Origin: Alphaproteobacteria bacterium
GTDB taxonomy: Bacteria > Pseudomonadota > Alphaproteobacteria > UBA828
Length of the DNA: 64,000 nt
Assembly (NCBI GenBank): GCA_965214705.1
Contig: OZ243972.1
Location: 3,456,001-3,520,000 of the forward strand
Direction: 5' to 3'
Shown: positions 1 through 64,000 of the stretch, in pieces
Layout: each line of letters begins with the position of its first letter
Numbering within the stretch: the first letter of the stretch is position 1
Translations under genes and position numbers: made by a program
The notes under the pieces: model-generated
What the model saw: the letters and a program-made list of their open reading frames with translations, nothing else
Database searches by the model: none
Told to the model about the DNA's origin: nothing

Positions 1-26
1 CGGCGGCGCTTGTCCTGGTTTCGGCG

Positions 27-338
27 ATGCCGGTCCCGGCAGGGGCGGGCGACGAGGAAGCGTGGGACGCCGAACGCGCTTTCGTCGAGATGGAGCGGCT
101 GCAGACGGAGATCGGGCTGCTGCGCGCCCTGGCCGGCGCGCAGGCGGCGCTGCTGGCATGGACACTCGTGCCGGAGAACCGCGAGCGGTCGGAGAGCGGC
201 GGCGCCCTGGAGGTGCTGGCGCCGCATCTCTGCATCGAGGAGGCGCTGCGGCCCTGGTGCCGTGCGCTGCCGGCCACCTTCGGCGCGGAAGCGGCAATGG
301 CGGCGGACGACGCAAACGGGAAGGACGGGGGACGATGA
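27..338 (+). CDS. hypothetical protein of the transfer/pilus operon (true start may lie upstream of the window)
   Basis: Co-oriented with the operon; its stop overlaps the next ATG (ATGA at 335-338). Confidence 0.55.
   Translation: MPVPAGAGDEEAWDAERAFVEMERLQTEIGLLRALAGAQAALLAWTLVPENRERSESGGALEVLAPHLCIEEALRPWCRALPATFGAEAAMAADDANGKDGGR
161..175 (+). repeat. 15-nt dispersed unit GACACTCGTGCCGGA (locus 1)
   Basis: Exact unit inside the CDS, read as W-TLVPE-N. Confidence 0.85.
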
Positions 339-1633
339 CGGATACGGTTCTGGCGGGCGCCGTGCTCGTGGCGATGGCGGCGCTGGCCGTCCACGACGCG
401 CGGCGCGCCCTGGTCGACCCGCGCATGGTCCTGGCGCTGCTCGGAGCGGCGGCGGCGTGGCGCTTCGGCGGCGGCGGACCGGAAGGGGACGGCACCTGGC
501 CGCGTCTGGCGAGTGGCGTGCTGGGGGCGGCGCTCGGCGTTGCCGCCGTGATGATTCCCATCGCCCTCGCCGCCTGGTGCGGGCGGCGCTGGCCGCTCTA
601 TCCGGGCGACGCGATGCTGCTGGGGGCCGTGGGGTTCCTGCTGGGGCCGCTCGGCCTCGCCTGGGCCATGGCGCTGGGCGCCGGCGCGGGGCTGCTCTAC
701 CGCTTCTGCGTGCAGCGCAAGCGCGGCCGGCCCTTCCGCAAGGGGCTGGTGCCGCTGGGTCCCGGCATGTGCGCGGGCGCGGCCGCCGTGTTCCTGTGCA
801 TGAACTTCGGCGTCGCCCTGGCGGGGAACACTGGTGCCGGAGACCCTCGGGCCGAAGACCCTCGGGCCGAAGACGGCGTGACGATCGCTCCCCTGACACC
901 CCCGGCCGCGGAACGATCGGCGCAATCGGCGCTTCCGGCGACCGAGCTTGGGCCGGCGCTGGGTTCCCTTCCGGCGGCGCTGGCCGCGCGGGAGATCTCC
1001 GTCGAGTGGGACGGGCGGGTCCCCTTTCCGGCGCTGGTGCGGCGTCTCTCGACGCTTGCCGGCACGGCGATACGGATCGAGGAGCGCCCGGCACGCATCG
1101 AGGACGGGGCGGCGGTGCTTGCCGATCCACCCGCGCTGCGCCTCGCCTGGCAGGGACCGCTCGCCGGCCTCCTCGACCGGGTGGCCGCGCTCAGCGGTTA
1201 CGCCTGGTCCTGGGAGACGCTCGCGCCGGAGACCCTCGTGCCGGAGACACTCGTGCCGGAGAACGGCGCCGTGGTGTTCTTCCGCTACTGGGACGTCGCG
1301 CAGCACGGCCCGGAGCACGGCGGCGAAACCGGCGATGCCGAGGATGGCGATGGCGGCGCGCCGGAAACCGGCGGCGGCTGGACCGTCGATCCGGACGAGC
1401 ACCGCACGCTGAGGGGCGTGCTGGAGGCGTGGGCGGCGCGTGCCGACTGGACGCTGGTCTGGAAGGCGCGCGAGGACTACGGCCTGGGCGCCGCGGCAGT
1501 GTTCGAGGGCGCCTTCCTGGAGGCCGCCGACGTCCTGCTCAGCGGCCCCGCCACGCGCCGGACATTGGACGTCCGCGCCTATGCGGCAAACCGCCACCTG
1601 GTGGTGGACGACGCCGACGGGGCGGGCTGGTGA
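335..1633 (+). CDS. A24-type prepilin peptidase fused to TcpQ/PilL-like periplasmic domains
   Basis: N-terminal hydrophobic helices with D (HDARR) and GD (YPGDAML) aspartyl motifs; C-terminal TLRGVLEAWAARADWTLVW..Y....AAVFEGAF TcpQ-like motif. Confidence 0.7.
   Translation: MTDTVLAGAVLVAMAALAVHDARRALVDPRMVLALLGAAAAWRFGGGGPEGDGTWPRLASGVLGAALGVAAVMIPIALAAWCGRRWPLYPGDAMLLGAVGFLLGPLGLAWAMALGAGAGLLYRFCVQRKRGRPFRKGLVPLGPGMCAGAAAVFLCMNFGVALAGNTGAGDPRAEDPRAEDGVTIAPLTPPAAERSAQSALPATELGPALGSLPAALAAREISVEWDGRVPFPALVRRLSTLAGTAIRIEERPARIEDGAAVLADPPALRLAWQGPLAGLLDRVAALSGYAWSWETLAPETLVPETLVPENGAVVFFRYWDVAQHGPEHGGETGDAEDGDGGAPETGGGWTVDPDEHRTLRGVLEAWAARADWTLVWKAREDYGLGAAAVFEGAFLEAADVLLSGPATRRTLDVRAYAANRHLVVDDADGAGW
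827..871 (+). repeat. three tandem degenerate 15-nt units (locus 2)
   Basis: aacactggtgccgga gaccctcgggccgaa gaccctcgggccgaa. Confidence 0.8.
1216..1260 (+). repeat. three tandem 15-nt units (locus 3)
   Basis: gacgctcgcgccgga gaccctcgtgccgga gacactcgtgccgga, encoding TLAPE-TLVPE-TLVPE. Confidence 0.9.
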
Positions 1634-2163
1634 GCGCGCCGCGCATCATGGCCCTGCTGCGGGCGGCCGCGCTCCCGGTCCTGCTCGCGGGTCCGCTTGC
1701 TGGGTGCGTGTCTTGGACGCCGGAAGCGCCGACGACGGTTGCGCCCGTGCGGACCGATCCCGTGGAGATCCGCCTGGTCGAGGCCGTCGAGCGCGCCGAG
1801 CGGGCGCTGGCTTCGCTCGCCCGGACGGTGCCGGCAACGGATCCGGAGGCGAGGCTGCCGGACGCACGGTCCGTGCCCGCCGCGCTGCGCACGCCCGTGA
1901 CGCTGGACTGGACCGGACCTGTGGACGCGCTGGCGGAGGAGTTCGCGCGGCGGGCGGGCTACCGTTTCGCGGAAGCCGGCCGTCCGCCGGCGCGGCCCCT
2001 GATCGTGTCCGTCGAGGTGGTCGCGCAACCGCTGATCGCGGTGCTCCGCGACGCGGGCCTGCGCGTGGGCGCCGCCGCCACGCTCACCGTCGATGCGGAG
2101 CGGCGGACGATCCTGCTCGACTGGGCCGCGCCGCCGGCGCTCACGCCGGAGAGGGACCGGTGA
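1630..2163 (+). CDS. dotD: DotD/TraH-family lipoprotein
   Basis: Lipobox LAGC; LDWTGPVDAL...AGYRF motif; first gene of the dotD-dotC-dotB order; alternative ATG at 1648. Confidence 0.8.
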   Translation: MSAPRIMALLRAAALPVLLAGPLAGCVSWTPEAPTTVAPVRTDPVEIRLVEAVERAERALASLARTVPATDPEARLPDARSVPAALRTPVTLDWTGPVDALAEEFARRAGYRFAEAGRPPARPLIVSVEVVAQPLIAVLRDAGLRVGAAATLTVDAERRTILLDWAAPPALTPERDR

Positions 2164-2990
2164 TGCGCATCCCGTGCGTCCTGGCCGTCGCGGCGCTCGG
2201 CATCGCGCTCGCGCCCCTCCCCGTTCCGGCCACGGAACCGCCGCCGAGCCTCGCGGCGCTGCAGGCGTTCGCACCGGAGCCCGGACCGGACGTGCCCTTC
2301 GCGGCGGAGAAACGCGCGTCGGCTGTCCGCCTTGCGGCGCTCGGGTTCGGCGCACGCGCGGGCCTCGCGCGGCGCACGTGGGAGATCGCCGCCATGCTGG
2401 ACCGGCACGGCCCAAAAATCTCCGCGATCTACCGCTTCGGCGATCTCGTGCTGCACGAGGACGGGTTCACGGTGCTGCCGCCGGTACTCGCGGAGACCCG
2501 CCGCGCCTTCCGGCTGGAACCGGCCGGCACGCGCGCGGCGAGCGCCCGGCGGGTGCTCAGGATTCTGGAGCCGGCGCGGCTGGTGAGCGCGGCGCCGGAC
2601 TGGCGCGACTGGCTGGAGCGTTCCTGGCTCCCGGCCGAGCCGCCCGCCTCAGTGCTGTTCCCGCGCGACTCGCGGGAGGACGCCCGCTGGCGGCGCCTGC
2701 TGGCCGAAGGCTGGGCCAAGGGCGTGGCCCTGGCCGACGACATTTTTGCCAGCGACCTCGACCGCCTCAACCGCACGTTCGAAGGGGTGGTTCTCTGGCA
2801 CAGGCTCAACCGCGCCGCGATGCTGACCGCGCCCGGCATCGAGGTGGAATGGGCCGGCGTTTCCGGCCACGAGAGCCTGATGCGGATCGGCGCGGCTTCG
2901 GCCCGCATCGACCGCGCCGCCCGCTTCGAACTGGACGCCGGCCGCTGGACGCCCCCGGCGGGACCCTCGGGCCGTGGAGGAGTCCGATGA
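2163..2990 (+). CDS. dotC: DotC/TraI-family type IVB secretion protein
   Basis: Signal peptide; VLPPVL, PDWRDWL, W..GW.KG..LADDIF..DL.RL.R.FEG motifs. Confidence 0.85.
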   Translation: MRIPCVLAVAALGIALAPLPVPATEPPPSLAALQAFAPEPGPDVPFAAEKRASAVRLAALGFGARAGLARRTWEIAAMLDRHGPKISAIYRFGDLVLHEDGFTVLPPVLAETRRAFRLEPAGTRAASARRVLRILEPARLVSAAPDWRDWLERSWLPAEPPASVLFPRDSREDARWRRLLAEGWAKGVALADDIFASDLDRLNRTFEGVVLWHRLNRAAMLTAPGIEVEWAGVSGHESLMRIGAASARIDRAARFELDAGRWTPPAGPSGRGGVR

Positions 2991-4135
2991 GCGCGCATCT
3001 CCATGAGAGGTGGCCCGAGGCTGGACACGGCTTCCCGGCGGAGAGGCTCGACGAATTCCTGCTCTGGGCCGCCGATCGCGGCGCTTCCGACATCGCCTTC
3101 CAGACCGGCTCTCCGGCCTTCGTCGAGATCGACGGCAATCTGCGGCGAGCGACTGCCGCCACGCTGGACGGCGTGGTCATGGGCAGACTCTGCGAGCGCC
3201 TCTACGACGCCACCGGCGAGGGCATCCTGCGCTCGGGCCGCGCCATCGACTGCTCGCACTCGATCGGGCTTGGCCGCGGTCTCACCCGGCGCTTCCGCTG
3301 CAACCTCGCCCCCGTCCAGGGCGCGGCCGGGTTCGCGGTCAACATCACGCTCAGGGTGCTTCCCGGCAGGCCCCCCACGTTCGCGGAACTGGGTATCGAG
3401 GACGGGATCGTGCGCTCGTGGGAGCTCTGCAAGGGGCTCGTCCTGGTCACCGGCGTGCCGGGCTCGGGCAAGTCCACGCTGCTCGCCGCCGGGACGCGCC
3501 ACCTGCTGGAGCGGGGCGCGGGCCGCATCCAGTCCTACGAGGCGCCCATCGAGTACGTCTTCGACGGCATCGCCGCGGACGCGGCGCTGATGTCGTCCGC
3601 CGAGATCCCCCGCCACTTCCCGAGCTTCGCGGACGGGCTGCGGTCAAGCCTGCGGCGGCGGCCTTCGGCCGTGATCGTGGGCGAGGCGCGCGACCGGGAG
3701 ACGGTCGAGGCGGTGGTGAAGGCGGCCGATTACGGCATCGCGGTGTTCTCCACCGCCCACACCATCGGCGTGGCGGCGACGGTGCGCCGCATGCTGGCCG
3801 AGTTCCCCGCGCACGAGCGGGCGGAGCGGGGCGCCGCGCTGATCGACGCCATGACGCTGGTGGTGACGCAGGTGCTGCTTCCCAACCCGCATGGCGGGCG
3901 CACGGCGCTACGCGAGTGGCTTGCCTTCGACGCAGGGCTCAAGGCGGCCCTGCTGGAGAGTCCGCAGGCCGCCTGGCCTGCGACGATCGCGGCGGCGCTG
4001 GCGGAGACCGGCAACGACCTCGCGGCTACCTCGCGGCACGCCCGCCGAGCTGGGCTGATCGAGGACGAGGGGCTCAGACGGATTCTCGCCGGGGGCGAGT
4101 CGCCGGAGATGACCGCAGGAGATGCAGGGGCATGA
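2987..4135 (+). CDS. dotB: DotB/TraJ PilT-like ATPase
   Basis: ASDI, Walker A GVPGSGKST, EAPIEY, LRRRP..VIVGEARDRET, STAHT. Confidence 0.9.
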   Translation: MSAHLHERWPEAGHGFPAERLDEFLLWAADRGASDIAFQTGSPAFVEIDGNLRRATAATLDGVVMGRLCERLYDATGEGILRSGRAIDCSHSIGLGRGLTRRFRCNLAPVQGAAGFAVNITLRVLPGRPPTFAELGIEDGIVRSWELCKGLVLVTGVPGSGKSTLLAAGTRHLLERGAGRIQSYEAPIEYVFDGIAADAALMSSAEIPRHFPSFADGLRSSLRRRPSAVIVGEARDRETVEAVVKAADYGIAVFSTAHTIGVAATVRRMLAEFPAHERAERGAALIDAMTLVVTQVLLPNPHGGRTALREWLAFDAGLKAALLESPQAAWPATIAAALAETGNDLAATSRHARRAGLIEDEGLRRILAGGESPEMTAGDAGA

Positions 4136-4150
4136 AGGAGAGAGACCGCG

Positions 4151-4441
4151 ATGGAGGCATCGGAGGCGCCGGGGAATTCTCCAGTGGCGTGGCGCGACTC
4201 GATGCGCCCGGTCAGGGCGTGGGCGTTCGACGCGCGCCTGCTGATCCTGGCGCTGCCTTGGCTGTTCCTGCCGACCTGGTGGACGACGGCGCTGGTCGCG
4301 GCGGCGATGCTGGCCTGCCGCGCGGCAGAGGCGCGGGGCTACCGGCTCGCTGCGGCCGTGCGCGCCCTGCGCAGCCTGAGCGCGGGAAGGCGCCGGGCGC
4401 TCCACGCCGCCCGTCTGCGCCGCTTCACGGATTTCGGATGA
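4151..4441 (+). CDS. icmT: IcmT/TraK-family membrane protein
   Basis: WRDSMRPVRAWAFDAR N-terminal motif, two hydrophobic segments, position after dotB. Confidence 0.75.
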   Translation: MEASEAPGNSPVAWRDSMRPVRAWAFDARLLILALPWLFLPTWWTTALVAAAMLACRAAEARGYRLAAAVRALRSLSAGRRRALHAARLRRFTDFG

Positions 4442-4899
4442 CGGGCGCGGCGCTGGCGATCGCGCTGCTCGCGCTGTGGGCGGGTCAGACCGAGGCCGGG
4501 TTCCGTTACCTGCCGCCCGAGGCGGAGGAGACCGCGCCGGGAAAGGCGGATATCGGGGCTCCGCCCGGTCCCGGCCCGGCGGTCTCGGACCCGGGGGTCT
4601 CCGGCACCAGGGTCTCCGGCGCGAGCGTCTGGCGGGTGCGCGAGGGCGAGATGCTGCGCGCGGTGCTGGCGCGCTGGGCGGAGCGGGCCGGCACGGACGT
4701 CGTGTTTCTGACCGACCGCCGCTACCGGCTGGACGGCGATGCGGCGTTCGAGGGCGGGTTCGCGGATGCGGCGCAGGCGCTGTTCCGAAGTCTGTCGCAT
4801 CTCCCGCACGCACCGGTGGCCGCACGATCCGAAGGCGGGACGACGCTCGTCGTGAGGCACCGGATGCCGGGCTTCCACGGAACGGAGGCGGTTCCATGA
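4438..4899 (+). CDS. TcpQ/PilL-like domain secreted protein
   Basis: Signal peptide; W.VREGEMLRAVLARWAERAG..V.....YRL...AAFEGGF motif. Confidence 0.7.
   Translation: MTGAALAIALLALWAGQTEAGFRYLPPEAEETAPGKADIGAPPGPGPAVSDPGVSGTRVSGASVWRVREGEMLRAVLARWAERAGTDVVFLTDRRYRLDGDAAFEGGFADAAQALFRSLSHLPHAPVAARSEGGTTLVVRHRMPGFHGTEAVP
4585..4629 (-). repeat. three tandem 15-nt units on the minus strand (locus 4)
   Basis: Reverse complement reads gacgctcgcgccgga gaccctggtgccgga gacccccgggtccga. Confidence 0.8.
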
Positions 4900-5798
4900 A
4901 ACGGACATCGGGGCAACTCGTGGCGGCGGCGATGCTGGCCCTGTGCCTGGCGGCGACGGTGCCGCTGGGGACGGAAGCCGGCGAGCCGGACTTGGGGCAC
5001 GAGGCTCTCCGGGCCGAGGGTCTGGTCTCGGCGCTACGGGCCAATGGTGCGGGGGTTCTCCCGCTGGGTGTGCGCGGCGGGCTCGACGGCTTTTTCGTCA
5101 CGCCGGCCAGGGGTGCGGGCTACAGCCTGTACGTCACGGAAGATGGCCATGCGGTTGCAGGCCTGCTCTACGGGCCGGACGGAACGGAGATTACCGGCGC
5201 GCAGCTCGCCGCGGCGCGGCGGCCGGCGGCGGATTTGGCGCAAGGCGCCGGTGGCACGACGCCGGAGACACTCGTGCCGGAGACGGCGGCGCCGGCGATG
5301 ACCGCCCATGCGACGCCGGACACCGGCGGACCGGCGTTCTCCTCGCCCTCCCGGACGGGTCTGTTCGAGCGGAGTGCCGCCGCCTTCGGCTTCACCCTTG
5401 GCGAGCGCGGCCCCCTGGCGGTACTGCTCGGGGACCCCACGTGCTCGTTCTCGCGCTCGGCGGCGGCCAGGCTCGGCCGCGCGGCTCTGGACGGGCGCCT
5501 GCAATTGCGGGTGGTGCCCGTGGCGGTCCTCGGCGCCGACGCCGCGCGCCGCGCTGTCGCCATCGCCGCGCATCCCGAGCCGGCTCGCGCGTGGTTCGAG
5601 GGCAGCGGCGTGGCGCACCCTCGTGCCGCAGATCGCGCTTTCGCCGAACGGATCGCCCGCAACAACGCCCTCTTCGGCGCCTGGGGCGCGACCGCCGTGC
5701 CGCTTATCGCCTGGCAGACGCGCGACGGTGCGGTGGAACACCGGATCGGCGACATCGACGACGTGGACGCCTGGCTCCGGGAGACGGGCCTTGAGTAG
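4896..5798 (+). CDS. DsbG/DsbC-like thioredoxin-fold periplasmic protein
   Basis: Signal peptide; LYVTEDGHAVAGLLY dimerisation region; DPTCSFS, VVPVAVLG and ATAVP cis-Pro loop. Confidence 0.7.
   Translation: MKRTSGQLVAAAMLALCLAATVPLGTEAGEPDLGHEALRAEGLVSALRANGAGVLPLGVRGGLDGFFVTPARGAGYSLYVTEDGHAVAGLLYGPDGTEITGAQLAAARRPAADLAQGAGGTTPETLVPETAAPAMTAHATPDTGGPAFSSPSRTGLFERSAAAFGFTLGERGPLAVLLGDPTCSFSRSAAARLGRAALDGRLQLRVVPVAVLGADAARRAVAIAAHPEPARAWFEGSGVAHPRAADRAFAERIARNNALFGAWGATAVPLIAWQTRDGAVEHRIGDIDDVDAWLRETGLE
5267..5281 (+). repeat. 15-nt unit (locus 5)
   Basis: Exact unit with degenerate neighbours (TTPE-TLVPE-TAAP). Confidence 0.85.
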
Positions 5799-6447
5799 CC
5801 GCCTGCAAGCCGTGCGCGCGGCGGCCCGGAAATTCGCGTTCCACCGCGACCAGCACCACGGCTGGCGCCGGGCGACCGCGTGGCTGCTCGCCTGCAACGT
5901 GCTGACGGCCCTGGCCTTTGCGGGCTACGTCTGGATGCACTCCACCGTCTACATCGCCGTCGCCGCGACCCCGGACGGCAGGCTCGTGCGGCTCACCCCG
6001 CTCGACGAGCCGATCATGTCCGACGCTGCGCTCAGGAACTGGACCGTCTCGGCGGTCACCGAGGCCTTCACGCTCGGCCACCACGACTGGCGGCTCCGGC
6101 TCGCCGGCATCCGCGAGTATTTCACCGACGACGGCTACGAGTCCTTCCTCAAGGGTCTTGAGGAAAGCCTGTTTCTCGACCGTCTCCGCGACAATCTCCA
6201 GGTCGCCTCGGCCGTGGCGCAGGGCGCGCCGGTGATCGTGGACACGCGCTTCTATGGCGCGCGCGTCGGCTGGGCTGTCGAGTTCCCCATCCTGGTCACC
6301 TTCTCGGCCGGCACGCGGCGCGTCAGCCAGGAGCTGGTGGCGCAGGTGCTGGTGATGCGGGTGCCCCTCGACGAGCGCCCCGCCGGCATCGCCATCGAGC
6401 AGCTCATCGCCGGCAAGAACTCCCCGGACCGGAGAGGAAGCACATGA
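5791..6447 (+). CDS. dotI: DotI/IcmL/TraM family protein
   Basis: One TM helix, then ATPDGRLVRLTPLDEP..SDAALRNW..AV..AF...HHDWR..L...YFT.DG; TTG start inferred. Confidence 0.85.
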   Translation: MSSRLQAVRAAARKFAFHRDQHHGWRRATAWLLACNVLTALAFAGYVWMHSTVYIAVAATPDGRLVRLTPLDEPIMSDAALRNWTVSAVTEAFTLGHHDWRLRLAGIREYFTDDGYESFLKGLEESLFLDRLRDNLQVASAVAQGAPVIVDTRFYGARVGWAVEFPILVTFSAGTRRVSQELVAQVLVMRVPLDERPAGIAIEQLIAGKNSPDRRGST

Positions 6448-7448
6448 GAGCGTGGACGTATTGGTTCCTGCCGGTTGCGGCAGCGTTGGCAGGCGTCGCG
6501 TCGTTGCCGGTGTCGGCGCAGGACGGCCCGCGGGCCGGCGGCGCGCCGGAGGCCGCGCTGGAGAGGACGGTGGACGTGTGGTCCGCGCACGCGCTCACCG
6601 AGGACGAGGCGGCGCGCCAGGGCCGGGCGGCACTCCCCTTCACGCCGGAGCAGATCGAGGCGCTGGGGCGCATCCTGCGCGAGACGCAGGAAGCCACGGT
6701 CCGAGGAGCGGGTGCGGCACCCAAGGGCCGCGTGCGCCGTATCCGCCTCGATGACGGCACGAGTGTCTCCGGCACGAGTGTCCCGAGGATCGCGCTCCGG
6801 CGCGGCTACGTCACGGCCATCTCGTTCACGGACTCGACCGGCGCGCCCTGGCCCATCGAGGAGGCGCTGGTGGACCGCCGCTTCCTGCCGCCGGGGGCGG
6901 AGAGCGGCGCAGCGGACGAAGAATCGGGGAGCGGCCACCTGCTCTATCTGGCGCCCCAGGCGGCTTACCTGTGCGGCAACGCGGTGGTGAAGCTCCGGGG
7001 CCTGGCCGAGCCCGTGGTGGCCAGCCTGCGCGGCACCGGCGCCGACGCCGACTTCCGGGTCGAGATCCGGCTCGGCCTTCCCGGCCCGAACGCCGATCCG
7101 GGCGCGCTGGCGCAGCCTGCCGCGTTCCATGCCGGCGATGCGGTGCTGCTCGGGCTGCTCGGCGGCGCCGTGCCGCCGGACGCCGAGCGCCTCGCGGTCG
7201 AAGGCGGCGCGAGCGGCGACCGGGCCTGGCGCAGGGGCGGCGAGGTGCTGCTGCTCACCCGCGCCCATGTGCTCTCGCCCGGACCCCTGGCGGCGGAGCG
7301 CGGGCCCGGCGGGCGCTGGGCCTACCGCCTCGCAGCCACCCCCCTCGCGCTGGTCAGCGACGGCGGCCGGGAGACGCGGCTCGGCTTCGCCGATCCGGGC
7401 GGCGACGACCTTTGGCAGGACATCCCAATGGCGGGAGAGCGGCGATGA
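6444..7448 (+). CDS. dotH: DotH/IcmK/TraN family protein
   Basis: PFTPEQI, GYVTAISFTDSTGAPWPI, GNAVVKL.GLAEPV, D.RVEIR...GPNA. Confidence 0.85.
   Translation: MRAWTYWFLPVAAALAGVASLPVSAQDGPRAGGAPEAALERTVDVWSAHALTEDEAARQGRAALPFTPEQIEALGRILRETQEATVRGAGAAPKGRVRRIRLDDGTSVSGTSVPRIALRRGYVTAISFTDSTGAPWPIEEALVDRRFLPPGAESGAADEESGSGHLLYLAPQAAYLCGNAVVKLRGLAEPVVASLRGTGADADFRVEIRLGLPGPNADPGALAQPAAFHAGDAVLLGLLGGAVPPDAERLAVEGGASGDRAWRRGGEVLLLTRAHVLSPGPLAAERGPGGRWAYRLAATPLALVSDGGRETRLGFADPGGDDLWQDIPMAGERR
6755..6782 (-). repeat. two tandem 15-nt units on the minus strand (locus 6)
   Basis: cggcacgagtgtc tccggcacgagtgtc inside dotH (GTSVS-GTSV). Confidence 0.85.
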
Positions 7449-8027
7449 CGAGGGAGGGCGGGATGGAGGCACGGCGGCGAGGAGTGCCGCAAGCCATATA
7501 CATGGGTGTCCTGGCTGCGGTGCTGTGGGCGAGTGCGGGCGGCACGGCCCTGGCGCAGGTCCCGGACAACCGGGACCTCAGGCTGGACCCCGAGGACAGC
7601 GTGCCGCCGTTCTACCGCTACACGCTCGACGAGCGCGACCAGCAGCGCCTCGATGCGGCGCGCGAGGCCGGCGAGACCTACCTGCCCACGTTCCAGGGTC
7701 CGTCCACGGCGCCGGCCGCCGCAACGGGTGAGCCGACGACGCCGCGGCCTGCCTACGAGGGATACCGGACTCCGGAGCGGCGCGCGGGCCCGGCGCCCGG
7801 CGGGGACCGGCGCCGTGCCGGCGAGCCAAAGCGCGCGGGCCGCAGACACGATGGTCTCGTCGGCGTGCTGATCGAGGCGTGGACGCGCCTGCCCGAGATC
7901 GCGCGCGTGCGCTACCCGGGAGCGGACCGGGCTGCCGGCCCGGTCGAGCACGGGAATGCGGCGCAGGAGGCGGACCGCCAGCCGGGGGCCGCGGCATCGG
8001 GTCTGCGGCCCGAGGGTTTGCCGCATA

Positions 8028-8192
8028 AGGCTTATCCCTCTGGCTCCGGTTCCCCAACATGTTGTACCGGCCACCTCGGCGGCGGTATCCGACACGGTCG
8101 CAGTTCCTTCCGTGTCTCAATGGGTTGCCCGTAAAGTGCCCAGCGATCCGGCACCCCACATATGGAGAAGCCGGATGTAAGGGGATAAGCCT
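8028..8192. mobile_element. 165-bp IS1595-type MITE
   Basis: aggcttatccctctggctccgg ... ccggatgtaaggggataagcct terminal inverted repeats; no transposase. Confidence 0.7.
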
Positions 8193-8215
8193 TTGGGAGA
8201 AATATCAGAAAAATG

Positions 8216-9717
8216 GAGCCACTTGCAAAATTCCGCATTTGAGCGGGATTTTGCCGCCGTGGCGGTCAGATTGTCCTGGAAATCGGGACCGCTCTCTGTT
8301 CCTGTCGGGTTTCGGACAACGTCGACGGAGAGGGCGGCCCCATGTCGCTGGGACAGACACTATCCGGATTCTGGCATCACATTCAAGCGGATCTTTTCCC
8401 GTGGCTTGAGGAGGAGCTCGGGCCGCTCGGCGAGAGGTACCGGCGCTTCGTCACCGTGCTTGAGCTTGCGCGGGTCGAGAGCTTCCTTCCCCATTTCCAT
8501 GGCCTGCCCGGTCGGCCGGTCGAGGATCGGGCGGCCTTGGCCCGCGCCTTCATCGCCAAGGCGGTGTTCGACGTACCCACGACGCGCGCCCTGATCGAGC
8601 GCCTTGAGAACGACAAGACGCTACGCCGTCTCTGCGGCTGGACCTATGCCGCAGAGATCCCGAGCGAGGCGACGTTTTCGCGGGCGTTTGCGGAGTTCTC
8701 CGAGAGTGCGTTGCCCGCTCGCGTGCATGAGGCGCTGATCAAGCAGACCCTCGGAGACCATCTGGTCGGGCACGTCTCGCGCGACTCGACGGCGATCGAG
8801 GCGCGCGAGAAGCCTCAGCCCAAGCCCAAGGCGGAGAAGCCGAAGCGCAAGCGCGGCCGCCCGCGCAAGGGCGAGGAGCGGCCCAAGGAGGAGCGCCGCG
8901 TGAAACGCCAGCTCACGATGAGCTTGCCCCAGATGCTCGACGACCTGCCGAAAGCCTGCGACGTCGGCACCAAGCGCAACGCCAGGGGCCATACCACATC
9001 GTGGATCGGTTACAAGCTGCACATCGACGCCGCCGATGGCGGCATTCCGATCAGTTGCATCCTGACGTCCGCCTCGCTGCACGACAGCCAGGCCGCGATC
9101 CCGCTGGCGAGTATGACCGCCGACCGCGTCACCAATCTGTACGACCTCATGGACTCAGCCTATGACGCGCCCGAGATCGGCTGGCACAGCTACCTGCTGG
9201 GCCACGTCCCGATCATCGACGTCAACCCTCGCGACAAGGAGTACAAGGAGGAGCTGGCGCGCGAGGCCAGGGCGCAGAGAGGCGTCGGTCACCGCCACCC
9301 GGCGGACGAGCGCTACAACGAGCGCTCGAACATCGAGCGCATCAACGGTGGGCTGAAGGACAACTGCGGGGGCCGCCATGTCCGCGTGCGCGGCCATGCC
9401 AAGGTTCATTGCCACCTGATGTTCGGCATCCTGGTGCTGACGGTCGACCAGCTGATGCGCCTCCTGGCCTGAGCGGCGCCTCCGTCGCTGTCACGCCGGC
9501 ACGCCTCCCTCCGCGGAGGCGCAAAAAGCCATGTCCGCATCGCGACGGCGGGTCCAAAATGCGCCCGCATGGGCATCGGTTTGCGGCGAATCGGCGCCCC
9601 GGCGGCAGCCAGCGACGTCCGCTCGTCCCGAAGTTCATGTTACGTTCCGACCGTCAATGTCCTCACGCCGGGCTCTCGGGAAAAGCAGACCGCGCCTGGG
9701 AGTTTTGCAAGTGGCTC
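8216..9717 (+). mobile_element. IS1182/IS5-like insertion sequence
   Basis: 15-bp IRs GAGCCACTTGCAAAA / TTTTGCAAGTGGCTC; 4-bp duplication aatg. Confidence 0.85.
8342..9472 (+). CDS. DDE transposase (IS1182/IS5-like)
   Basis: GRP, LRRLCG, PSEATFSR, DSTAI, GYKLH, HDS, MDSAYD, Y.ERSNIER.N..LKD. Confidence 0.9.
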   Translation: MSLGQTLSGFWHHIQADLFPWLEEELGPLGERYRRFVTVLELARVESFLPHFHGLPGRPVEDRAALARAFIAKAVFDVPTTRALIERLENDKTLRRLCGWTYAAEIPSEATFSRAFAEFSESALPARVHEALIKQTLGDHLVGHVSRDSTAIEAREKPQPKPKAEKPKRKRGRPRKGEERPKEERRVKRQLTMSLPQMLDDLPKACDVGTKRNARGHTTSWIGYKLHIDAADGGIPISCILTSASLHDSQAAIPLASMTADRVTNLYDLMDSAYDAPEIGWHSYLLGHVPIIDVNPRDKEYKEELAREARAQRGVGHRHPADERYNERSNIERINGGLKDNCGGRHVRVRGHAKVHCHLMFGILVLTVDQLMRLLA

Positions 9718-9795
9718 AATGGTGATGTGAACTACACCGGAAAATTGGACGAATTCTTGAAAGATCATTCAACAGATTTCGTCGAATTGAGGTAA

Positions 9796-11004
9796 AGGCT
9801 TCTCCCCTTGGTTCCGGTGACGCAAGATGTTGATCGTCGCCGGCATCGGCGCGCGTCGCACGCGTGATATCTTGGACTGGCGAGAGCGCTGCCCGGCCCC
9901 GTCACGCGGTGCCGGAGTTCGGTATAATGACTCCGAGACAGCCGGAATGGCTGGCTGCGGCACGGTGTTGACCGGCCGGTGGGATCAGGCGCGTTGTTCG
10001 ACGAAGTCGCGGTAGCTGGAGGGTTGAAGGCCGGCGCCGATGCCGAGCAGGGTGTCGAAGGCGGCGTCGGTGTGGCGGCGTCGGTTCCTACGGAAGACGA
10101 ACTCGTCGAGGTAACGGCGCAAATGGGCGCGGCGCAGGCCGTGAAAGGTGCCGAGCGCCCAGCGTTTCAGGTTCGAGAAGACGCGATGGGTCCACTTCAG
10201 CACGAGATGGGCGGGCGTGTCGCCGACGATCCTGGCCTCATGGTCGTGCCCGGACAGGCCGGGATAGCCGCTCCAACCGTCGGTGATCACCAGCGCGCCC
10301 GGCGCCGAGGTGGCGGCAACGAAGGCGTGCAGGCTGAGCGCGGAGTAATCCACGATCGGCGCGAGGCGGATGCGGCGCGGCTCACCCTCGGGAGACAGCT
10401 CGACCGCTCCGGCGATGAGCATCTTGCCTTGCGCGCTGCGGCCTTGCCCGCCGGTGGGCGGGTCTTGCGCGGTGCGCTGCGGCAACGAGGCTTCGTCGAT
10501 CTCAACCAGATCCTCAAGCAGGCTGCGGTCGGGATCGACCATGGCGCGACGCAGCTTGTGCAGCAGCAGCCACGCACTCTTGTAGCTGCCGAGCCCGAGC
10601 TGGGCCTGGAGTTGCAGGGCGGAGATGCCGTTCGAATGGCTGGTCACCATATGGATGGCGGTGAACCAGGTCTTCAGCGGCAGGTGGCTGCGATGCATGA
10701 TCGTGCCCGCGGTCACCGACGTCTCCTTGCCGCAGCCCGCACATTCCCAACTCGCCCTGCGACGCTTCAACTCCCAACCCTTGTCATGGCCGCAAGCGGG
10801 GCAAACGAAGCCGTCGGGCCAACGCTTTGCCGCGAGGTGTCTGGCGCAGGCCTCTTCATCGGGGAAGCGCGCCTCGAAGGCAGCGCGGGACATCGGGCGG
10901 TCGTGCTTCCAGCGGCTCGGCATGGCGAGAACATTACACGAACAACTCGTCCCTGCCAACCCAAACACAAGATGTCGTCAAACCGGGGTCAAGGGGATAA
11001 GCCT
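9796..11004 (-). mobile_element. IS1595-family (ISXO2-like) element
   Basis: Ends aggcttctccccttggttccgg / ccggggtcaaggggataagcct enclose the transposase. Confidence 0.85.
9985..10923 (-). CDS. IS1595-family transposase
   Basis: Zn ribbon RWPDGFVCPACG...WECAGC, SVTAGTI, GISALQL, VEIDE, TDGW.GY, YLDEF.FR.NRR. Confidence 0.9.
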   Translation of the reverse strand: MPSRWKHDRPMSRAAFEARFPDEEACARHLAAKRWPDGFVCPACGHDKGWELKRRRASWECAGCGKETSVTAGTIMHRSHLPLKTWFTAIHMVTSHSNGISALQLQAQLGLGSYKSAWLLLHKLRRAMVDPDRSLLEDLVEIDEASLPQRTAQDPPTGGQGRSAQGKMLIAGAVELSPEGEPRRIRLAPIVDYSALSLHAFVAATSAPGALVITDGWSGYPGLSGHDHEARIVGDTPAHLVLKWTHRVFSNLKRWALGTFHGLRRAHLRRYLDEFVFRRNRRRHTDAAFDTLLGIGAGLQPSSYRDFVEQRA

Positions 11005-11570
11005 TTGCCGCATATCGCAGCCGGCCGGGGTCTCTACGCGCGGGCCATGTACGCCGTCGACTCCGACTATCCCGGTCCGGTGCTGCTGGAGATCCTGGAG
11101 CCGCCGCTCGCGGGCGCCGTCGCTTCGGGTTCGTTCGCGCTTATCGGCGAGCGGCTGACGCTCCGCCTCACCCGGCTGGAATACAGGGGCCGGAGCTTCG
11201 GCGTCGACGCCTGGGCGGCCGGGCTCGACTGCGCCTGTTACGGCGTGGACGGCGAGGTCGACAGCCACTGGTTCGAACGCGTGCTGCTGCCGGCGTCCGT
11301 GCGCTTCGCCGAGGGCTTCCTGAGCGTCTTCTCGCGGCCGCGCGAGACCGTGATCGTCGGCGACGGGGTGCGCTACGAGCGTCTGGAGACGTCGACCCGC
11401 GAGGCGGTCCATGCGGGGCTCGCCGCGGCGGCGCGCACCGCCGGCGACGTGCTGCTCGAGAACGCGCCGGACGGGCCCGGCGTGCGCATCCCCCGCGACA
11501 CCGAGCTGGTGGTGGTGTTCGCCGCGCCGCCGGACCCGGCGCGGCCGGGCGTGGCCGGGGGATCGCCCCG

Positions 11571-12110
11571 TTGACTGAGTCGAACGACCTCGGCGGAGCC
11601 ATGATCTCGCTGGTCCGCGACCTCGAGCCGAGCCTGCTGATCCTGGTCGCGGTCGTCTGCTATCTGCTCGCGCTGATGGCGCTGGCCCAGGGGCTGCTGC
11701 GGCTGCTCAAGACCTCCGAGGACAAGTTCCACGCGCCGTCCGCCGGCGGCACGGCGCTCTCCTTCCTGATCTGCATCGTCCTCGCCGCGCTCCCTTCGTG
11801 GCTGGATGCCGCGACCGAGAGCCTGTTCGGCACGGCAAGTCCGCCCGGCACGGCGTCGCTTGGCTATGGCGGCCGCGGCGCGGACTACGACGCGCTGCTC
11901 GCCGCCGTGTTCGCCCTCGTCGCCCTGGTCGGCCTCTTCGCCTTCATCCGGGGCGCGTTCGTGCTGCGCGCCGCCGCGGACGCGCGTCCCGGCGCGAGCG
12001 GTGCGCGCGCCTTCGCCCACATGGCCGGCGGCATCGCCGCCTGGCACCTCGGCGCCGTCATCGACGCGCTGCAGACCAGCCTCGGCATCCAGGTGCTGAG
12101 CATCCGCTGA
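11571..12110 (+). CDS. IcmC/DotE (TraQ)-like membrane protein
   Basis: Four hydrophobic helices; position between dotG and dotO. Confidence 0.6.
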   Translation: MTESNDLGGAMISLVRDLEPSLLILVAVVCYLLALMALAQGLLRLLKTSEDKFHAPSAGGTALSFLICIVLAALPSWLDAATESLFGTASPPGTASLGYGGRGADYDALLAAVFALVALVGLFAFIRGAFVLRAAADARPGASGARAFAHMAGGIAAWHLGAVIDALQTSLGIQVLSIR

Positions 12111-12123
12111 AAGGAATTCTCCC

Positions 12124-12558
12124 ATGAACCCGACAAGCCTCGCGAGAGCCGTCCGGCGCATCCTGCTGGAGTTGAATAGTCCCCGCGCAAGGCACCCGCG
12201 CTCGGCACCGGCGGGTCCGGTGGCCGCCGCCCTTGCGGGGGCGGGTTGGTTCTGGGCCGCCGGGCCCGCGCTGGCGGTTTCGCTGGGCGACATGGCCGAC
12301 GAGGCGGCCGGCGACCTGGAGACCGTGCCGGGGCTGATCGCCATCGCCTTCTACATCATCGGCGCCGCCATCGTCGGCTTCGGTCTGCTCAAGCTGAAGC
12401 GCCACGTCGACCATCCCCAGCAGACCACCATCGGCTCGGGCCTGATCGCGATCCTGATCGGCGTCGCGCTGATCGCCGCGCCCGCGATCATCAACGCGCT
12501 GGGCGCCACGTTCGGGGTCGACGGCGGCAGCCACACCGTCCTCAAGCCGAGGCTGTAG
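12124..12558 (+). CDS. IcmD/DotP-like pilin-type membrane protein
   Basis: Signal-like leader then YIIG....GFGLLKLKRH.D.PQQ..IG.G....LIG.AL...P. Confidence 0.7.
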   Translation: MNPTSLARAVRRILLELNSPRARHPRSAPAGPVAAALAGAGWFWAAGPALAVSLGDMADEAAGDLETVPGLIAIAFYIIGAAIVGFGLLKLKRHVDHPQQTTIGSGLIAILIGVALIAAPAIINALGATFGVDGGSHTVLKPRL

Positions 12559-13260
12559 GACAGGCGGAGCCTGAAGGGACGCTCGCGTCATGCCCCTTTC
12601 CCTCGCCGCAGCCGCCGACGACCTGCAGCGCCTGAGCTGGACCCTGCGCCGCAAGCCGCTGGAGAGTTTTCTGGCGCCCCAGGCGGCCGTGCCGCTGGAA
12701 GGCGGCGGCGGCGTCCTGGTCTGCCACGACGGCTCGCTGGTCTCGCTGCTGGCGCTCGACGGGTCCCGCTCGATGACGGGCGCGGAAGAGCTGGACCGCT
12801 TCGTGGACGTCGCCGCGCTGCGCCTCAACACCGCCTTCGCCCATCCCGGCCATGCGCTCCACGTGGTGTTCGAGCGCGCCCCCGACGAGGCGCACGCGCT
12901 TGCGGCCGGACATGGACAGGCTGTGGGCAGGCAAGCCGCACGCCTCGGCCTCGACCTCGACGACCTGCTGGCCGAGCGGGCACGGCGTCTGACTCCGCTG
13001 ATCGCTGCCGAGACCCTCGTCATGGCCTGCTGGACGCGGCCCTCCGTGCTGCCGCGCGACCGGCTGGAGCGCGACCGCAAGGCGCTCCGCAGGAAGCTCC
13101 GGGACTGGCTGCCCGCCGCCGGCGAGGCGCAGTGCTCCCACCTCGCGCTCGAAGGGCTGTGGGCGCGCCACGAGGCGCTGCTCGACGCTCTCTCGGCCGT
13201 GCTCGTGGAGACGGGGATCGAAGGCCGCAGGCTGCGCGAAGACCGGGCGCTGCGGCTCAT

Positions 13261-15420
13261 CCCAAGTTGGCACTTTTCCGCTGCCTGTGTTCCCTATTGG
13301 TTTGATTCAACGCGATATTTTTCTCGGTCGATTCCAACATGGCCCCACATTTTGTGAGATTCTGTCAGCTCATCAGACGGGTCCTCGTGCGGTGGATGGC
13401 GGGGTCCACGCCCGCCGCCGAGGAGATTGCGGCAACCTCGGCGGCCGGGCGCGTGTCCTGGCGGTTGACGATCAAGGTGCCGTCGGTCTGGCGCAGGCGC
13501 GTGGTGATCCGCACCCAGGTCCGCATGCTCTCGCGGATCGACGCCCAGCACTTGTGGATGCCGCGCGCGGCCAGCCGGGTACGGATCAGATGCACGGCGT
13601 GGTAGGCCAGCACGGCGATCAGCAGGTGGGCCGCGATGCGCCGGTCGAGCTGGTGCCAGATCGGGCGAAGGCCGAGCTCGGATTTCAGGCTCCGGAATGT
13701 CGCCTCGATATCCGTGATCCGCCAGTACGTCCGCAGGACCGTCTCGATGTCCCAGTCGACGTGGCTGGTGCGCAGCACATAGGCACCGGCGCCCTCATCG
13801 GCCTCGTCGTATCGCGGCCTGCGCTTGAAGCGCACGGCGGTGGCATTGGGGCCGGTTTTCGCCCTCTCGACCGTGATCTCGTAGTGCCTGGCGACGGCGG
13901 AGAAGCGCTGCTTGAGGCGGCCTATGCTCTCCAGCACCTTGTCGTAGCGCTTGAGGCGGCCCTTGACCGCAAGGCCGCCGTGGAGCCTTTCCAGCGCCGC
14001 CTCGAAGCGGTTCCGCCTCAGGCCGATGATCGCGTTCTCGGCCTTCTTCTTGCCCTCGCTGACGACGTAGAGCCGCGCCTCGCCGTCCTCGCTGGCAAGC
14101 CGCCAGGCCCGCACCTCGTGGCGCGCGCTGGTGATCAGCAGGGCCTCGGGTCCGCCCTCGGGCGGCGCAGGCCTGGCACCGCGGCTGACCGCGATCCAGT
14201 CGTAGCCCTGCTCGCCCAGCCACGCGATGTTTTTCTCGGTGGCGATGCCCGCGTCCATGACCACCGTGGGCTTCGGCGCCGTGCCGCCGCACACCGCCTC
14301 GAGCCGCGCCAGCGCCTCGTGCAGCGTGCCCGGCTCGCTCACGTTGCCCGGCAGGATCTCGCAACTGCGCGGGAAGCCCGCGCCGTCGAGCGCCAGCGCC
14401 AGCGTGATGAGGGGACAGTCGTCGCGCTTCTGCTTGGAGCGCCCGAACCTGGGAAGCTCGCCGCCCGTGTGGCCGTGGTAGTGGACGTTGGTGAGATCGT
14501 AGAAGGCGATCGTCTCGGGCAGGTCGAGCAGTGCGCGCTCACGGTTGAACAGCTCCCGCTGGATGGCGGCGCGGTGGCGCCAGAGCAGGTCGCCGATGCG
14601 GTAGAGCGTCTTGCGCCGCAGCGCCTTGCGGTCGCCCTCCAGGCCCAGGAGCTCGGCGGCCGCGCTGTCGTGGCGGAGCCAGCGGCTGGTATCACGCTCG
14701 CTGGCGGGATGGACCATCCTGGCGACGATCAGCGCGCTGGCGATGCGCCCGTCGCGGCCCTTGATGTCGAGGCCGTGGAGGATTTCGGCGAAGCCGAGGG
14801 CGTCGAGGGCCTTGAGGCACAGGCGCTCGCAGCCGACCGTGCGCGGGTTCTCGTGCTCCAGGGTATCGAGGTCGACGGTGGCGATGTCGGGCTTGCGCGC
14901 CTCTTCCTGCATCGCCTCGACGCGGAACCCCCTGGCCCTGAGCTTGGCGACGATGTCCTCGGCTGCGGCCCGCACATCCGCCTCGCCCTCGAACAGCGGC
15001 GGCTTGCCGTGAAGCAGCGCCTCGGCGAGTTCGGTGACGGCCTTCCACTTCTCGCGCGGCACCGGATAGTCGGTGCCGAGATTGAGCAGCGTCCTGTGGC
15101 GCACCTTGTCGCCGACGCGCTGGGCGAGCACGAGGCGATGGCTTCGGACCGGCTGGCCGGCCTTGTCGGTGTGTGTCCTGGTTGCCTTGATGTACATGGC
15201 GGCGCCGTTTCTGCGATGCCTGTTTCGCATACACGGCGTTCGCGGCATCTGGCAAGAGGGATATCGACTCAACTCCAAAGTCCTGGCCCCACAATTGGCT
15301 TCCAGGACCACGAATGGCAAATGTGGGTCTCAGGTGTCCTCCAACCCCAACATCTAGTGGTTCAGCGCCGCAAAACTGGCTCGAACAGGCTCGGCTGGTC
15401 GGAAAAAGTGCCAACTTGGG
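13261..15420 (-). mobile_element. IS1634-family insertion sequence
   Basis: IRs CCCAAGTTGGCACTTTT / AAAAGTGCCAACTTGGG; duplication tcat. Confidence 0.9.
13365..15197 (-). CDS. IS1634-family transposase
   Basis: MYI...LLNLG, FYDLTN, FGRSK.KR.D, PGN.SE..TL, VVMDAG, IEATFR.LKS.L..RP.WH....RI.AH. Confidence 0.9.
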   Translation of the reverse strand: MYIKATRTHTDKAGQPVRSHRLVLAQRVGDKVRHRTLLNLGTDYPVPREKWKAVTELAEALLHGKPPLFEGEADVRAAAEDIVAKLRARGFRVEAMQEEARKPDIATVDLDTLEHENPRTVGCERLCLKALDALGFAEILHGLDIKGRDGRIASALIVARMVHPASERDTSRWLRHDSAAAELLGLEGDRKALRRKTLYRIGDLLWRHRAAIQRELFNRERALLDLPETIAFYDLTNVHYHGHTGGELPRFGRSKQKRDDCPLITLALALDGAGFPRSCEILPGNVSEPGTLHEALARLEAVCGGTAPKPTVVMDAGIATEKNIAWLGEQGYDWIAVSRGARPAPPEGGPEALLITSARHEVRAWRLASEDGEARLYVVSEGKKKAENAIIGLRRNRFEAALERLHGGLAVKGRLKRYDKVLESIGRLKQRFSAVARHYEITVERAKTGPNATAVRFKRRPRYDEADEGAGAYVLRTSHVDWDIETVLRTYWRITDIEATFRSLKSELGLRPIWHQLDRRIAAHLLIAVLAYHAVHLIRTRLAARGIHKCWASIRESMRTWVRITTRLRQTDGTLIVNRQDTRPAAEVAAISSAAGVDPAIHRTRTRLMS

Positions 15421-17811
15421 TCATGCGGCGCATGGTGAACGGCACGGCGTCCACGGCGCCGGACTGGCGCCCGGTCACCGTGGCCAACGATGCGCCGGCG
15501 CGCTTCACGGAGCCACCGGAGGCGGGCGCTTTGCCGCCGCCCCTGGCGCCGCAGCTCCTGGTCCGGGAGCCCGAGCGGAGCGGCGGCGGCGTCCGCATCG
15601 GCGCGCGCCTCTACGGCGCTCTCGACATGAGCCTCGGGCCGAGACGCTCGCGCCCCTTCGCCGAGCTGATGGCGGGGCTCGCCGCCGCCGGTCTTCCCTG
15701 CCGGTTCTCGCTGCTGATCGAGGGCGGCGGGCTGCACCGACTCGACGCCACCGTGGCGCGCGTGGCGTCCTCCTTCCTCGCCTTCTCGTCCTCCGACAGC
15801 CTGCTCGCGCGGAACGCGCTCCGAGACCTCGCGGCGCTCGGCGGCGACGCCCATGCCATCGTGCGCCTCCGCCTCGGGCTCCTCACCTGGGTCGGAGCGG
15901 AGGACGGCGAACAGGCGCTGGCGGCTCGCCTCGGCCGCCTGCAGCAGGTGGCCGAGGGCTGGGGCGAGGCGGTGTTCACCCCGCTCACGGGCGATCCACT
16001 GGAAAGCCTTGCCGCCTCGGTTCCCGGCTTCTGCTGCGGCGCCACCGCGCAACCCGCCCTCGTGCCGATCGCCGAGGCGCTGCGCCTCTTTCCGGTCGGT
16101 CGCCCGGCACCGCTCTCACGTCTCTCGGCCGAGGCAGGGGGTGCCCACCTCTTCCGCTCGCCGGACGGCAAGCCCCTGCCGCTGGCGGCCGGCGAAGGCG
16201 GTGACTACGGCTTCGAGCTGATCTATGGCCTGCCCGGCCAGGGCAAGTCGGTGCTGATGAACGCGCTGGGCCTCGCGTTCTGCCTGCAGGGAGGGCAGAC
16301 GCGCCTGCCGCTGGCCGCCGTGATTGACATCGGCCCGTCGTCTTCCGGGCTTGTCTCGCTGGTGCGCGAGGCGCTGCCGGCAGAGCGCCGGCACGAGGCC
16401 GGCTGGTTCCCGCTCCGCATGACCTCCGAACACGCCATCAATCCCTGCGATACCCAGCTCGGCTGCCGCAGCCCGCTCCCGGCCGAGCGCGCCTTCCTGA
16501 CCAACCTGCTCGGCCTGATGGTGACGCCCGCCGGGGACAGTGGCGTGCCCGACGGCATGCGCGAGCTGCTCGGGCCGACGCTCACCGGCGCCTACGCCAT
16601 GCGCTCGGACAGGATGGCGGGCGCCGAGCCTCACGACTACACGCAAGGCCGCGACGAGCGCGTGGACGCGGCGATCGCGGAAGCCGGCCTCCGGCTGCCC
16701 GAAGCTCCGCTCTGGTGGGACGTGGTCGACCTGCTGTTCGAAGCGGGCGAGATCGAGGCGGCGACCAGGGCTCAGCGCTACGCGGTGCCGACCCTCGTGG
16801 ACCTGCTCGCCTCGGTGCGCGAGCCCGCCGTGCAGGGGCTGGTGGGGGACGCGCGGTACGGCTCGGGCTGCGAGACCGTCACCCAGGCCTTCATCCGCAT
16901 CCTCACGGCTCTCTCCGGCGACTGGCCGGTAATGTTCTCTCCCACCGCCTTCGACGTCGGCGGCGCGCGCCTCGCCGCCATCGACCTCGCCGAGGTGGCG
17001 CCGCAGGGCTCGGCCGAGGCCGACCGCCAGTCGGCCGCCTTCTACCTGCTCGCGCGCCACGCGCTGACCCGCCACTGGTGGATCGGCGAGGACGCACTGG
17101 CGTCCATTCCCGAACCCTACCGGGAATGGCACGCATCCCGGCTCCGCGACATTCGCGAAGCACCCAAGCGGCTCTGCTACGACGAGTTCCACCGCACCGG
17201 CGGCGCGCCGGCCGTGCGCGCCCAGGTCGAGCGTGACGTGCGCGAGGCACGCAAGCTCAGGGTGCGGCTCGCACTGGCCTCCCAGCGCCTCGACGACTTC
17301 GGCGGCGCGCTCGCGGAGTTCGCCAACCGTTACTGGATCCTGGGAAGCGGCGGCAAGGCGAAGGAAGCCGAGGCGCCCGCCGCCACGTTCTCCCTGACGG
17401 ACACGCTCTCGGAGGCGATCCGCTACCGGCTCACCGGACCCGGCCGCGACGGCGCGCCGGCACTGCTGATCGCGAGCGGCCAGGGCGGTCGCTTCGAGCA
17501 GCTGGTCGTCAACACGCCGGGGCCGGTCGAGCTCTGGGCGCTCACCACCAGCCCGGCGGACGTGGCGCTCAGGCGGCGGCTCTACGCGCTGCTGCTGCCG
17601 GCGCAGGCCCGGGCGGCGCTCGCCAGGGCGTTCCCGGAGGGCACGGCGCGAAGCCGTATCGAGCGCGAGCTCGCGCGCATGGATTCGCCGGAGGCCGGAC
17701 GCGCGGCGTCCGAGGAGGCGGTGCTCGACCGCCTGGCGGACGAGGTCGCGCGGGCGGCCGGCAACGAGCAACCCCATTCAGCCGATAACGCAACCTGAGA
17801 GGAGGAAACAC

Positions 17812-18207
17812 ATGTTGCACGTCAACAGGGCGACGGTGCTGGGCTACGCGGGAGGCGACGCCAAGCGCCGAACCATGCAGAGCGGCGAGGTCACGGTCTC
17901 GTTCAGCGTCGCGACCACGCGGCGCTGGAAGGGCGACGACGGGACGCCGCAGGAGGCCACCGAGTGGCACCGGGTCGCGGTCTTCGGCGGCTCGGTCGAG
18001 CCGGCGTCGCAGATGGTCCGCAAGGGCGTCCTCGTGCTGGTCGAGGGCCGGCTCAGGACCCGCGAATTCCAGGACAGGGAGGGCAAGGAACGCACGGTCA
18101 CCGAGATCGTGGTCGCGGGGCCGCAGGGCATGGTCAATGTGCTTTCGCCGAAGCGCGGCGGGGACACCGGCGACGCCGAAGATGGGACGGGCGATGAGGC
18201 GGCGTAG
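17812..18207 (+). CDS. ssb: single-stranded DNA-binding protein
   Basis: VNRATVLG, FSVAT..RW, TEWHRV..FG, KG..V.VEGRL.TR; RBS gaggagg. Confidence 0.95.
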   Translation: MLHVNRATVLGYAGGDAKRRTMQSGEVTVSFSVATTRRWKGDDGTPQEATEWHRVAVFGGSVEPASQMVRKGVLVLVEGRLRTREFQDREGKERTVTEIVVAGPQGMVNVLSPKRGGDTGDAEDGTGDEAA

Positions 18208-18766
18208 CGCCTTGGCGTTCGCGGCGGTGCTGACGTTCGCGGTGTGGGCGGCGTCGGCGGTGGCGGAGGCGCAGCCTCCGGCTCCCGCCGCGCCCGGAGG
18301 TGGGCCGGGCGATGCGGTCACGCACGACCCCGCGCACGACCCCTCGTGCGATCCGGCGGTGGCGGAGGCGCTGGCCGCGAGCGCGGAGGCCGGCGTCGAG
18401 GCCGACCTCGCGATCATCCGCCATGAGGAGCAGGGTATCCGCAACCCGGACTCGATCCTCGACTTCTCCTGCATCACCGACCTGTTCGACTACCGCTCCT
18501 TCGACATCCACTTCGATCCGGCGGGCGCGCTGGAGTACATCCTGGATCTCGCCCGCCGTCGCATCTGCGCCGCCGCCCGCGACGCCTACCGGCGCTATGT
18601 CGGGCGCGCACTCGACCCCTCGGTCTACGTCTCGGAATACACCCGGCCTCTCGACCGCCTTCCCGGCCTCGATATCGACTGGCCGAGGCGCAACGTCTTC
18701 GACGACCTCGGCGCGGGCGACGCGGGCAGCGAGCTGTTCCGGGGCGTCGTCGGGGGCGGCCAATGA
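18194..18766 (+). CDS. secreted Cys-containing conjugation-associated hypothetical protein
   Basis: Signal peptide, three Cys; overlaps both neighbours. Confidence 0.65.
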   Translation: MRRRSALAFAAVLTFAVWAASAVAEAQPPAPAAPGGGPGDAVTHDPAHDPSCDPAVAEALAASAEAGVEADLAIIRHEEQGIRNPDSILDFSCITDLFDYRSFDIHFDPAGALEYILDLARRRICAAARDAYRRYVGRALDPSVYVSEYTRPLDRLPGLDIDWPRRNVFDDLGAGDAGSELFRGVVGGGQ

Positions 18767-19911
18767 TCCCCCGGAAGGCAGGGACGTGGCGGACGGCCGC
18801 TGCCGCGGTGCTGGCCGGCCTCCTGCTCGCGCCGGAAGTGGCGCTCGCCCACAAGTGCGACCGCACCGACAACGACCGCCGCGAGGCGAGCCGCGTCATC
18901 GCGGACCTCACCGGTGAGATCGACGCCATGGAGCGGGCCATCATCGAGGCGCTGCGCCTGCAGACGGGCCAGCTCTCGGGCTACATCGCCCAGAGCGCCA
19001 AGGCCGTGACCGGCGCCCTCGACTCCCAGACGAAGCTGCACGCGCAGACCGCGCGCGAGGTAGCGGAAACCGGGACCATGATGGCGCACCGGCCCAGCCG
19101 GAGCGCCTGCGAGACGGTCACCGGGCTGAGGGGCCTCGCGGCCACCTCCGCGGCCGCAAAGGACGCGCACGGGCGTGCGGCCGCGACCGAAACGGGCCGC
19201 ATCACGGGGGACCGCGCCGTGGTGGACAGGCCGGGGGCCGCCGCCGGCGATGCTGCCCGCTTCGAGAGCGTCACGCGGGAATACTGCAACGCGGGCCGCG
19301 CCGGCGAGGATCCAGATCTGTGCCGGGGAGGTGACGCGCTGCACGGCGCGGACCTGCGCGCCGATACCCTGTTCGACCGGCGCACCTTTGCGAGCGAGGA
19401 CGAGCTGCGCGCGGCCGTCGAGCTCTCGCGCAACCTGGCCGCACCCGTGGTGCACGATCCCCCTCCGCTGGCCTCGGCCGACACCGACCGGGAGCGCCGT
19501 CGCGCACTGCTGGCTCGCGCGGCGGACGCCCGGACGGCGCTCGCCGCCGACTACCTGGCGCAGGTCCGTGCGCTCAGGGCGCCGGGCGCCGCGCTCGGCG
19601 GCTGGGCCGGGGAGATCGCGCGCGATGCCGGGCGCGATCCCGAGACTCCCGTCAGCCGTTACGAGCTGCTGGAGCTGCTGGCGAGCCGCCGTTTCGAGGA
19701 CCCGGACTGGTTCGTGCGCCTCCAGGCGATGTCGGCGGAGAACCTGCTCCGCGAACTGGTCACGCTGCAGGCGGTTTCGCTCATGCTCGACTGGCAGCGC
19801 TGGCGCACCGACGAGCGGCGCGGCGCGATCGACGCGGCATCGCTGGCGCTGGCCACGGAGGAGATGCGCCGCCTCCCCGGCCTCGCCAACCCGCCCGCCG
19901 GGGCCAACTGA
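18763..19911 (+). CDS. secreted conjugation protein, TraW-like
   Basis: Signal peptide; C-terminal RRF.DPDW...L.....ENLLREL; directly upstream of dotA/traY. Confidence 0.55.
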   Translation: MIPRKAGTWRTAAAAVLAGLLLAPEVALAHKCDRTDNDRREASRVIADLTGEIDAMERAIIEALRLQTGQLSGYIAQSAKAVTGALDSQTKLHAQTAREVAETGTMMAHRPSRSACETVTGLRGLAATSAAAKDAHGRAAATETGRITGDRAVVDRPGAAAGDAARFESVTREYCNAGRAGEDPDLCRGGDALHGADLRADTLFDRRTFASEDELRAAVELSRNLAAPVVHDPPPLASADTDRERRRALLARAADARTALAADYLAQVRALRAPGAALGGWAGEIARDAGRDPETPVSRYELLELLASRRFEDPDWFVRLQAMSAENLLRELVTLQAVSLMLDWQRWRTDERRGAIDAASLALATEEMRRLPGLANPPAGAN

Positions 19912-19915
19912 GGCG

Positions 19916-22192
19916 ATGCGCCCGCTCCGCTTCCTGTTCGCCCCCGAGCTCGGCCGCCCGCTTGCCGAAGCCCTGCAATCGGCAACCGTGCTGCGGTCGC
20001 TGATAGAAGCGGTGCGCCGGCCGGGGACGCCGCGCGCAGGGAGGGACGACGAAGCCCGGGGCGAGGCCGGGAGCGGGTATCGGGCGGAGGACGGCAGAGC
20101 CGCAGGCCGGAATTCCCGCGCGGCCGCCGATGCACCGAGCGCAGGCTACCGCTCCGGCCTCCTCTGGGCGGCACTGCTGCTCGCGGGCGTGGGTCTTGCC
20201 GTGGCTGCGATACCCCCGCCCGATCCGGCCTCGGCGCAGTCGATCGAGCGCGGCCTCTTCGCCGACACCGACAGCGCGACACGTGAGGTCCTGGCTTTCC
20301 TCGGCGGGCTGGGCGCGCACGGTCCCTCGGCCGTCGGCGACATGCTCTTCGCCTTCAACGCCGGCGTCCTTGTGCTCGCCGGGTTCCTGCTGGTCTGGCA
20401 CGCCGCCGCCGGCACCGTGGATACCGCGCGGGAGGGGCGCTTCGGGTTCGGCGCCTGGGCCATCGTGCGCATCGTCACCGCCGTCGCCCTGATGGCGCCG
20501 CTGCCGGGCGGGCTCAACGGGGCGCAGCACGCGGTGGTGGGACTGGCCCATCTCGGCGGGGACTTCGCCAACGCCGTCTGGCGGCCCTTCTCCGAGGAGG
20601 CGCTGGCCGAGAGCCGGCCCATCGTGCCGCGCCCCCGCGAGGCGCTCTGGCGGGCGGCGATCGCGCGCACGCTGATCGCCGAGACCTGCGCCAGGACGGC
20701 CAACGAGAGCGCGGCACAGGCGGGCGACGACCCCTATGTGGAGATCGACGAGGACGACGGCACGCTGACCTTCAGCTACGACGGCGACGGGCGCGGCATG
20801 CCGGACGGGATGTGCGGTTCGATCCGCTTCTCCGGCCTGGAGGCGGACGGCGCGCCCGGCCTCGCGGCCGAAGGCCACCGCCGGGCGCTCACCGGCGTGC
20901 TCCCGGCCGTCCGTGCCATCGCCGCCGGCCTCGCGGCCCACTACGTCCCCGGCACGCCCCTATACGGCCGCCCGCTGCCCGACATCGATGCCCTGCTCAC
21001 CGGGCAGGACTTGGCGGGAATCTATGCGCGGGTGCTCGACAGCGCGCTGACCCAGGCCGCCTCCGAGGAGCGCGAGACCCTCGCGCGTGTGGTGGCCGAG
21101 GACGCGCGGGAGGCGTCCTGGATGGCGGCGGCCTCCTTCTTCAACACCATCGCCCACCGCGTGGGCCTCTTCCAGGCCGCCGCCCACAACGTCCCCTCGG
21201 TGGCGCTGCCCACGCCGAGCCTCGACGAGTGGGTCCCTGCCGCGGACGCAGCCGTGAAGGGGGTCGCGGCGCAGCTCGCCCGTTCGCGGGACTATCACCC
21301 GATGCTGCTGTCGGCTGCCGACGCAGGCGCGGGCGCGCTGCCCGCGTCGGGGGACGGCGACGGCGGCATGGTCTCCGGCCTGCTGGAGTTCATCGACCTG
21401 GACTCGGTCATCGTCGCCGACAGCGGCAACCCCATCGCCGACCTGGCCGCTTTAGGGCATGGACTCCTCAATGCCGCGCTCGCTGCCGTCGCGGCGCTCA
21501 TGGGCGCCGCCACCGGCTCGGGGCTTCTGGAATCGATCCCCTTCATCGGCAAGGGGCTCGACGTCTTCGAATCCGCCTGGCAGGTCTCCGACGCCCTGGT
21601 GTCGACCCTGCTCGGCCTGCTCATCATCGCCGGCGCGGTGCTGGCCTACGTGCTGCCCGCGCTCCCCTTCATCCGCTTCCTGTTCGGCATCCTGGGCTGG
21701 ATCCTGAACGTGGCGATCGCGGTGCTGGCCGTGACCGTGTTCGCCGTCGCCCACGTCACCCGCGAGGACGGGGACCGGCTCACCGTCCAGGCCACCCGCC
21801 AGGGCTGGCTGTTCCTGCCCGCGCTGGTGCTGCGGCCCGCGCTGATGCTGCTGGGCCTCATCCTCGGCTACTTCGTCTTCCTCGCCGCCATCGGGCTCTT
21901 CAACCAGGTGTGGCTGCCGCAGATGCGCGACGCGGGCGCGAGCGGTGGGCTCGGCCCGGTGGGCTTCCTCGCCATGCTCGCGCTCTACGTCATCGTCGCC
22001 TACGGGCTGATGAACGCCTCCTTCAAGCTGATCGACCTGCTGCCCTCGGCCGTCCTCGACTGGATCGGCGGGCGCGCGGGCGCGGGCGAGGACGGGGGCG
22101 AGCGGGCCGGGGGGACGGCGGTGGCGGGGTTCTCGCGCCTGAGCGCCGTGCGGGTCGGCGCCCGCGCCAGGCGCGGCGGGGCCGGAGGCTGA
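19916..22192 (+). CDS. dotA: DotA/TraY family polytopic membrane protein
   Basis: FN.GVL, GTVDTAREG.FG, W..VR.V....LMAP...G.NGAQ, W..AA.FF, Y.LP.LPFI.F, LRP.LML.GL, I..LP..VL.WIGG. Confidence 0.9.
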   Translation: MRPLRFLFAPELGRPLAEALQSATVLRSLIEAVRRPGTPRAGRDDEARGEAGSGYRAEDGRAAGRNSRAAADAPSAGYRSGLLWAALLLAGVGLAVAAIPPPDPASAQSIERGLFADTDSATREVLAFLGGLGAHGPSAVGDMLFAFNAGVLVLAGFLLVWHAAAGTVDTAREGRFGFGAWAIVRIVTAVALMAPLPGGLNGAQHAVVGLAHLGGDFANAVWRPFSEEALAESRPIVPRPREALWRAAIARTLIAETCARTANESAAQAGDDPYVEIDEDDGTLTFSYDGDGRGMPDGMCGSIRFSGLEADGAPGLAAEGHRRALTGVLPAVRAIAAGLAAHYVPGTPLYGRPLPDIDALLTGQDLAGIYARVLDSALTQAASEERETLARVVAEDAREASWMAAASFFNTIAHRVGLFQAAAHNVPSVALPTPSLDEWVPAADAAVKGVAAQLARSRDYHPMLLSAADAGAGALPASGDGDGGMVSGLLEFIDLDSVIVADSGNPIADLAALGHGLLNAALAAVAALMGAATGSGLLESIPFIGKGLDVFESAWQVSDALVSTLLGLLIIAGAVLAYVLPALPFIRFLFGILGWILNVAIAVLAVTVFAVAHVTREDGDRLTVQATRQGWLFLPALVLRPALMLLGLILGYFVFLAAIGLFNQVWLPQMRDAGASGGLGPVGFLAMLALYVIVAYGLMNASFKLIDLLPSAVLDWIGGRAGAGEDGGERAGGTAVAGFSRLSAVRVGARARRGGAGG

Positions 22193-22237
22193 CCGGGCCG
22201 CGGCGGGGTCAACGATCGAGGGAGGTCTTCACACGCC

Positions 22238-24226
22238 ATGAGAGTAATCCAACCGGGCCTCTGCGCCCTCCTGCTGGCGGCAGGCGCGGGCTGGGCCGCC
22301 TGGCTGACCGCCGGCGACCGGCCGGAGGAAGTCGCTGCCATCGTGCTCGGCGCGGCCGTGGCGGCATCGTTGCTGGCTTATTTCACGGGGGACCGGAAGG
22401 ACTCCTTCCTCTGGCTCCGCTTCGGCCTCTACGGCGGCGCCCTCGCGGTGGCCTGCGCCTCGCTCTGGACCGGCGCCGTGCGCCCCCTCCAGCACGCGCC
22501 CTCCCTCGGCGCTGTCACGGGCTGGCTCGAGGGGCTCGGCGGCATGCGGCTGGTCATGCTCGTGGCGCCGCTGGCGGCCGCTTGTGTGCTCGGCATGCTC
22601 TGGTTCGAGGTGGCCGCCGCCGGCGTCCGGCATCTGGGCAGAAGCGACCGCCGCCGCCGCGCCGACTCCGACCTGCACGGGCATGCCCGCCTGCTCGGCC
22701 GCCGCTTCCTGCGCCGCCTCGCCAGGCGGAGCGGCATCCTGCTCGGCCAGTGGGGCGGAGGCGGCAGGGCGCCGCTGATCGGCTGGTCGCTCGAAGGGTC
22801 CGCCATCACCGTCGCCCCGCCGCGCACCGGCAAGGGCGCCACCATCGCCCTCAACCTGCTTTCTCCGGACGGGCGCGGCTTCGCGGGCTCGACCGTCACC
22901 ATCGACCCGCGTGGCGAGCTCTGGTGCATCGCCGCCCGGCGGCGGCGCCAGATGGGACGCCGCGCGGTCCTGCTGGACCCCTTCGGAGTGGTGGAGGGCC
23001 ACAGGGCGGCGTTCCCCGAGTGCCATCTGCCGGACGCGGGCAGCGCCGCCTACAACCCTCTGGAGTTCATACGCGAGAAGGAGGACGAGGCGGTCCGCGA
23101 CATCAACGTGCTGCTCGACGCCCTGCTCACACCGCCCCGTCCCGGCGCCCACGACAACAGCCGGCACTTCTACGAGTCGGCCCGCGCCATCGTCGCCGGC
23201 TACCTTGCCTGGGTGCGCTTCAGGAAGCCGTCCGGGGAACGCACTCTCAAGCGCGTGCACGAGCTGCTCTCGCAGACGCCGGAGGAGCGCAAGGCCTTCG
23301 CGGCCGAGGTCGCCGGCGAAAAACCCTTCGCCGGCGGGCTCGCCCATATCGCCGTCGAGCGCCAGGCCCAGGTCGGCGCCGAAGAGGGCGGCTCCAACTT
23401 CACCACCATCGCCAACCAGCTCGCCTTCCTCACCTATCCCGCGCTGGCGGACAACACCGCCCGGTCGAGCTTCGACCCCCTGGTGCTCGCGGACGGCGAG
23501 ACCGACCTGTTCGTCGTCGTGCCGGAAGACGCCATCGAGCACGTCAAGGGCTGGCTCCGCCTCTGGGTCGCCATCCCCAACGCGGTCGCCGGCATCAGGC
23601 CGCTCAAGCGCGACATGCTGATCGTCATCGACGAGATGCCGCGCCTCGGCTTCCTCAAGCCGGTGATGGACGGCTACACCATGGCCGCCGGCAAGGGCGT
23701 GCACTTCTGGTGCTTCGCCCAGTCGATCTCGGCGCTGGACTCGAGCTGGGGCAAGGAGCACCGCAAGACGCTCCTGCACCTCGCCGAGGTGGTGCAGGTG
23801 ATGGGCTTTCCCCGCACCGACGCGGAAGGCGCGGAGGAGCTGTCGAAGGCGATCGGCACCGCCACCTTCGAGGGCCGTACCGAGAGCCGGTCGGGGACGA
23901 TCGCCGAGAACCGCATCGTCACCGCCAACACCCAGTGGCAGGCGGGCGAGTCCCGCAGTCTCGTGCGCGAGCGGCTGGTGACGCCCGACGAGCTGATGAC
24001 GCTGGGGCCGGACCGCCAGTACGTGATCGCCGCGCCTAAGGACATGCCGCGCGACGCGCTGCATCTCCACCACGCGCACTATTGGCGGCGCCCGGACACG
24101 GAATTCCACGCCGATCCCAACCCCTTCGTGATCCGCAAGGAGCGCGCAGCCGACGGCCCGTCCGGGCCGGGCACGCTCCGGCCGTTGCTGCGCGGACGGG
24201 CCCTGTTCGGAAGGAGGACCGCATGA
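22238..24226 (+). CDS. VirD4/TraG-family type IV coupling protein
   Basis: N-terminal TMs, HGHAR, APPRTGKG, IDPRGE, YNPLE, IDEMPRLG, AQS.S.L...WG, ERL.TPDE. Confidence 0.9.
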   Translation: MRVIQPGLCALLLAAGAGWAAWLTAGDRPEEVAAIVLGAAVAASLLAYFTGDRKDSFLWLRFGLYGGALAVACASLWTGAVRPLQHAPSLGAVTGWLEGLGGMRLVMLVAPLAAACVLGMLWFEVAAAGVRHLGRSDRRRRADSDLHGHARLLGRRFLRRLARRSGILLGQWGGGGRAPLIGWSLEGSAITVAPPRTGKGATIALNLLSPDGRGFAGSTVTIDPRGELWCIAARRRRQMGRRAVLLDPFGVVEGHRAAFPECHLPDAGSAAYNPLEFIREKEDEAVRDINVLLDALLTPPRPGAHDNSRHFYESARAIVAGYLAWVRFRKPSGERTLKRVHELLSQTPEERKAFAAEVAGEKPFAGGLAHIAVERQAQVGAEEGGSNFTTIANQLAFLTYPALADNTARSSFDPLVLADGETDLFVVVPEDAIEHVKGWLRLWVAIPNAVAGIRPLKRDMLIVIDEMPRLGFLKPVMDGYTMAAGKGVHFWCFAQSISALDSSWGKEHRKTLLHLAEVVQVMGFPRTDAEGAEELSKAIGTATFEGRTESRSGTIAENRIVTANTQWQAGESRSLVRERLVTPDELMTLGPDRQYVIAAPKDMPRDALHLHHAHYWRRPDTEFHADPNPFVIRKERAADGPSGPGTLRPLLRGRALFGRRTA

Positions 24227-24876
24227 CGGAGAAGCAGGCGCCGCCCGGAAGCGAGAGGGAGGCGGAGGCCTCCGCGGGACCGCTGTTCGCCGCCGCAGAG
24301 GCCGACGGGACCGGGAGCGATGCCGCAATGGCGGCAAGCCCCCCGGCCGAAAGCGCGGGCGCCGAAGGCGGGCCGGCGCAGGGCGGTGCACCGCAGGACG
24401 GGGACGCGGAGGACGCGGCGGCGCGCGGGGAGGCGCCCGACGATCCTGGCCGGCTGAACCAGAACATGGAGCAGATGCTCGAATCGATGGACGGCCTTCT
24501 CGACGTTCTCCTGAAGACGCAGGCGCGGCTGGGCGCGGCCGGGAGCGAGGGCGAGACGGAAGCGGGTGGCGGGGAAGCCGCCCCGGCCGCGGACGGTGCG
24601 GCGGTGCATGCCGCCGACTTCTATCGCTGGATCGAGACCGACCGGCGGCGCAGGCGCCGGTGGTCCGGCCTCGCCCTGGCGGCCGCGGCGCCGGCCGCGC
24701 TGCTGCTCGGCCTTCTGATCCAGCAGCAGTTCCAGATCGTCCCCGTGCACGATCCGAGCGGGGGCTGGAGCGGCTGGATCTGGGAGACCCACGGGCGCGC
24801 CATCGTCGACTGCGCCGTGGAGGCGAGGCAGACGAACGGCGAGGTCGAGTGCCCGCTGGTCGTTCGACGGCCGTGA
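24223..24876 (+). CDS. membrane-anchored hypothetical protein
   Basis: RBS aggagg, ATGA overlap, acidic low-complexity N-terminus, one TM, C-terminal Cys pair. Confidence 0.6.
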   Translation: MTEKQAPPGSEREAEASAGPLFAAAEADGTGSDAAMAASPPAESAGAEGGPAQGGAPQDGDAEDAAARGEAPDDPGRLNQNMEQMLESMDGLLDVLLKTQARLGAAGSEGETEAGGGEAAPAADGAAVHAADFYRWIETDRRRRRRWSGLALAAAAPAALLLGLLIQQQFQIVPVHDPSGGWSGWIWETHGRAIVDCAVEARQTNGEVECPLVVRRP

Positions 24877-24972
24877 CGGCGCCGGAGCCGGCCGGAATAT
24901 CGCGCCCCCGCGCAGCTTTCCTGCGCGCGCCTGCCCCGGATGGAGAGCGCGGCGGGGCACGGCGCCCCGGAG

Positions 24973-24987
24973 GACACTCGTGCCGGA
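24973..24987 (+). repeat. 15-nt unit, intergenic (locus 7)
   Basis: Exact gacactcgtgccgga ending 22 nt before the ATG at 25010. Confidence 0.85.
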
Positions 24988-25009
24988 GATGGCCGGAAAG
25001 GAGCGCTAG

Positions 25010-26689
25010 ATGACCGACAGCGACGGCACCGAGACCGCCGAGACGGCGATGAGCAACGCGTTCGACAGGGCGGGCTATACTAGCCCCGGCGCCGACGCGC
25101 CGTCCGACGATGGGCCGGAGCCCCGGCATTACGCCTCGCCCACCGCCGCCATCTGCGACCACGCCGCCCTCTACGGCGCCACCCCCGAGCCCGGCGAGCC
25201 CGACAACCGCGTCGTCTGGGACGAAGCCGAGGCCGTCGCCGGTATCGAGCAGACCGTCCACACGCTGATCGAGAACGTCGTCCCCGACGGCACCCAGCTC
25301 GCCGACGAGCGCGAGGGCCTGCTGTGGGGGTTTGTGAACATGCTGCACGCGCAGGCGGACCGCATCGACCGGACGGCCGACAAGATCGTTCTCGAGATGC
25401 GCGACCTCGAACGCGCCCAGGACGGCACCGAGGTGAAGGCCCTCGAGCTGGAGCGCCTTACCGAGCGCGCCAGGAACCTCGGCGATCGCCGCGACGCCTT
25501 CGAGACGATGCGCGACTTCGCCGCGGACGCGTACCGCGTCGAGACCGGCCAGGTCTGGCGCCCGCGCCGCGGATCGCATACCAGCCGGACCGGCCAGCTC
25601 ACCTCCGCCGCCATTGACGCCCGCGACTTCCGGCGCGCCCGCAAGGACAGCGAGACCCGCGCGCACCTGCCGCAGGGCACCCTGGTGGCCATCGCCGGCG
25701 GCAAGGAGGTCGCGGACGGCGCCGCCGTCTGGACCACGCTCGACCGCACCCGCGAGAAGTACGGCGACATGGTCCTGCTGCACGGCGGCAGCCCCGGCGT
25801 CGAGAAGATCGCGGCGAGCTGGGCCGAGGCGAGGGGCGTCGACCAGGTGGTGTGCCGCCCGGACTGGAACGCGCACGGCAAGGCCGCGCCCTTCCGCAGG
25901 AATGACGAGCTGCTGAACCTGTTGCCCAAGGGCGTCATCGCGTTCCCCGGATCGGGCATCACCGGAAACCTGGTCGACAAGGCGCGGAAGCTCGGCATCC
26001 CCGTTTACCGAGTTCCCGAGCGCACGGAGGCGACACCCCTGGTGCCGATCTATGCCGGGGTCGGCGCCCGGGCGACGCCCGAGCCGGTGCTCGCCCACAT
26101 GCGGGAGATCGCGGAGCGGCTCGGCGAGCGCGGCTGGCGGCTGCGCACCGGCGGCGCGGACGGGGCCGACAAGGCTTTCGCCGCCGCCGCGCCCGCCGAC
26201 CGGCGCGAGGTCATCGTGCCCTGGCGCGGCTACAACGGCCTGGACACTGGTGCCGGAGACGGGAGCGCCTGCCGCGTGCTCACGCCGGCCGAGATCGAGG
26301 CGATGCGGCCGCTCGCAGAACCTCACCATGCCGCATGGGAGCGCTGCGCGGCGAAGGTGCGGGACCTTCACGCCCGCAACGTCGCCGTCCTGCTGGGAAC
26401 CGATCTGAAACAGCCGGCGCAGGCCGTGGTGTGCTGGACCAGGGACGGCCAGGACTACGGCGGTACGGGACTGGCCATCCGCCTCGCGCAGCATCACCGG
26501 ATCCCGGTTCTCAACCTCGCCGAGATGGATATGCGCACGGCGATGGATCGCCTGGAACGGATCGCACAGACGCTCGACCGCAGGAACGACAAGCAGGAAG
26601 CCGTCGGCGGCCGTTCCGCGGACGCAGACCGGCACGCGTCGGCCGACCGGGTGCAAAAGGCGACCCGGCAGCGCTCCATGCATCTCTGA
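25010..26689 (+). CDS. DUF2493 (YspA-related SLOG) protein with a second C-terminal SLOG-like domain
   Basis: LLHGG.PG.E.IA..WA..RGV.Q....PDW..HGKAAPFRRN; second domain YAGVGARATP...LRTGGADGAD...GGTG.AIR.A....IPV.NL. Confidence 0.8.
   Translation: MTDSDGTETAETAMSNAFDRAGYTSPGADAPSDDGPEPRHYASPTAAICDHAALYGATPEPGEPDNRVVWDEAEAVAGIEQTVHTLIENVVPDGTQLADEREGLLWGFVNMLHAQADRIDRTADKIVLEMRDLERAQDGTEVKALELERLTERARNLGDRRDAFETMRDFAADAYRVETGQVWRPRRGSHTSRTGQLTSAAIDARDFRRARKDSETRAHLPQGTLVAIAGGKEVADGAAVWTTLDRTREKYGDMVLLHGGSPGVEKIAASWAEARGVDQVVCRPDWNAHGKAAPFRRNDELLNLLPKGVIAFPGSGITGNLVDKARKLGIPVYRVPERTEATPLVPIYAGVGARATPEPVLAHMREIAERLGERGWRLRTGGADGADKAFAAAAPADRREVIVPWRGYNGLDTGAGDGSACRVLTPAEIEAMRPLAEPHHAAWERCAAKVRDLHARNVAVLLGTDLKQPAQAVVCWTRDGQDYGGTGLAIRLAQHHRIPVLNLAEMDMRTAMDRLERIAQTLDRRNDKQEAVGGRSADADRHASADRVQKATRQRSMHL
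26243..26257 (+). repeat. 15-nt unit (locus 8)
   Basis: gacactggtgccgga (1 mismatch) inside the CDS. Confidence 0.8.
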
Positions 26690-27097
26690 ATGTCAATCGG
26701 GTTTGAAGATCGACTCCAGTGTGAAGTCAATTTTCCACGCTTAACAACACTCCGCGGCGTGGAGAGCCTGTGGATCGAGTTGAAGCCAGCGCAGAAGTTC
26801 GCTGCGGCCTGATACCGTGACACCCCGCTGAAGACCTGTTGCGTGCAGCGTCCTTGCACCCACTGCCGGAGCGACCGCTTCAAGCTTGCCGACCGAACAT
26901 TGGAGGGACGGGTTTGCTCACCATCAGCTCGCTGACGCGATCTCGGCCGACGCGCTCTGCGCCGGCGCTATGACGGTGCCCGTCACTGGCATCACGCCGT
27001 GCTCGAGGCTGGGAGTGTCTGCCGACTGGTGTGAGCGGCTGCGGGGCGGTACCGAGTTGCGGCTTCGGTCTGCCGCCACGGCACGGTCTTCAAATCC

Positions 27098-28375
27098 TCA
27101 ACGACCCTGGTTCTCGAACGCCACCACCCGGACCTCCTCGATCCGTTCGTCCCCGGTGAAGCGCCAGATGCCGATATGCCCTCGGTGCAGATCGCCGTTC
27201 CCGTCCCAGTCCATGCTGTTCGAGGCACCTTCGTAATCGATCTCCCCGCCGTCGGCGAGAATGCGAAGCGCATCGGCTACGCCCTGCGGGCCGGCGTTCA
27301 CGACGGTACCCGGCGAACTGCCCACCGCGCGCAGCCGGTCGCGGATCGCAGCGCCGTCCAACCGGCCAGCGGCCTGCGCCGCAAGCGCCAGGGCGATCGT
27401 GGCGTCGTAGGCCTCCTTGACGTAGGCCAGAACCGGCAGCGCGCCGTACTCCGCGACCCAGGCCGCTTCCCAAGCCGCGGACGCGGCGCTCTCCGGCGCC
27501 GACGCCGGCCCTGTGCCGTACATGTTGCCGAGGCGGTCGCCGCCCAGGGACCGGACCAGGCCCGGCCGCTTGGCGCCGTCGCCGAAGACGAAGCTGTCGT
27601 AAAGGCCTTTGTCGATCGCCTCGCGGACCATGGCGAGTGCCGCCGTCTCGAAGGCTATGACCACCAGGGCCTGGGCGCCCCCGCTCGCGGACTCGCGCAG
27701 CGCGGCCAGGAAGTCGGTCTCAGTGCGGTCCACCGGGACGGTCTTGAGGGGACCGTCCCAAGCTGCCTCGAAGGCACCCGCAAGGCCTCGCCCCCATGGG
27801 TCGTCAACATGAAGCAGGCCGACATTGTCGAAGCCCCGCTCGCGCGCGAGGCGGGCGAGGACGGGCCCCTGGGACACGTCGGACAGCGCAACCCGAAACA
27901 GGAAGTCGTCGTCGGCGACGGCGGTCAGCGCCGGCGACGTGGCCGAGAAGCTGACGGTGGGGATGGCGGCCGGGCCGATCACCCGCTCGGCCACCGGCAG
28001 TGCGCTGGCGCTGGCGTTGGGGCCGACGATGGCATGCACGCCCTCGACCTCGACGAGACGCCGCGCCGCCGCGACGGCCTTCTCCGGGTCCGCCGTGGCG
28101 TCGGCAACCGCGACCGCCACCGGCAGACCGAACACGCCGCCGCCGTCGTTGACATGCTTGATCGCGAGTTCGAACGCCCTCTGCCTGTCCCTGTAGACCT
28201 CCGCCGAACCGCTGCTCAAGTCCAACAGCAATCCGATCTTGAGCGCAGTGGAATGTTCCGCCCGGGCTGCTGTCGGCTCGACTGTTCCGCCGATCAGCGC
28301 CATGGCCGCCGCACCCAGCAGCAGCTCGATTGCACGCGCTCGGAGAGATACCCGGTCGCAGAATTTGCGGATCAT
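27098..28375 (-). CDS. ABC transporter substrate-binding protein, branched-chain amino acid (LivJ-like) type
   Basis: Signal peptide, KIGLL, ELA...VN..GG..G, SATSP.LT......FR...SD..QG, YDA, DYEGAS....D.NGD. Confidence 0.9.
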   Translation of the reverse strand: MIRKFCDRVSLRARAIELLLGAAAMALIGGTVEPTAARAEHSTALKIGLLLDLSSGSAEVYRDRQRAFELAIKHVNDGGGVFGLPVAVAVADATADPEKAVAAARRLVEVEGVHAIVGPNASASALPVAERVIGPAAIPTVSFSATSPALTAVADDDFLFRVALSDVSQGPVLARLARERGFDNVGLLHVDDPWGRGLAGAFEAAWDGPLKTVPVDRTETDFLAALRESASGGAQALVVIAFETAALAMVREAIDKGLYDSFVFGDGAKRPGLVRSLGGDRLGNMYGTGPASAPESAASAAWEAAWVAEYGALPVLAYVKEAYDATIALALAAQAAGRLDGAAIRDRLRAVGSSPGTVVNAGPQGVADALRILADGGEIDYEGASNSMDWDGNGDLHRGHIGIWRFTGDERIEEVRVVAFENQGR

Positions 28376-31300
28376 CGCGAACTACCTCCATCCGAACGCG
28401 CGGCCGAGAGAACCGGCTCGACATGCGCTTCATGATCGATCTTCCGAAGCTCGCGGCCTCCCGCCAATCCGGTCGCAAGCCCTGGCTCGCAGACGATCAT
28501 CGAGCTGGGGAACTTCTGCAAGCCCCGGCGCCATGGACGTCGAAGTGACGCGGCAACGTATCGGCAATCTCCTGGAAGCACTGCATCCACGCCGAGCCCA
28601 ATGGCGCGCATGGGGTCGGGGCCGGTGGAGCGGCATGAGTCCGGCGCGCGGCGCTGGCTGCCATCCGGCTTGGTCGGCCGCCCTCGCTCGGCTAGCGAGT
28701 CCCACCGGTCATCGACGGCGAGGAGCTCCGTCCATGCACGGCTTGCCCCGGCGGGTGCTGCGGTCGGCGTCCCCGTGCTCCTCCGCGCCGTCCAGGAGCG
28801 CGCGGAGGGCTGGGTGGCGCCTCATGTTCACGACGCTCCCCATGCCCCTCTGCGGGCCGCTACAGGCCCTGCGTGCGGCCCCGGTCGCGGGACCGGGACT
28901 GCGTGCGGTAGGCGTCCGAGAACCGCTCCATCCTGGACACCTCGCCGCGCAGCCGTTCGCGTCCCGCGCGGTCGAGATGCGCGCCGTAGGTCGCGGAATC
29001 GTCGAGGATCGCGCGTCCCGCCCGCAGAAGGCGCTCGTTGCGCTCCAGCCAGATCGGCCAGGAGCGCAGCTCCCGCGGCCTGACGTCGAGCTGGCGGGCG
29101 CGCTCGGAGATCGCCCTGTAGCGCAGCCAGTGCCGTTGCACGTCCCGCAGATGGCCGCGCACGCGATCGCGCGCTTCAACGTGCGTCCGGTACTGCCCGA
29201 CGATCTCCTCGAGTTGCGCGCGCGGCTCCGCGCCAAGCCCCTCGCTTCCGGCGAAGGCGGCGATGCGCTCGATCAGCGCGGCGGCGCTGTCGAGGTCGAA
29301 GCGGTGCACGCCCTCGCTCTCGGCCAGGAGGAGGTGCGTGCGCCAGTCGCGCCAGAGCCGCCGATAAGCCGCCTGCAAGCGATCCATGGACACTGCGCTC
29401 CGGGCGGTCTCCTCCTCCACCGGCCGGACCGGGGCGGTCTCACTGCCGGCATCCTGCGTCGTCCGCGCGGCGGCGGGTACGCTCTGCCGCACGTCCGCGG
29501 GCGGCCGCTCCGCGTCCTGGGATGGCGCCTCGCGCTGCTGTGCGGCCTCCTGCCGTGCCGCGTGGGCGGTCCTCGCCGTGACGGAGCGCAGGTAGCTGCC
29601 GGCGCGGGCATGGACGTCTCGAAGCTCCCGCAGCTCTCCTTCGCCGATGCCGGCGCGCTCGGAGAGAAGCCTCTCGAATACCTGCGGACGGGCCTTGAAC
29701 GAAGCGGCCTGCTTCATCAGCGCGCCGTGACGGTCGAGGGTCGCGCGGAAGGCGGGGCTGAGCGCGACGGCCTCGCCCTCGTCCCGGACGCGCGCGCGGA
29801 GGTGGTCCCAGGACGCCAGGACCTCGTTGCGCTCGGCCGCGAACGCGTCGACGGCCGCGCCGTGCCGCCAGCCGTTGACCGCGTGGCGGATGTCCTGGGC
29901 GATGCGCACGAGCGCATTGTCGTTGGCCGCCTCGCGCGTCTCCGCGGCGTCTCGATGCGGCTCCCGGCCGCCCCGGTCGTGCCTCGGCGCCTCTTCCCCG
30001 GCTTCCCGCCACATGCCGTCGGAGACGTAGTCGAGCGCCGCCTCCTTGGGCTGCGAGCGCGACCAGCGCTCGGCCAGATACGCCCGGACGTCGCTGTCGG
30101 TGACGGGCATGCCGGCCTCGTCCTCGGGCCTGTGCTCGGCGATGTCCAGGGCGAGCGGCGCACGGTTGACGTAGACGTCGAGCGCCTCGCGGTGCCGCGT
30201 CGCGGCGGGATAGATCGTCTCGCGCGCCGGCCTGTCGTCCACCAGCAGGAACGCCCGGTCCACGGTCAGCCCCTGGGCCGAGGCGATGGTCATGGCATAG
30301 CCGTAGTCGAGGCGGATGTTGTCGTGCCAGTCGCGGATCTCGTCGTGGCGGAACGCGACGCGCCTGCCGTCGTCGGTCCGCGCGGCGATGTGGACGGAGT
30401 ACTCGGGCTCGAAACGGTCCGGATCCGTTCCGCGGCACGCCGCCTCCCCGTTCCGGGCCTTGCGCGATACCGCCGCGTCGTCGGCGCGCCTCACTTCGAA
30501 GTCCTCGACGGTGACCACGGTGCCGTTGAAGAGCTGCTTCTCCCATTGCGTGGCGCCGATGCGGATGCGGTCGCCCACCGCGATCTCCAGCGGCTCCGTC
30601 AGGCGCCCGTCCAGGTCCCGGCTCACCTCGATCACGGCGCGCTTCGCATCGGGCGTCCGCGCGAGCATGCGCTCCCGCATGAGCCACGACAGCGCCCGGC
30701 CCTCGGCCTTCGTGCGTGCGAGCACGACGGTGGACGTGCCGGGCTCTGCGCGCACATGGCGCTCCCAGTCGTCCACCAGCGTCGTGAGCGTCTTCTCCTC
30801 GTCGTGGCAGAGATGGAGGCGGCCCCGCACATGCCAGGCCTCGATGGCCTTCTCCGCCTCGCCGTCCCTGAGCGCCTCCGACACCGCCACCTGCCACGGC
30901 GTGAACACCGGCTTGCGGTCCATCGCCTCGTAGTCCGCGACGATCACGTCTCGCTCTTCGGCGTTGGTGAGACCCGCCCGGAACCGCGCCTGCTCCGGAG
31001 TCTCCTTGTGGACATGGACCAGCACGTCCTCCAGGTCCGCCTTCTGGCGCCGGATCCGGTCCACGCGAATGCTGCCCGCGACGTCCCGAATGAGTCTCAA
31101 GCCCGGCCCCGCCTCGACGGGCTGCTGCTGCCGGGTGTCGCCCGCGAACACCACCTTGGCTCCGTGGCGCTCCGAGAGCTGAAGGACGTGGTGCGCCTGC
31201 CGCGTCGACAGCATGCCCGCCTCGTCCACCACGATCAGCGTGTTGCGGCCGATCTCCACCTGCCCCTTGGCGGCGAGCTTGAGGAGCTTGTCGACGCAAT

Positions 31301-33065
31301 AGGCGCGCGCATCGCAGTCGTCGCCGAGCGCGACCGCCGTGCGCCATGCCACCGCCGTCGGCACGATCTCGTAACCGTGCTCCTTGTGAAGGTCGGTGAT
31401 GGGCCTGAGCGTCGTGGTCTTGCCCGAGCCCGCCGCGCCCTCGATGACCGCCACGCGGCCGCCGTTGATGGTGGCGTGGTGGATGGCGAGCGACTGCTCC
31501 TGGCTCAGCGGATAGCCCTGCTCCAGCAGGGTCTTCACCTTCTCCCTGACCGCCTCTTCCGGCAGCTCGTGGCCGGCGCCGGCGGCCATGGAAGCCGCCA
31601 TGTCCTTCACCGCCTGTTCCAGCCCGAGGTTGTGGCGGGTGGAATAGACCTCGGTGTGGACCATCCCGGCCCTGGATTCGGCGGTCGGTTTCTTCGGCTC
31701 CAGCCGCTCGATCTCCGGGTTCCGCCGCAGGCGCTCGATGGCCGTCCCCACCGCCTCCCGGCCCATCAGACCCGCCGCCGCGTTCGCCGCCGCCTCCACC
31801 ATGTCCGGACGGCGGAACACCGCCTCCTCGCGTGCCAGATGGGCAGGAAGATCGTCGAGCCGGTCCGTCAGCTCACGGATTTGTTCTTGCCCGATCTTGA
31901 CCTCGTGACCGGTGACTGCGGCGATCAGCTCCTCGCGCTCGACGTAATCTTCGGCCTCGCTGCGCCAGCGCCGGTGCCTCACCTCGGGATCGTTGTCGTG
32001 CGACTTCCCTTCGCGCGTGATCTTGTTTACGCCCGCCATCCGCGAAGCGTTGCCGAGCGACGGAATCCCCAACTCTCCGGCCATGGCGACGATGGCCTTG
32101 CGCCGCTTCGACCAGAACGCTTTGAGGTCGTCCGGCATGCCGACGATGCGGGTGAACCCGTTGGCGGGGCCGTACTGCTCCATCCGCACCCCGAGGCCCT
32201 GCTGAAGCTCCCAGGCCAGGTTGGCGCGGAACAGCGCTCCGGCCGCCTTCTTCCAGCTGTAGACGGGGTACTGGTGATGCGCCCGCCACTTGCCGTCCTC
32301 GTGCGTGCGCGCGACGTTGAAGATCGTGCAGTGGACGTGAAGCTGGGGGTCGTTCTCCCGGCTGGTGCCATGGACGAAGGTGGCGGCCATCAGGTCGGCC
32401 GCGACCGGGCGCGTCACGCCCTTCTCTGCAAGCCGCGTGTAGCTGCAATACTTGAGCACGCTGTCTTCGAGCACCTCCCTGGCGGCAGCCGTCGCCATCG
32501 CCTCGATCTTCAGGCGCATCTCGGGTTCGGCGATGGCCCAGAGCGCAGACACGCTCTTGTCCACCGAGAACGTCATGTCGATGCCGGGCGAGCGCTCCGG
32601 GTTGCCGGCCCGCTGCACCAGGCCGCCCGACCCGTCAGGCTCGTAGCCGTTGTAGAGCCGCTGGAACTGGCCGGCGTCGACCTTGACGCCGTCTTCCAGC
32701 CCGAACAGGCCCCTGGGGTTGAACCAGGTGCCGTCGGGCTCCTCGCCCGCCGTATAGGGTTAAGGGTTGGGCAGGCTCTCTCTCGAGAGCCTGCCCAACC
32801 CTTTTGAACGAAGCCGCGGGCCACGAGAGGCGAAGTTGAGCTATGTGGAAAGTGCGCTGATGTCAGCGTCAGGCGGCATCCACCGGCAGCAGAGTTGCGC
32901 ATAAAATCGACGCTCGCGCCGGTCTTTCGGCAGGCATGCGGGCGCACGCTGCGAGGACTGAGCGGGGTGTGAGCCGAGGGCTGTCAGCCCGGCTCAAGCG
33001 GAGACAGGTTCGGTCGTGCGTCGGCGCTTTGGCGCCGTTGCGCGGGGCCGAAGCGAGCGGGCGTC

Positions 33066-34307
33066 TCACGGTTTCCCCCTGTGGGTCGGCGGCAGCGCCG
33101 GCGGGCCGCGCGTCGAGCGGGGCTCATGGCGGCGGCGGATTTCGCGGACGAGGCGCATGACGCCGCCGCAGTGGGGGCAGGCCACGGGCGCGGTGCCGAT
33201 CTCGGGCTCTTCGTCGGGCTCGGCCCGAGCGCCGTCCACGCTTCCCTCGGGGGCGGCGCAGCCGAGGGCGCCGAGAGCCTGGCGTGCTCTCTCCAGCGTG
33301 CTGGCGCGGCAGCCGTTGGCGAGGATGCCGAAGTAGCGAATGCGGTGCATGCCGTCCGGCAGGACGTGCCTCAGGAAGCGGCGGATGAACTCGTCGGCGC
33401 TCACGGTGGCGATGCCGTAGCGCGGCTTTCTCTGCCCCGGCGCCTTGGGCTTTCGGTGGCGGAAGGAGACCGTCTCGCCGTCGAAGGAGACGATGCGGCT
33501 GTCGGAGATGGCGATCCTGTGCGTGTAGTGCGAGAGGTACCGGAAGACCTGCTCAGGCCCGCGGAAGGGCCGCTTGGCGTAGACCACCCAGTCCCTGGCC
33601 CGGGCGGCGGCAAGCGTGGCGTGGAACTCGCCGGGATTGGCGAGGTGGGCGACGGTGCCGTGGAACTCCAGGTCCCCCCGGCCGTGGGCGCGGGCGAGCT
33701 CCTCGAGGAAGAGGCGGCGGAACAGGCTGCCGAGGACCTTGACGGGGGCGAGGAAGGTGGTGCTCCCCGTCTTCCACTCGCCACTGTCTACGTCGAAGCC
33801 CGCGTTGGGCACGACCACGTGCAGGTGCGGGTGGAAGCGGAGCTTCTGATCCCAGGTATGGAGGACCGCGGTGCCGCCGATGCGCATGCCGCCGTGGCGG
33901 GGATCGGCGGCGATGGTGCGCAGGGTCTCGGCGACGGCCCGGAAGAGGATGTCGAACACCACCCTGCGGTTGCAGAAGGCAATGGCGGCAACCTCCTTGG
34001 GCAGGGTGAAGACCACATGGAAGTAGGGCACCGGCAGGATGTCCCCGGCGCGCTCCTCGCTCCAGAGGTTGGCGGCGAGACCCTGGCAGGTGGGGCAGTG
34101 GCGGTTGCGGCAGGAGTTGAAGAGCGGATGCTCGCGCCCGCAGCCCTCGCAGGCGTACATGTGGCCGCCGAGCACGGCGGTGCGGCACGCCTCGATGGCG
34201 CCCATGACCTTGAGCCGGGCGGCGTCGATGCGCCCTTTGTGGCGCTCACGGAAAGCGGCGCCGGCGCGGCGGAAGATCTCCGCCACGCCCGCGCGTTCGG
34301 CCTCCAC
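33066..34307 (-). CDS. IS91-family (Y2 HUH) transposase
   Basis: CRT..LGG, SCRNRHCP.CQ, YFHVVFTLP, HUH motif HPHLH, YLSHY, FL.HVLP.G..RIRY.G. Confidence 0.95.
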   Translation of the reverse strand: MEAERAGVAEIFRRAGAAFRERHKGRIDAARLKVMGAIEACRTAVLGGHMYACEGCGREHPLFNSCRNRHCPTCQGLAANLWSEERAGDILPVPYFHVVFTLPKEVAAIAFCNRRVVFDILFRAVAETLRTIAADPRHGGMRIGGTAVLHTWDQKLRFHPHLHVVVPNAGFDVDSGEWKTGSTTFLAPVKVLGSLFRRLFLEELARAHGRGDLEFHGTVAHLANPGEFHATLAAARARDWVVYAKRPFRGPEQVFRYLSHYTHRIAISDSRIVSFDGETVSFRHRKPKAPGQRKPRYGIATVSADEFIRRFLRHVLPDGMHRIRYFGILANGCRASTLERARQALGALGCAAPEGSVDGARAEPDEEPEIGTAPVACPHCGGVMRLVREIRRRHEPRSTRGPPALPPTHRGKP

Positions 34308-34313
34308 GCGCCG

Positions 34314-35192
34314 TCAGTTGCGCAACGCTGCGAAGCCTGAGATCGGGTGGTCGAGGCCCTCGAACATCTTGCCGGTGACGCGGGCGTAGTGACGGGTCGT
34401 GTTCGCGCTTCGATGGCCGAGCATGTCCCGGATCACCTCGATATCGCCGCCGCGCTCGAGGAGATGGGTCGCCGCCGAATGGCGCAGGCAATGGAAGGTG
34501 TAGCTGCGGTCGAGCTCGGCAATGTCGCGCGCCCTCCTGAAGGCGGCCTGCAAGGTCTCCGTTGCGATGGGCCTGTCGAGCGAGACGCCGTAGAAGAGCC
34601 AGCTCGTCGGACGCGGCCAGATGTTCCTGTAGTAGACGCGCAAGTAGTGGATGACGATGTCCGGCAACGGTGCCATTCTCTCGGTGCCGCCTTTGCCGGA
34701 GGGGATGTGCAGCAGCTTCTTCTCCGACAGGATGTCGCCGACCTTGATGGCCAAGGTCTCGGAGATGCGGAGCCCGCCGCCATAGCCGGTGACAATGGCA
34801 GCACGGTGGCGGAGGTCGGGTGTCGCAAGGATGAGGTGCTCGACCTCCTGCTCCGACATGTAGCGCGGCAGCTTGCCGGGCTTCTTGCGGGAGCGCAGGC
34901 CGGCGACATGGTCAGGCCAGCCGAGTGTGTCGATGTAGAGGAAGTTCAGCGCGGCGAAGGAGACGTTGGTCGTGCCCGGACTGAGCCCCTTGTCGATCCG
35001 CCCCAGGTACCACTGGCGCACCTGCTCGGCGTCGAGCTCGTCCGGCGAGGCGTCGTAGTACCTGGCCAGGTTCTTGATCTCGCAGATGTAGGCCTTGGAC
35101 GTGCTCGCGGCCAGATTGGCGATGCGGAGCTGCTCCTCCATGCGCTGGCGAAGAGGGGTGACGGTGTTCGTGTCGCACGCGGTCCCGGTCAT
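34314..35192 (-). CDS. tyrosine recombinase (integron-integrase-like N-terminal domain)
   Basis: GLRISE, GKG..ER, HCLRHS.ATHLLE.G.D...I...LGH....TT..Y; complete catalytic set. Confidence 0.95.
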   Translation of the reverse strand: MTGTACDTNTVTPLRQRMEEQLRIANLAASTSKAYICEIKNLARYYDASPDELDAEQVRQWYLGRIDKGLSPGTTNVSFAALNFLYIDTLGWPDHVAGLRSRKKPGKLPRYMSEQEVEHLILATPDLRHRAAIVTGYGGGLRISETLAIKVGDILSEKKLLHIPSGKGGTERMAPLPDIVIHYLRVYYRNIWPRPTSWLFYGVSLDRPIATETLQAAFRRARDIAELDRSYTFHCLRHSAATHLLERGGDIEVIRDMLGHRSANTTRHYARVTGKMFEGLDHPISGFAALRN

Positions 35193-35686
35193 TATCGATC
35201 TCCCTGGATCGCGACGGCGCGCCGCCGGACCGATCCGGCGACGGTCCGTCGCAGGGGTCGATGCTAACCACTGGTGATCGGGAGGCTGCTGGGGATCCGC
35301 CACCCGACGGGCGGAGCGCCACTGACGCAACCGGGAAGCGAACGCACAGAACAAACGGCACCCGCGACGCCTCGGAAATGAATGAACTCTACGCCGCTAA
35401 CTCCGCGTAGCGGCTTCGTTCAATACTCGTTGGGATGCCGGAACGAGCGCTGGCTCTCCAGGTAGTACTCGGCGGACGCCATCTGGCCGATGCTGGCTAC
35501 CATGACGGGCCCGGTTCGGCGGCGGCTGGAGGAGCGGTTACGGGCATGAATGCGTCGTTCCGTGTCCCGGTCGGCGGCCGCCTCGCACGATCCGCCCGTA
35601 ACGGCTTGACCATACGGGACTTTGCACTTTCTGAGCGAGCTGTGCTGTCCATCGACTCCCGACTCTATTCTCTTGGAATGGATCCC

Positions 35687-35714
35687 GCAAGCGTAAGCTT
35701 GCACAGGTGTGCAA
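35687..35714. promoter_or_regulatory. candidate oriT-associated overlapping inverted repeats
   Basis: gcaagc-gtaa-gcttgc overlapping ttgcac-aggt-gtgcaa in the spacer between the relaxase and a divergent small gene. Confidence 0.4.
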
Positions 35715-35910
35715 CGGCTTTTTCTACGCTCTGTGGTTTCGGCAGGGGAAACTCTGTGCAAGGCAGAGGTTCCAAGGCAGGGACGGGGAGAGATCGCATC
35801 GAGTGGGGCCCCATCGCAGGGGCCGAACGGACCGTCCGTTGACACCATGGGACGGTCGGGCGATCATGCGACACACCAGATGTAGTGGTCGGAGAAGGTA
35901 AGGAGACACA

Positions 35911-36216
35911 ATGGCGGCAAGACGCTTCAACGAGACGGATATCGACTTCGATGCCATAGACGGCGACCTGGCGAAGCTGGCGCCGCCGAAGCTGAGCCTG
36001 AAGGACGTCCTGGACCGTCTGCGAGACCGCATGGTCGAGCAACGGGCCAAGGGCGTCACGGTGGCGCAGATGCACGAAGTGCTGAAAGCACGAGGCATCG
36101 AGATCGGCGAGCGAAGCCTGAAGGCGTTCCTCGACAAGGGCGAACTACCGGGACGCAAGACAGCGAAGGCTGTGGCGAATGCCGCTGGTTCGGAAGAAGG
36201 CGGCGATCCGTTCTGA
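35911..36216 (+). CDS. small helical protein, putative relaxosome accessory factor
   Basis: RBS aaggag; divergent from the relaxase; KGVTVAQMHEVLK.RGIEI...SLK HTH-like pattern. Confidence 0.6.
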   Translation: MAARRFNETDIDFDAIDGDLAKLAPPKLSLKDVLDRLRDRMVEQRAKGVTVAQMHEVLKARGIEIGERSLKAFLDKGELPGRKTAKAVANAAGSEEGGDPF

Positions 36217-37685
36217 GCGCCATGGCGCGAAGCGCCGGGCGCGACAGGGCGATATCGCTCGAAGGACGATGAGCCGTGGGCGATATTGGGAGAGGGATCG
36301 ACGTCGATGGCGCGCAAGCGCCGAGCCTGTTGCGAGGCCGTTCGGAAAGCTGCCGGCGATCGGAGCGGAGCATTTGAGCAACGGCGGCGGGAAGGCCGAA
36401 ACGTGCCGCCTCGTTCTGCAAGCGAAGCGCGCAGCGACCGAAGGTAGCGAAGGCGCCAGGGATCGTCACCCGAAGGGGTGCGCCGTTGTGGCGCGGAGAA
36501 GAAAGGAGTGTTCGAGAGAATGGAGCCTGCTGGTACGGCTCCTACTCACCCGGCTTACCGGTGTCGGAAACGACTGAAATCCCGAAAGGGGAACGGGACC
36601 AGAGCATGCCGGGAAACGGCTCGAAACCGGGCGCCGCAGCTCGGTGGAGAGCATAGAGTAAGGTGTGCATGGTGAAAGCTGTATTGCCTCAATCCCAGTT
36701 TCCAGTTGCCAAAGGGTGGGCGGTAGCGAACGCGGCTGACACGCTATCCCGCGCGAGATGGAGAGCATTGCCTTGTGCGATCCATCACCAGTTCGCGCGG
36801 AACGACCTCCGTCGGAGGATCGAGGAAACGAAGGGGCACCTAAACACACCGCAACTCCTCACACGCGTAACTACGGGATCGCCTGCAGCAGGTCCGCACG
36901 CATGCGGACCTGTATGGCGACAGAGCCGTCATAGTGTGTGCTGGGCAGCGCCCAGATCAGGTGGGTTCAAGTCCCACTGGCGCTCGGGTAAGGGGCGCCA
37001 TATCCAAAAGTGGGGGTAATTCCTCACTGGCCGGAGTGAGCCGATAAGCGAAACTCTAAACGGGCACGAAGCCGGAAACGGCGGAGACAGCCAAGGGAGG
37101 AGCTAAGTTGGTCCACTGTCGAAAGACAACCGGAAGGCAGGGTGTCCACCGCGAGGTGGAATCTGAAGGGCTTGCGGAGAAGTACCGGGCCGTAATCGAG
37201 GGGGCCACCCCATGATGAATCGGTCGGCCAAAGACGGGGCAAGGTCGAGCCGGCACTATGGCGGCGAAGGCGTTCTTACCCACCCGTCGCACCAAGGTGT
37301 TTGCGAGCGGCACGGTACGGAAGATCTGGACGTGACCCCAGGAGGGCTCGCCGCGTTCCCGGGTGGCACCGGGATAAGGTTAAGGGTTGGGCAGGCTCTC
37401 TCTCGAGAGCCTGCCCAACCCTTTTGAACGAAGCCGCGGGCCACGAGAGGCGAAGTTGAGCTATGTGGAAAGTGCGCTGATGTCAGCGTCAGGCGGCATC
37501 CACCGGCAGCAGAGTTGCGCATAAAATCGACGCTCGCGCCGGTCTTTCGGCAGGCATGCGGGCGCACGCTGCGAGGACTGAGCGGGGTGTGAGCCGAGGG
37601 CTGTCAGCCCGGCTCAAGCGGAGACAGGTTCGGTCGTGCGTCGGCGCTTTGGCGCCGTTGCGCGGGGCCGAAGCGAGCGGGCGTC

Positions 37686-38927
37686 TCACGGTTTCCCCCT
37701 GTGGGTCGGCGGCAGCGCCGGCGGGCCGCGCGTCGAGCGGGGCTCATGGCGGCGGCGGATTTCGCGGACGAGGCGCATGACGCCGCCGCAGTGGGGGCAG
37801 GCCACGGGCGCGGTGCCGATCTCGGGCTCTTCGTCGGGCTCGGCCCGAGCGCCGTCCACGCTTCCCTCGGGGGCGGCGCAGCCGAGGGCGCCGAGAGCCT
37901 GGCGTGCTCTCTCCAGCGTGCTGGCGCGGCAGCCGTTGGCGAGGATGCCGAAGTAGCGAATGCGGTGCATGCCGTCCGGCAGGACGTGCCTCAGGAAGCG
38001 GCGGATGAACTCGTCGGCGCTCACGGTGGCGATGCCGTAGCGCGGCTTTCTCTGCCCCGGCGCCTTGGGCTTTCGGTGGCGGAAGGAGACCGTCTCGCCG
38101 TCGAAGGAGACGATGCGGCTGTCGGAGATGGCGATCCTGTGCGTGTAGTGCGAGAGGTACCGGAAGACCTGCTCAGGCCCGCGGAAGGGCCGCTTGGCGT
38201 AGACCACCCAGTCCCTGGCCCGGGCGGCGGCAAGCGTGGCGTGGAACTCGCCGGGATTGGCGAGGTGGGCGACGGTGCCGTGGAACTCCAGGTCCCCCCG
38301 GCCGTGGGCGCGGGCGAGCTCCTCGAGGAAGAGGCGGCGGAACAGGCTGCCGAGGACCTTGACGGGGGCGAGGAAGGTGGTGCTCCCCGTCTTCCACTCG
38401 CCACTGTCTACGTCGAAGCCCGCGTTGGGCACGACCACGTGCAGGTGCGGGTGGAAGCGGAGCTTCTGATCCCAGGTATGGAGGACCGCGGTGCCGCCGA
38501 TGCGCATGCCGCCGTGGCGGGGATCGGCGGCGATGGTGCGCAGGGTCTCGGCGACGGCCCGGAAGAGGATGTCGAACACCACCCTGCGGTTGCAGAAGGC
38601 AATGGCGGCAACCTCCTTGGGCAGGGTGAAGACCACATGGAAGTAGGGCACCGGCAGGATGTCCCCGGCGCGCTCCTCGCTCCAGAGGTTGGCGGCGAGA
38701 CCCTGGCAGGTGGGGCAGTGGCGGTTGCGGCAGGAGTTGAAGAGCGGATGCTCGCGCCCGCAGCCCTCGCAGGCGTACATGTGGCCGCCGAGCACGGCGG
38801 TGCGGCACGCCTCGATGGCGCCCATGACCTTGAGCCGGGCGGCGTCGATGCGCCCTTTGTGGCGCTCACGGAAAGCGGCGCCGGCGCGGCGGAAGATCTC
38901 CGCCACGCCCGCGCGTTCGGCCTCCAC
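37686..38927 (-). CDS. IS91-family (Y2 HUH) transposase
   Basis: Same protein as 33066-34307. Confidence 0.95.
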   Translation of the reverse strand: MEAERAGVAEIFRRAGAAFRERHKGRIDAARLKVMGAIEACRTAVLGGHMYACEGCGREHPLFNSCRNRHCPTCQGLAANLWSEERAGDILPVPYFHVVFTLPKEVAAIAFCNRRVVFDILFRAVAETLRTIAADPRHGGMRIGGTAVLHTWDQKLRFHPHLHVVVPNAGFDVDSGEWKTGSTTFLAPVKVLGSLFRRLFLEELARAHGRGDLEFHGTVAHLANPGEFHATLAAARARDWVVYAKRPFRGPEQVFRYLSHYTHRIAISDSRIVSFDGETVSFRHRKPKAPGQRKPRYGIATVSADEFIRRFLRHVLPDGMHRIRYFGILANGCRASTLERARQALGALGCAAPEGSVDGARAEPDEEPEIGTAPVACPHCGGVMRLVREIRRRHEPRSTRGPPALPPTHRGKP

Positions 38928-38933
38928 GCGCCG

Positions 38934-39812
38934 TCAGTTGCGCAACGCTGCGAAGCCTGAGATCGGGTGGTCGAGGCCCTCGAACATCTTGCCGGTGACG
39001 CGGGCGTAGTGACGGGTCGTGTTCGCGCTTCGATGGCCGAGCATGTCCCGGATCACCTCGATATCGCCGCCGCGCTCGAGGAGATGGGTCGCCGCCGAAT
39101 GGCGCAGGCAATGGAAGGTGTAGCTGCGGTCGAGCTCGGCAATGTCGCGCGCCCTCCTGAAGGCGGCCTGCAAGGTCTCCGTTGCGATGGGCCTGTCGAG
39201 CGAGACGCCGTAGAAGAGCCAGCTCGTCGGACGCGGCCAGATGTTCCTGTAGTAGACGCGCAAGTAGTGGATGACGATGTCCGGCAACGGTGCCATTCTC
39301 TCGGTGCCGCCTTTGCCGGAGGGGATGTGCAGCAGCTTCTTCTCCGACAGGATGTCGCCGACCTTGATGGCCAAGGTCTCGGAGATGCGGAGCCCGCCGC
39401 CATAGCCGGTGACAATGGCAGCACGGTGGCGGAGGTCGGGTGTCGCAAGGATGAGGTGCTCGACCTCCTGCTCCGACATGTAGCGCGGCAGCTTGCCGGG
39501 CTTCTTGCGGGAGCGCAGGCCGGCGACATGGTCAGGCCAGCCGAGTGTGTCGATGTAGAGGAAGTTCAGCGCGGCGAAGGAGACGTTGGTCGTGCCCGGA
39601 CTGAGCCCCTTGTCGATCCGCCCCAGGTACCACTGGCGCACCTGCTCGGCGTCGAGCTCGTCCGGCGAGGCGTCGTAGTACCTGGCCAGGTTCTTGATCT
39701 CGCAGATGTAGGCCTTGGACGTGCTCGCGGCCAGATTGGCGATGCGGAGCTGCTCCTCCATGCGCTGGCGAAGAGGGGTGACGGTGTTCGTGTCGCACGC
39801 GGTCCCGGTCAT
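38934..39812 (-). CDS. tyrosine recombinase
   Basis: Same protein as 34314-35192. Confidence 0.95.
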   Translation of the reverse strand: MTGTACDTNTVTPLRQRMEEQLRIANLAASTSKAYICEIKNLARYYDASPDELDAEQVRQWYLGRIDKGLSPGTTNVSFAALNFLYIDTLGWPDHVAGLRSRKKPGKLPRYMSEQEVEHLILATPDLRHRAAIVTGYGGGLRISETLAIKVGDILSEKKLLHIPSGKGGTERMAPLPDIVIHYLRVYYRNIWPRPTSWLFYGVSLDRPIATETLQAAFRRARDIAELDRSYTFHCLRHSAATHLLERGGDIEVIRDMLGHRSANTTRHYARVTGKMFEGLDHPISGFAALRN

Positions 39813-40220
39813 TATCGATCTCCCTGGATCGCGACGGCGCGCCGCCGGACCGATCCGGCGACGGTCCGTCGCAGGGGTCGATACTAACCACTGGTGATCG
39901 GGAGGCTGCTGGGGATCCGCCACCCGACGGGCGGAGCGCCACTGACGCAACCGGGAAGCGAACGCACAGAACAAACGGCACCCGCGACGCCTCGGAAATG
40001 AATGAACTCTACGCCGCTAACTCCGCGTAGCGGCTTCGTTCAACGGACCCTATAAGCCGAAAGGCGAAATGGGAAAGGATGCGCGGCGAGCAATCGGATA
40101 ACCGAATAGTACCTGAAGCCCGGCGAAAGCCGGGTGACCGCGCGAGCGGCGGCCGTGTGGGCCGGGGAAGGCGGTTGGCAGAGGTGGTCGGCGAGAGACA
40201 GCGATGAGTGAGTAAGGACC

Positions 40221-41531
40221 ATGACGCGGACAAGTTCCTTGAGCGAAAGACCCGGACATCATGGCCCGAGGAGACTCATCGACTGGATCAACCCGGCGGG
40301 TGACAGGAAGGTCCACTCACTGGTGGACAAGGTGTACAAGCGGAAGAACCTTGAGGTGGCCTGGGAAAAGGTGAAGCGCAACCGGGGTGCCGGTGGCGTG
40401 GACGGAGAGGATTTAGCGGCGTTCGAGGCATCGCTGGATGCAAATCTCGATCGCCTGCACCGGGAGTTGCGGGACGGTGAGTATCACCCGCAGCCGGTTC
40501 TCCAATGCCTGATCCCCAAGGCGGGCCAGCCGGGGAAGTTCCGCCCGCTCGGCATCCCGACAATCTACGACCGGGTGTGCCAGCAGGCGCTGCTGAACCG
40601 GCTGGAACCGATCTTCGAGCCGGTGTTCGACGATGCCAACTACGGGTACCGGCAAGGAAGGTCTGCCCATGGAGCGTTACGCAAGATATGGAGGGAACTG
40701 GACGAGGGCAACGAGTGGGTTCTCGATGCGGATTTGAAAGACTTTTTCGGGTCCGTGGACCACGAAAAGCTCCTCGAACTCGTCAACCAGCGAGTCTCGG
40801 ATGGCCGGGTATTAGGTCTGCTCAGGCAGATGCTCACGGCCGGGGTGGTGGCCGACGGTAAGAGGCTGCCGACCGAACAGGGCACTCCGCAGGGCGGCAT
40901 CGTTTCACCGCTGCTCAGCAATATCTTGCTGACCCCGTTCGATTGGGAAATGCGTCGTCGCGGCTATCGACTAACGCGATACGCCGATGATTGGCTGATC
41001 ACGTGCCGCACACGCGGGGAAGCCCGCGCAGCACTGGAGACGGCCAGGCGGATTCTGGCAAAGCTGGGTGTGTCCCTCAACGCCGGGAAGACCCGCATTG
41101 TCCATGTCAGGCACGGGTTTGAGTTCCTCGGCTACAAGATCAAGCAGGGCGAGCGGCCTCTCCGGCTGTCGTCCTCCAAGATCAAGAGCGGGGTTCGCGG
41201 GGGAGCGCGCTACGCGGTTCCGCGTGAGAAATCCATCCGGCACTTCAAGGACCAGATTCGCCAGCGTACCCGGCGCAAGGCTCCTGTCAGCACGCAGGAG
41301 CTGATTGACGAGATCAACCCGATCATTCGGGGATGGGGCCAATACTATTGCAAGGCCCACGTCCGCGGGCTCTTCCACCAGCTTGACGGCTGGATCGTGC
41401 GGCGGCTCTGGTCGCATCGTCGCAAGCGCTGGCGCAACGCTGGCTGGAAACAGTTGCCGGAGCGCAAGCTGATCGACGAATACGGGCTTGTTCGCCTGAT
41501 CTCACTGGTTCCGTCCTTGAACCTTCGTTGA
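40221..41531 (+). CDS. ltrA: group II intron reverse transcriptase/maturase without endonuclease domain
   Basis: GAGGVDG, RPLGIPTIYDR, GTPQGG..SPLL.NI, YADD, FLGY, GW..YY; stop just before domain V. Confidence 0.95.
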   Translation: MTRTSSLSERPGHHGPRRLIDWINPAGDRKVHSLVDKVYKRKNLEVAWEKVKRNRGAGGVDGEDLAAFEASLDANLDRLHRELRDGEYHPQPVLQCLIPKAGQPGKFRPLGIPTIYDRVCQQALLNRLEPIFEPVFDDANYGYRQGRSAHGALRKIWRELDEGNEWVLDADLKDFFGSVDHEKLLELVNQRVSDGRVLGLLRQMLTAGVVADGKRLPTEQGTPQGGIVSPLLSNILLTPFDWEMRRRGYRLTRYADDWLITCRTRGEARAALETARRILAKLGVSLNAGKTRIVHVRHGFEFLGYKIKQGERPLRLSSSKIKSGVRGGARYAVPREKSIRHFKDQIRQRTRRKAPVSTQELIDEINPIIRGWGQYYCKAHVRGLFHQLDGWIVRRLWSHRRKRWRNAGWKQLPERKLIDEYGLVRLISLVPSLNLR

Positions 41532-41807
41532 GACACCTTTGTGAAAGCGGCTTACGGGAAAACCGTACGGGCCGTTTGAGCGGCGGACGGAGGCTAGCCT
41601 CGCGGGGCGCCTCCTCCGACCCGACACCCAAATGCCCGGCGTAATGGCCGGGACAGCCGCCGGGGACGTCGGCCCCAGGCGGACGACCATGCGTATAAGG
41701 CCGGGCGACCGGACCGAAAGCGCCTCTGGTCGGGGGAAGGACGATGCCGCCAATAACGGCATTTGCAGTATGTGTAGAAGAGATTCTTCGACGGAAAGGC
41801 GCTGCTG

Positions 41808-43673
41808 ATGCAGGCCGCTACCATCCAGAGAAGGGTCGAATCACTGCCGACCTTGTCGCGGTCGGGCAAACGGATAAACGGCCTTCACCGCCTGTTGAGA
41901 TCGTCGTATCTCTTCGAGCGGGCCTACGACAGGGTCTCCCGCAACAAGGGAGCCCTGACGCCGGGAATCGACGGCGAGACCTTCGACGGCATGTCGCTGG
42001 AGAAGCTGGCCGACATCGCTCGGCGCGTGGCGGAAGGCAAGTACCGTTTCCGACCCGTCCGGCGGGTGTACATCCCGAAGGACAACGGCAAGACACGACC
42101 GCTGGGTATCCCCACGGTGGAGGACCGGCTCGTCCAAGAGGCGGTCAGGACCATCCTCGAAGCGATCTACGAACCTGTGTTCCTCGATGAGTCGCACGGG
42201 TTCCGCCCGGGGCGGTCCTGCCATAGCGCACTTAAGCGCATCAAGAAGACCTGGACGGGTTGCAAGTGGCTAATCGAAGTGGATGTGCGCGGGTTCTTCG
42301 ACAATATCGACCACGACATCCTGCTCGGGCTCCTGAGACAACGGATTGATGACGATAGGTTCATCGGTCTGATCGAAGGGATGCTCAAGGCGGGCTACAT
42401 GGAAGATTGGGTCTACGGACGCACGTACAGCGGCACACCACAGGGCGGGGTCGCCTCGCCTCTGCTCGCCAACATCTATCTCCATGAACTGGATCAGTTC
42501 ATGGAGACGATGAGAGCGGGCTTCGACAAAGGCCGCAAGCGACGCCCACTCCCGCGTTATGTGGCGCTGGAGTGGCGCGTTCGCCGCCTCCGCCGAAAGA
42601 TTGAGCGGCGCCGTGCCGAAGGCGCGGAGCAGGCCGAGATCGACGCCGCGCTGGCGAAGATCAAGGCCATCAACAAGGAGAGGCGGAAGGTGCCATCCGT
42701 CGATCCCATGGACCCCAACTTCAAAAGGCTCCGCTATTGCCGCTACGCCGACGACTTCCTGATCGGTGTCATTGGCAGCAAGCGGGAGGCGCGTGAGATC
42801 ATGACCTCCGTCGAACGTTTCCTGACGGAGATACTGAAGCTCACCGTCGCGCCTGAGAAAAGTGGTGTCCACGCCGCCTCAAAGGGGGTGACTTTCCTCG
42901 GTTACCGCGTCTCGGCTTACAAGTCCCGTGGGGCTGGGCGGAAATCCAGCCGCACGGGTCCCGGAGGAAGGACCTGGCATGTAGTACGCCGCCCGACCGC
43001 CGGCAATATGAGCTTGAGGGTGCCACGCAAGGAAGTCACGGCGTTCTGCCGGCGACACGGCTATGGCGATCTTGCCACAAAGAATGGCTGTCGCCGCCAG
43101 CAGTTCGTCCATTCCAGCGATCGAAATATCGTCCTCGCCTATAACTCGGAGTTCCGTGGCTTCGTGAACTACTACTCGTTTGCCGATGACGTCAAAAGCG
43201 CCCTGGGGCCGCTGGAGCTGGTTGTGCTCCGCAGCTTCGTAAAGACGCTGGCGATGCGACATCGGACGACGACCGCGAAGATTGCGAAGCGACTGAGGAA
43301 AGGCACGGATTACGAGGTTGCCTCGCGAATCCGTGGTGAAGTCCGTAGCCTGAAACTGTGGCGATTGAAGCATCTGACCCGAACCTTTTGGACGAGTCCG
43401 AACATCGACGACGTGACAAAAGGTGCGTGGTGGGTCAAAGGCCCGAACGATCTTGTTGACCGTCTCAACGCCCGTGAATGCGAGGCGTGTGGCGACACGA
43501 CCGGACCGTTCGTGATGCATCACCGCCGCGGTGCTCGGGACCGGCGGACCCAAACGTGGACGAACCGGAGCCTGCCGGCGGTGCAACGCAGAACGATTGT
43601 TCTGTGTCCAAGCTGCCGCCAGAACGTCGACTCCATCCGGCAGAAATCACATATGGAGAGCCGTGTGCATTGA
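41808..43673 (+). CDS. ltrA: group II intron reverse transcriptase/maturase with C-terminal Zn/HNH-like domain
   Basis: TPGIDG, RPLGIPT.EDR, SHGFR, GTPQGG, RYADD, domain X, CEACG...MHH...LCPSC. Confidence 0.95.
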   Translation: MQAATIQRRVESLPTLSRSGKRINGLHRLLRSSYLFERAYDRVSRNKGALTPGIDGETFDGMSLEKLADIARRVAEGKYRFRPVRRVYIPKDNGKTRPLGIPTVEDRLVQEAVRTILEAIYEPVFLDESHGFRPGRSCHSALKRIKKTWTGCKWLIEVDVRGFFDNIDHDILLGLLRQRIDDDRFIGLIEGMLKAGYMEDWVYGRTYSGTPQGGVASPLLANIYLHELDQFMETMRAGFDKGRKRRPLPRYVALEWRVRRLRRKIERRRAEGAEQAEIDAALAKIKAINKERRKVPSVDPMDPNFKRLRYCRYADDFLIGVIGSKREAREIMTSVERFLTEILKLTVAPEKSGVHAASKGVTFLGYRVSAYKSRGAGRKSSRTGPGGRTWHVVRRPTAGNMSLRVPRKEVTAFCRRHGYGDLATKNGCRRQQFVHSSDRNIVLAYNSEFRGFVNYYSFADDVKSALGPLELVVLRSFVKTLAMRHRTTTAKIAKRLRKGTDYEVASRIRGEVRSLKLWRLKHLTRTFWTSPNIDDVTKGAWWVKGPNDLVDRLNARECEACGDTTGPFVMHHRRGARDRRTQTWTNRSLPAVQRRTIVLCPSCRQNVDSIRQKSHMESRVH

Positions 43674-44131
43674 AAGGTGCATGCACGGTTCGGAGGGAGG
43701 CGCAGGAGTATCCTCTTTGGAGGTGCTCCGCGCCTACCCTATCGAAGACCGCGAAGCGGGCTTCGTGGAGCCGGGCGGGGCGAAGCCGCGCCCGGCGGAA
43801 TAGCGCCCGGCGACCGGTCCGAAGGACCGGGCGGGCGCCCTTACCTTTCTGCCGGACAGGCCGGCGATATCGAGTCGCCAACGATCCGGCACGGGAGCAG
43901 GCAACGCGCCCGAAGGGGCGAGGAGTCGTCGAGCAAGGCACCGGAGGATCGCTTGTTGGCGGCGTTCGATGCGATGTCGGAAGGAGGGAGGCCCGGGTGG
44001 GTGGCGCGAAGCGGGACACTGGGAACGTTGCAAAAAAGGCCGACCCGCGGCGATGCCGGGATCGGCCCCTGGTGTGTCGTGGGGAAGGTTGGCTGCTCCC
44101 GGCGGCCGCGAGGCCGCTGGAAGGCGGGCGA

Positions 44132-44371
44132 TCACGGGGCGCGGTCGCCGGCGCCGAAGACGATGTCGGGGCGGTTGGACCAGACGGCGGAGCGCTCGTC
44201 GCCGTCGGCGAGGTAAACGACGGTGATCTCCTCGGGGTGCTCGGCGACGCGCGCCCTGGCTTCTTCCCAAGCCGCGCGCTTCTCGTCGAACCCGGGTTCG
44301 GTCTCGAAGCGGTCGGTCCAGAGTATCGAGCCCGGGCCGACGAAGGTCGTCACGGTGTAGCGTTCGGTCAT
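44132..44371 (-). CDS. small acidic hypothetical protein (leading region)
   Basis: RBS gggag; ordinary globular composition, unlike the shadow frames. Confidence 0.6.
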   Translation of the reverse strand: MTERYTVTTFVGPGSILWTDRFETEPGFDEKRAAWEEARARVAEHPEEITVVYLADGDERSAVWSNRPDIVFGAGDRAP

Positions 44372-44474
44372 CGCGTGCTCCCTGCGATAGCGTTCGCCCT
44401 TCTCGAAGCCGATCTCTTCTCCATTGCGGGAACGGGGAGGGCCGCTTCCCCGGAAGGGAGGCGGCCCGATGAGG

Positions 44475-44804
44475 CTAGTCGGCGGCGAGCCGTTCCTCCG
44501 CCCACAGTGCGGCGCGGGCGAGGACGTGGCCGTGGCAGGGGAGCGGATCGCACCAGCATGCCAGGCGGCATCCGGCGAGCTGCGCGAGCTCCTCCAGTCC
44601 GAGATTCCCGGTGCGAACGCGATGCCAGAGATCGTCGCGGTAGAGGGCGATCACCGCGTCGCGGTCGCCGTCGACTCCCAGCCTGAACGGGTTTCCCCAT
44701 TCGGTCCGGCGGTCGATCAGGACGATGTCTTCGTGGATGGACGAGCGTTCGAGGATGGCGCGGATGCGGGGTTCGTTCCTGAGGTTCAGAACGGATTCGG
44801 TCAT
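44475..44804 (-). CDS. DUF4326-family protein
   Basis: IDR.TEWGNPF.....GDR..VI..Y and L.G..LACWC.PLPCHG.VL. Confidence 0.85.
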   Translation of the reverse strand: MTESVLNLRNEPRIRAILERSSIHEDIVLIDRRTEWGNPFRLGVDGDRDAVIALYRDDLWHRVRTGNLGLEELAQLAGCRLACWCDPLPCHGHVLARAALWAEERLAAD

Positions 44805-44928
44805 CGGCTTGCTCCTTCCCTGCCGGTTCGCCCTCGGGGAAGCTTTTCTCTCCTCGGGCGGGTCTGGGGTTCCGGGAGGCCGGCAAGAGAAAGGCCGGTC
44901 CCGCGCGCTGCGGAACCGGCCGGGAGGG

Positions 44929-45312
44929 TCAGGCGAAGAGGGGATCGGTGTCGGTGACGCTCTTCACGATGCGCTCGACCTGGTCCCAGCCGTCGAGCCC
45001 GTAGACGGTGGGGTGGTGGTCGAACTTGAGATCCAGGCCGCCGCAGGCGTGGCGGTCGACGTGGAAGACGCGTCCGATCACGTCGTCGCCGCGGAAGACC
45101 AGGGAGAGGGCGGGGTCGACGTCGCGGAAGCGGATGCGCTTGCGCGCGCGGTCGTACATGGCATCCCCGTACGCGTCGCCCTGTCCGAGCCAGTCGGCGG
45201 CGGTGAAGCCGTCGGCGTCGGTCGGGGTGGGCGTGTCCTGGCCGCACGAGGGGCACCAGATCGCGTTGTATTCCGGACCGCGATCGCCGCAGCCGCTGCA
45301 TTTCCATCCCAT
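44929..45312 (-). CDS. hypothetical protein with N-terminal Zn ribbon
   Basis: MGWKCSGCG...WCPSCG; RBS aaggag. Confidence 0.6.
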   Translation of the reverse strand: MGWKCSGCGDRGPEYNAIWCPSCGQDTPTPTDADGFTAADWLGQGDAYGDAMYDRARKRIRFRDVDPALSLVFRGDDVIGRVFHVDRHACGGLDLKFDHHPTVYGLDGWDQVERIVKSVTDTDPLFA

Positions 45313-45458
45313 CGGGAGTCTCCTTTCCACATGCGTTCACCCTCTCCGAAGCTGTTCTCCTCTCCCGCGGCGGCGCGGATCCGGGAAGAGCCGCAAAAAG
45401 GGGCCGATCCCTCGACGAAGCGAGGGACCGGCCCTGGCGGGCGGCAGGCGCGCCGGCC

Positions 45459-46478
45459 TCAGGCGGCGACGTGATGGACCGGGATGCCGAGCTGGCGGGC
45501 CTTGTCGACGAGGTTGCCGGTGATCCCGGAACCGGGGAACGCGATGACGCCCTTCGGGAGCAGGTTCAGCAGTTCGTCGTTGCGCCGGAACGGCGCGGCC
45601 TTGCCGTGCGCGTTCCAGTCCGGGCGGCAGACCACCTGGTCGACGCCGCGCGCGTCCGCCCAGCTCGCCGCGATCTTCTCGAAGCCGGGTCCGCCGCCGT
45701 GCAGCAGCACCATGTCGCCGTGCTTCTCGCGGGCGCGGTCGAGCGTGGACCACACCGCGTCCGCGTCGGCGACGTTCTTCCCGCCCGTGATGGCGACGAG
45801 CGTGCCGTCCGGCAGGTGAGCCTGGGTCTCGCGGTCCTTCCGTGCGCGCCGGAAGTCGCGGGCGTCGATGGCGGCCGAGGTGAGCCGGCGCGTCTGCGAG
45901 GTGTGCGATCCGTGCCGCGGGTGCCAGACCTGGCCGGTCTCGACGCGGTAGGCGTCCGAAGCGAAGTCGCGCATCTTCTCGAACGCGTCGCGGCGGCGGC
46001 CGAGGTCGTGGGCGCGGTCGGTGAGGTGCTCCAGCTCGAGGGCCTTCACCTCGGTGCCGTCCTGGGCGCGTTCGAGGTCGCGCATCTGCTGAACGATCCG
46101 GTCGACGGTGCGGTCGATCCGCTGGGCCTGGGCGTGCAGCATGTTCACGAAGCCCCACAGCAGGCTCTCGCGCTCGTCGGCGAGCTGCGTGCCGTCGGGG
46201 GCGACGCTCTGGATCAGGGTGTGCACGGTCTGCTCGATGCCGGCGATGGCCTCGTCCTCGTCCCAGACGAAGCGGTTGTCGATCTCGTCCGGGCCGGGGG
46301 TGGCGCCGTGCAGCGCCGCGTGGTCGCAGATGGCGGCGGTGGGCGAGCTGTAGTGCCGGGGCTCGCTGACGTCGACGTCGTAGGGGTCGATGCCGGGCAT
46401 GGTGTATCCGGCCTTCGCGAAGGCGTGGCTCATCGAGGTCTCGGTGGTCTCGATATTCTGGCTGCTGGTGTCGTTCAT
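45459..46478 (-). CDS. DUF2493 (YspA-related SLOG) protein, paralog of 25010-26689
   Basis: Strongly similar to the first two thirds of 25010-26689; RBS aaggag. Confidence 0.85.
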   Translation of the reverse strand: MNDTSSQNIETTETSMSHAFAKAGYTMPGIDPYDVDVSEPRHYSSPTAAICDHAALHGATPGPDEIDNRFVWDEDEAIAGIEQTVHTLIQSVAPDGTQLADERESLLWGFVNMLHAQAQRIDRTVDRIVQQMRDLERAQDGTEVKALELEHLTDRAHDLGRRRDAFEKMRDFASDAYRVETGQVWHPRHGSHTSQTRRLTSAAIDARDFRRARKDRETQAHLPDGTLVAITGGKNVADADAVWSTLDRAREKHGDMVLLHGGGPGFEKIAASWADARGVDQVVCRPDWNAHGKAAPFRRNDELLNLLPKGVIAFPGSGITGNLVDKARQLGIPVHHVAA

Positions 46479-46531
46479 GACGCTCTCCTTCCGTGTGGTG
46501 GGCGGGTTCTCTCTCTCCTCCCCCGCCCTGT

Positions 46532-47357
46532 TCACACCGACTCCTGCTCTTCTCTCACTCCCGCGAAGCGGACGAGGGGCGCGAGGCGTGCGGCGAACGC
46601 GGCGGAGCCGAGGGCGACGAGGTCGTCGTTGAAATCGGCGCCCTCGGGAACGAGGACATGGGCGGCGACGCGCGCGGATGCGCAGCGCCGGGCGAGGCGT
46701 TCCGCCGCGCGCTCGCCTTCCGGGTCGTTGTCGCGGGCGACGACGAGCTGCGTGACGCCGGGCGGCGGCGCGAACGCGCCGAGGCTGCCGGCCGACAGCG
46801 CGGCGGCGGCGACGGTATCCGGCAGCGCGGTCACGATGGAGAGCACCGTCTCGATGCCCTCGCCGACCAGCAGCGTGCCGGCGGCGGGCACGCCGAAACG
46901 GACGGCGAGGCCGTGGACGCGGCCGAGCGCCTTGCGCGGCCGCGTCACGGAGGCCTTTGCGGGGCGCCGGGGGTCGAGCCAGGTGCGATGGACGCCCGCG
47001 ATCGCGCCGTCGTCGCCGGTCACCGCGGCGACCAGCGCCGGCAGGCGGCGCGCGCCGTCTTCGTCGCGATGGAGGAGCGCGGGGTGGAAGCGGAGCGCGG
47101 GGAAGCGGCAGCGGTGGAGGGCGCGGGCCCGGAGATAGGCCTCGGCATGGGTGCCGTCGATGGCGCGGCAGCGCTGCCACAGGCGGCGCGCCGCCTCCGT
47201 GCGGTCATAGGAGTCGGAGCCGCCATCGGTGGCGGTCGCGGGCGGCAGCGAGAGGAAGGCGCGGGCCTCCACGAGGGCGGCGCGCAGCGAGCCCGCGCCG
47301 GAGGCGATGCGGACGAGGTCGAGCAGGTCGCCGTGCTCACCCGAGCTCGCGTCGGTC
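46532..47357 (-). pseudogene. Toprim primase-like protein, N-terminally truncated at element B
   Basis: TDA..GEHGDLLDL, GT.AE.YL..R, LRFHP, GVHRT.L, GEGIET.LS, A.DND..G..AA, DFNDDL; no start codon before the element end. Confidence 0.8.
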
Positions 47358-47688
47358 TTATGTGCAGTTGAACATAATGAATTGGCCTGTATCGGTCGTG
47401 CGCAGCAGGACCGATACAGGCATTGAGCTGAGCCGCGCTGCACGGCCGTAGTGCCGGGCTATGGGGAAAGTAACCGCTGGGTGGGAGCCGATTAGGCCGA
47501 AGCGGTGCAACCTGTTGGTGTCGCTGGCGGCGCCGGCACTCTGAATCTCCACTTATCAGGTTGCGACGCGGCTGTGCAGGGGCTCGCGACGATGTTTCGC
47601 CGCCGGGCAGCACGAAGCGGGCGCAGGAGCGGTCGCGGCGCGGCGGCCGGGGGGACTGTTGTCGGACCTTGTCGGTTCTGACGCATCG

Positions 47689-48909
47689 TCACGGCGGTCG
47701 GGTATTCGTCGCCCGCATGGCTGCTTGGGGCTGCGGCTCAAGAATGACGGTTTGCCGCAGCGTTGCCTCGCCGCACTGGCGGCACACGGTGATGTCGATC
47801 CCCGTCAGTCGCAGCATCATCTGCTGCGTCGTTTCCGGCTCCCGCGGTTCAGGGGCAGGCTGGCCGAGCAGGTCTCGGCAGCGGGCGAGCTTGCGAGCCC
47901 GGCAGCGATTGGCGAGCAAGCCGTAGTGGCGCAGGCGGGTGAAGCCGCGCGGGAGGACGTGCAGGAGGAAGCGGCGGATGAACTCGTCGACGTCGAGACG
48001 CATCACCTTGACCTTGTTGCCGTCAGCGTAGTCGCGCCAACGGAAGCGAACGTGCTCGCCGTCGAAGTCGACGAGGCGATGATTGGCGATGGCAGCCTTG
48101 TGGGTGTAGCGCCCGAGATAGGCCAGAACGTGCCCGGCGCCGGCGAACGGGGCCTTGGTGTAGACCACCCAGTCGTTCGACCGCAGCGCGGTCTTCAGAC
48201 ACTCGAACTCGCGGCTGTCGTCACCACCGCCGACGACCTTGAGCCGGAGTTCGCCGTCGCGGTGCGCGGCGCCGAGGAAGTCGAGATACTTGCCGCGGAA
48301 GACCTTCGAGAGCGCGACCGTGGGGAACAGGAAGCCCTTGCGCGCGGGAGTGAGCCAGCGCTCTCTGTCCGGGCTCAGACCGCCGTCGGTGACGATACAG
48401 TGGACATGGATGTGCTGTCCCAGATTCTGCCCCCAAGTGTGCAGCACCATGGTGATGCCGAGCTCGCCGCCGAGCCAGCGGGGATTGCGGCCGAACTCGA
48501 GCAGGGTCTGGGAGGCGGCCTTGAAGAGCAGCCTGTAGATGAGCGCGGCATTGCCCTGGGCCACGGGGTTGAGCTCGTGGGGCAGGGTGAACACGACATG
48601 CCAGTAGTCGATGTCGAGCAGATCGGCGCACTGACGCTCAACCCACCTGGTCTGCGAGAGGGTCTGGCACTTGGGGCAATGACGGTTCCGGCACGAGGCG
48701 TACTGGATCGTCACCGCCCCGCAGTGATCGCATTCTGCCTTGAACCCGCCGAGCACAGCGGTGCGGCAGTTCACCAGCGCGTCGACGACCCTCTGCTGCT
48801 GGGCCGAGAGCAGATGTGTCTCGCCATAGGCGTCGCCGCGCTCGCGCAGGATGTCCGCGACCTCCAGCGCCGGCCGTGTGGCTGGCGCCGCGTGGCCGAC
48901 ATGAGCCAC
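47689..48909 (-). CDS. IS91-family (Y2 HUH) transposase
   Basis: SCRNRHCPKCQ, HVVFTLP, HIHVH, YLGRY, HVLP.GF.RLRHYG. Confidence 0.95.
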   Translation of the reverse strand: MAHVGHAAPATRPALEVADILRERGDAYGETHLLSAQQQRVVDALVNCRTAVLGGFKAECDHCGAVTIQYASCRNRHCPKCQTLSQTRWVERQCADLLDIDYWHVVFTLPHELNPVAQGNAALIYRLLFKAASQTLLEFGRNPRWLGGELGITMVLHTWGQNLGQHIHVHCIVTDGGLSPDRERWLTPARKGFLFPTVALSKVFRGKYLDFLGAAHRDGELRLKVVGGGDDSREFECLKTALRSNDWVVYTKAPFAGAGHVLAYLGRYTHKAAIANHRLVDFDGEHVRFRWRDYADGNKVKVMRLDVDEFIRRFLLHVLPRGFTRLRHYGLLANRCRARKLARCRDLLGQPAPEPREPETTQQMMLRLTGIDITVCRQCGEATLRQTVILEPQPQAAMRATNTRPP

Positions 48910-48912
48910 CGG

Positions 48913-49767
48913 TCAGGCCTGGGCAGGACGCGGAAACTCCAGCAGGTCCAGGGGCGACGGCGTGGCGGACGTCTTGTCGTGAGCAAGGTGAAGGTAGCGC
49001 ATGGTCGAGCGGATTGAGGTGTGCCCGAGGCGGCGTTGGATGACATGCAGCTCGACGCCGGCCTCGAGGAGCCCGGTGGCGTAGCAATGGCGCAGCGTGT
49101 GGATCCCGCCGGGCTTGGCGATCCCGGCTTTGTCCTTGGCTCGATCGTAAACGTGTGCTGGCCCATGGCGCGTCATCGGCCGGCCGGGAATCCGACCGGG
49201 GAACAGCCAGTGCTCGGGCCGTACCCGCTGCCAGTACTCGCGCAGCTCGTCGAGCAGCCGGGGCGAGAGCGGGACGTAGCGGTCCTTGTTGCCCTTGCCC
49301 TGATCGACGCGCAGGCACATCCGCTGTGAGTCGATATCGCTGATCTGCAACCGGCCGAGCTCGCTCGCCCGAAGCCCCGCTGCATAGGCCGTCATCAGCA
49401 AGGCGCGGTGCTTGCGGTTGATGGTGACGCTGAACAGCCGCACCAGTTCGTCTTGGTTGAGCAGTACGGGCAGGGTGGAAGGCGTCTTGGCGAAGGGCAG
49501 ATAGAAGTGCGGCTCGGGCAAGCCCAGCGTGATGCGATAGAGGAAGCGGATCCCTTGGCGAGCGCTGTTGCAGCTCTGCCAAGCCAGCCCCCGCTCTTCG
49601 TGAAGAAAGATGAGGTACTCCTGGACTTCCTCCGCTGAGATGTGCTCGGGGCTGCGACCGTAGTGAACCGCGAGCCCGGAGACCGAGTTGAGGTAGGACT
49701 TCCTGGTGTTCTCGGCGAAGCCGCGAACCGTCATGTCGTTGATCATGCGCTGGCGAAGTGCCGTCAT
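48913..49767 (-). CDS. tyrosine recombinase
   Basis: GLRASE, GKG.KDR, HTLRH.YAT.LLE.G, LGH.SI.ST..Y. Confidence 0.95.
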   Translation of the reverse strand: MTALRQRMINDMTVRGFAENTRKSYLNSVSGLAVHYGRSPEHISAEEVQEYLIFLHEERGLAWQSCNSARQGIRFLYRITLGLPEPHFYLPFAKTPSTLPVLLNQDELVRLFSVTINRKHRALLMTAYAAGLRASELGRLQISDIDSQRMCLRVDQGKGNKDRYVPLSPRLLDELREYWQRVRPEHWLFPGRIPGRPMTRHGPAHVYDRAKDKAGIAKPGGIHTLRHCYATGLLEAGVELHVIQRRLGHTSIRSTMRYLHLAHDKTSATPSPLDLLEFPRPAQA

Positions 49768-49987
49768 GGGGCGTCTCCCTCTGGGTTTGGTCTGTCACGA
49801 AGACACGCCCATGCTCTTGCTCGCCGGCTTGGCGGTCGACGACCATCGATCAACGAGGGAGAAACAGGATTCGACCCTGCGCCCAGACGCTGGAGCGAAC
49901 GGCCACACTCAACTTACGCGCGGCAAGGAGATCACTCTGGGCACCCGGCGGCCGAGGCGCCCCGCCGCGGAACGCGGCTCAGTTCAA

Positions 49988-50037
49988 GGTTAAGGGTTGG
50001 GCAGGCTCTCGAGAGAGAGCCTGCCCAACCCTTAACC
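49988..50037. repeat. solo, fully symmetric copy of the element A terminal hairpin
   Basis: ggttaagggttgggcaggctctc-gaga-gagagcctgcccaacccttaacc, without element A genes. Confidence 0.9.
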
Positions 50038-50265
50038 TTGAGCGGCGCGGCCCAGAACCGTGGCGCCGGTGCCCGGAGACCGGTGCCGCCGGCAGCGACA
50101 ACGGGCGGCGGCAGGACGGGAACGGCGCGGCGCGAAGCGCCCAGGGCGGAAGCGGGGTCGGAGGCGGCATTGGCGGGCAGCACGGGGTGGGGCCCAGCGG
50201 CCCCTGTCCGGTTCCCGCGCGACTCCGCGCTTCGGGCCGGCGCCTCACTCCCGGTTGCGGAAGGG

Positions 50266-51081
50266 CTATGGCACTCCTGTGAGCGAGGGAGCCATCAGCG
50301 GCACGTTCGAGACGATCTCCACCTCGTCGATGCGGAGACCCAGGAAGGCCAGGCAGGCCGCCGTCTCGGCCTCGGTCTCATAGGTGCCGTGGTCGGCCCC
50401 GCTGTCCAGCTCGATCACGGTGTAGAAGGGCGGTCCCACCTGCGCGGCGTGCCAGGCGGGTGCGCGGGTATTGGAGCGGTAGGCGCAGGCAGGACAGCGC
50501 GCGGCGCCGGCCACGTGGACGCCACAATCGGTGCAACGCCCCTGCGCCCTGCGCCTGGCATAGCGCTTGCGGTCGACGGCTCTCTTGCGCTCGAGCGAGA
50601 CGCGCTCCGCTTCCAGCGCGGCGTGCCGGGCGCAGCGCGACGATCCGCCGACGGCGGGCTCTGCGCAGCGCACACAAACACCGAGTGCGCGGCGAGCGGC
50701 ATAGCGCCGGCGATCGATTGCGCGCCTTGCCTCGCGGCAGGGCTCGCAGACCGAGTGGCCGTCCTCGGGAGGATTGCGGCCGCAATTGGAGCAGAGCCCC
50801 GCGTCGCGCCACGCCCGCCGGCGCCGCCTGTCCCGGGCGCGGTCGGCGCGGCGGCAGAGATCGGGATCCCGGCCGCCGTACGGCTTTCCCTCGGCGCTGG
50901 CCCTTGCGCGCCGGTCGCGGTCGGCGGCACGGCGCTTCTCGCCGCAATCCCGGCATATCTTGAGGCCGGGCTCGGGCGGCGCCTTGCCGCACCGCGTACA
51001 CAAACCGCTCGCGAGACGCTCGGCGTGCTGCAGGCGCAGGCGGGCGCTGGCCCGCTCCCGCGCGGGGACCTGGTCGGGCAT
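50266..51081 (-). CDS. Arg-rich protein with four tandem CxxC-x9-11-CxxC/H Zn-finger-like repeats
   Basis: GLCTRCG..CRDC, GLCSNCG..CEPC, GVCVRCA..CARH, GRCTDCG..CPAC, followed by a small acidic C-terminal domain. Confidence 0.75.
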   Translation of the reverse strand: MPDQVPARERASARLRLQHAERLASGLCTRCGKAPPEPGLKICRDCGEKRRAADRDRRARASAEGKPYGGRDPDLCRRADRARDRRRRRAWRDAGLCSNCGRNPPEDGHSVCEPCREARRAIDRRRYAARRALGVCVRCAEPAVGGSSRCARHAALEAERVSLERKRAVDRKRYARRRAQGRCTDCGVHVAGAARCPACAYRSNTRAPAWHAAQVGPPFYTVIELDSGADHGTYETEAETAACLAFLGLRIDEVEIVSNVPLMAPSLTGVP

Positions 51082-51095
51082 GACCGGTGTCCCGC

Positions 51096-51422
51096 TCAGC
51101 GCGCGTGGCGCATGAAGTCGAACCCGCAGGCCGCAACGCCCCAGATCTGCACCCCGGATGCCTTGAGATCGAGCGCCGTGCAGATGATGATCTCGTCGCG
51201 CTCGGGGCGCATCTTCCTGACCGCGCCGGCGCTCACGATGGTGCGGCGCGGCCTGCGTCCGCCCTTCTTCTCCTTCGGCTGCTCGGCCTCGACCGGGTCG
51301 ATCTGCCCGTCGGGTCGGGAGCGGAACTTCTCGACCACGTAGCGCTCCCCGTCCAGCCCCCGCCCGAACACGTGGACCAGGAACGTGTGCGCGTTGCGAT
51401 GTGACGGCCTGCGAATCCGCAT
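51096..51422 (-). CDS. hypothetical protein
   Basis: RBS ggggagg; co-oriented just upstream of the Zn-repeat gene. Confidence 0.6.
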   Translation of the reverse strand: MRIRRPSHRNAHTFLVHVFGRGLDGERYVVEKFRSRPDGQIDPVEAEQPKEKKGGRRPRRTIVSAGAVRKMRPERDEIIICTALDLKASGVQIWGVAACGFDFMRHAR

Positions 51423-51823
51423 GGCGTGCCTCCCCTTCCTCTGGTGTGCCGACGGCCGAGGGCTCTCTCCGCAGCGCCGCCCGGCCGCCCCGCTTCCGGC
51501 CAACCGCTCGCTCCCGGCGGCGCCGGGCCGAGAGCGCGGCGCAAAGGCTGGATGGGGCGGTGGACGCCGGTGGGACGCTGCGGTGGGACGGTCAAGGGAA
51601 CGGCGAAGGGTGCCGGAGCGCGCGGCGCGAAGCTCCTCGGCCTCCCGGCCTCAGGAATCCATCAAGGTCTCGATGCGGTCCGCATTCACCGGCGGATTGG
51701 CCGCGCACAAGTGTAGCCGGGCGTCGCCGTGGGCAGGCATTCGTGGTAGTCGGTGTCTGGAAACGGGCGATGTGCCATCCGGGGATGGCGGAAGAGCACT
51801 GCTCCAGTGCAGGAGGCGGGCAC

Positions 51824-52111
51824 ATGAACAAGGCGGAGATGGCCGAGCGTTTGGCAGCCCGCACGGGGCTGAGCAAAGGCGCCGCAAGGGATGCTGTGGA
51901 CGGCGTGTTCGCCATTATCGGCGACGCGCTTGCCGATGGCGAGGAGGTCCGGCTGCCGGGATTCGGGACCTTCGGCACCAGAAGCCGGTCGGCCCGTACC
52001 GGACGCAACCCGAGCACCGGGGAGGCGGTTTCGATACCGGCGTCCACTTCGCCGACGTTCAAGGCGGGGAAGACGCTGAAGGACACCGTGAATGGTGGTC
52101 AGGGACCGTGA
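51824..52111 (+). CDS. HU-family DNA-binding protein
   Basis: MNKAE, V.L.GFGTF, R.AR.GRNP.TGE...IPA...P.FKAGK.LK. Confidence 0.95.
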   Translation: MNKAEMAERLAARTGLSKGAARDAVDGVFAIIGDALADGEEVRLPGFGTFGTRSRSARTGRNPSTGEAVSIPASTSPTFKAGKTLKDTVNGGQGP

Positions 52112-52422
52112 CGGTGCGACGAGGGAAGACAGCGACTGGACGCGCCCTAAACCGCCTGCATGTTGAATCCGGGCGATTTCTATACGATGACGGGCTCTGT
52201 GCGAGCAGCGAGGCCGCCATCGGGAATACCCAAGGCTTCTGCCGGGTTGGACGCTAAGCTGCCGCCGCGGCGGATGGGGCTTCGCGTATGAGGCAAGAAG
52301 ATCGTGGACTGGTCTGCGGCTTACCCACATCCCCACAGGCGTACGAGCAGCAACAGCGAAAACCAGAATAACCTTTACTGAGCCGTCAGGCTGTCCGACA
52401 AGGCGAGGCTACCTCACCTTCC

Positions 52423-53166
52423 CTAGGTCGATCCCGGTGGTTCTTTCGAGAGCCATTCTGCATAGGCCAAGAGGTCGATCATGGGTACCGTGCCGCTAAA
52501 TTGAAGCCGCGCGATCAACTTGAAGAGAAAGGCTGTTGCGGGTTTGCCTCCGCAGTGTAGTTCGTATCGAGAGCCTTCCCGGTCGAAGTGGAAATAGCCA
52601 TGCGCGGCGACGCAACCGATGTCCAGACGGTCGTCGCGATCACCGGTTCCAAGAGCGCTTCGAAGCGGTTCCCCCAAGGCGGGTGACCAATCGCTCTCGA
52701 AGGTTAGCAGGCCGCCGAGTATGGGAATGAGCGGCTTTGCAGGATAGGTACCCTTTGCGTAGGGGATGGGCAGACTCGTTCGATGCAGGCGTCGCACGCT
52801 CGCGACTTTGCCCTGTGCGTACCTCACTTGGTGCGCATTCATTGTCTGTTTCGCCTCGAACACCGCATAGACGCTCTCGGCCGGAATGATCTTCTGTCCT
52901 TCGTAGCTGAATATGAACGGTGAGTACTGGCGATCGAACACTACGATGTCGATCTGCTCGCTGAACGCACCCAAGCTATCCACGACATGCGCAGTCGCGG
53001 CTTGATAGCGTTGAGGAAGGTATTTCTGGAGCATGTCCAGCCACACCACCTCACTCGCATCGCCCTTCACAACGGGATGACCGAAGCTCTTGCGGACTCT
53101 CCCCAAACGCTCTTGGATGTCGTCATGCAACTCCGCGAGCAGCCGATCTAGCGACCACTCGCTCAT
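52423..53166 (-). CDS. nucC: CBASS effector endonuclease NucC
   Basis: HP..KGDASE.VW, YLP.RY, SEQIDIVVFDRQYSP, PAESVYAVFEAKQ, K..SVRRL.RTS. Confidence 0.95.
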   Translation of the reverse strand: MSEWSLDRLLAELHDDIQERLGRVRKSFGHPVVKGDASEVVWLDMLQKYLPQRYQAATAHVVDSLGAFSEQIDIVVFDRQYSPFIFSYEGQKIIPAESVYAVFEAKQTMNAHQVRYAQGKVASVRRLHRTSLPIPYAKGTYPAKPLIPILGGLLTFESDWSPALGEPLRSALGTGDRDDRLDIGCVAAHGYFHFDREGSRYELHCGGKPATAFLFKLIARLQFSGTVPMIDLLAYAEWLSKEPPGST

Positions 53167-54104
53167 GATTCGCCGTCCTGAAACGGGGCGGTTGCCACCA
53201 TCTCGCGCGCGATTTCCAGCGCCCCGTTTGGATCCACCTCCCGCCCGGGATAGGCGTCCAGCACCATCGCCGGGAGCAACCGTTGGGTGAGGTCCGAGTA
53301 GGTGAACCCGTAGCCACCGTCTTCGCGCGGACCGGTAGCGGTCACCACCGCCTCGATCTGGTTCGGCGAGAAGCCAAGCTGCCCGAGCGCTGGCGCCAAC
53401 ACCTCGTGGCGCCTCGCGGCGTCCGGCCGCGTGAACGACAGGATCTCCGCCGCCCGGCGGCGTACCGCCGGATCGAGAGCGCCCGGCCGGTTCGTGCACA
53501 TGATGACGGCTGCCGGTAGCTTGCCGTTTCCGAGTTGGTCCACCCCCCGGATAAACGCGTTCACGCCCGCCCGGTCCTCGTGATGCATCTGCGCCGCCTC
53601 CCGCGATTGAGCCAACGCGTCCGCCTCGTCCACCAGCAGGATTACCGCCCCGCGCGAACCTCCTTCTCCGTCGACCTTGAGCTTATTCGCTTCGTCGATG
53701 GTGTACTCGAACGCGGCCGATAGAAGCTGCGTCATCTCGCCGACGCGCCCCTCTCCCCGCGTCGCGAGACTGAGCGGAAAGAGCGTGACATGGATCTTCT
53801 CTTGACGGGCGACGGCGTCACCGATCGTCTCGGCCAGCGCCGATTTTCCTGATCCGACGTCTCCGGCCAGCACGACCAAAGGCGGTCTCGCCATCACCGT
53901 TTTGAGCACCCTATCCGCGCCCGGATGATACCGCTTCGCCCATGCGTTCAGGCCATCGGTGTTCACCAAGAGCGCGAGGATCTTCGTCAGCCGCCGCTTG
54001 TGATCCTGCAACCCCACCAGCGAAGCGAGCCGTTCCTGCGGCTCGAAGTCGGGATAGACGATTCGGCGCTCGAAGAGCTCGTCGAAATCCGGCCGAACCC
54101 TCAT
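53163..54104 (-). CDS. cap6: CBASS Trip13/Pch2-like AAA+ ATPase
   Basis: Walker A GDVGSGKS, RG.G.VGEM, Walker B LLVDEADA, QMHHEDRAGVN, TNR...LDPA..RR. Confidence 0.9.
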   Translation of the reverse strand: MRVRPDFDELFERRIVYPDFEPQERLASLVGLQDHKRRLTKILALLVNTDGLNAWAKRYHPGADRVLKTVMARPPLVVLAGDVGSGKSALAETIGDAVARQEKIHVTLFPLSLATRGEGRVGEMTQLLSAAFEYTIDEANKLKVDGEGGSRGAVILLVDEADALAQSREAAQMHHEDRAGVNAFIRGVDQLGNGKLPAAVIMCTNRPGALDPAVRRRAAEILSFTRPDAARRHEVLAPALGQLGFSPNQIEAVVTATGPREDGGYGFTYSDLTQRLLPAMVLDAYPGREVDPNGALEIAREMVATAPFQDGES

Positions 54105-54619
54105 CGCCAGCTCCTAACCGTCGCGCGTTCAAGCGCGCGGCCACCCGCCGAATAGACCAGATCTGGGCGGAGGTAACCGTCGATGCCTGGTTGGGGCGCT
54201 CCGTTACGGCGGAATGGAAGACGACACCTGAAGACCTCCTTCTCCAGTGCGCTCAGACGCTCCCAAGACGAGCTGTAGGTGAGATAGCTGTAGAATGAGG
54301 CGCCGGCGACGTGCGCGCCCGGTCGCACTCGCCCAGGGTCGTCGTCGTTGGCCGAGGCGCCTGCGAGATCGCGAGCGGTATAGCGCAGCGTGGGCTCAAT
54401 CCAGTTGCCGTTGCGGCGAAAGCCGTACATCACCGTCCCGAGGTACCCTTCCTTCAGGAATTCGATCGCCTCGGCTTCGTAGTCGGCGATCTGCCTGTCC
54501 GTCGGACGCCCGTAAAATCTCTGCATCCGTTTCAAATCGGTGGCAACCTTCGCCGCAATGTGCTTTGCATGCGTGCGGGTGAAGGTCAGCGTGTCGGTAT
54601 AGGAAAAGCTTGACGTCAT
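54101..54619 (-). CDS. cap7: CBASS HORMA-domain protein
   Basis: THA.H.AAKVATDL.RMQRFYG.P, GYLG.V.YGF, WIEPTLRY, YS.GGR.L.R. Confidence 0.9.
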   Translation of the reverse strand: MTSSFSYTDTLTFTRTHAKHIAAKVATDLKRMQRFYGRPTDRQIADYEAEAIEFLKEGYLGTVMYGFRRNGNWIEPTLRYTARDLAGASANDDDPGRVRPGAHVAGASFYSYLTYSSSWERLSALEKEVFRCRLPFRRNGAPQPGIDGYLRPDLVYSAGGRALERATVRSWR

Positions 54620-54627
54620 CAGTCATC

Positions 54628-55593
54628 TCACCCCTGAAACGACGAGCCGAAGACCCGTCGCCAGTAACGTACGGTTTCCTGTTTCGTCGGTGCCGCCAAG
54701 GCAGCATCGATGGCATCGCCCGCATCGAGAGCCGCATCCACGATGGCATCCGCCTCCGATGCCGTGTAGAGCCGGCTCACGTTGTTCTTCGCGTTGACGG
54801 GGTCGATGATCTGCACCCGCTCCGCAAACCTCCCTACTGCCGATGCCGGGTAGTAGTCGGTAAAGACGATCTTCTCGCTCAGATCGCTGCGCGCAACGTA
54901 GGTGAAGAAGTGCTGAAGTGCTTCGGGGTAGTCTCCGAAGTCGAGCCCCTTGTCGCAGAGCCGCGACAATATCATCTCGACCATGAAGGACTTGAAGCGG
55001 AAGCCTTGACGCTCGCTCTTCATATTCCCGGCCCAGAACTTCACCAGTCTCACCACTTGCGCGAAGTGCTGCTCCTGGGTTTGCTTGCGCTTGCTGCAGA
55101 ACTCAAGGTGAAGCGGAATGCTCGTCTCCAGGTACGAACCGTCGTCCTGGCTCACGAGCCTCCCGTACCAATCCGGATCGCCGTCATAGAGGATTGGGAC
55201 CACGTCCACATCGAGACCCGTGCCGCGGAACGAAACCGTGACGCTGTAGGTCTTCGCTTGCACCTGATCAGGGCTGAAATTCGGGAACGCGTTGCGCAGT
55301 CGCTCCGCGAGATACTGCAGCAATGCGGTCACGTCGCCCGGCGCATCCGCCCCGCTGATGTAGCACGCCACGTCGATGTCGTTGAGCGACCGAAGCGCCG
55401 TTCCCTTCGCCAAGCTCCCCGAGAGCAGCATCTTCTTCAGCGAAAAATCCGGATGCTCCCTCAGGTAGCTCTCGAGCCGTTCGCGCAACCGCCGCGCCTG
55501 CGCGCGATATTCACTCGCCTTCTCCCTCGGCAGGTTCACCCTGTCTTGCGCGAAACGGACGATGTCACCGTGATCGACGTGTGATCGAGCCAT
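54628..55593 (-). CDS. cdnC: cGAS/DncV-like nucleotidyltransferase, CdnC-like
   Basis: SGSLAKGTAL...NDIDV, DVDVVP, FKSFM.E, IIDPVN..NNV, W..VFG..F; matches my recollection of E. coli CdnC along its length. Confidence 0.92.
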   Translation of the reverse strand: MARSHVDHGDIVRFAQDRVNLPREKASEYRAQARRLRERLESYLREHPDFSLKKMLLSGSLAKGTALRSLNDIDVACYISGADAPGDVTALLQYLAERLRNAFPNFSPDQVQAKTYSVTVSFRGTGLDVDVVPILYDGDPDWYGRLVSQDDGSYLETSIPLHLEFCSKRKQTQEQHFAQVVRLVKFWAGNMKSERQGFRFKSFMVEMILSRLCDKGLDFGDYPEALQHFFTYVARSDLSEKIVFTDYYPASAVGRFAERVQIIDPVNAKNNVSRLYTASEADAIVDAALDAGDAIDAALAAPTKQETVRYWRRVFGSSFQG

Positions 55594-55797
55594 GTTCGCT
55601 CTCTCAATCGGGGCTGCGAGGACCGGAGATGTCCCGGGTCGGGTAGTGAAATCCCATGAAATGAGTCCTCTGTTGACGGCTGAGCCGACCGTTGATTCAC
55701 ACTCAGCTTCACATGTAGCACCGCCGCGCTCGACTTTCAAGGGGTTTTGGTTCACTATTTTCTTCACACATATGAAGGAGGTAAGGAGAGCCATGAC

Positions 55798-56616
55798 ATG
55801 ACCGAACCGACGCAGCTGAATCCCAAGCCGATCCCGGAGGTGCACCTGGATCGGGCGCCCCTGGCGCGTGTTCTCGCCCAAGCGCGCTTCCCGCCCATCC
55901 TCGCCATCAGCAAGGCCGACGAGGTTGCTTCATTCCAGGAGGCACTGCGCGATACGTATCCCAATCTCAGCCGTGACCAGGTTCACAGCATTGAACTCGC
56001 CGGCGGGCAGACGCCAAACGTACAGCAGGGCCTGATCTGGCGCCTCGCCGATGGCGAGACCGAGCCCGCCTGGCGCGTGTCGCTGGGGGTGGACTTCGTG
56101 GCGCTGGAGACCTCGGACTATGACAGCCGGGACGATTTCCTCGCTCGCCTCGGCGATGTCCTCTCTGCGGTTGAGGAATCGTTCAACCCCGCATCGGCCA
56201 GTCGCCTCGGGGTGCGCTACATCGACCGGCTCACCGGCGCGGCGGTCGAACGAATCGGTGAGCTTATCCATGCCGAGATTCTCGGCGTCCTCCAGCCCAC
56301 CGATACACTGGACTCCTCGCTCAGAGAATCCGTCATCCACCAGATAACCGAGGCGCAGTTCCGGGCCCCGGGTGGTACACGTGTCCAAGGTCGTTGGGGC
56401 CGACTGCCCGCCAACACGACATACGACCCTAACGCCCTCGACGCCGTCGAAGTGCCGAGCTGGGTTCTGGACCTCGACATGTTCACGACCCAATCCCAGG
56501 ACTTCGTCACCGAAGACCTGGTGACAACTGCGAGGACCTCCGCAGAATGCCTCTATTGGCTCTTCCGCCAGATGGTTACGATGGAGTTCCTCAGGTTCCA
56601 CGGAGGCGAACCATGA
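55798..56616 (+). CDS. TIGR04255-like protein
   Basis: L..APL..VL.Q.RFP, FVALET..Y..R.DF, RLG.RYIDR, W.LDLD, LF...VT..FL. Confidence 0.75.
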   Translation: MTEPTQLNPKPIPEVHLDRAPLARVLAQARFPPILAISKADEVASFQEALRDTYPNLSRDQVHSIELAGGQTPNVQQGLIWRLADGETEPAWRVSLGVDFVALETSDYDSRDDFLARLGDVLSAVEESFNPASASRLGVRYIDRLTGAAVERIGELIHAEILGVLQPTDTLDSSLRESVIHQITEAQFRAPGGTRVQGRWGRLPANTTYDPNALDAVEVPSWVLDLDMFTTQSQDFVTEDLVTTARTSAECLYWLFRQMVTMEFLRFHGGEP

Positions 56617-57317
56617 CCGCAAGCGCCCTGCGCGGCACACGGGACAGATATACACCGGTGCTTGGTAGCATGTGCCTCTCCATGCCCAACGCTGACTTTC
56701 CGACCGTGCTGTTTGCGACGCCTTGGCCAGAAGGCACGAGCGTCAACACCTGCCCCCACGGTTCGATGACGATGTGGACGATCGTCGCGCCGCATGTTGA
56801 GCGCACCGCTGCCGATCCCGTCGGGCGTTGCAACTTTCTCCTTGAGCCCGCGGAATCCACAGCCGAGGCCATCATGGAGATCCGCCGCCGGTCCGGGCTG
56901 ACGTGGCAGGAACTCGGTGAGCTGTTCGACGTCTCGCGACGCAGCATCCATCACTGGGCGAACGGTAAACCAGTCAGCGCCGGGAACGATCGAACGATCC
57001 GACGGATGCTGGCGGCGATCCGCCATCTCGACCGGGGCAGCCAGCGCGACACCCGCGCCCTGTTGCTCTCGATCGACCAGGCTACGGGGGTCTCGCCACT
57101 CGACCTCCTGCAGGCCGGACGATTCGACGACGCCACGACCCCCTTCCTGGGCGACTGGACGCCCGAGCCTCACCGTGTGCCGCTGTCGCCGGCCGCCCAG
57201 GATGCGCGCCGCCCGCCGGCCGCTACGCTTCTGCTGGGGGCCGAGCAGGATCGGCCCGACATCCCGGCCAAGGCCCGCACCGTCCGGCCTATGCGCACGC
57301 CAGGAACGTCGGGTTAG
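56613..57317 (+). CDS. XRE-family HTH protein with long flanking extensions
   Basis: EIRRRSGLTWQELGELFDVSRRSIHHWANGK; ATGA overlap with the upstream gene. Confidence 0.8.
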   Translation: MTASALRGTRDRYTPVLGSMCLSMPNADFPTVLFATPWPEGTSVNTCPHGSMTMWTIVAPHVERTAADPVGRCNFLLEPAESTAEAIMEIRRRSGLTWQELGELFDVSRRSIHHWANGKPVSAGNDRTIRRMLAAIRHLDRGSQRDTRALLLSIDQATGVSPLDLLQAGRFDDATTPFLGDWTPEPHRVPLSPAAQDARRPPAATLLLGAEQDRPDIPAKARTVRPMRTPGTSG

Positions 57318-57323
57318 CGCTTC

Positions 57324-58196
57324 GTGGCCTTGACGGAGGAGGACGAACAAGCGATTGACCAGGCCCTCCAGGCTTGGCGTCAGGGAGATGTGTCTCTCGA
57401 CACCGGCCTGGAGTTCCTTCATCTCGCGGACCTGTCCCGTCCGCACAGCCCTGCATCCATGCAGGCGGCTGAGACGGCTGTAGAGGAAGGAGAGGCCATC
57501 GCGGCTGTCGCCACGCCCGTGATGGACGAAGTGCGCGGCATGGCGATGCTCAGCCAGACCTGTGACGTCGTCCGAAGCTGTCGCGCCCGGCCATTCGTCG
57601 AGGTCGCGGCTCTTGTCGAGGTGCCGGAGCCATGGGTCGAAGAAATCCGCCGCCTCAAGCGGCCCGCCTTCGCTCATGTACCAGCCACAGACGACCAGCA
57701 GCTCGTCGCCGACCTTGATCGCGTCATGACCGTCGAAAAGGCTCTCGTCGCAGGATGGACACGGATTCCCGGCTGGGACACCGACGAAGAGCTGCGCGAC
57801 TTCGCCCAATCCCTCGCCCGCAAGCGATCCCGCTTCGCCTTTCCCGACGATTTCGTTGCCGCGGCCAGCCGCCTCCAGGCGCATATGGTCGCGAGGCACA
57901 ACAGACAGACCGACGAGGGCGCCCATCTCCGGGCGCTGCGCGAGATCCGAGTGCGCGTCGCGCCATCCTGGGACGCTGACCAAGTTCTGTTGAGCTGGTG
58001 GTTCGTCAAGGACGGTGATCCGCCTGACATTCCCGCCGATTGGCCGGCACTGCTCGATCGGTGGCTTGCATTGTTCGAGCAAGACGAGAGCGGCCGGTTC
58101 CGCCTCGATCCGCCTATCGCCTGCCGGCTGGATGACATGGCGGCGCGCGAATACGTCGAGAGCGACCGGCTCGACCTCGACCGGCTTTCGGCTTGA
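57324..58196 (+). CDS. uncharacterised protein with PemK/MazF-like N-terminal pattern
   Basis: WRQGDV ... AMLSQTCD ... FVEVAAL ... VADLDRVMTVEK, then RFAFPD and a C-terminal domain. Confidence 0.65.
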   Translation: MALTEEDEQAIDQALQAWRQGDVSLDTGLEFLHLADLSRPHSPASMQAAETAVEEGEAIAAVATPVMDEVRGMAMLSQTCDVVRSCRARPFVEVAALVEVPEPWVEEIRRLKRPAFAHVPATDDQQLVADLDRVMTVEKALVAGWTRIPGWDTDEELRDFAQSLARKRSRFAFPDDFVAAASRLQAHMVARHNRQTDEGAHLRALREIRVRVAPSWDADQVLLSWWFVKDGDPPDIPADWPALLDRWLALFEQDESGRFRLDPPIACRLDDMAAREYVESDRLDLDRLSA

Positions 58197-58227
58197 TGAC
58201 AGTCCAAAGGCGCTTCCCGAGAGCACG

Positions 58228-58249
58228 GCCATCCGCCTAGGCGGATGGC
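58228..58249. other. perfect 22-bp palindrome after the three-gene operon
   Basis: gccatccgcctaggcggatggc; no U-tract. Confidence 0.6.
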
Positions 58250-58276
58250 GGTTCCCCCTGGGAAGATGGGGGCCCC

Positions 58277-58643
58277 ATGGCGATCACCAGGCAGCAAGTT
58301 GTCGAGGCGCTCGAAGAAGGAATTGGAGCGGCGAATAGAAGGTACGAAGCTTGGACCAACGGATCCTGGGTCCGGGCCGCCGAACGGCCTGTCGTCGCGC
58401 ACAAGCACATACGTTCTCGCGATCGACGACTTCGAGCGTCTGACGAACGCTGCGGCGAACGAGCAGATTGAGCTGCCTGCATTCTTGGCTTCGTGTGTTG
58501 GTGGTGATGAGGGGCCGGAGACGGCGCTGCACCTGTTTGAGCAGCATCTGAACAGACGACAGATACCCCTGCGGTTTTCCCGGACAGTCGAACAGGCTGT
58601 AGAAGCCAGCTTGGCAAGGCTGGAAGAAGGGCTGAGTGGTTGA
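58277..58643 (+). pseudogene. fused or frameshifted gene fragments
   Basis: MAITRQQVVEALEEG..WTNGSW in one frame; YVLAIDDFERL..LEEGLSG in another. Confidence 0.4.
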
Positions 58644-59005
58644 AGCAGATGCATGGCGGCGGGGTGCGCGCGGCGCTGAACCGTGCCGGGTTCTTCTCAC
58701 TCGGACAGATTTCCAGGGGTGCAGTCTTTGCCTGGTCTAATGAACGACGTGGACTGGTCTGCCCCGAAAGCGCTTTGAACGAAGCCGCTACGCGGAGTTA
58801 GCGGCGTAGAGTTCATTCATTTCCGAGGCGTCGCGGGTGCCGTTTGTTCTGTGCGTTCGCTTCCCGGTTGCGTCAGTGGCGCTCCGCCCGTCGGGTGGCG
58901 GATCCCCAGCAGCCTCCCGATCACCAGTGGTTAGTATCGACCCCTGCGACGGACCGTCGCCGGATCGGTCCGGCGGCGCGCCGTCGCGATCCAGGGAGAT
59001 CGATA

Positions 59006-59884
59006 ATGACCGGGACCGCGTGCGACACGAACACCGTCACCCCTCTTCGCCAGCGCATGGAGGAGCAGCTCCGCATCGCCAATCTGGCCGCGAGCACGTC
59101 CAAGGCCTACATCTGCGAGATCAAGAACCTGGCCAGGTACTACGACGCCTCGCCGGACGAGCTCGACGCCGAGCAGGTGCGCCAGTGGTACCTGGGGCGG
59201 ATCGACAAGGGGCTCAGTCCGGGCACGACCAACGTCTCCTTCGCCGCGCTGAACTTCCTCTACATCGACACACTCGGCTGGCCTGACCATGTCGCCGGCC
59301 TGCGCTCCCGCAAGAAGCCCGGCAAGCTGCCGCGCTACATGTCGGAGCAGGAGGTCGAGCACCTCATCCTTGCGACACCCGACCTCCGCCACCGTGCTGC
59401 CATTGTCACCGGCTATGGCGGCGGGCTCCGCATCTCCGAGACCTTGGCCATCAAGGTCGGCGACATCCTGTCGGAGAAGAAGCTGCTGCACATCCCCTCC
59501 GGCAAAGGCGGCACCGAGAGAATGGCACCGTTGCCGGACATCGTCATCCACTACTTGCGCGTCTACTACAGGAACATCTGGCCGCGTCCGACGAGCTGGC
59601 TCTTCTACGGCGTCTCGCTCGACAGGCCCATCGCAACGGAGACCTTGCAGGCCGCCTTCAGGAGGGCGCGCGACATTGCCGAGCTCGACCGCAGCTACAC
59701 CTTCCATTGCCTGCGCCATTCGGCGGCGACCCATCTCCTCGAGCGCGGCGGCGATATCGAGGTGATCCGGGACATGCTCGGCCATCGAAGCGCGAACACG
59801 ACCCGTCACTACGCCCGCGTCACCGGCAAGATGTTCGAGGGCCTCGACCACCCGATCTCAGGCTTCGCAGCGTTGCGCAACTGA
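59006..59884 (+). CDS. tyrosine recombinase
   Basis: Same protein as in copies 1 and 2. Confidence 0.95.
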   Translation: MTGTACDTNTVTPLRQRMEEQLRIANLAASTSKAYICEIKNLARYYDASPDELDAEQVRQWYLGRIDKGLSPGTTNVSFAALNFLYIDTLGWPDHVAGLRSRKKPGKLPRYMSEQEVEHLILATPDLRHRAAIVTGYGGGLRISETLAIKVGDILSEKKLLHIPSGKGGTERMAPLPDIVIHYLRVYYRNIWPRPTSWLFYGVSLDRPIATETLQAAFRRARDIAELDRSYTFHCLRHSAATHLLERGGDIEVIRDMLGHRSANTTRHYARVTGKMFEGLDHPISGFAALRN

Positions 59885-60187
59885 CGGCGCGTGGAGGCCG
59901 AACGCGCGGGCGTGGCGGAGATCTTCCGCCGCGCCGGCGCCGCTTTCCGTGAGCGCCACAAAGGGCGCATCGACGCCGCCCGGCTCAAGGTCATGGGCGC
60001 CATCGAGGCGTGCCGCACCGCCGTGCTCGGCGGCCACATGTACGCCTGCGAGGGCTGCGGGCGCGAGCATCCGCTCTTCAGATACCATGAGCACGGTGGC
60101 ACCGAATCGATTCTGGCGGTTAGACAAGCTCGGAGAGAAGGCCAGCACCTTCTCTCCGAGCGGAATCGTCAACAACGGAGTGGACGG

Positions 60188-61384
60188 ATGTCGGATGGTC
60201 CAGACACGACCGCGCTGACAGGCGCAAGTAGTAGCACGATTTATGTCGCGGTGGAGATCAGCCTCAAATCGTGGATCGTTGGCGTGCATTGCCCGGATGC
60301 CTCGGGTGGCAGCATCAGCATCCACACACTGGCTGCTGCCGACACGGCGGGACTGTTGGATCTCGTCGGGTCGGTGCGGGAACGGGTGGCGAGGGAGCTC
60401 GGCGCCCGTCCTCGGGTGATGCTGACCTACGAGGCGGGCTACGAGGGGTTCTGGCTTGCCCGCGATATCGAGCGCCGTGACGCGGAGATCGATATCTTCA
60501 TGAACGATCCGGCGAGCCTGCGGGTGAACCGGCGCGCCAAGAAGAAAAAGACCGACCGTATCGACGCGAGGAGGATGGTTCGGGCTCTGAAGGCATGGGA
60601 CCAAGGCGATTCGGAGGCCATGTCCTGGGTGCGCGTGCCCGATGTGGACCAGGAGGATGCCAAGCGCCTGCTGCGCGAGAGGGACACGCTGATCAGCGAG
60701 CGTACCCGCGTCAACAACCGGATCAAAGGGCTCTTGCAGTTGCACGGCATCTTCGATCTGGCGCCGCGCAAGCCGGACTTCCTCGAACGCCTCGCGACCG
60801 CGCGGACGGGCTATGGGGCGCCGTTGCCGCCGCGTGCGCGGGCAGAGATTGAGAGGGCGGTGGGGATGCTTCGCCTGGTTGAGGAGCATATCGAGATGAT
60901 CGAGGCCGAGAAGAGGGCCCTGCTGAAGGCTGGCCGGAAAGCCCAGGACGCGACCAATCGTGACGGGACGGCGATGATCGCGGCGCTTACGCGCATCCAT
61001 GGCATCGGCCTCAATGACGCCACACTGCTGGCTGGCGAGGTGTTCTATCGGGACTTCCGCAATCGCCGGGAGTTGGGCAGCTGGGCCGGGTTGACGTCGG
61101 TGCCGTGGGCGAGCGGAGATGTCGACCACGATCTTGGCATCAGCAAGGCCGGCCCCTCGCATGTCAGGAAGCACATGATCCAGATGGCTTGGCGCTGGCT
61201 GAAGCTGCAACCGGAAAGCGCGATCACGAAGTGGTTCCACGCCTACGTCGCCAGGGATGCCGGTGGCGGGAGGGACCGGCGAGCGAGGAAGCGGGCGATC
61301 GTGGGGGTCGCGCGCAAGCTGCTGATCGCGCTGTGGCGCTATGCCACCCAAGGACTGGTGCCTGAGGGCGCCATCGTCTCCTGA
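60188..61384 (+). CDS. IS110-family recombinase
   Basis: YVAVEIS, YEAG..GFW, KTDRIDA, IHGIG, F.NRR.LG..AGL...P..SG, ISKAG, AIV.VARKL. Confidence 0.92.
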   Translation: MSDGPDTTALTGASSSTIYVAVEISLKSWIVGVHCPDASGGSISIHTLAAADTAGLLDLVGSVRERVARELGARPRVMLTYEAGYEGFWLARDIERRDAEIDIFMNDPASLRVNRRAKKKKTDRIDARRMVRALKAWDQGDSEAMSWVRVPDVDQEDAKRLLRERDTLISERTRVNNRIKGLLQLHGIFDLAPRKPDFLERLATARTGYGAPLPPRARAEIERAVGMLRLVEEHIEMIEAEKRALLKAGRKAQDATNRDGTAMIAALTRIHGIGLNDATLLAGEVFYRDFRNRRELGSWAGLTSVPWASGDVDHDLGISKAGPSHVRKHMIQMAWRWLKLQPESAITKWFHAYVARDAGGGRDRRARKRAIVGVARKLLIALWRYATQGLVPEGAIVS

Positions 61385-61720
61385 GGGCACCGGCCGAACG
61401 AACGGGAAAATACAGGAGGTTCCGACGTGGTCGGACGCGGCCGCGGAGGATGCCGGGCAAGGCGTGTGACCGGGCAAGAGTTGGGTCGCCGCTTGGCACC
61501 GTTCTACAGATGGGTCCCGCCTCCCGGAACGTCACCACCGCTTGGATGCGGTATTGGGGTCACGGAGCCGGCAAGCGCCGGAGTTCCGAACCGGATAAGA
61601 GCTGAGCAGCGTGGCGGATCGCTGCGTGGAAACGACGTTCTGCCTGGACATCGGCCGCGGATTCGAGTGGAGAGATTGCGAATGCCATTGACGTAGATGA
61701 AGCCGGGCCTTGCGGAGAGA
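61385..61720 (+). ncRNA. candidate bridge/seek RNA region
   Basis: Non-coding 3' arm of an IS1111-type element with short matches to the donor junction and target. Confidence 0.5.
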
Positions 61721-63269
61721 GCTCATAAGAACTCCTGCCGCAACCGCCACTGCCCCACCTGCCAGGGTCTCGCCGCCAACCTCTGGAGCGAGGAGCGCGC
61801 CGGGGACATCCTGCCGGTGCCCTACTTCCATGTGGTCTTCACCCTGCCCAAGGAGGTTGCCGCCATTGCCTTCTGCAACCGCAGGGTGGTGTTCGACATC
61901 CTCTTCCGGGCCGTCGCCGAGACCCTGCGCACCATCGCCGCCGATCCCCGCCACGGCGGCATGCGCATCGGCGGCACCGCGGTCCTCCATACCTGGGATC
62001 AGAAGCTCCGCTTCCACCCGCACCTGCACGTGGTCGTGCCCAACGCGGGCTTCGACGTAGACAGTGGCGAGTGGAAGACGGGGAGCACCACCTTCCTCGC
62101 CCCCGTCAAGGTCCTCGGCAGCCTGTTCCGCCGCCTCTTCCTCGAGGAGCTCGCCCGCGCCCACGGCCGGGGGGACCTGGAGTTCCACGGCACCCTCGCC
62201 CACCTCGCCAATCCCGGCGAGTTCCACGCCACGCTTGCCGCCGCCCGGGCCAGGGACTGGGTGGTCTACGCCAAGCGGCCCTTCCGCGGGCCTGAGCAGG
62301 TCTTCCGGTACCTCTCGCACTACACGCACAGGATCGCCATCTCCGACAGCCGCATCGTCTCCTTCGACGGCGAGACGGTCTCCTTCCGCCACCGAAAGCC
62401 CAAGGCGCCGGGGCAGAGAAAGCCGCGCTACGGCATCGCCACCGTGAGCGCCGACGAGTTCATCCGCCGCTTCCTGAGGCACGTCCTGCCGGACGGCATG
62501 CACCGCATTCGCTACTTCGGCATCCTCGCCAACGGCTGCCGCGCCAGCACGCTGGAGAGAGCACGCCAGGCTCTCGGCGCCCTCGGCTGCGCCGCCCCCG
62601 AGGGAAGCGTGGACGGCGCTCGGGCCGAGCCCGACGAAGAGCCCGAGATCGGCACCGCGCCCGTGGCCTGCCCCCACTGCGGCGGCGTCATGCGCCTCGT
62701 CCGCGAAATCCGCCGCCGCCATGAGCCCCGCTCGACGCGCGGCCCGCCGGCGCTGCCGCCGACCCACAGGGGGAAACCGTGAGACGCCCGCTCGCTTCGG
62801 CCCCGCGCAACGGCGCCAAAGCGCCGACGCACGACCGAACCTGTCTCCGCTTGAGCCGGGCTGACAGCCCTCGGCTCACACCCCGCTCAGTCCTCGCAGC
62901 GTGCGCCCGCATGCCTGCCGAAAGACCGGCGCGAGCGTCGATTTTATGCGCAACTCTGCTGCCGGTGGATGCCGCCTGACGCTGACATCAGCGCACTTTC
63001 CACATAGCTCAACTTCGCCTCTCGTGGCCCGCGGCTTCGTTCAAAAGGGTTGGGCAGGCTCTCGAGAGAGAGCCTGCCCAACCCTTAACCTTGGCAAACG
63101 TGTGCCCAGAAGCTCTTCCCTCCAGTGGAAAGCCGGGCGACTCGACAAGGATTCATCGATCCACCTCGTCCGATCCATCGCAGCAGATAGGAATTCTGGC
63201 TTGCCGACGGCGGTATATGGTATAGGCAAGCAACCGGAGCGCCACGCTAGGCGAAAGGGAGGCACAACG

Positions 63270-64000
63270 GTGTTCAGTATTCTTGATGCGATTATCGCGA
63301 CTGCGCTAGTACTGATTCTCTACGGTTTATCGAGCTTCGCCGTCAGGAAACGGTGGAAGCATAGAGTCGTTTTCAACCCCCTCAAAATTGTATCTGATTC
63401 CAGCGGCAAGGCCAGCTTATCCAGCGCTCAGGTTTTCTTCTTTACCTTGATCGTGCTTTGGTTGGCAATCTACTGGGCGGTACAAGAAGGGGAGCTCATC
63501 TCGATCGACACTTCCGTGCTCGGACTTCTGGGTATTGCGATTGTCGGCGCCGGTGTGGGTAAGATCACAGATTCCACCCGTTTCCGGGCAACTGGCGAGA
63601 ATTGGGCTTGGGCCAAAAGAAAGAAATGGATCAAGCAAGACTTTACGCGTGTGCCCTCTGACCGTAAGCCGGAGATTAGTGACCTGCTTGCCTCTGATCA
63701 AGGATTCGATATTGCTAGATTTCAGGCAGTAGGCTTCTCGTTGGTCGTAGGAATCTCGCTTCTCTACAAGGGCGCCACTGCGGCCGATGCAGAAGCGTTT
63801 TCAAAGTTTGTCATTGACGATGCGTATCTCACTCTCATTGGTGTCAGTCAAGGCGCTTACGTTGGTGGGAAGTATGTTGGCAACAATCTCTTTCGAGAGC
63901 TAAATACGAAACTGGATAAAGTACGATCATTAGAGGTCGCCTTTATTTCATCAGTTGCCACTTCAGCGGAATGGAAAGACCAAGCGGCCCAAGACAGGAC
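63270..64000 (+). CDS. lower-GC polytopic membrane protein, runs off the window end
   Basis: RBS ggagg, GTG start; open frame MFSILDAII...GKASLSSAQVFFFT...DIARFQ...LIGVSQGAYVGGK; absent from the ORF track because it has no stop. Confidence 0.75.
   Translation, partial: MFSILDAIIATALVLILYGLSSFAVRKRWKHRVVFNPLKIVSDSSGKASLSSAQVFFFTLIVLWLAIYWAVQEGELISIDTSVLGLLGIAIVGAGVGKITDSTRFRATGENWAWAKRKKWIKQDFTRVPSDRKPEISDLLASDQGFDIARFQAVGFSLVVGISLLYKGATAADAEAFSKFVIDDAYLTLIGVSQGAYVGGKYVGNNLFRELNTKLDKVRSLEVAFISSVATSAEWKDQAAQDR

Follow-up and report, generated by a model that had tools for sequence, protein, structure and literature searches.

Rickettsia palindromic elements (RPEs) are dispersed repeats that lie in frame within unrelated protein-coding genes and are tolerated by the host proteins; they are about 150 bp long, encode a conserved peptide and are found across chromosomal metabolic genes (PMC10969869). 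The mobile GC clusters of yeast mitochondria, of which GC42 is an example, are small, GC-rich and sporadic, with dinucleotide direct-repeat flanks (AG, or ACT), and form substitution-bearing subfamilies that vary in copy number while preserving structure, with no known enzyme; GC42 itself is 42 nt long, has a real hairpin and resides mostly in intergenic AT-rich organelle DNA (PMC4478555).

The 15-nt unit analysed here, GACACTCGTGCCGGA, resembles RPEs and intragenic MITEs in being dispersed in frame, over at least 12 genes, and in matching clean gaps of 5n residues in homologs. Unlike an RPE, however, it has only 15 bp and no long palindrome, can be translated in five frames, occurs in tandem arrays and is restricted to conjugative elements; and whereas elements of the RPE and intragenic MITE kind measure roughly 50-400 bp and have terminal inverted repeats or a long palindrome, the unit has a dyad of 3+3 bp and folds no better than shuffled sequence. 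With the GC clusters it shares small size, GC richness and sporadic occurrence, a dinucleotide repeat flank (GA), empty sites with one copy of the dinucleotide, structure-preserving subfamilies that vary in copy number and the lack of a known enzyme, but compared with GC42 it is shorter (15 nt), forms no stable hairpin of the sort whose loops gather the substitutions, covaries only at positions 4 and 9 and lies nearly always in coding sequence.

REP and REPIN sequences are short dyad-symmetric repeats with a lineage-restricted spread and compensatory changes in the dyad, mobilised by RAYT, a Y1 HUH protein; REPs are extragenic, lie on the chromosome in their hundreds and are associated with a RAYT gene. 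The unit is likewise short and dyad-symmetric, with a spread inside one lineage and compensatory dyad changes, but it is intragenic and present on mobile elements only, and Y1 was found in 0 of the 21 genomes of the genus. VNTRs, as known from surface or secretion proteins, originate locally; as in VNTRs, 0 to about 9 in-frame copies vary among close homologs of the genes concerned, but identical solo units also occur at unrelated sites, in both orientations and several frames. The sfx sites of shufflons delimit segments that can invert, are restricted to the 3' end of pilV and go with an Rci recombinase. Like sfx, the unit is a short in-frame repeat that occurs both ways round in the transfer region of an IncI-like element, and a PilV with a Shufflon_N domain is encoded immediately upstream of the window, by which we mean the whole stretch of 64,000 nucleotides analysed. 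Unlike sfx, the units extend over the whole transfer region (about 40 kb, a dozen genes) and occur in F-type elements too, and no inversion between unit copies was seen in the island alignments. DNA uptake sequences (DUS/USS) number hundreds to thousands over the core chromosome, whereas there are 25 exact units, in islands only; and unlike an operator or a parS-like site, the unit shows no above-background conservation at orthologous sites, which may be present or absent among homologs.

Distribution in the window and the genome

Exact copies of the unit occur at five places in the window, 161, 1246, 5267, 6768(-) and 24973, where 100 shuffles gave an expectation of 0.00. Allowing up to two mismatches there are 12 copies, exact ones included (starts 161, 827, 1216, 1231, 1246, 4600(-), 4615(-), 5267, 6753(-), 6768(-), 24973 and 26243), against an expected 0.25 and a maximum of 2 in the shuffles, which bears out the recurrence of the unit described in an earlier note on this DNA. 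At up to three mismatches there are 20 matches versus 4.09 expected; this cut-off brings in 842, 857, 5008(-) and 5616, together with a match at 23998 and an IS-internal motif (three times), both of which we treat as chance. The observation of the earlier note is confirmed. It had partly missed 842, 857, 5008(-) and 5616, and in its minus-strand array at 4585-4629 two units lie within two mismatches while the third (4585-4599) is more diverged than was implied. The degenerate tandems it described are also seen by Tandem Repeats Finder, which reports 15-nt arrays at 836-874, 1213-1262, 4566-4601 and 4597-4630. By our own codon-score gene caller, seven of the eight loci are intragenic, as had been stated, and lie within plus-strand ORFs. 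The carrier backbone and the loci are as follows.

1..26689, plus strand: backbone of a type IVB (IncI/Dot-Icm-like) conjugative element, the unit carrier (Pfam)
161..175, plus strand: solo exact unit in a 103-aa ORF (27-338) with no Pfam family; peptide TLVPE; a derived insertion
827..871, plus strand: diverged 3-unit array in a 432-aa TcpQ-domain (PF10671) protein (335-1633), after its membrane domain; NTGAG-DPRAE-DPRAE
1216..1260, plus strand: 3-unit array in the same 432-aa protein, directly before the TcpQ domain; TLAPE-TLVPE-TLVPE, flanked by WSWE and NGAVVFFRYW
4585..4629, minus strand: inverted 3-unit array in a 153-aa TcpQ-domain protein (4438-4899); SG(T/A)xVx
5008..5022, minus strand: diverged inverted unit of the C/G subfamily (3 mismatches) in a 292-aa ORF (4920-5798)
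5267..5281, plus strand: solo exact unit, in the 292-aa ORF just named; TLVPE
5616..5630, plus strand: decayed unit (3 mismatches)
6753..6782, minus strand: two inverted units in the N-terminal part of DotH/IcmK (6510-7448); the copy at 6768 is exact and common to island I1, that at 6753-6767 has 2 mismatches
24973..24987, plus strand: exact unit in a 133-nt gap 5' of a SLOG-domain gene, the sole intergenic copy in the window
26243..26257, plus strand: 1-mismatch unit in a 559-aa SLOG (YspA-like) gene (25010-26689); DTGAG

Beyond 26257 the window holds IS91 copies, group II introns and SMODS/CBASS-like genes, and no unit at up to two mismatches; the reported absence of the unit from such genes is thus confirmed at that threshold. 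The suspicion of an assembly artefact can be dismissed, because contigs from four public runs in two studies agree at every base with window positions 1-460, the unit at 161 among them.

Pfam identifies DotD, TraI, a DotB-like ATPase, DotI, DotH, SSB and a coupling protein in the backbone. The element extends 13 kb upstream of the window, with genes for a PilN-like secretin, an ATPase, PilS and PilV (thin pilus) and about 10 further units. In the 7.9-Mb genome, all 25 exact units lie inside five conjugative islands that make up ~2% of the DNA, and there are no exact copies on the chromosome outside them; degenerate matches number 10-24 per 20-kb bin in islands and at most 4 elsewhere. The carrier islands encode type IVB and thin-pilus systems and also F-type T4SS (Pfam), and the units occupy at least 12 different genes, dispersed over about 40 kb, and occur in F-type islands as well. 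In congeners, units are found in Sno-helicase ICE genes, in TraF and in a MobC/RHH-like gene. Of the carrier genomes, G003 (100% complete) has 20 exact copies, G019 has 18 and G001 has 14, and in every element, across 14 species, one and the same consensus is the most frequent form. By contrast with the carriers, two type IVB sister islands in this genome have no units (X1) or weak matches only (X2), and the F-type islands of G002 and G035, close relatives of the F-type carriers, have 0-1 weak matches at 70-87% nucleotide identity. Outside the genus we found one possible chromosomal case, in a 1.6-Mb genome whose sdhD-like gene has a tandem in its tail. The elements that carry units are conjugative and belong to one genus, in which they form certain type IVB, F-type and helicase-bearing lineages, and the units sit in DNA-transfer genes of mobile elements of one sponge-associated bacterial group.

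Among 104 units in called genes, usage of the six frames is 35/33/25/8/3/0, and 68 units are co-oriented with, and 36 inverted relative to, co-directional genes, counts that, like our other counts across islands, include near-duplicate islands (I2/I3) and related elements and are therefore not independent. This one sequence gives rise to five different peptides, among them TLVPE, D(T/P)xAG/PRAED and SGTSV as first reported; because five of the six frames are used, the unit is a DNA-level element, as the earlier note had concluded. A strand bias of the Chi or KOPS type is not seen in these orientations, and the chromosome is without the motif.

Insertion 5' of GA, array growth and decay

The units are derived insertions, because homologous islands and proteins show clean gaps of 15, 30 or 45 nt (5n residues) in their place, as had been anticipated from the sequence. 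Clean-flank indels between homologous islands are most often 15 nt long (n = 64, 40 of them with the unit; 24 of 12 nt and 20 of 18 nt), and the longer ones are units in 15/15 cases at 30 nt and 5/6 at 45 nt. The site at 161 and one near the N-terminus of pilS are filled in this island only and are empty in the other aligned homologous islands, where the former reads …CTGGCGTG followed directly by GAACCGCG…; TraK, TraV and SSB of unit-free relatives likewise show 5n-residue gaps. Over 25 solo insertions, the base at +1 is G in 23 and that at +2 is A in 20, with GA following the unit in 20 events; position -1 is G in 17 and A in 7. The same 15 bases have entered conjugation and mobilisation genes anew, at sites with no relation to one another, directly 5' of a GA dinucleotide and mostly after a purine, the empty sites reading R/GA. 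Since the unit itself begins with GA, the result is a GA…GA bracket, like a 2-bp target duplication. Target sites are only weakly more structured than control G/GA sites (mean energy -13.9, n = 18, versus -12.0, sd 3.7).

Once resident, a unit grows and shrinks as a tandem array of 0 to about 9 copies. Across 120 aligned homologous proteins there are 0 to about 5 copies at 827..871 and 0 to about 9 at 1216..1260, the latter site being empty in several homologs (WSWE-(E/D)G-AVVFHRYW). The site at 5008 has three copies in a paralogous island, that at 5616 three in the paralogous island I1, and in a congener (locus L053) there are five at 24973 and two at 26243 (6827 in that locus). Such abundant variation at fixed sites is what an ordinary minisatellite would give, with slippage acting locally and the shared sequence due to protein-level selection for similar linker peptides or to common descent, and Streptomyces, Myxococcota and other genomes outside the genus do contain local 15-nt tandems, GC-rich and unrelated, that match the degenerate pattern. 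Yet one DNA sequence encodes five peptides, solo exact copies stand where all other compared homologs are empty, and non-homologous genes of unrelated T4SS types carry the unit. Frame usage and solo insertions both contradict a minisatellite-only reading, which we regard as extremely improbable.

The core of the unit, C3-N4-C5 / G8-N9-G10, is a small dyad (3+3 bp) in which positions 4 and 9 are the sole covarying complementary pair: they are Watson-Crick partners in 255 of 303 units, with a mutual information of 0.583 bits (0.086 for the next pair). Orthologous unit pairs altered at both positions swap one Watson-Crick pair for another in 33 of 37 cases, bearing in mind that the alignment of units within arrays may be out of register, and the pairing is intra-unit (42/66) rather than between neighbours (8/33). 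Variant subfamilies, too, colonise new sites, with the 4/9 complementarity maintained. As free single-stranded DNA the unit forms no stable hairpin (solo units, z -0.2 to -1.3 versus shuffles), and arrays fold worse than shuffles (z +1.9 and +2.6), so the covariation may point to a dimeric protein.

Copies decay at about the rate of the flanking DNA, divergence inside and outside units being 6.2% versus 5.3% and 3.6% versus 4.9%. This bears on the earlier suggestion of a protein-binding signal tolerated in genes, be it a partition, silencing, regulatory or transfer protein site. The strong over-representation, restricted to transfer modules, the dyad-symmetric core and the fact that diverged islands have some copies in common (e.g. 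6768) might be expected of such a putative site. Nevertheless, close homologs carry 0 to about 9 copies per site, sister elements of both T4SS types work without units, the copies occur in both orientations and five frames with no positional logic, and new sites arise by insertion of a whole 15-mer and not by point mutation. Flank-like divergence, together with the unit-free sister islands and chromosome, tells against a role in binding, uptake or partition, and the close F-type relatives are without the unit as well; a nucleoid-type signal fares no better. A functional site thus seems improbable, and in our reading the units are not a signal.

How the units may propagate

We favour, tentatively, the view that the units, which behave like tiny selfish repeats, form a neutral, self-propagating family of frame-neutral mini-insertions, 15 bp long and serving no evident function. 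Selection would act as a filter only, leaving survivors where five extra residues are tolerated: the units lie in variable linkers or in N-terminal or C-terminal stretches of proteins, and copies would persist in linkers, signal-peptide-proximal stretches and protein tails because 15 bases add five residues and contain no stop in any frame. During conjugative replication, when an element is excised or single-stranded, new copies may be templated by those it already carries, probably through a short copy-and-return (template-switch-like) event that GA(C) microhomology anchors and the dyad core promotes; array length would then shift by slippage. Copying from copies on the same element implies a founder effect, in that an element without a seed copy would never gain units, and we count the unit-free sister and F-type islands (X1, X2, G002, G035) in favour as a founder pattern. 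A microhomology of 2-3 nt cannot by itself explain why this sequence gets copied, however, and copying in cis leaves unexplained the seeding of three unrelated element types but not of the far larger chromosome.

The shared consensus across elements and 14 species can be explained by a trans-acting specificity no less well than by copying from copies. A dedicated sequence-specific enzyme acting in trans, such as a dimeric nuclease, recombinase or transposase-like protein, might read the dyad core and either insert the unit at GA or duplicate it there, so that the unit would resemble a non-autonomous transposon of minimal size that duplicates 2 bp of its target; such an enzyme could be host-encoded or lie among the many unannotated backbone genes. 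The symmetric 4/9 covariation and the spread of symmetric subfamilies, as from a homodimer on two half-sites, are consistent with it, as are the GA…GA bracket, the consensus common to three unrelated element types and the lack of a stable hairpin in free DNA. Against it, an enzyme acting in trans should also strike the chromosome and the co-resident X1 and X2 islands, yet both are unit-free, and a substrate of 13-15 bp is, to our knowledge, smaller than any transposon end pair. Nor does a co-occurring enzyme of the kind sought in the earlier note track the units: no gene family was found that is present in carrier islands but missing from unit-free sister islands. We consider a dedicated enzyme unlikely, if worth serious thought. 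Two named candidates were rejected, namely IS91, whose Y2 transposase is present in only 3 of the 21 genomes of the genus, and RAYT, whose Y1 domain (PF01797) matched in control genomes and in none of the 21; no unit was seen at IS ends.

A reverse-transcriptase, telomerase-like writer that adds the unit at nicks from an RNA template with GA at both ends would account for the fixed length and phase, the GA terminal redundancy and bracket, and arrays of up to about 9 copies, and this genome is rich in reverse transcriptases of group II introns (57 RVT_1 matches), of which the window has two. But the carriers G003, G001 and G019 are without an RVT_1 match, so that reverse transcriptase fails as a candidate; variant subfamilies at new sites would need several templates; no non-coding copy stands out, the lone intergenic one being itself a variable array site; and Rfam finds only a group II intron in the window. 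Such a writer is therefore very improbable. The "repeat-writing process" of the earlier note is still a candidate, in that something does place the same 15 bases at new sites, while its RNA-templated form is weakened by the reverse-transcriptase-free G003 and by the failure to find a co-occurring enzyme gene.

Returning to self-propagating mini-insertions, a bolder version, which we put forward as speculation and think doubtful, is that no self-propagating DNA element smaller than this unit, with its dyad-containing core of 13 bp and a GA, has yet been seen, and that it is copied and inserted only in the excised or single-stranded transfer phase by the conjugative replication machinery or by a dimeric sequence-specific enzyme. 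If this were true, it would be a natural process that writes frame-preserving five-residue tags into transfer proteins.

Copies of the unit and the islands that carry them

The 15-nt unit GACACTCGTGCCGGA occurs exactly five times in the window, at 161, 1246, 5267, 6768 (minus strand) and 24973, and not once in 100 dinucleotide-preserving shuffles. Using dinucleotide shuffles and permuted motifs as nulls, we counted 12 copies at two or fewer mismatches against 0.25 expected, and 20 at three or fewer against 4.09; Tandem Repeats Finder places 15-nt arrays at 836-874, 1213-1262, 4566-4601 and 4597-4630. Every unit locus listed in the earlier note is present, although the copy at 4585-4599 (minus) is more diverged than that list implied and two decayed copies, at 5008 (minus) and 5616, had been left out. 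The same note saw no units in IS elements, introns or CBASS genes, and we likewise find no copy at two or fewer mismatches past position 26257. Besides pairs of an IS91-type transposase and an integrase, this stretch contains two nested ORFs for group II intron reverse transcriptases, a SMODS/CBASS-like gene, and genes for a Toprim protein and another SLOG protein.

The window spans C1:3456001-3520000 of the source genome (G000; 7.92 Mb, 67% G+C, three contigs), which contains 25 exact copies, and 63 at one or fewer mismatches. The genome-wide count that had been proposed as a check places all 25 exact copies inside five islands, which together make up about 2% of the genome. A degenerate form, GACNCNCGNGCCGGA, has 441 hits at one or fewer mismatches, a total that is unremarkable beside six permuted control patterns (81-498); its matches are bunched, with 10-24 per 20-kb bin in the islands versus 4 or fewer elsewhere.

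The five islands of the source genome that contain the exact unit copies
I1: C1 1.280-1.291 Mb
I2: C1 1.973-1.976 Mb
I3: C1 3.023-3.028 Mb
Window island (window plus 13 kb upstream): C1 3.449-3.481 Mb
I5: C3 0.240-0.251 Mb

By their Pfam matches, two of the islands (the window island and I1) are IncI/Dot-Icm-like type IVB systems that also encode a thin pilus (PilN-like secretin, ATPases, PilS, PilV with Shufflon_N, DotD, TraI, DotI, DotH, SSB and coupling protein), and I2, I3 and I5 are F-type systems (TraE, L, K, B, V, C, U, N, F, H and G, TrwC relaxase and TraD); genes were called with the author's codon log-odds caller rather than a standard gene finder. The F-type islands I2 and I3 (C1:1,953,000-1,978,700 and C1:3,020,400-3,049,000) lie in opposite orientations and form a mosaic of near-duplicate sequence: identity is 99.96% across some 8 kb and about 92-95% to either side, which suggests that the 8-kb tract stems from recent recombination or conversion between the two.

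Other features of the type IVB islands
Window 335-1633: single ORF with a polytopic membrane domain, in place of prepilin peptidase, and a C-terminal TcpQ domain; the fusion is kept in 120/120 homologs retrieved, and PF01478 is also present in one
Window 13,884-17,798 (1304 aa) and 19,916-22,192 (758 aa): type IVB backbone ORFs with no Pfam family at E<=0.01 and no units
I1, G000 C1:~1,291,350-1,291,500 (locus L045 16350-16500, minus): N-terminus of a small IcmT-like ORF with four tandem 33-nt composite units, each having one C/G-subfamily unit in the loop of a CCAGGG…CCCTGG inverted repeat

Four public runs, from two studies, have contigs that match window positions 1-460, the unit at 161 included, at every letter. 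The unit is thus no artefact of assembly, one of the ways in which the earlier note said it could be refuted. Those runs list no 15-nt indel polymorphism within samples, contigs being uninformative on rare variants, and some public-run contigs contain joints between unit copies that look like assembly-graph chimeras. Sequence words of the window recur, in small shares, in runs labelled as metagenomes of sponges or corals.

Of 20 other species in the genus, 14 have the exact 15-mer, always in clusters (e.g. 20 copies in 20 kb of G003, a congener); of 20 genomes outside the genus, none has it. A reversed control pattern gave no match. In congeners, further units occur in TraF, in ICE genes for strawberry-notch-type helicases, and at the tail of a small MobC/RHH-like gene. 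When 185,579 species genomes were scanned for a degenerate dimer, every match to the true family came from a record with Rhodospirillales or Alphaproteobacteria MAG in its title. Matches in other groups, among them Streptomyces, Myxococcota and Clostridia MAGs, were set aside as unrelated: each is a lone local GC-rich tandem that lacks the ACT…T core.

Natural controls come from islands that are nearly free of units. Two co-resident type IVB islands have the full gene set and a DotI 74-76% identical to that of the window, yet X1 (C1 1.60-1.66 Mb) has no units and X2 (C3 0.325-0.375 Mb) weak hits only; the dotI of X2 contains an in-frame TGA. Likewise, G002, from the same genus, and G035, from another family, have F-type islands that share synteny with I2 (nucleotide identity 66-87% for G002 and 69-81% for G035) and contain 0-1 weak hits. 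The host genus is thus insufficient and the type of secretion system is not the determinant: unit carriage is a property of element lineages. A possible exception to confinement on conjugative elements is found in G041, an alphaproteobacterial chromosome of 1.6 Mb and about 54% G+C, where the palindromic G6 variant GACACGCGTGCCGGA forms a tandem of two exact copies with decayed flanking copies (C1:~1,346,460-1,346,520; locus L035 2455-2515). This tandem, the sole such locus in that genome, encodes the C-terminal tail (…APETRVPETRVPETLVP…) of an sdhD-like gene directly before sdhA.

Drift, reading frames and derived insertion

The earlier note had proposed that the unit might be a protein-binding signal of the partition, nucleoid or uptake type. 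The copies drift like their flanks: in the diverged parts of I2 and I3, unit columns differ at 6.2% versus 5.3% outside in one comparison and 3.6% versus 4.9% in the other, and the arrays shared by the window island and I1 diverge about as much as the coding sequence around them. Together with the near-absence of units from X1, X2 and the F-type relatives, this argues against such a signal. The unit is a genuine, strongly non-random feature and not a signal of the kind that the note suggested.

We took a census of reading frames over 104 units within one mismatch of the degenerate form in called island genes, a set that includes the near-duplicate I2 and I3 and a few chance matches. Five of the six frames are in use, which bears out the earlier reading that conservation is at the DNA level and yields several peptides; 68 units run along the host gene and 36 against it.

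Reading frames of 104 units
D(T/P/A)RAG: 35
TLVPE-like: 33
SGTSV (opposite strand): 25
LRHEC/LRPEG: 8
Fifth frame: 3
Sixth frame: 0

Since 15 nt make five codons, the unit is frame-neutral. A design free of stop codons is nothing special: read as tandems, 15-mers drawn at random from the islands lack stops in all six frames in 72% of cases, and shuffled units do so in 43%.

At a DNA identity of 75-84%, the window island and I1 have arrays in common at window 827, 1216, 4585 and 6768, and differ by a clean 15 nt at window 161 and at I1 1279973, 1280986 and 1286049, by 30 nt at I1 1283937, and by one versus three copies at I1 1289870. Extending the comparison to 12 genomes of the genus, from which 18 island stretches were taken, and counting indels with well-aligned flanks, we obtained the following spectrum.

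Indels between island stretches, with the number that contain a unit
3 nt: 84 events, 0 with unit
6 nt: 30 events, 0 with unit
9 nt: 12 events, 1 with unit
12 nt: 24 events, 2 with unit
15 nt: 64 events, 40 with unit
18 nt: 20 events, 2 with unit
30 nt: 15 events, 15 with unit
45 nt: 6 events, 5 with unit

At window 161 and in the third codon of a pilS-like gene 3.2 kb upstream of the window, the unit is present in this island alone and the site is empty in the other aligned homologous islands; judged from these alignments, the polarity of the change at both sites is clearly that of a gain. Aligning host proteins to their homologs, as had been suggested, does reveal differences by blocks of 5n residues. 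Among 120 aligned homologs (61-100% identity) of the 432-aa membrane and TcpQ-domain protein, the first site has 0 to about 5 pentapeptide copies and the stretch between WSWE and (N/D/E)GAVVF has 0 to about 9, with zero in several of the more distant homologs, and TraK, TraV and SSB of I2 and I3 have extra blocks of 15, 25 and 20 residues that are absent in unit-free F-type relatives.

Target site and the pairing of positions 4 and 9

The target was defined from 25 non-redundant solo insertions, none of them beside another unit. The first base after the unit is G in 23 of 25 and the second A in 20 of 25, the base before it is G in 17 and A in 7, and empty sites read R|GA (e.g. TG|GAAC); the third base after the insertion is C in 12 of 25, matching the unit's own start. 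Because the unit starts with GA, the insertion point is ambiguous by two bases, and on this evidence the unit looks like a 13-bp core plus a 2-bp target duplication.

Among 303 units the most variable positions are 4, 6, 9 and 15, which are the A/T positions except for the conserved A at 2. Positions 4 and 9 form a Watson-Crick pair in 255 of 303 (A-T 185, C-G 53, G-C 15, T-A 2), counts that are not independent since the elements are related and register slips are possible inside arrays. The mutual information of the pair is 0.583 bits versus 0.086 for the next pair, and 0.399 versus 0.156 over 88 distinct sequences. In 213 aligned orthologous unit pairs both positions had changed in 37, and 33 of these went from one Watson-Crick pair to another; where neighbours are heterogeneous, pairing holds within the unit in 42 of 66 cases versus 8 of 33 between neighbours. 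The T-A variant takes the Arg codon CGA, uncommon in genomes of high G+C, and position 9 is synonymous in the frame concerned. Coding does not explain the covariation. Both the A-T and the C-G subfamilies occur as solo insertions at new sites.

A stable DNA hairpin is not supported: the core CNC(T/G)CGN'G forms no stable fold as free single-stranded DNA, solo units having z of -0.2 to -1.3 and arrays being worse than shuffles. Insertion into hairpin loops fares no better, a strict loop being found at 1 of 18 sites versus 20% of controls, with a weak energy difference of about 0.5 sd. Inspection of the arrays by eye gave no clear age gradient within them.

Candidate writers, analogues and proposed mechanism

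The earlier note had also raised a templated writing process with a co-occurring enzyme; neither our comparison of island proteins nor surveys of transposases and reverse transcriptases found an enzyme gene that tracks the units. An all-against-all of island proteins gave no family that is present in carriers of both secretion-system types yet missing from X1 and X2, and carrier and unit-free type IVB islands differ just in coupling-protein type and one small ORF. The IS91 Y2 HUH transposase has 62 matches in G000, but only 3 of 21 genus genomes are positive and unit-rich G001, G003, G008, G010 and G019 have zero. RAYT/Y1 transposases are found in 0 of 21 genomes of the genus, and RVT_1 is missing from unit-rich G003, G001 and G019. 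Nor is the unit an IS terminus or excision footprint: no IS end has it, and unit-derived 10-11-mers outside the islands have unrelated flanks, except in one four-copy gene. Three copies of the same IS contain the unit-like GACGCTCGCGCCGGT some 150 nt in (at 32909, 37529 and 62925), which amounts to one chance match. The window's one intergenic unit, at 24973, marks a site of variable array length where a congener has five units. Group II intron is the only Rfam match in the window.

Repeated and mobile sequences seen during the search
Window 32,760-32,810; 37,380-37,430; 63,040-63,090: perfect ~40-nt hairpins that end IS91-family elements (Y2 transposase plus tyrosine integrase); their 13-mers are the commonest in the genome (about 185 copies), and the family is nearly missing in congeners
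Window 40,323-43,742: two RT/maturase ORFs (402 and 592 aa) back to back, with Rfam group II intron domain V-VI at 43,656-43,742
C2:555,647; C3:910,227; C1:1,882,330; C3:1,681,127: four-copy gene outside the islands with one unit-like sequence (GCCACTCGTGCCGGA/G, then GAC)

The units do not fit REP/RAYT, uptake sequences, Chi, parS-like sites or shufflon sfx sites, lacking in each comparison a defining feature that was tested. In the article texts of the literature searched the 15-mer GACACTCGTGCCGGA was not found, and the matches listed from it held nothing relevant on small in-frame 15-bp or dispersed repeats of conjugative or type IV secretion elements. In-frame selfish repeats are known at 100-150 bp, on chromosomes. 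There are two nearest analogues. Rickettsia palindromic elements share with the unit that they are in-frame and tolerated; they are about 150 bp and chromosomal (PMC10969869), whereas the unit is 15 bp and lies on conjugative elements. The mobile GC clusters of yeast mitochondria also have a flanking repeat (AG/ACT), subfamilies, variation that preserves structure and no known enzyme, yet they are hairpins of 42 nt that lie for the most part between genes (PMC4478555).

The alignments show a 15-bp unit that inserts de novo at R|GA, grows into arrays, decays at a flank-like rate, spreads as dyad-preserving subfamilies and is limited to some conjugative-element lineages. We hypothesize that new units are copied from existing ones on the same molecule, in an excised or single-stranded phase, from which both the founder pattern and the clean chromosome would follow. 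A template switch anchored on GA(C) would be the simplest copying route, though alone it leaves the sequence specificity unexplained; symmetric covariation without a stable hairpin leaves room for a dimeric enzyme acting on the unit. Selection would act just as a filter for tolerated positions, namely linkers, N-termini after signal sequences, and tails. We rate the unit as an in-frame selfish mini-repeat. Unusual features are its small size, a confinement to conjugative elements, a dinucleotide as target and a symmetry rule that involves one pair.

Insertions that are derived, a target dinucleotide, the existence of subfamilies and a need for symmetry are all hallmarks of mobility, yet the unit is tracked by no transposase, RAYT or reverse transcriptase. 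In practice it disrupts short-read assemblies, inflates the apparent protein diversity of metagenomes and is a handy marker for this element pool in communities that live with sponges and corals. Should a link to the transfer phase be borne out, the unit would reflect a mutational process peculiar to conjugative DNA, one that would account for the way linker lengths of outer-membrane core proteins (TraK, TraV, DotH, TcpQ-like) and SSB tails vary between related elements.

Follow-up and report, generated by a model that had tools for sequence, protein, structure and literature searches.

We find that elements A and B, both present in the window analysed here (64,000 nt of an alphaproteobacterial genome, contig OZ243972.1), are with near certainty intact IS91-family rolling-circle insertion sequences in which a gene for a Xer/IntI-like recombinase lies directly upstream of the Y2 transposase gene. 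Element A follows a fixed target rule, inserting after AA (...CGNNCAA^) with no duplication, and its target, CGNNCAA^N6TTGNNCG, is dyad-symmetric over about 20 bp, an observation that is new here. We tentatively propose that the two enzymes act in relay, Y2 making a single-strand circle and the integrase inserting its folded joint.

Element A is 2,666 bp long and is whole in only two places in the window, A1 (32758..35423, plus strand) and A2 (37378..40043, plus strand), both intact, with 2 mismatches over 2,670 aligned bases. The preliminary description had counted three 2,666-bp copies with two differences, which holds for A1 and A2; the third, A3, lies in inverse orientation (from 63090 to 58775) and is interrupted in its Y2 gene, at element position 1361, by a 1,649-bp IS110-family element (60081..61729; DEDD_Tnp_IS110 and Transposase_20 matches), leaving element positions 1-1361 at 61730..63090 (minus strand, hairpin end at 63090) and 1361-2666 at 58775..60080 (minus strand, GTTCAA end at 58775). 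The ori-type end of A1 (32758..32803, plus strand) consists of a GGTT overhang (32758-32761) and a hairpin (32762-32803) whose 19-nt arms (32762-32780 and 32785-32803) are 100% complementary about a 4-nt loop; the folding energy of this region is -27.6 kcal/mol (z -6.7 relative to shuffles). Directly inside it lies the inner copy of a 14-nt inverted repeat, TTGAACGAAGCCGC (32804..32817, plus strand), and the outer copy (35410..35423, plus strand) closes the ter-type end (35393..35423, plus strand), where a small hairpin, GCCGCTA-N8-TAGCGGC (35393-35414), is followed by 9 nt ending in GTTCAA. In the plan of the element, GGTT and the 19-bp-stem hairpin lie outside a 14-bp inverted repeat, in agreement with the initial account of hairpin and repeat, and the small hairpin and GTTCAA form the opposite end. 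The plus strand at A1, 5'-GGTTAAGG...GTTCAA-3', would be the transferred ('bottom') strand; read on this strand, the bases ahead of GGTTAAGG in the three window copies are ATAG, ATAA and CCAA, the flanks given earlier as CTAT, TTAT and TTGG.

The genes of A1 and A2 are on the minus strand, the tyrosine recombinase first and then the Y2 HUH transposase, with a gap of 6 bp, and no plus-strand ORF of element A matched a Pfam family. The 413-aa Y2 protein (33066..34307, minus strand) matches Zn_Tnp_IS91 and Y2_Tnp (3.3e-54 and 4.3e-30), carries HxH at residue 159, YxxxY at 257 and three CxxC, and scores 382 bits against the equivalog NF033538 (cut-off 125). The recombinase (34314..35192, minus strand; 292 aa from ATG, in a frame that in A1 stays open up to a TTG at 35354) has a SAM-like N-terminal and a catalytic domain, with R142, K167, H234, R237, H260 and Y269 invariant between A and B. 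The nearest solved structures are XerA, XerD and IntI4. The IntI-specific insertion, an extra helical segment of the catalytic domain, is absent: TIGR02249 scores are 129 bits for A and 158 bits for B (cut-off 265), with the alignment in two stretches, and the match to IntI4 (2a3v) is likewise in two stretches. Element B (about 47373..49987, plus strand; its 5' boundary is known only to within a few bases, with a BLAST common start at 47371) has A's layout in different sequence, as first described, with hairpin arms at 47385-47397 and 47409-47421, inner and outer 14-nt repeats at 47423-47436 and 49974-49987, and Y2 and integrase genes at 48909..47689 and 49767..48913, both on the minus strand.

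Genome-wide, element A has 90 hairpin ends, 90 opposite (GTTCAA) ends and 66 full-length copies. Both ORFs are intact in 58/58 gap-free copies, 55 of which show 0-6 differences from the consensus. These counts, together with the Pfam and NCBIfam matches, sustain the original view of a recently active IS91-like element with integrase, Y2 and unlike ends, and element A is very recently amplified in this genome. Of the 20 congeners searched, 18 yielded no A-like copy at 66% identity or above, and the remaining 2 hold one or two diverged copies. None of them shows a comparable burst; the one seen here records a strong IS expansion specific to this lineage.

Insertion leaves no target duplication, as had been claimed: the gene into which A1 inserted has six uninterrupted paralogs, all contiguous over 32757|35424, and an uninterrupted B sequence runs straight through another element A insertion point. 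The preliminary description had also considered the target not to be fixed, a view overturned by a base-precise logo from all copies, which comprises 88 distinct hairpin-end flanks and 89 distinct flanks of the other end. At the hairpin end, A stands at -2 in 85 flanks and at -1 in 72, C at -3 in 45, G at -6 in 65 and C at -7 in 51; at the other end, +1 is G or A in 72 flanks and C in 3, and T is present at +7 and at +8 in 43 each. The left flank CGNNCAA^ matches the element's own ter, CGTTCAA^, and a target that copies the ter end is IS91 logic.

The right flank mirrors the left. A weight matrix derived from 86 left flanks and scored on the reverse complement of the 88 right flanks gives a maximum at a 6-bp spacer (mean -1.40 versus -6.57 for the genome null; Mann-Whitney p 2.4e-22), where 40% of target sites score above 0, while spacers of 0-3 and 8-12 give -6.2 to -7.9 and the same-orientation control is flat. 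The signal persists when paralogous flanks are dropped (84 and 87 sites; p 5.9e-22). No covariation is seen at the variable positions, with 13/52 sites complementary at -4/+10 (13.6 expected) and 14/52 at -5/+11 (14.4 expected), which argues that the target is a pair of half-sites rather than a hairpin, and that a dimer bound to duplex DNA cuts where Xer-type recombinases cut. Such enzymes cut at the boundary between a half-site and a spacer of 6-8 bp, as at dif, where AA...TT forms the inner edges of a 6-bp spacer between two inverted half-sites. The target of element A has this core geometry: two inverted half-sites, a 6-bp spacer and a cut at the half-site/spacer boundary. The dyad points to a dimeric, duplex-binding protein.

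The ter/ori joint of element A, the putative donor, folds at -46 kcal/mol (z -9.9) and has no second half-site at 6 bp; TTGGGC begins at +10, which is 9 nt away as duplex and 5 bp plus a 4-nt bulge away when folded. A second TTGRRC word begins at +10 in A, in B, and in A' and A'', two 80%-identical relatives elsewhere in this genome. Bulge geometry varies, being 4/0 nt in A, 12/1 in B and 7/6 in a Bryobacterales relative, whose four copies, too few to judge, show no 6-bp dyad.

The layout of element A is conserved and recurs in relatives from several phyla. The Y2 gene is directly downstream of the integrase in 70 of 80 loci that hold integrase relatives, again in several phyla, and no catalytic residue of the integrase is lost across phyla; PGAP labels plasmid pairs of the same gene order and spacing in Mesorhizobium and Myroides 'tyrosine-type recombinase/integrase' and 'IS91 family transposase'. 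In PLSDB, a close DNA relative of element A is absent, the best match covering 17% at 74% identity. The 14-nt repeat covaries between A and B and recurs in relatives as TGAAC-TAAACCGC, and relatives carry hairpins of unrelated sequence at the same place, those of A' and A'' with compensatory changes. An integrase-less IS91-family element on an E. coli plasmid (one element, 3 copies checked) lacks the 14-nt repeat and likewise has GTTCA at its ter end.

Integrase-carrying members of the IS91 family include ISAzo26, ISMno23, ISSod25, ISWz1, ISShvi3 and ISSde12 (ISfinder/TnPedia), and element A shares with this subgroup a recombinase gene directly upstream of Y2 on the same strand. We found no published account of the ends, target or integrase role of such elements in the literature searched; passages of 10.1101/542381 place the tyrosine recombinases of IS91 elements with IntI, without the IntI insertion. 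Element A shares with IS91, IS801 and IS1294/IS1294b a Y2_Tnp and zinc-binding domain, the lack of target duplication, GTTCA at ter (as in the E. coli plasmid member), an ori with subterminal palindrome(s) downstream of tnpA, an upstream ter with a small palindrome beside the cut, and a short ori-side target motif resembling the ter cleavage motif, these ends and this motif being those described for IS91 in passages of PMC13181058, whose supplement 5 names the motifs HIH and YFGSY. It differs in Y2 identity of only 23-27% to E. coli members, in the extra tyrosine recombinase gene, in having the ter end repeated, inverted and without mismatch over 14 nt, inside a terminal hairpin of very high strength, in a cut after CAA rather than after the full CTTG/GTTC tetranucleotide, and in the dyad of the target.

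In the proposed relay, Y2 would nick the plus strand of A1 or A2 between the flank ...AA and GGTT at the ori hairpin, replication would displace the nicked strand as far as GTTCAA (ter), and Y2 would close it into a single-strand circle, a product shown experimentally for IS91 (passages of PMC13181058). The two copies of the 14-nt repeat would pair over the circle joint to give a 33-bp stem, with GGTT bulging exactly at the joint, which would itself become duplex. Insertion would take place at the duplex core-like sites, whose half-sites reproduce the repeat's inner 7 nt; we infer that it is the integrase that cuts there, its protomers binding the pseudo-core and the folded joint and exchanging one strand at CAA^, with replication finishing the event. 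One-strand exchange followed by replication would leave no target bases duplicated.

This last step is comparable to the action of IntI at attC x attI or of XerC on CTX-phi, systems with which element A has in common a simple Xer/IntI-like recombinase, two inverted half-sites with AA...TT bordering a 6-bp spacer, possibly a donor that is a folded single strand whose crossover point carries extrahelical bases, and, as proposed, a one-strand crossover with no duplication. The donor would come from an HUH enzyme and not from recombination or a phage. The integrase, unlike IntI, is without the specific insertion, and an integron platform is absent. An attC site has RYYYAAC on the 5' side and GTTRRRY on the 3' side, with crossover at G^TT (AA^C). 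The GTTGGGC/GCCCAAC words noticed at the outset in the hairpin are literally present, but in the reverse order (GTTGGGC in the 5' arm, GCCCAAC in the 3' arm), and the rarity of C at +1 shows that the crossover is AA^R and not AA^C, so that the likeness to attC does not hold. If the relay is right, the element would be a hybrid of an IS91 element with an integron cassette or CTX-type integrating element, working by a relay not yet described; our caution here applies to the mechanism as a whole, the identity of the elements being graded separately.

Several points tell against the relay: Y2 and integrase, of opposite chemistry, would share one phosphodiester, the donor joint is without a second half-site at 6 bp, bulge geometry differs between A, B and the Bryobacterales relative, and no back-joint (circle joint) is listed among the assembled contigs of public runs. 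Nearly as likely is canonical IS91 transposition, in which every cutting and joining step, whether at ori, ter or target, is the work of Y2, perhaps as a duplex-binding dimer, with the integrase an accessory. Some HUH Rep proteins bind inverted repeats as dimers, so the dyad is no proof of a tyrosine recombinase, and the left half-site includes the GTTCA motif, which the integrase-less element also has at its ter, so that Y2 may be its reader. The Y2 catalytic motifs are intact, the left half of the target reproduces the ter end, a feature also of IS801 and IS1294, and TnpA alone suffices for IS91 and inserts its bottom-strand single-strand circles (passages of PMC13181058), so that by precedent a second enzyme is not needed. 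The earlier idea of an integrase acting at a folded joint gains indirect support from the dyad pseudo-core with its 6-bp spacer, cut at the half-site boundary, and from the lack of the repeat in the integrase-less element; the IS91 precedent does not require the integrase.

As an accessory, the integrase would hold the position of IS91 orf121, a gene on the ter side that immediately precedes the transposase gene and is coupled to it (passages of PMC13181058), and might improve ter termination, act as a repressor of transposition, or resolve products that are tandem or multimeric. Orf121 inhibits transposition and sharpens terIS cleavage, and those passages give this 121-aa protein no enzymatic function. 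One-ended transposition by read-through of ter, a frequent but not defining family trait, is seen in 0 of 89 distinct ter flanks (the only shared ter-side flank is a segmental duplicate), which implies very precise termination (95% upper bound about 3.3%). Retention of every catalytic residue across phyla exceeds the needs of a mere DNA binder, however, and the tandem dimer of element A, its joint present in the genome, persists unresolved. With its 14-nt repeats paired, the joint would lie inside duplex DNA, which is an unusual substrate for an enzyme that cuts single strands, and a mirrored half-site at exactly 6 bp with the cut at its edge fits a tyrosine recombinase core.

Far less probable is a scheme in which the integrase excises and integrates the element, end to end and then joint to target, with Y2 only replicating the circle: integrated ends do keep arm-like sequences on both sides of CAA^, and the chemistry is in principle reversible, but the ends, with a hairpin at ori and a hairpin followed by about 9 nt at ter, are built like those of HUH elements, the sole empty-site joints in the public contigs are accounted for by paralogs, and ~90 near-identical copies indicate copy-out, not cut-out. 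That the hairpin is just a terminator for Y2, about 260 nt downstream of its stop codon, and the repeat chance or relic, is barely credible given a sense strand with no T-run after the hairpin, a hairpin at the exact element boundary in 90/90 copies, and hairpins of unrelated sequence or with compensatory changes at the same place in relatives.

Annotated IS91 elements with an integrase gene occur across many phyla, and the ~90 near-identical insertions described here, all of one intact element, constitute a natural experiment; why a rolling-circle transposon carries an integrase becomes a bench question with three defined substrates, namely the 14-nt repeat, the joint in its folded form and a consensus target of 20 bp. 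Repeats make up 20-37% of each contig in this genome. A solo 50-bp perfect palindrome (49988..50037), an A-type hairpin that carries GGTT as well as AACC, adjoins the GTTCAA end of element B.

Two intact 2,666-bp copies of element A, an IS91-family element that encodes an integrase followed by a Y2 HUH transposase, are recovered by self-comparison of the window, A1 (32758-35423) and A2 (37378-40043), both with genes on the minus strand and differing at 2 of 2,670 aligned bases. In the inverted copy A3, which runs from 63090 down to 58775, an insert of 1,649 bp (60081-61729) with IS110-family transposase domains interrupts the element at its position 1361, and the preliminary description of three 2,666-bp copies thus holds for A1 and A2, with A3 split. 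In the genome assembly (7.92 Mb, three contigs), hairpin ends and GTTCAA ends of A each number 90 at 95% identity or more; full-length copies number 66 and partial pieces 55. Both ORFs are intact in all 58 gap-free copies found among 63 full-length matches examined; 55 of these lie within 0-6 sites of the consensus, and the other three are 39-55 sites away from it. An integrase adjoins every non-fragment Y2 gene of the genome. Diverged copies, one or two each, occur in only two of 20 congener genomes (integrase identity 66-69%), an IS91-family transposase is present in 16 of 301 genomes of the class, none of these 16 showing a copy burst of such an element, and a plasmid search found no close relatives of A. 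Repeats of at least 300 bp and at least 90% identity make up 20%, 37% and 21% of the three contigs.

The tyrosine recombinase, encoded on the minus strand of A1 and A2, matches Phage_integrase (6.7e-33) with a SAM-like N-terminal domain; plus-strand ORFs of these copies have no Pfam match. The Y2 gene starts six bases after the recombinase gene; its 413-aa product combines the Zn_Tnp_IS91 and Y2_Tnp domains, carries three CxxC pairs, an HxH motif at residue 159 and a YxxxY motif at 257, and scores 382 bits against the NCBIfam IS91-family transposase equivalog (cut-off 125). The recombinase keeps the R, K, H, R, H and Y residues, which are invariant between A and its cousin, element B; it stays below the cut-off in each of three models (XerA, XerC and integron integrase), and its nearest solved structures are XerA (4a8e), XerD (1a0p) and IntI4 (2a3v). 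The kind of element is already known, as PGAP annotates integrase and IS91 transposase pairs. ISfinder lists integrase-carrying IS91 members, of which A is a new one; our literature search found no published description of the ends, target or integrase role in such members.

The plus strand of A1 begins with GGTT and a hairpin (32762-32803; 19-bp perfect stem, 4-nt loop), directly followed by the inner copy of a 14-nt repeat (32804-32817, TTGAACGAAGCCGC). The last 14 nt of the element are the exact inverse of this repeat, next to a small hairpin (35393-35414, GCCGCTA-N8-TAGCGGC) that is followed by 9 nt finishing in GTTCAA. Downstream of the Y2 gene comes the large hairpin; the integrase has the GTTCAA end on its upstream side. 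Rfam gives no match on the element ends, its sole match in the window being a group II intron. This layout matches that of the IS91 family in PMC13181058, which places oriIS downstream of tnpA with one or two subterminal palindromes and terIS upstream with one palindrome adjoining the cut, reports no target duplication and a target motif beside oriIS that resembles the ter cleavage motif, and names a bottom-strand single-strand circle as substrate. By analogy, the plus strand of A1 and A2 would be the transferred strand. In the predicted fold of a plus-strand circle joint, the two repeat copies pair, giving a stem of 33 bp (-46 kcal/mol, z -9.9) from which GGTT bulges precisely at the joint. 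B and two 80%-identical relatives of A in the same genome retain the layout, with compensatory changes.

We then derived a target logo from 88 distinct flanks at the hairpin end and 89 at the other end, after correcting eight odd flanks. These end in GGAAGTTCG, and we rejected their reading as co-mobilised DNA; in all eight, another IS lies inside the terminal GGTTAA of A. This IS of ~2,091 bp makes a 5-bp NTTAA duplication and has 16 copies, eight of them within terminal GGTTAA of A copies (C1:3002173-3004268 plus seven further loci, none of them in the window). Counting from the insertion point (^), the left flank favors C at -7 (51/88), G at -6 (65/88), C at -3 (45/88), A at -2 (85/88) and A at -1 (72/88); the right flank favors G or A at +1 (72/89) and T at +7 and +8 (43/89 each), in a genome with a T content of 17%. 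On the left, the consensus CGNNCAA^ reproduces CGTTCAA^, the end of the element itself, which is IS91-family logic. The earlier claim that there is no fixed target, which rested on three copies, is refuted by this logo. The companion claim of no target duplication is borne out, in that six paralogs of the gene into which A1 inserted run contiguously across 32757|35424, and an uninterrupted copy of B is contiguous across another A insertion with no duplicated bases. In the region 28860-35848, A1 thus disrupts a member of a gene family; this member has six or more diverged paralogs elsewhere in the genome, which are 77-85% identical near the insertion point.

We find that the right flank mirrors the left, with T7, T8, G9, C12 and G13 the reverse complement of C-7, G-6, C-3, A-2 and A-1. 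When a weight matrix built from 86 left flanks is applied to 88 right flanks in reverse complement, the score peaks sharply at a 6-bp spacer (mean -1.40 vs -6.57 for the genome null, p 2.4e-22), with 40% of sites above 0; scores at spacers of 0-3 and 8-12 are background, and a same-orientation control is flat. Removal of paralogous flanks leaves the dyad unchanged (84 and 87 sites, p 5.9e-22). We tried and rejected hairpin-forming targets, as reconstituted 60-nt targets fold worse than random genome 60-mers (-7.75 vs -10.28 kcal/mol); their GC content, 61.5%, is the lower of the two. Complementarity of variable positions within sites is at chance (13/52 and 14/52 vs 13.6 and 14.4 expected), and the conserved dyad pairs are slightly anti-correlated. 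The lack of pair covariation and the poor folding therefore indicate a pair of independent half-sites in inverted orientation, the arrangement expected when a protein dimer binds duplex DNA. One half-site has the insertion point at its edge. Sites of Xer-type tyrosine recombinases, e.g., dif, are likewise cut at a half-site edge and have arms ending in AA and TT around 6 bp, so that the target of A agrees with them in geometry and cut position. Among five genomes behind the relatives' loci described below, with 3-8 integrase matches each, four copies in one genome give no clear 6-bp dyad, a number too small to judge. Of 90 copies, 44, 47 and 48 have their plus strand on the strand that is locally G-rich (repeats masked; windows of ±20, 50 and 100 kb), i.e., no orientation bias relative to the replication strand in a test of low power. 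Cumulative GC skew is weak and irregular.

These features suggest a relay, as already put forward in the preliminary description, in which Y2 would produce a single-strand circle of the plus strand, pairing of the two repeat copies would turn the joint into duplex with GGTT bulged, and the integrase would insert the circle by one-strand exchange. We lean tentatively to this relay, at just short of an even chance, on the strength of the duplex joint taken together with the dyad target. A duplex joint suits a single-strand HUH nuclease poorly and is the natural substrate of a tyrosine recombinase; attC and CTX-phi attP(+) are folded duplex substrates of such enzymes. Several points make a weighty case against the relay: the left half-site includes the Y2-associated GTTCA, the second TTGRRC word of the donor joint lies at +10 and not +7, bulge geometry differs between relatives, dimeric Rep proteins exist, and two enzymes would have to act on the same phosphodiester. 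In addition, IS91 TnpA alone does the whole transposition job according to PMC13181058. It is only slightly less likely than the relay that Y2 acts alone and the integrase is an accessory comparable to orf121, the gene upstream of tnpA in IS91, serving precise termination, control or resolution; none of the 89 distinct ter flanks shows read-through, which would suit this rival. The circle joint (35423 to 32758) is not listed in four public runs, from which no conclusion follows, as all 21 runs listed are kept as assembled contigs only; the joint 32757 to 35424 is found in all four, with short sides of 21-27 nt, and is explained by the paralogs. The proposed likeness to integron attC sites fails, as the core-like words stand in reverse order, the crossover is AA^R and not AA^C (C at +1 in 3/89), and the recombinase, which the integron-integrase model matches in two stretches, lacks the IntI insertion, although IS91-borne recombinases are placed next to IntI by Smyshlyaev et al. 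(10.1101/542381). The dyad target and the repeat across the joint are new observations that render the question testable.

The A and B integrases were used to fetch 80 loci from Acidobacteriota, Alpha-, Beta- and Gammaproteobacteria, Spirochaetia, Planctomycetota and others, and a Y2 gene lies directly downstream of the integrase in 70. Of these 70 loci, 30 carry, at one end or both, the motif TGAAC-TAAACCGC, which precedes a tiny hairpin upstream of the integrase; at loci with the opposite end recovered, the inverse motif lies downstream of Y2, and beyond it comes a long hairpin whose sequence is unrelated. Exact matching of terminal repeats overlooked many imperfect ones and was replaced by this motif search and a 12-of-13 scan, which 20 of 39 loci with enough flank pass, some by chance; a strongly folding stretch directly follows the repeat in 12 of the 20. 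At G041:C4:89256-92738, from a Bryobacterales MAG, two identical integrase genes lie on the same strand 2,640 bp apart, so that a related element is probably present there, in another phylum, as two copies joined head to tail. For contrast, we compared three copies of one integrase-less IS91-family element on E. coli plasmids, whose Y2 is 27% identical to that of A. It shares GTTCA at the ter end with A. No terminal repeat spans its cut, the only repeat being an internal one of 10 bp, and a strong hairpin is absent from its ends. The IS91 family is described as lacking classical terminal repeats in PMC13181058, the supplement of which gives targets as tetranucleotides only. In this small sample, repeat-plus-hairpin ends thus track the integrase. 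In one 50-kb stretch of a Piscirickettsia plasmid, IS91-type genes are only fragmentary, among many other IS.

Both A's own end and the end of B serve well as targets, and this explains one head-to-tail dimer of A and two loci with A directly after B in the genome. The hairpin loop reads GAGA instead of TCTC in six of the 58 gap-free copies (C1:325847, 1688104, 1790072 and 465112; C2:493364 and 497998) and in C3:1787619, which carries an indel and lies outside the 58. One flipped-loop copy belongs to an older lineage of ~98% identity, so either the loop was inverted more than once or copies with the inverted loop remain mobile. A perfect palindrome of 50 bp that stands alone in the window (49988-50037) is an A-type hairpin with both GGTT and AACC, between the GTTCAA end of B and an opposite-strand flank with the A target consensus (CCGCTCAA^); it could stem from hairpins of two inverted A copies recombining or slipping, or from template switching. 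In most cases a 16-nt palindrome of the type ATGT-N8-ACAT stands directly ahead of the B hairpin end (47360-47375 in the window, and at other B copies); it occurs in both orientations and covaries with the first bases of B (ACG...CGT vs ATG...CAT), and exact matches to the three variants searched number only 10 in the genome, nearly all at B ends.

The 1,649-bp IS110-family element occupies the identical site in the Y2 gene, element position 1361, in 10 A copies, a site-specific parasitism of one IS by another; other inserts at this position are of 4,409 bp in three copies and 1,813 bp in one. Group II intron material directly follows A2 (40221-43742), comprising a reverse transcriptase and maturase ORF (40221-41531) and a domain V/VI matched by Rfam (43656-43742). 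A 980-bp inverted repeat of 85% identity joins 25030-26004 and 45478-46452, the latter arm lying within an ORF with a YspA/SLOG (YAcAr) domain.

What the first reader, a model, noticed from the sequence alone, without database searches (positions are those of the whole stretch)
55594..58249. Uncharacterised TIGR04255-like / HTH / PemK-like operon divergent from CBASS
Seen: three tightly coupled genes share a 204-bp divergent spacer with cdnC. Gene 2 is an XRE HTH with long extensions; gene 3 follows a MazF/PemK-like pattern (QGD..hhhSQxCD..hxVAxh..ADLxxhxTVxK) plus an extra C-terminal domain. Known: this position is often held by CapH/CapP or CapW regulators, and tripartite toxin-antitoxin-chaperone systems sense phage proteins. 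Inference: an undescribed tripartite defence/TA system or a new CBASS regulatory or backup module, possibly with the TIGR04255-like protein as chaperone or sensor.
Basis: partly seen in the sequence, partly recalled or inferred. Interest (0 to 1): 0.75.

Follow-up and report, generated by a model that had tools for sequence, protein, structure and literature searches.

The report
Conserved three-gene toxin-antitoxin-like cassette
A widespread, unnamed three-gene cassette (a protein of unknown function, a DNA-binding regulator and a protein folded like the MazF toxin) sits beside a CBASS immune operon and is most likely a self-contained toxin-antitoxin-type module, not a dedicated CBASS part.

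Summary
Three + strand genes face a type III CBASS operon across a 204-bp spacer: g1 55798-56616, g2 56613-57317, g3 57324-58196.

- **g1** is a TIGR04255 protein (129 bits, cut-off 30).
- **g2** carries an XRE-type HTH. Its profile weakly matches the antitoxin MbcA.
- **g3** has no family hit. Its model (pLDDT 95) has a MazF/Kid/CcdB-fold N-domain (Z 10.0) plus an extra alpha/beta C-domain.

The trio is one portable unit:
- 52 of 53 related loci with enough upstream DNA keep g1-g2-g3 in order.
- 53 of 53 keep the 4-bp g1/g2 overlap.
- 48 of 49 distinct upstream regions carry a TTCACA-N6-TTCACA direct repeat (background: 1 hit in 895 kb).
- Only 2 of 33 flanks scanned hold a CBASS cyclase.

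TIGR04255 genes in general lead compact three-gene operons (27 of 29) with interchangeable downstream pairs, one of them a canonical PemK pair.

In this clade the spacer still holds a 17-codon stub of an earlier, different CD-NTase, so CBASS operons were swapped in one slot.

Best reading (0.55): an autonomous tripartite toxin-antitoxin-like or abortive-defence cassette. Toxicity, binding and defence are untested. No name was found in PADLOC, in Pfam (g1, g3), or in papers searched for 'TIGR04255'.

The parts
55798..56616 (+). g1: TIGR04255 family protein, 272 aa; first gene of the cassette
   Evidence: NCBIfam TIGR04255 scores 129.3 bits against a cut-off of 30. No Pfam, PADLOC or PDB sequence hit. 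The AF2 model has pLDDT 89.8 and a duplicated beta-alpha-beta2-alpha fold. The best full-length fold matches are guanidino-kinase catalytic domains, Z 7.5-8.3 with 170-190 residues aligned. 19 of 24 listed strain differences fall at codon position 3.
56613..57317 (+). g2: XRE-type HTH protein, 234 aa, with N- and C-terminal extensions; putative repressor/antitoxin
   Evidence: HTH_31 and HTH_3 hits at residues 87-133. In the family, 36 of 46 members hit HTH_3 and 25 of 46 hit Xre-like-HTH. The profile matches MbcA antitoxin 6fkg_C at E 7.4e-4 over profile positions 91-174. The 4-bp overlap with g1 is kept in 53 of 53 non-redundant loci.
57324..58196 (+). g3: 290-aa protein; N-domain (~14-172) with MazF/Kid/CcdB fold, C-domain (~170-290) alpha/beta; putative toxin/effector
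   Evidence: pLDDT 95.2. Foldseek MazF E 3.3e-4. VIA Z 10.0, 9.3 and 9.0 to MazFs and 8.5 to CcdB. The C-domain scores Z 7.2 to MafI2 and 6.0-6.2 to MNT-type proteins. The family is large: 2016 hits and 1088 clusters at 50% identity with E<=0.001. Invariant residues are W18, Q20, G21, D22, G72, C80, L131, R170 and P174.
55696..55713 (+). Distal operator candidate: TTCACA-N6-TTCACA direct repeat
   Evidence: Invariant in the 8 close loci aligned in A6. On the - strand it overlaps the -10-like hexamer of a leftward promoter-like site (inference).
55751..55768 (+). Proximal operator candidate: TTCACT-N6-TTCACA direct repeat, overlapping the -35/spacer of the likely trio promoter
   Evidence: The strict motif occurs in 48 of 49 distinct 160-nt upstream regions; the 49th has one mismatch. 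Background is 1 hit in 895,348 nt.
55735..55740 (-). Invariant TTTCAA (TTGAAA on the - strand) between the two repeat pairs: candidate -35 of a leftward promoter towards cdnC
   Evidence: Invariant columns in A6. The promoter role is inferred from consensus only. The simple scan did not call it.
55604..55657 (-). 17-codon stub ORF with Shine-Dalgarno: remnant of the 5' end of an earlier, different CD-NTase gene; ends 10 nt before the cdnC ATG
   Evidence: The intact 420-aa cyclase of L009 starts at the homologous place. L004 keeps a frameshifted copy (three pieces, 78-87% identity). The DNA homology of the window to L002, L003, L004 and L009 starts at 55623.
55594..55797 (.). 204-bp divergent spacer between cdnC and g1
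   Evidence: No Rfam match.
52423..55593 (-). Neighbour, not part of the cassette: type III CBASS operon. cdnC 54628-55593, HORMA 54101-54619, TRIP13 53163-54104, NucC 52423-53166.
   Evidence: NF041116 CBASS cyclase 415 bits. bacHORMA_1 E 3.3e-58. PADLOC TRIP13 E 4.1e-129 and NucC effector E 3.3e-108.

Best explanation
The three genes form an autonomous, horizontally mobile cassette of the tripartite toxin-antitoxin or abortive-defence kind. g3 is the effector. Its MazF/CcdB-fold domain carries its own invariant polar set (Q20, D22, Q78, C80, D81, T136, E138, K139) and is joined to an extra alpha/beta domain. g2 is the DNA-binding partner. Its invariant HTH most likely binds the TTCACA-N6-TTCACA direct repeats over the cassette's own promoter (autorepression). 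By analogy with Xre/MbcA-type antitoxins, it also holds g3 in check. g1 (TIGR04255) is an accessory component translated together with g2. It is the constant first gene of a wider set of three-gene cassettes whose downstream pairs are swapped, so it most likely senses a trigger or controls the stability or activity of the middle protein. It probably does not act on one particular toxin. In this window the cassette lies in a mobile, lower-G+C island, back to back with a type III CBASS operon. That operon replaced an earlier CBASS in the same slot. g2 may also gate the leftward (cdnC) promoter here, but that is a local extra, not the cassette's purpose. Shown: gene structure, conservation of the unit, the folds, the repeat element, and modular reuse of TIGR04255. 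Inferred: toxicity of g3, neutralisation by g2, operator binding, the role of g1, and any defence function.
For: Unit conservation:
- The trio keeps its order and strand in 52 of 53 loci with at least 1650 bp upstream of g3. The exception, L005, is cut off within about 420 bp of the g3 start and keeps only part of g2, among unrelated ORFs.
- The g1/g2 4-bp overlap is kept in 53 of 53 non-redundant loci. The g2-g3 gap ranges from -20 to +18.
- DNA homology to four loci in other contexts covers exactly 55623-58189.
- RefSeq plasmids of Chroococcidiopsis and Rhizobium carry the same trio, annotated as TIGR04255 / regulator or hypothetical / hypothetical.

Folds:
- The g3 N-domain has the MazF/Kid/CcdB fold.
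- The g2 profile matches MbcA at E 7.4e-4. Xre-like-HTH is hit in 25 of 46 members.

Cis element:
- The repeat occurs in 48 of 49 upstream regions, against 1 background hit in 895 kb.
- Distant class-C relatives (L096, L101, L106) show short direct repeats of other sequence upstream of g1, by my reading of the printed DNA, as expected if the operator follows the HTH. L110 shows none in the stretch printed.

Modularity:
- 27 of 29 TIGR04255 loci in other genomes have two tightly following same-strand ORFs.
- These fall into at least five classes.
- One class is a 95-aa gene plus a PF02452 PemK toxin, E 1.1e-18.
- Another class's third gene is a probable distant relative of the g3 core (hhalign probability 81.5%, E 1.1e-5, 71 columns, aligning the SxTCD and ADLD motifs).

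Context:
- By my reading, 22 of 33 scanned flanks hold a defence or mobile-element hallmark within 2.8 kb. Examples are OLD-TOPRIM plus UvrD, pAgo, HsdR, AbiV, AbiEii, TOTE primase, TrwC, Rep3/ParA and serine recombinases. No background control was run.

Weak hints:
- In-frame TAG stops occur in g3 of 3 of 56 loci, one at the invariant Q of WRQGD. None occur in g1 or g2.
- One 524-aa natural g2-g3 fusion exists, a single sequence.
Against: - Toxicity, neutralisation, DNA binding and phage defence were not tested and cannot be tested here.
- g3 has no sequence-level link to PemK/MazF: no PF02452 hit at E<=0.1, and hhalign to a real PemK gives probability 0.5%.
- The column that would hold MazF's catalytic Arg is variable in the family by my reading. 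If g3 is a toxin, its chemistry is therefore probably not MazF's.
- At 290 aa with a second domain, g3 is unlike classical ~110-aa MazF toxins.
- g1 has 37 invariant columns among 46 sequences that are mostly 40-50% identical, many of them Arg, Asp or Glu. That looks more like an enzyme or ligand binder than a passive chaperone.
- No homologue of g3 was found in 50,697 phage records.
- The nonsense-mutation count is small. If three stops fell at random by gene length, all three would land in g3 about 1 time in 20.
- The g2-g3 fusion may be a frameshift or an assembly error.
Confidence: 0.55

Rival explanations
1. The trio is chiefly a transcriptional control module for the neighbouring immune operon, in the manner of CapH/CapP, CapW or CapK/CapS. 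g2 represses cdnC, g1 senses a signal and inactivates g2, and g3 is a co-opted extra.
For: - The trio sits in the divergent upstream position usual for such regulators.
- Two repeat pairs flank an invariant TTGAAA on the - strand.
- In this clade a cyclase gene has sat in the same slot at least twice: the intact patatin-type CBASS in L009, its frameshifted copy in L004, 5' stubs in the window, L002, L003 and L006, and the type III CBASS now in the window and L006.
- Contigs of other samples also bridge cdnC, the spacer and g1.
- The abstract of PMC13373217 describes a sensor-repressor pair that both regulates immune operons and occurs as a TA system with a VapC-like toxin. That is a precedent for both roles in one module.
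Against: - Only 2 of 33 scanned flanks hold a CD-NTase.
- 0 of 6 loci with relatives of the L009-type cyclase (27-50% identity) have the trio within 1.5 kb.
- The repeat element and promoter travel with the trio in every context.
- No M78 peptidase, WYL, STAS or GHKL kinase domain was found in the trio.
- The PADLOC capH hit is only E 0.0016 over the 38-residue HTH.
Confidence: 0.12
2. g3 is not a toxin. The MazF/CcdB-like barrel serves as a nucleic-acid-binding or protein-binding domain. The trio would then be a non-toxic housekeeping or regulatory operon of mobile elements, for example maintenance, transfer control or anti-defence.
For: - MazF's catalytic positions are not visibly kept, and there is no sequence link to PemK.
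- g3 is highly conserved: the best 120 listed hits have 67-87% identity.
- The trio is frequent on conjugative plasmids and near relaxases and recombinases.
- A shared fold shows no function.
Against: - The operon layout (HTH gene directly before a MazF-fold gene, tight coupling, own operator) is the layout of type II TA systems.
- One TIGR04255 cassette carries a bona fide PemK toxin in the third position.
- In-frame stops are seen only in g3.
Confidence: 0.18
3. The roles are permuted. g1 is the active enzyme or the promiscuous neutraliser, and g2 is only the transcriptional regulator, as in three-gene systems with a separate regulator. g1 could be a Panacea-like antitoxin that serves many toxins. 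Alternatively it could be a guanidino-kinase-fold enzyme that modifies g2, g3 or a target.
For: - g1 is the constant member while the downstream pairs change.
- The middle genes of the other classes have no detectable HTH.
- g1 has 37 invariant columns rich in Arg, Asp and Glu.
- Its best full-length fold matches are arginine, glycocyamine and creatine kinases and McsB (Z 7.5-8.3, 170-190 aligned).
Against: - Z about 8 lies at the level the tool calls common for models without a true match. TBP and AdoMetDC score nearly as well (Z 6-7).
- The PF00217 model finds nothing in the window's genome.
- hhalign of the g1 family to a real guanidino kinase gives probability 0.04%.
- No fused forms of g1 were found that would point to a partner.
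Confidence: 0.15

Closest known systems
MazEF / PemIK (Kid-Kis) and CcdAB type II toxin-antitoxin systems
   Same: The g3 N-domain has their SH3-like barrel fold (Z 10.0-7.6 to MazF/Kid, 8.5 to CcdB). A DNA-binding gene lies directly upstream in one operon. The trio sits on plasmids and in islands.
   Different: - No sequence-level membership.
- 290 aa with an added C-terminal alpha/beta domain.
- A different invariant residue set (WRQGD, SQTCD).
- The antitoxin candidate is a 234-aa XRE-type protein, not MazE/PemI/CcdA.
- A third, larger gene leads the operon.
Toxin-antitoxin-chaperone (TAC) systems with a SecB-like chaperone, including CmdTAC
   Same: Three genes are involved. A constant accessory protein is combined with different toxin-antitoxin pairs. 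I saw only the abstracts and search listings of PMC9098466, PMC11618068 and 10.1101/2024.02.24.581848.
   Different: g1 is not SecB-like. It has no SecB family hit, and its fold is a duplicated beta-alpha-beta2-alpha unit. The gene order is accessory-first, not last. No chaperone-addiction segment has been identified.
Xre/MbcA/ParS-type antitoxins (partners of MbcT, RES and ParT toxins)
   Same: The g2 profile aligns with MbcA over its HTH and the following helices (E 7.4e-4). PF20432 Xre-like-HTH is hit in 25 of 46 members.
   Different: All scores are below the curated cut-offs. The partner is a MazF-fold protein, not an ART/RES-fold toxin. g2 has a further ~80-aa N-terminal part.
CBASS-associated regulators CapH/CapP, CapW and CapK/CapS
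   Same: Divergent upstream position next to a CD-NTase operon. An HTH repressor candidate is paired with a possible sensor. CapK/CapS-like proteins also occur with a VapC-like toxin (abstract of PMC13373217; abstracts listed).
   Different: No M78 peptidase, WYL, STAS or anti-sigma-kinase domain is present. The trio is mostly found without CBASS: only 2 of 33 scanned flanks hold a CD-NTase.
Type II Gabija GajC (split MazF-like effector)
   Same: It is a MazF-like fold recruited as the presumed effector of a defence system (passages of PMC13069673).
   Different: GajC pairs with a UvrD-type helicase, GajB, and its MazF-like domain is split by a five-helix insertion. g3 pairs with TIGR04255 and an HTH protein and has a terminal extra domain. 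Kinship was not tested because no GajC sequence was at hand.
Panacea (PanA) hyperpromiscuous antitoxin domain
   Same: One conserved protein family is combined with many unrelated partner genes in compact operons (abstract listing; passages of PMC10440598).
   Different: TIGR04255 is a separate gene in three-gene operons, not a two-gene TA. It has no SocA_Panacea hit, and neutralisation by g1 is not shown.

Membership tests
TIGR04255 family (NCBIfam) | Whole-protein score over the curated cut-off of the TIGR04255 model | tested here: met
   g1 scores 129.3 bits against a cut-off of 30, covering profile positions 2-249 of 252.
PemK/MazF toxin family (PF02452) | Sequence match to the family model | tested here: not met
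   No Pfam family at E<=0.1 for g3. hhalign of the g3 family to a genuine PF02452 protein gives probability 0.5%.
PemK/MazF/CcdB superfamily (fold level) | SH3-like barrel fold of MazF/Kid/CcdB covering a whole toxin chain | tested here: met
   VIA Z 10.0 (102 of 105 residues, rmsd 2.8) to 8zws_A, 9.3 to 4mzm_A and 8.5 to 1vub_A. Foldseek E 3.3e-4, probability 1.00.
PemK/MazF toxin family | Catalytic residues of the RNase site (Arg in the beta1-beta2 region and Thr/Ser partner) | not testable with these tools
   No residue-level superposition is returned. By my reading of alignment A1, the residue before invariant G72 is variable. This suggests, but does not prove, that the Arg is lost.
Type II toxin-antitoxin system | Toxin inhibits growth, and the antitoxin neutralises it by direct binding | not testable with these tools
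   Needs expression and rescue tests and co-purification.
Type II toxin-antitoxin system | Adjacent co-oriented genes with a DNA-binding antitoxin and an operator at their own promoter | tested here: met
   Layout. HTH. The conserved direct repeat is present in 48 of 49 upstream regions. Binding itself is inferred.
TAC (toxin-antitoxin-chaperone) | SecB-like chaperone as the third component | tested here: not met
   No SecB family hit for g1, g2 or g3.
CapH/CapP CBASS regulator pair | M78/IrrE-type metallopeptidase (CapP) next to the HTH repressor | tested here: not met
   No Peptidase_M78 hit in the trio. capH model hit only E 0.0016 over residues 80-118 of g2.
CapW regulator | wHTH-WYL-WCX architecture | tested here: not met
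   No WYL or related family in g1-g3.
Dedicated CBASS accessory module (any kind) | Homologues regularly encoded beside CD-NTase operons | tested here: not met
   2 of 33 scanned flanks hold a CD-NTase. 0 of 6 loci with relatives of the L009-type cyclase have the trio. Stubs show an older link inside one clade only.
Xre/MbcA/ParS antitoxin family | Xre-like HTH followed by the toxin-binding helical domain, over family thresholds | tested here: inconclusive
   Profile against MbcA E 7.4e-4, 22.6 bits. PF20432 best E 4.2e-4, under the cut-off, in 25 of 46 members.
Guanidino (phosphagen / McsB) kinases, PF00217 | Sequence match to the ATP-gua_Ptrans model and conserved ATP-binding arginines | tested here: not met
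   PF00217 finds no match in the window's genome. hhalign of the g1 family to a PF00217 protein gives probability 0.04%.
Guanidino kinase / glutamine synthetase-like fold | Whole-domain structural match | tested here: inconclusive
   Z 8.3 (184 aligned, rmsd 4.0) to 4rf7_B and 7.5-7.7 to McsB chains. TBP and AdoMetDC reach Z 6-7.
Type III CBASS (the neighbour) | CD-NTase with HORMA, TRIP13-like ATPase and an effector | tested here: met
   (cyclase 415 bits; HORMA E 3.3e-58; TRIP13 E 4.1e-129; NucC E 3.3e-108).

The most novel reading that the evidence does not exclude
TIGR04255 proteins mark a large, undescribed superfamily of three-gene conflict cassettes. A guanidino-kinase-fold enzyme or sensor comes first and is translationally coupled to an adaptor or repressor. 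Together they control interchangeable effectors, including a new SxTCD branch of the MazF/CcdB fold. In the window's clade the same repressor-operator unit also acts as a fixed 'socket' that drives whichever CBASS operon recombines into the divergent slot.
Probability: 0.2. Interest if true: 0.85.

Novelty: new variant of a known kind. Interest (0 to 1): 0.7.

Why it matters
If the reading holds, several things follow.
- A family with over a thousand 50%-identity clusters gains a testable function. It occurs on plasmids and islands of Alphaproteobacteria and Cyanobacteria, with weaker partial matches in Actinomycetota.
- A curated 'function unknown' family (TIGR04255) gains a defined genomic role as the leading gene of modular three-gene cassettes.
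- The MazF/CcdB fold gains a branch with a different invariant residue set, and so probably a different chemistry.
- The conserved TTCACA-N6-TTCACA element gives an immediate handle for regulation experiments.
- The cyclase stub in the spacer shows how whole CBASS operons are exchanged at one slot while the neighbouring regulatory DNA stays. This bears on how defence islands are assembled and expressed.

Tried and rejected
- **Complex prediction.** I sent three chains (g1, g2 and g3 with locus-matched alignments, g2 as partner). The verdict was 'no answer (no support, and no evidence against)'. It is not used either way.
- **Sequence searches of solved structures.** Nothing for g1 or g3, single or as profile. 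The two hits are chance matches to a PDZ protein at E about 1.
- **Profile comparisons.** hhalign of the g3 family to a PemK toxin gave probability 0.5%. hhalign of the g1 family to a guanidino kinase gave probability 0.04%.
- **Family libraries.** PADLOC and PHROGs gave nothing for g1 and g3 beyond one PHROG of unknown function at E 0.012. PADLOC on 36 proteins of other TIGR04255 cassettes gave only one class-A middle gene matching candidate PDC-M32A at E 6e-8.
- **Rfam** on 55400-58800: no match.
- **Promoter and terminator scan:** nothing useful in the spacer.
- **Phage records:** no g3 relative.
- **Fused or longer forms.** For g3: one g2-g3 fusion and one doubtful 1253-aa protein. For g1: one partial hit of 43% coverage.
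- **ESM Atlas:** only 'TIGR04255' or 'hypothetical' clusters without Pfam.
- **Earlier findings of this scan:** nothing to show.
- **Literature.** 'TIGR04255' occurs in 0 papers. Searches on tripartite TA plus MazF, on NetFlax and on the Cap regulators found no description of this trio in the listings and passages I read. Supplements were not opened, so a listing there is not excluded.
- **Sequencing runs:** no RNA holder listed.
- **Locus searches.** The search for related loci with the 65-row alignment failed for lack of a conserved stretch. The single-protein scan of genomes found only 4 loci.
- **Mis-set coordinates** were corrected.
- **First gene call.** My crude G+C3-based gene caller mis-called the trio region in the window and was not used for it.

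Full report
**1. What is there.** On the - strand the window carries a complete type III CBASS operon:
- cdnC 54628-55593 (NF041116, 415 bits)
- a bacterial HORMA gene 54101-54619 (E 3.3e-58)
- a TRIP13-like ATPase 53163-54104 (PADLOC E 4.1e-129)
- a NucC endonuclease 52423-53166 (E 3.3e-108)

Across a 204-bp spacer (55594-55797), three + strand genes follow one another:
- g1 55798-56616
- g2 56613-57317, whose ATG overlaps the g1 stop as ATGA
- g3 57324-58196, a GTG start 6 nt after the g2 stop

The island from about 52 to 58.7 kb has 60-66% G+C, against about 65-74% in the 8 kb to its left. It lies among IS91-type elements with partner integrases, group II intron genes and a TrwC relaxase.

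**2. The three proteins.**

g1 is a clear TIGR04255 member (129.3 bits, cut-off 30). It has no Pfam, PADLOC or PDB sequence match.

g2 has an XRE-type HTH at residues ~80-135, just under Pfam's cut-offs.
- Across 46 family members, HTH_3 is hit in 36 and the antitoxin-type Xre-like-HTH in 25.
- A profile of the family matches the antitoxin MbcA over the HTH and the helices behind it (E 7.4e-4).

g3 matches no family library and no solved structure by sequence. It nevertheless belongs to a large family: 2016 hits at E<=0.001 among 90% clusters and 1088 clusters at 50% identity.
- With a 65-sequence alignment, AlphaFold2 gave a model of pLDDT 95.2.
- Foldseek puts S. aureus MazF first (E 3.3e-4, probability 1.00).
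- An independent all-against-representatives search gives Z 10.0 to MazF-mt3 (102 of 105 residues, rmsd 2.8), 9.3 to SaMazF, 8.5 to CcdB and 7.6 to Kid, all over residues ~14-172.
- Residues 170-290 form a second alpha/beta domain. Its best matches are middling: MafI2 Z 7.2 and MNT-type nucleotidyltransferase domains Z 6.0-6.2.

So the fold guess is confirmed, but family membership is not. There is no PF02452 hit, and a profile comparison with a genuine PemK protein aligns only the first strand (probability 0.5%).

**3. The trio is one unit.**
- A scan of metagenome contigs gave 80 loci with g3 relatives (43-76% identity). A genome scan gave 4 more.
- Of 53 loci with at least 1650 bp upstream of g3, 52 carry g1-g2-g3 in the same order and strand. 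The exception is L005: its g3 match stops after 117 residues, only part of g2 is left, and unrelated ORFs lie on both sides.
- All 53 non-redundant trios keep the 4-bp g1/g2 overlap. g2 and g3 lie between -20 and +18 nt apart.
- At the DNA level the window is homologous to L002, L003, L004 and L009 only from 55623 to 58189. That is the three genes plus about 175 bp upstream. With L006 the whole CBASS-plus-trio block is collinear (52429-58189, 78% identity).
- Annotated conjugative plasmids of Chroococcidiopsis thermalis and Rhizobium etli carry the same three genes, named only 'TIGR04255 family protein', 'transcriptional regulator' or 'hypothetical protein'.
- Contigs from other samples laid on the window bridge cdnC, the spacer and g1. 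Of the 24 differences listed inside g1, 19 are at third codon positions (the table was cut).

**4. A conserved cis element.**
- Aligning the upstream DNA of eight close loci showed two copies of a direct repeat, TTCACA-N6-TTCACA, at 55696-55713 and 55751-55768. An invariant TTTCAAGGGG lies between them.
- The strict pattern TTCA[CT]-N7-TTCA[CT] occurs within 160 nt upstream of g1 in 48 of 49 distinct upstream regions, and the 49th has one mismatch. It occurs once in the remaining 895,348 nt (both strands) of the same sequences.
- In many loci the downstream half-site sits 17-18 nt before a TATAAT-like hexamer, by my reading. It would then be the -35 of the cassette's promoter.
- Other classes of TIGR04255 cassettes lack the motif. 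Three of the five distant relatives of this class (L096, L101, L106) show short direct repeats of other sequence instead, by my reading of the DNA printed; L110 shows none in the stretch printed.
- An invariant HTH with an invariant repeat that changes when the HTH diverges is what an autoregulating repressor would give. The binding itself is inferred.

**5. TIGR04255 in general.**
- The family model found matches in 32 of 401 genomes of the same phylum.
- Of the 29 loci fetched from other genomes, 27 have two tightly following same-strand ORFs of at least 80 aa behind the TIGR04255 gene. One is cut by a contig end and one has none (mechanical ORFs).
- The downstream pairs fall into at least five unrelated classes.
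- One locus has a 95-aa gene and a PF02452 PemK toxin (E 1.1e-18).
- The third gene of another class shares the QGD and SN[TS]CD motifs. It is a probable distant relative of the g3 core (hhalign probability 81.5%, E 1.1e-5, 71 columns).
- TIGR04255 is therefore the constant leader of modular cassettes.

The g1 fold (pLDDT 89.8) is a duplicated beta-alpha-beta2-alpha unit.
- Its best whole-length matches are catalytic domains of arginine, glycocyamine and creatine kinases and of McsB (Z 7.5-8.3, 170-190 aligned).
- Such Z values are at the level the tool calls common.
- TBP and AdoMetDC score 6-7.
- There is no sequence support.
- I treat the kinase-like fold as a lead only.

**6. Relation to CBASS.**
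- Pfam scans of 126 flanking ORFs from 33 loci found a CD-NTase beside the trio in only two. L006 has the same type III operon. L009 has a different operon, with a patatin effector.
- By my reading, 22 of the 33 flanks hold some defence or mobile-element hallmark. I ran no background control.
- The window's spacer holds a surprise. A 17-codon - strand ORF with a Shine-Dalgarno sequence (55604-55657) is homologous to the 5' end of the L009 cyclase.
- L004 keeps a frameshifted copy of that cyclase (three pieces, 78-87% identity). L002, L003 and L006 keep short stubs.
- In this clade the trio was therefore once paired, back to back, with a patatin-type CBASS. In the window and L006 a type III operon now occupies the same slot, 10 nt behind the stub.
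- The invariant TTGAAA on the - strand, 17 nt before a weak -10-like hexamer that overlaps the distal repeat, could be the leftward promoter. This is consensus reading only.
- From the CBASS side the link is not general. 6 of 401 genomes of the class have relatives of the L009 cyclase (27-50% identity), and none has the trio within 1.5 kb.

**7. Weighing.** The layout is that of a type II toxin-antitoxin operon with a third, leading component: an HTH gene directly before a MazF-fold gene, tight coupling, its own operator, and a home on mobile elements and in defence islands.

Small hints point the same way:
- In-frame TAG stops occur in g3 of 3 of 56 loci, one at the invariant Q of WRQGD. None occur in g1 or g2.
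- One natural g2-g3 fusion exists.

Against it:
- No function was tested.
- g3 lacks MazF's sequence signature and probably its catalytic Arg.
- g1 looks more like an enzyme than a chaperone.

I put 0.55 on an autonomous tripartite TA-like or abortive-defence cassette. I put 0.12 on a primary role as regulator of the neighbouring immune operon. I put 0.18 on a non-toxic mobile-element function and 0.15 on permuted roles, with g1 as neutraliser or enzyme.

**8. Novelty.**
- PADLOC 2.0 has no model for g1 or g3, nor for the other cassette classes apart from one weak domain hit.
- 'TIGR04255' appears in none of about 8.4 million papers and preprints searched.
- The papers I looked at on tripartite TA systems, NetFlax, MazF-like Gabija and the Cap regulators do not describe it. 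I read abstracts or passages only and no supplements.
- DefenseFinder models were not available.
- I rate it a new variant of a known kind: a tripartite TA-like module with a new accessory family and a new branch of the MazF/CcdB fold.

Noticed in passing
window 33066-35354, 37686-39974, 58844-62782: Three copies of a pair made of a 346-aa tyrosine recombinase and an IS91-type (Y2_Tnp) transposase. In the third copy the transposase frame carries IS110-type domains in its middle (59891-61381) and resumes at 61697-62779, which suggests one element inserted into another. High-depth contigs of other samples start at about 58775, probably the element's end.
   Followed up: partly
window 40221-41528 and 41808-43670: Two group II intron reverse transcriptase/maturase genes side by side.
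   Followed up: no
window 28863-32618 (-): TrwC-type relaxase/helicase whose match starts at profile position 69. Together with the IS elements, this suggests an integrated conjugative element or plasmid remnant around the CBASS/trio island.
   Followed up: no
window 45462-47180 (-): 573-aa protein with a C-terminal YAcAr (YspA/cpYpsA-related SLOG) domain, a domain often linked to nucleotide-signal conflict systems.
   Followed up: no
L002 1046-4096 and L003 2774-4099: In two MAGs the trio is preceded on the opposite strand by a conserved 289-aa protein without any Pfam family. In L002 it is also preceded by a DUF6765 protein, a 237-aa protein and a 337-aa protein. This may be another unnamed island system.
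   Followed up: no
L006 5681-6583; L024 1988-2833; L050 2961-3815: g3 carries an in-frame TAG stop in these three metagenome loci, at the invariant Q of WRQGD in L006. The three stops are all TAG.
   Followed up: partly
L086-L115 (TIGR04255 loci of other genomes): At least four further classes of TIGR04255-led three-gene cassettes have no family hits. Examples are a class whose middle gene has a WDGYG motif and weakly matches PADLOC candidate PDC-M32A, and a class whose third gene has a GLTCATF motif.
   Followed up: partly
window 58229-58248: Perfect 9-bp-stem hairpin with a 4-nt loop, 33 nt after the g3 stop and without a T run. It lies outside the conserved module, and its folding energy is not unusual for the composition.
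   Followed up: yes
window 51401-52108 (+): HU-type DNA-binding domain at the C-terminus of a 236-aa ORF with a long Arg/Pro/Ser-rich N-terminal part. The true start may lie further downstream.
   Followed up: no
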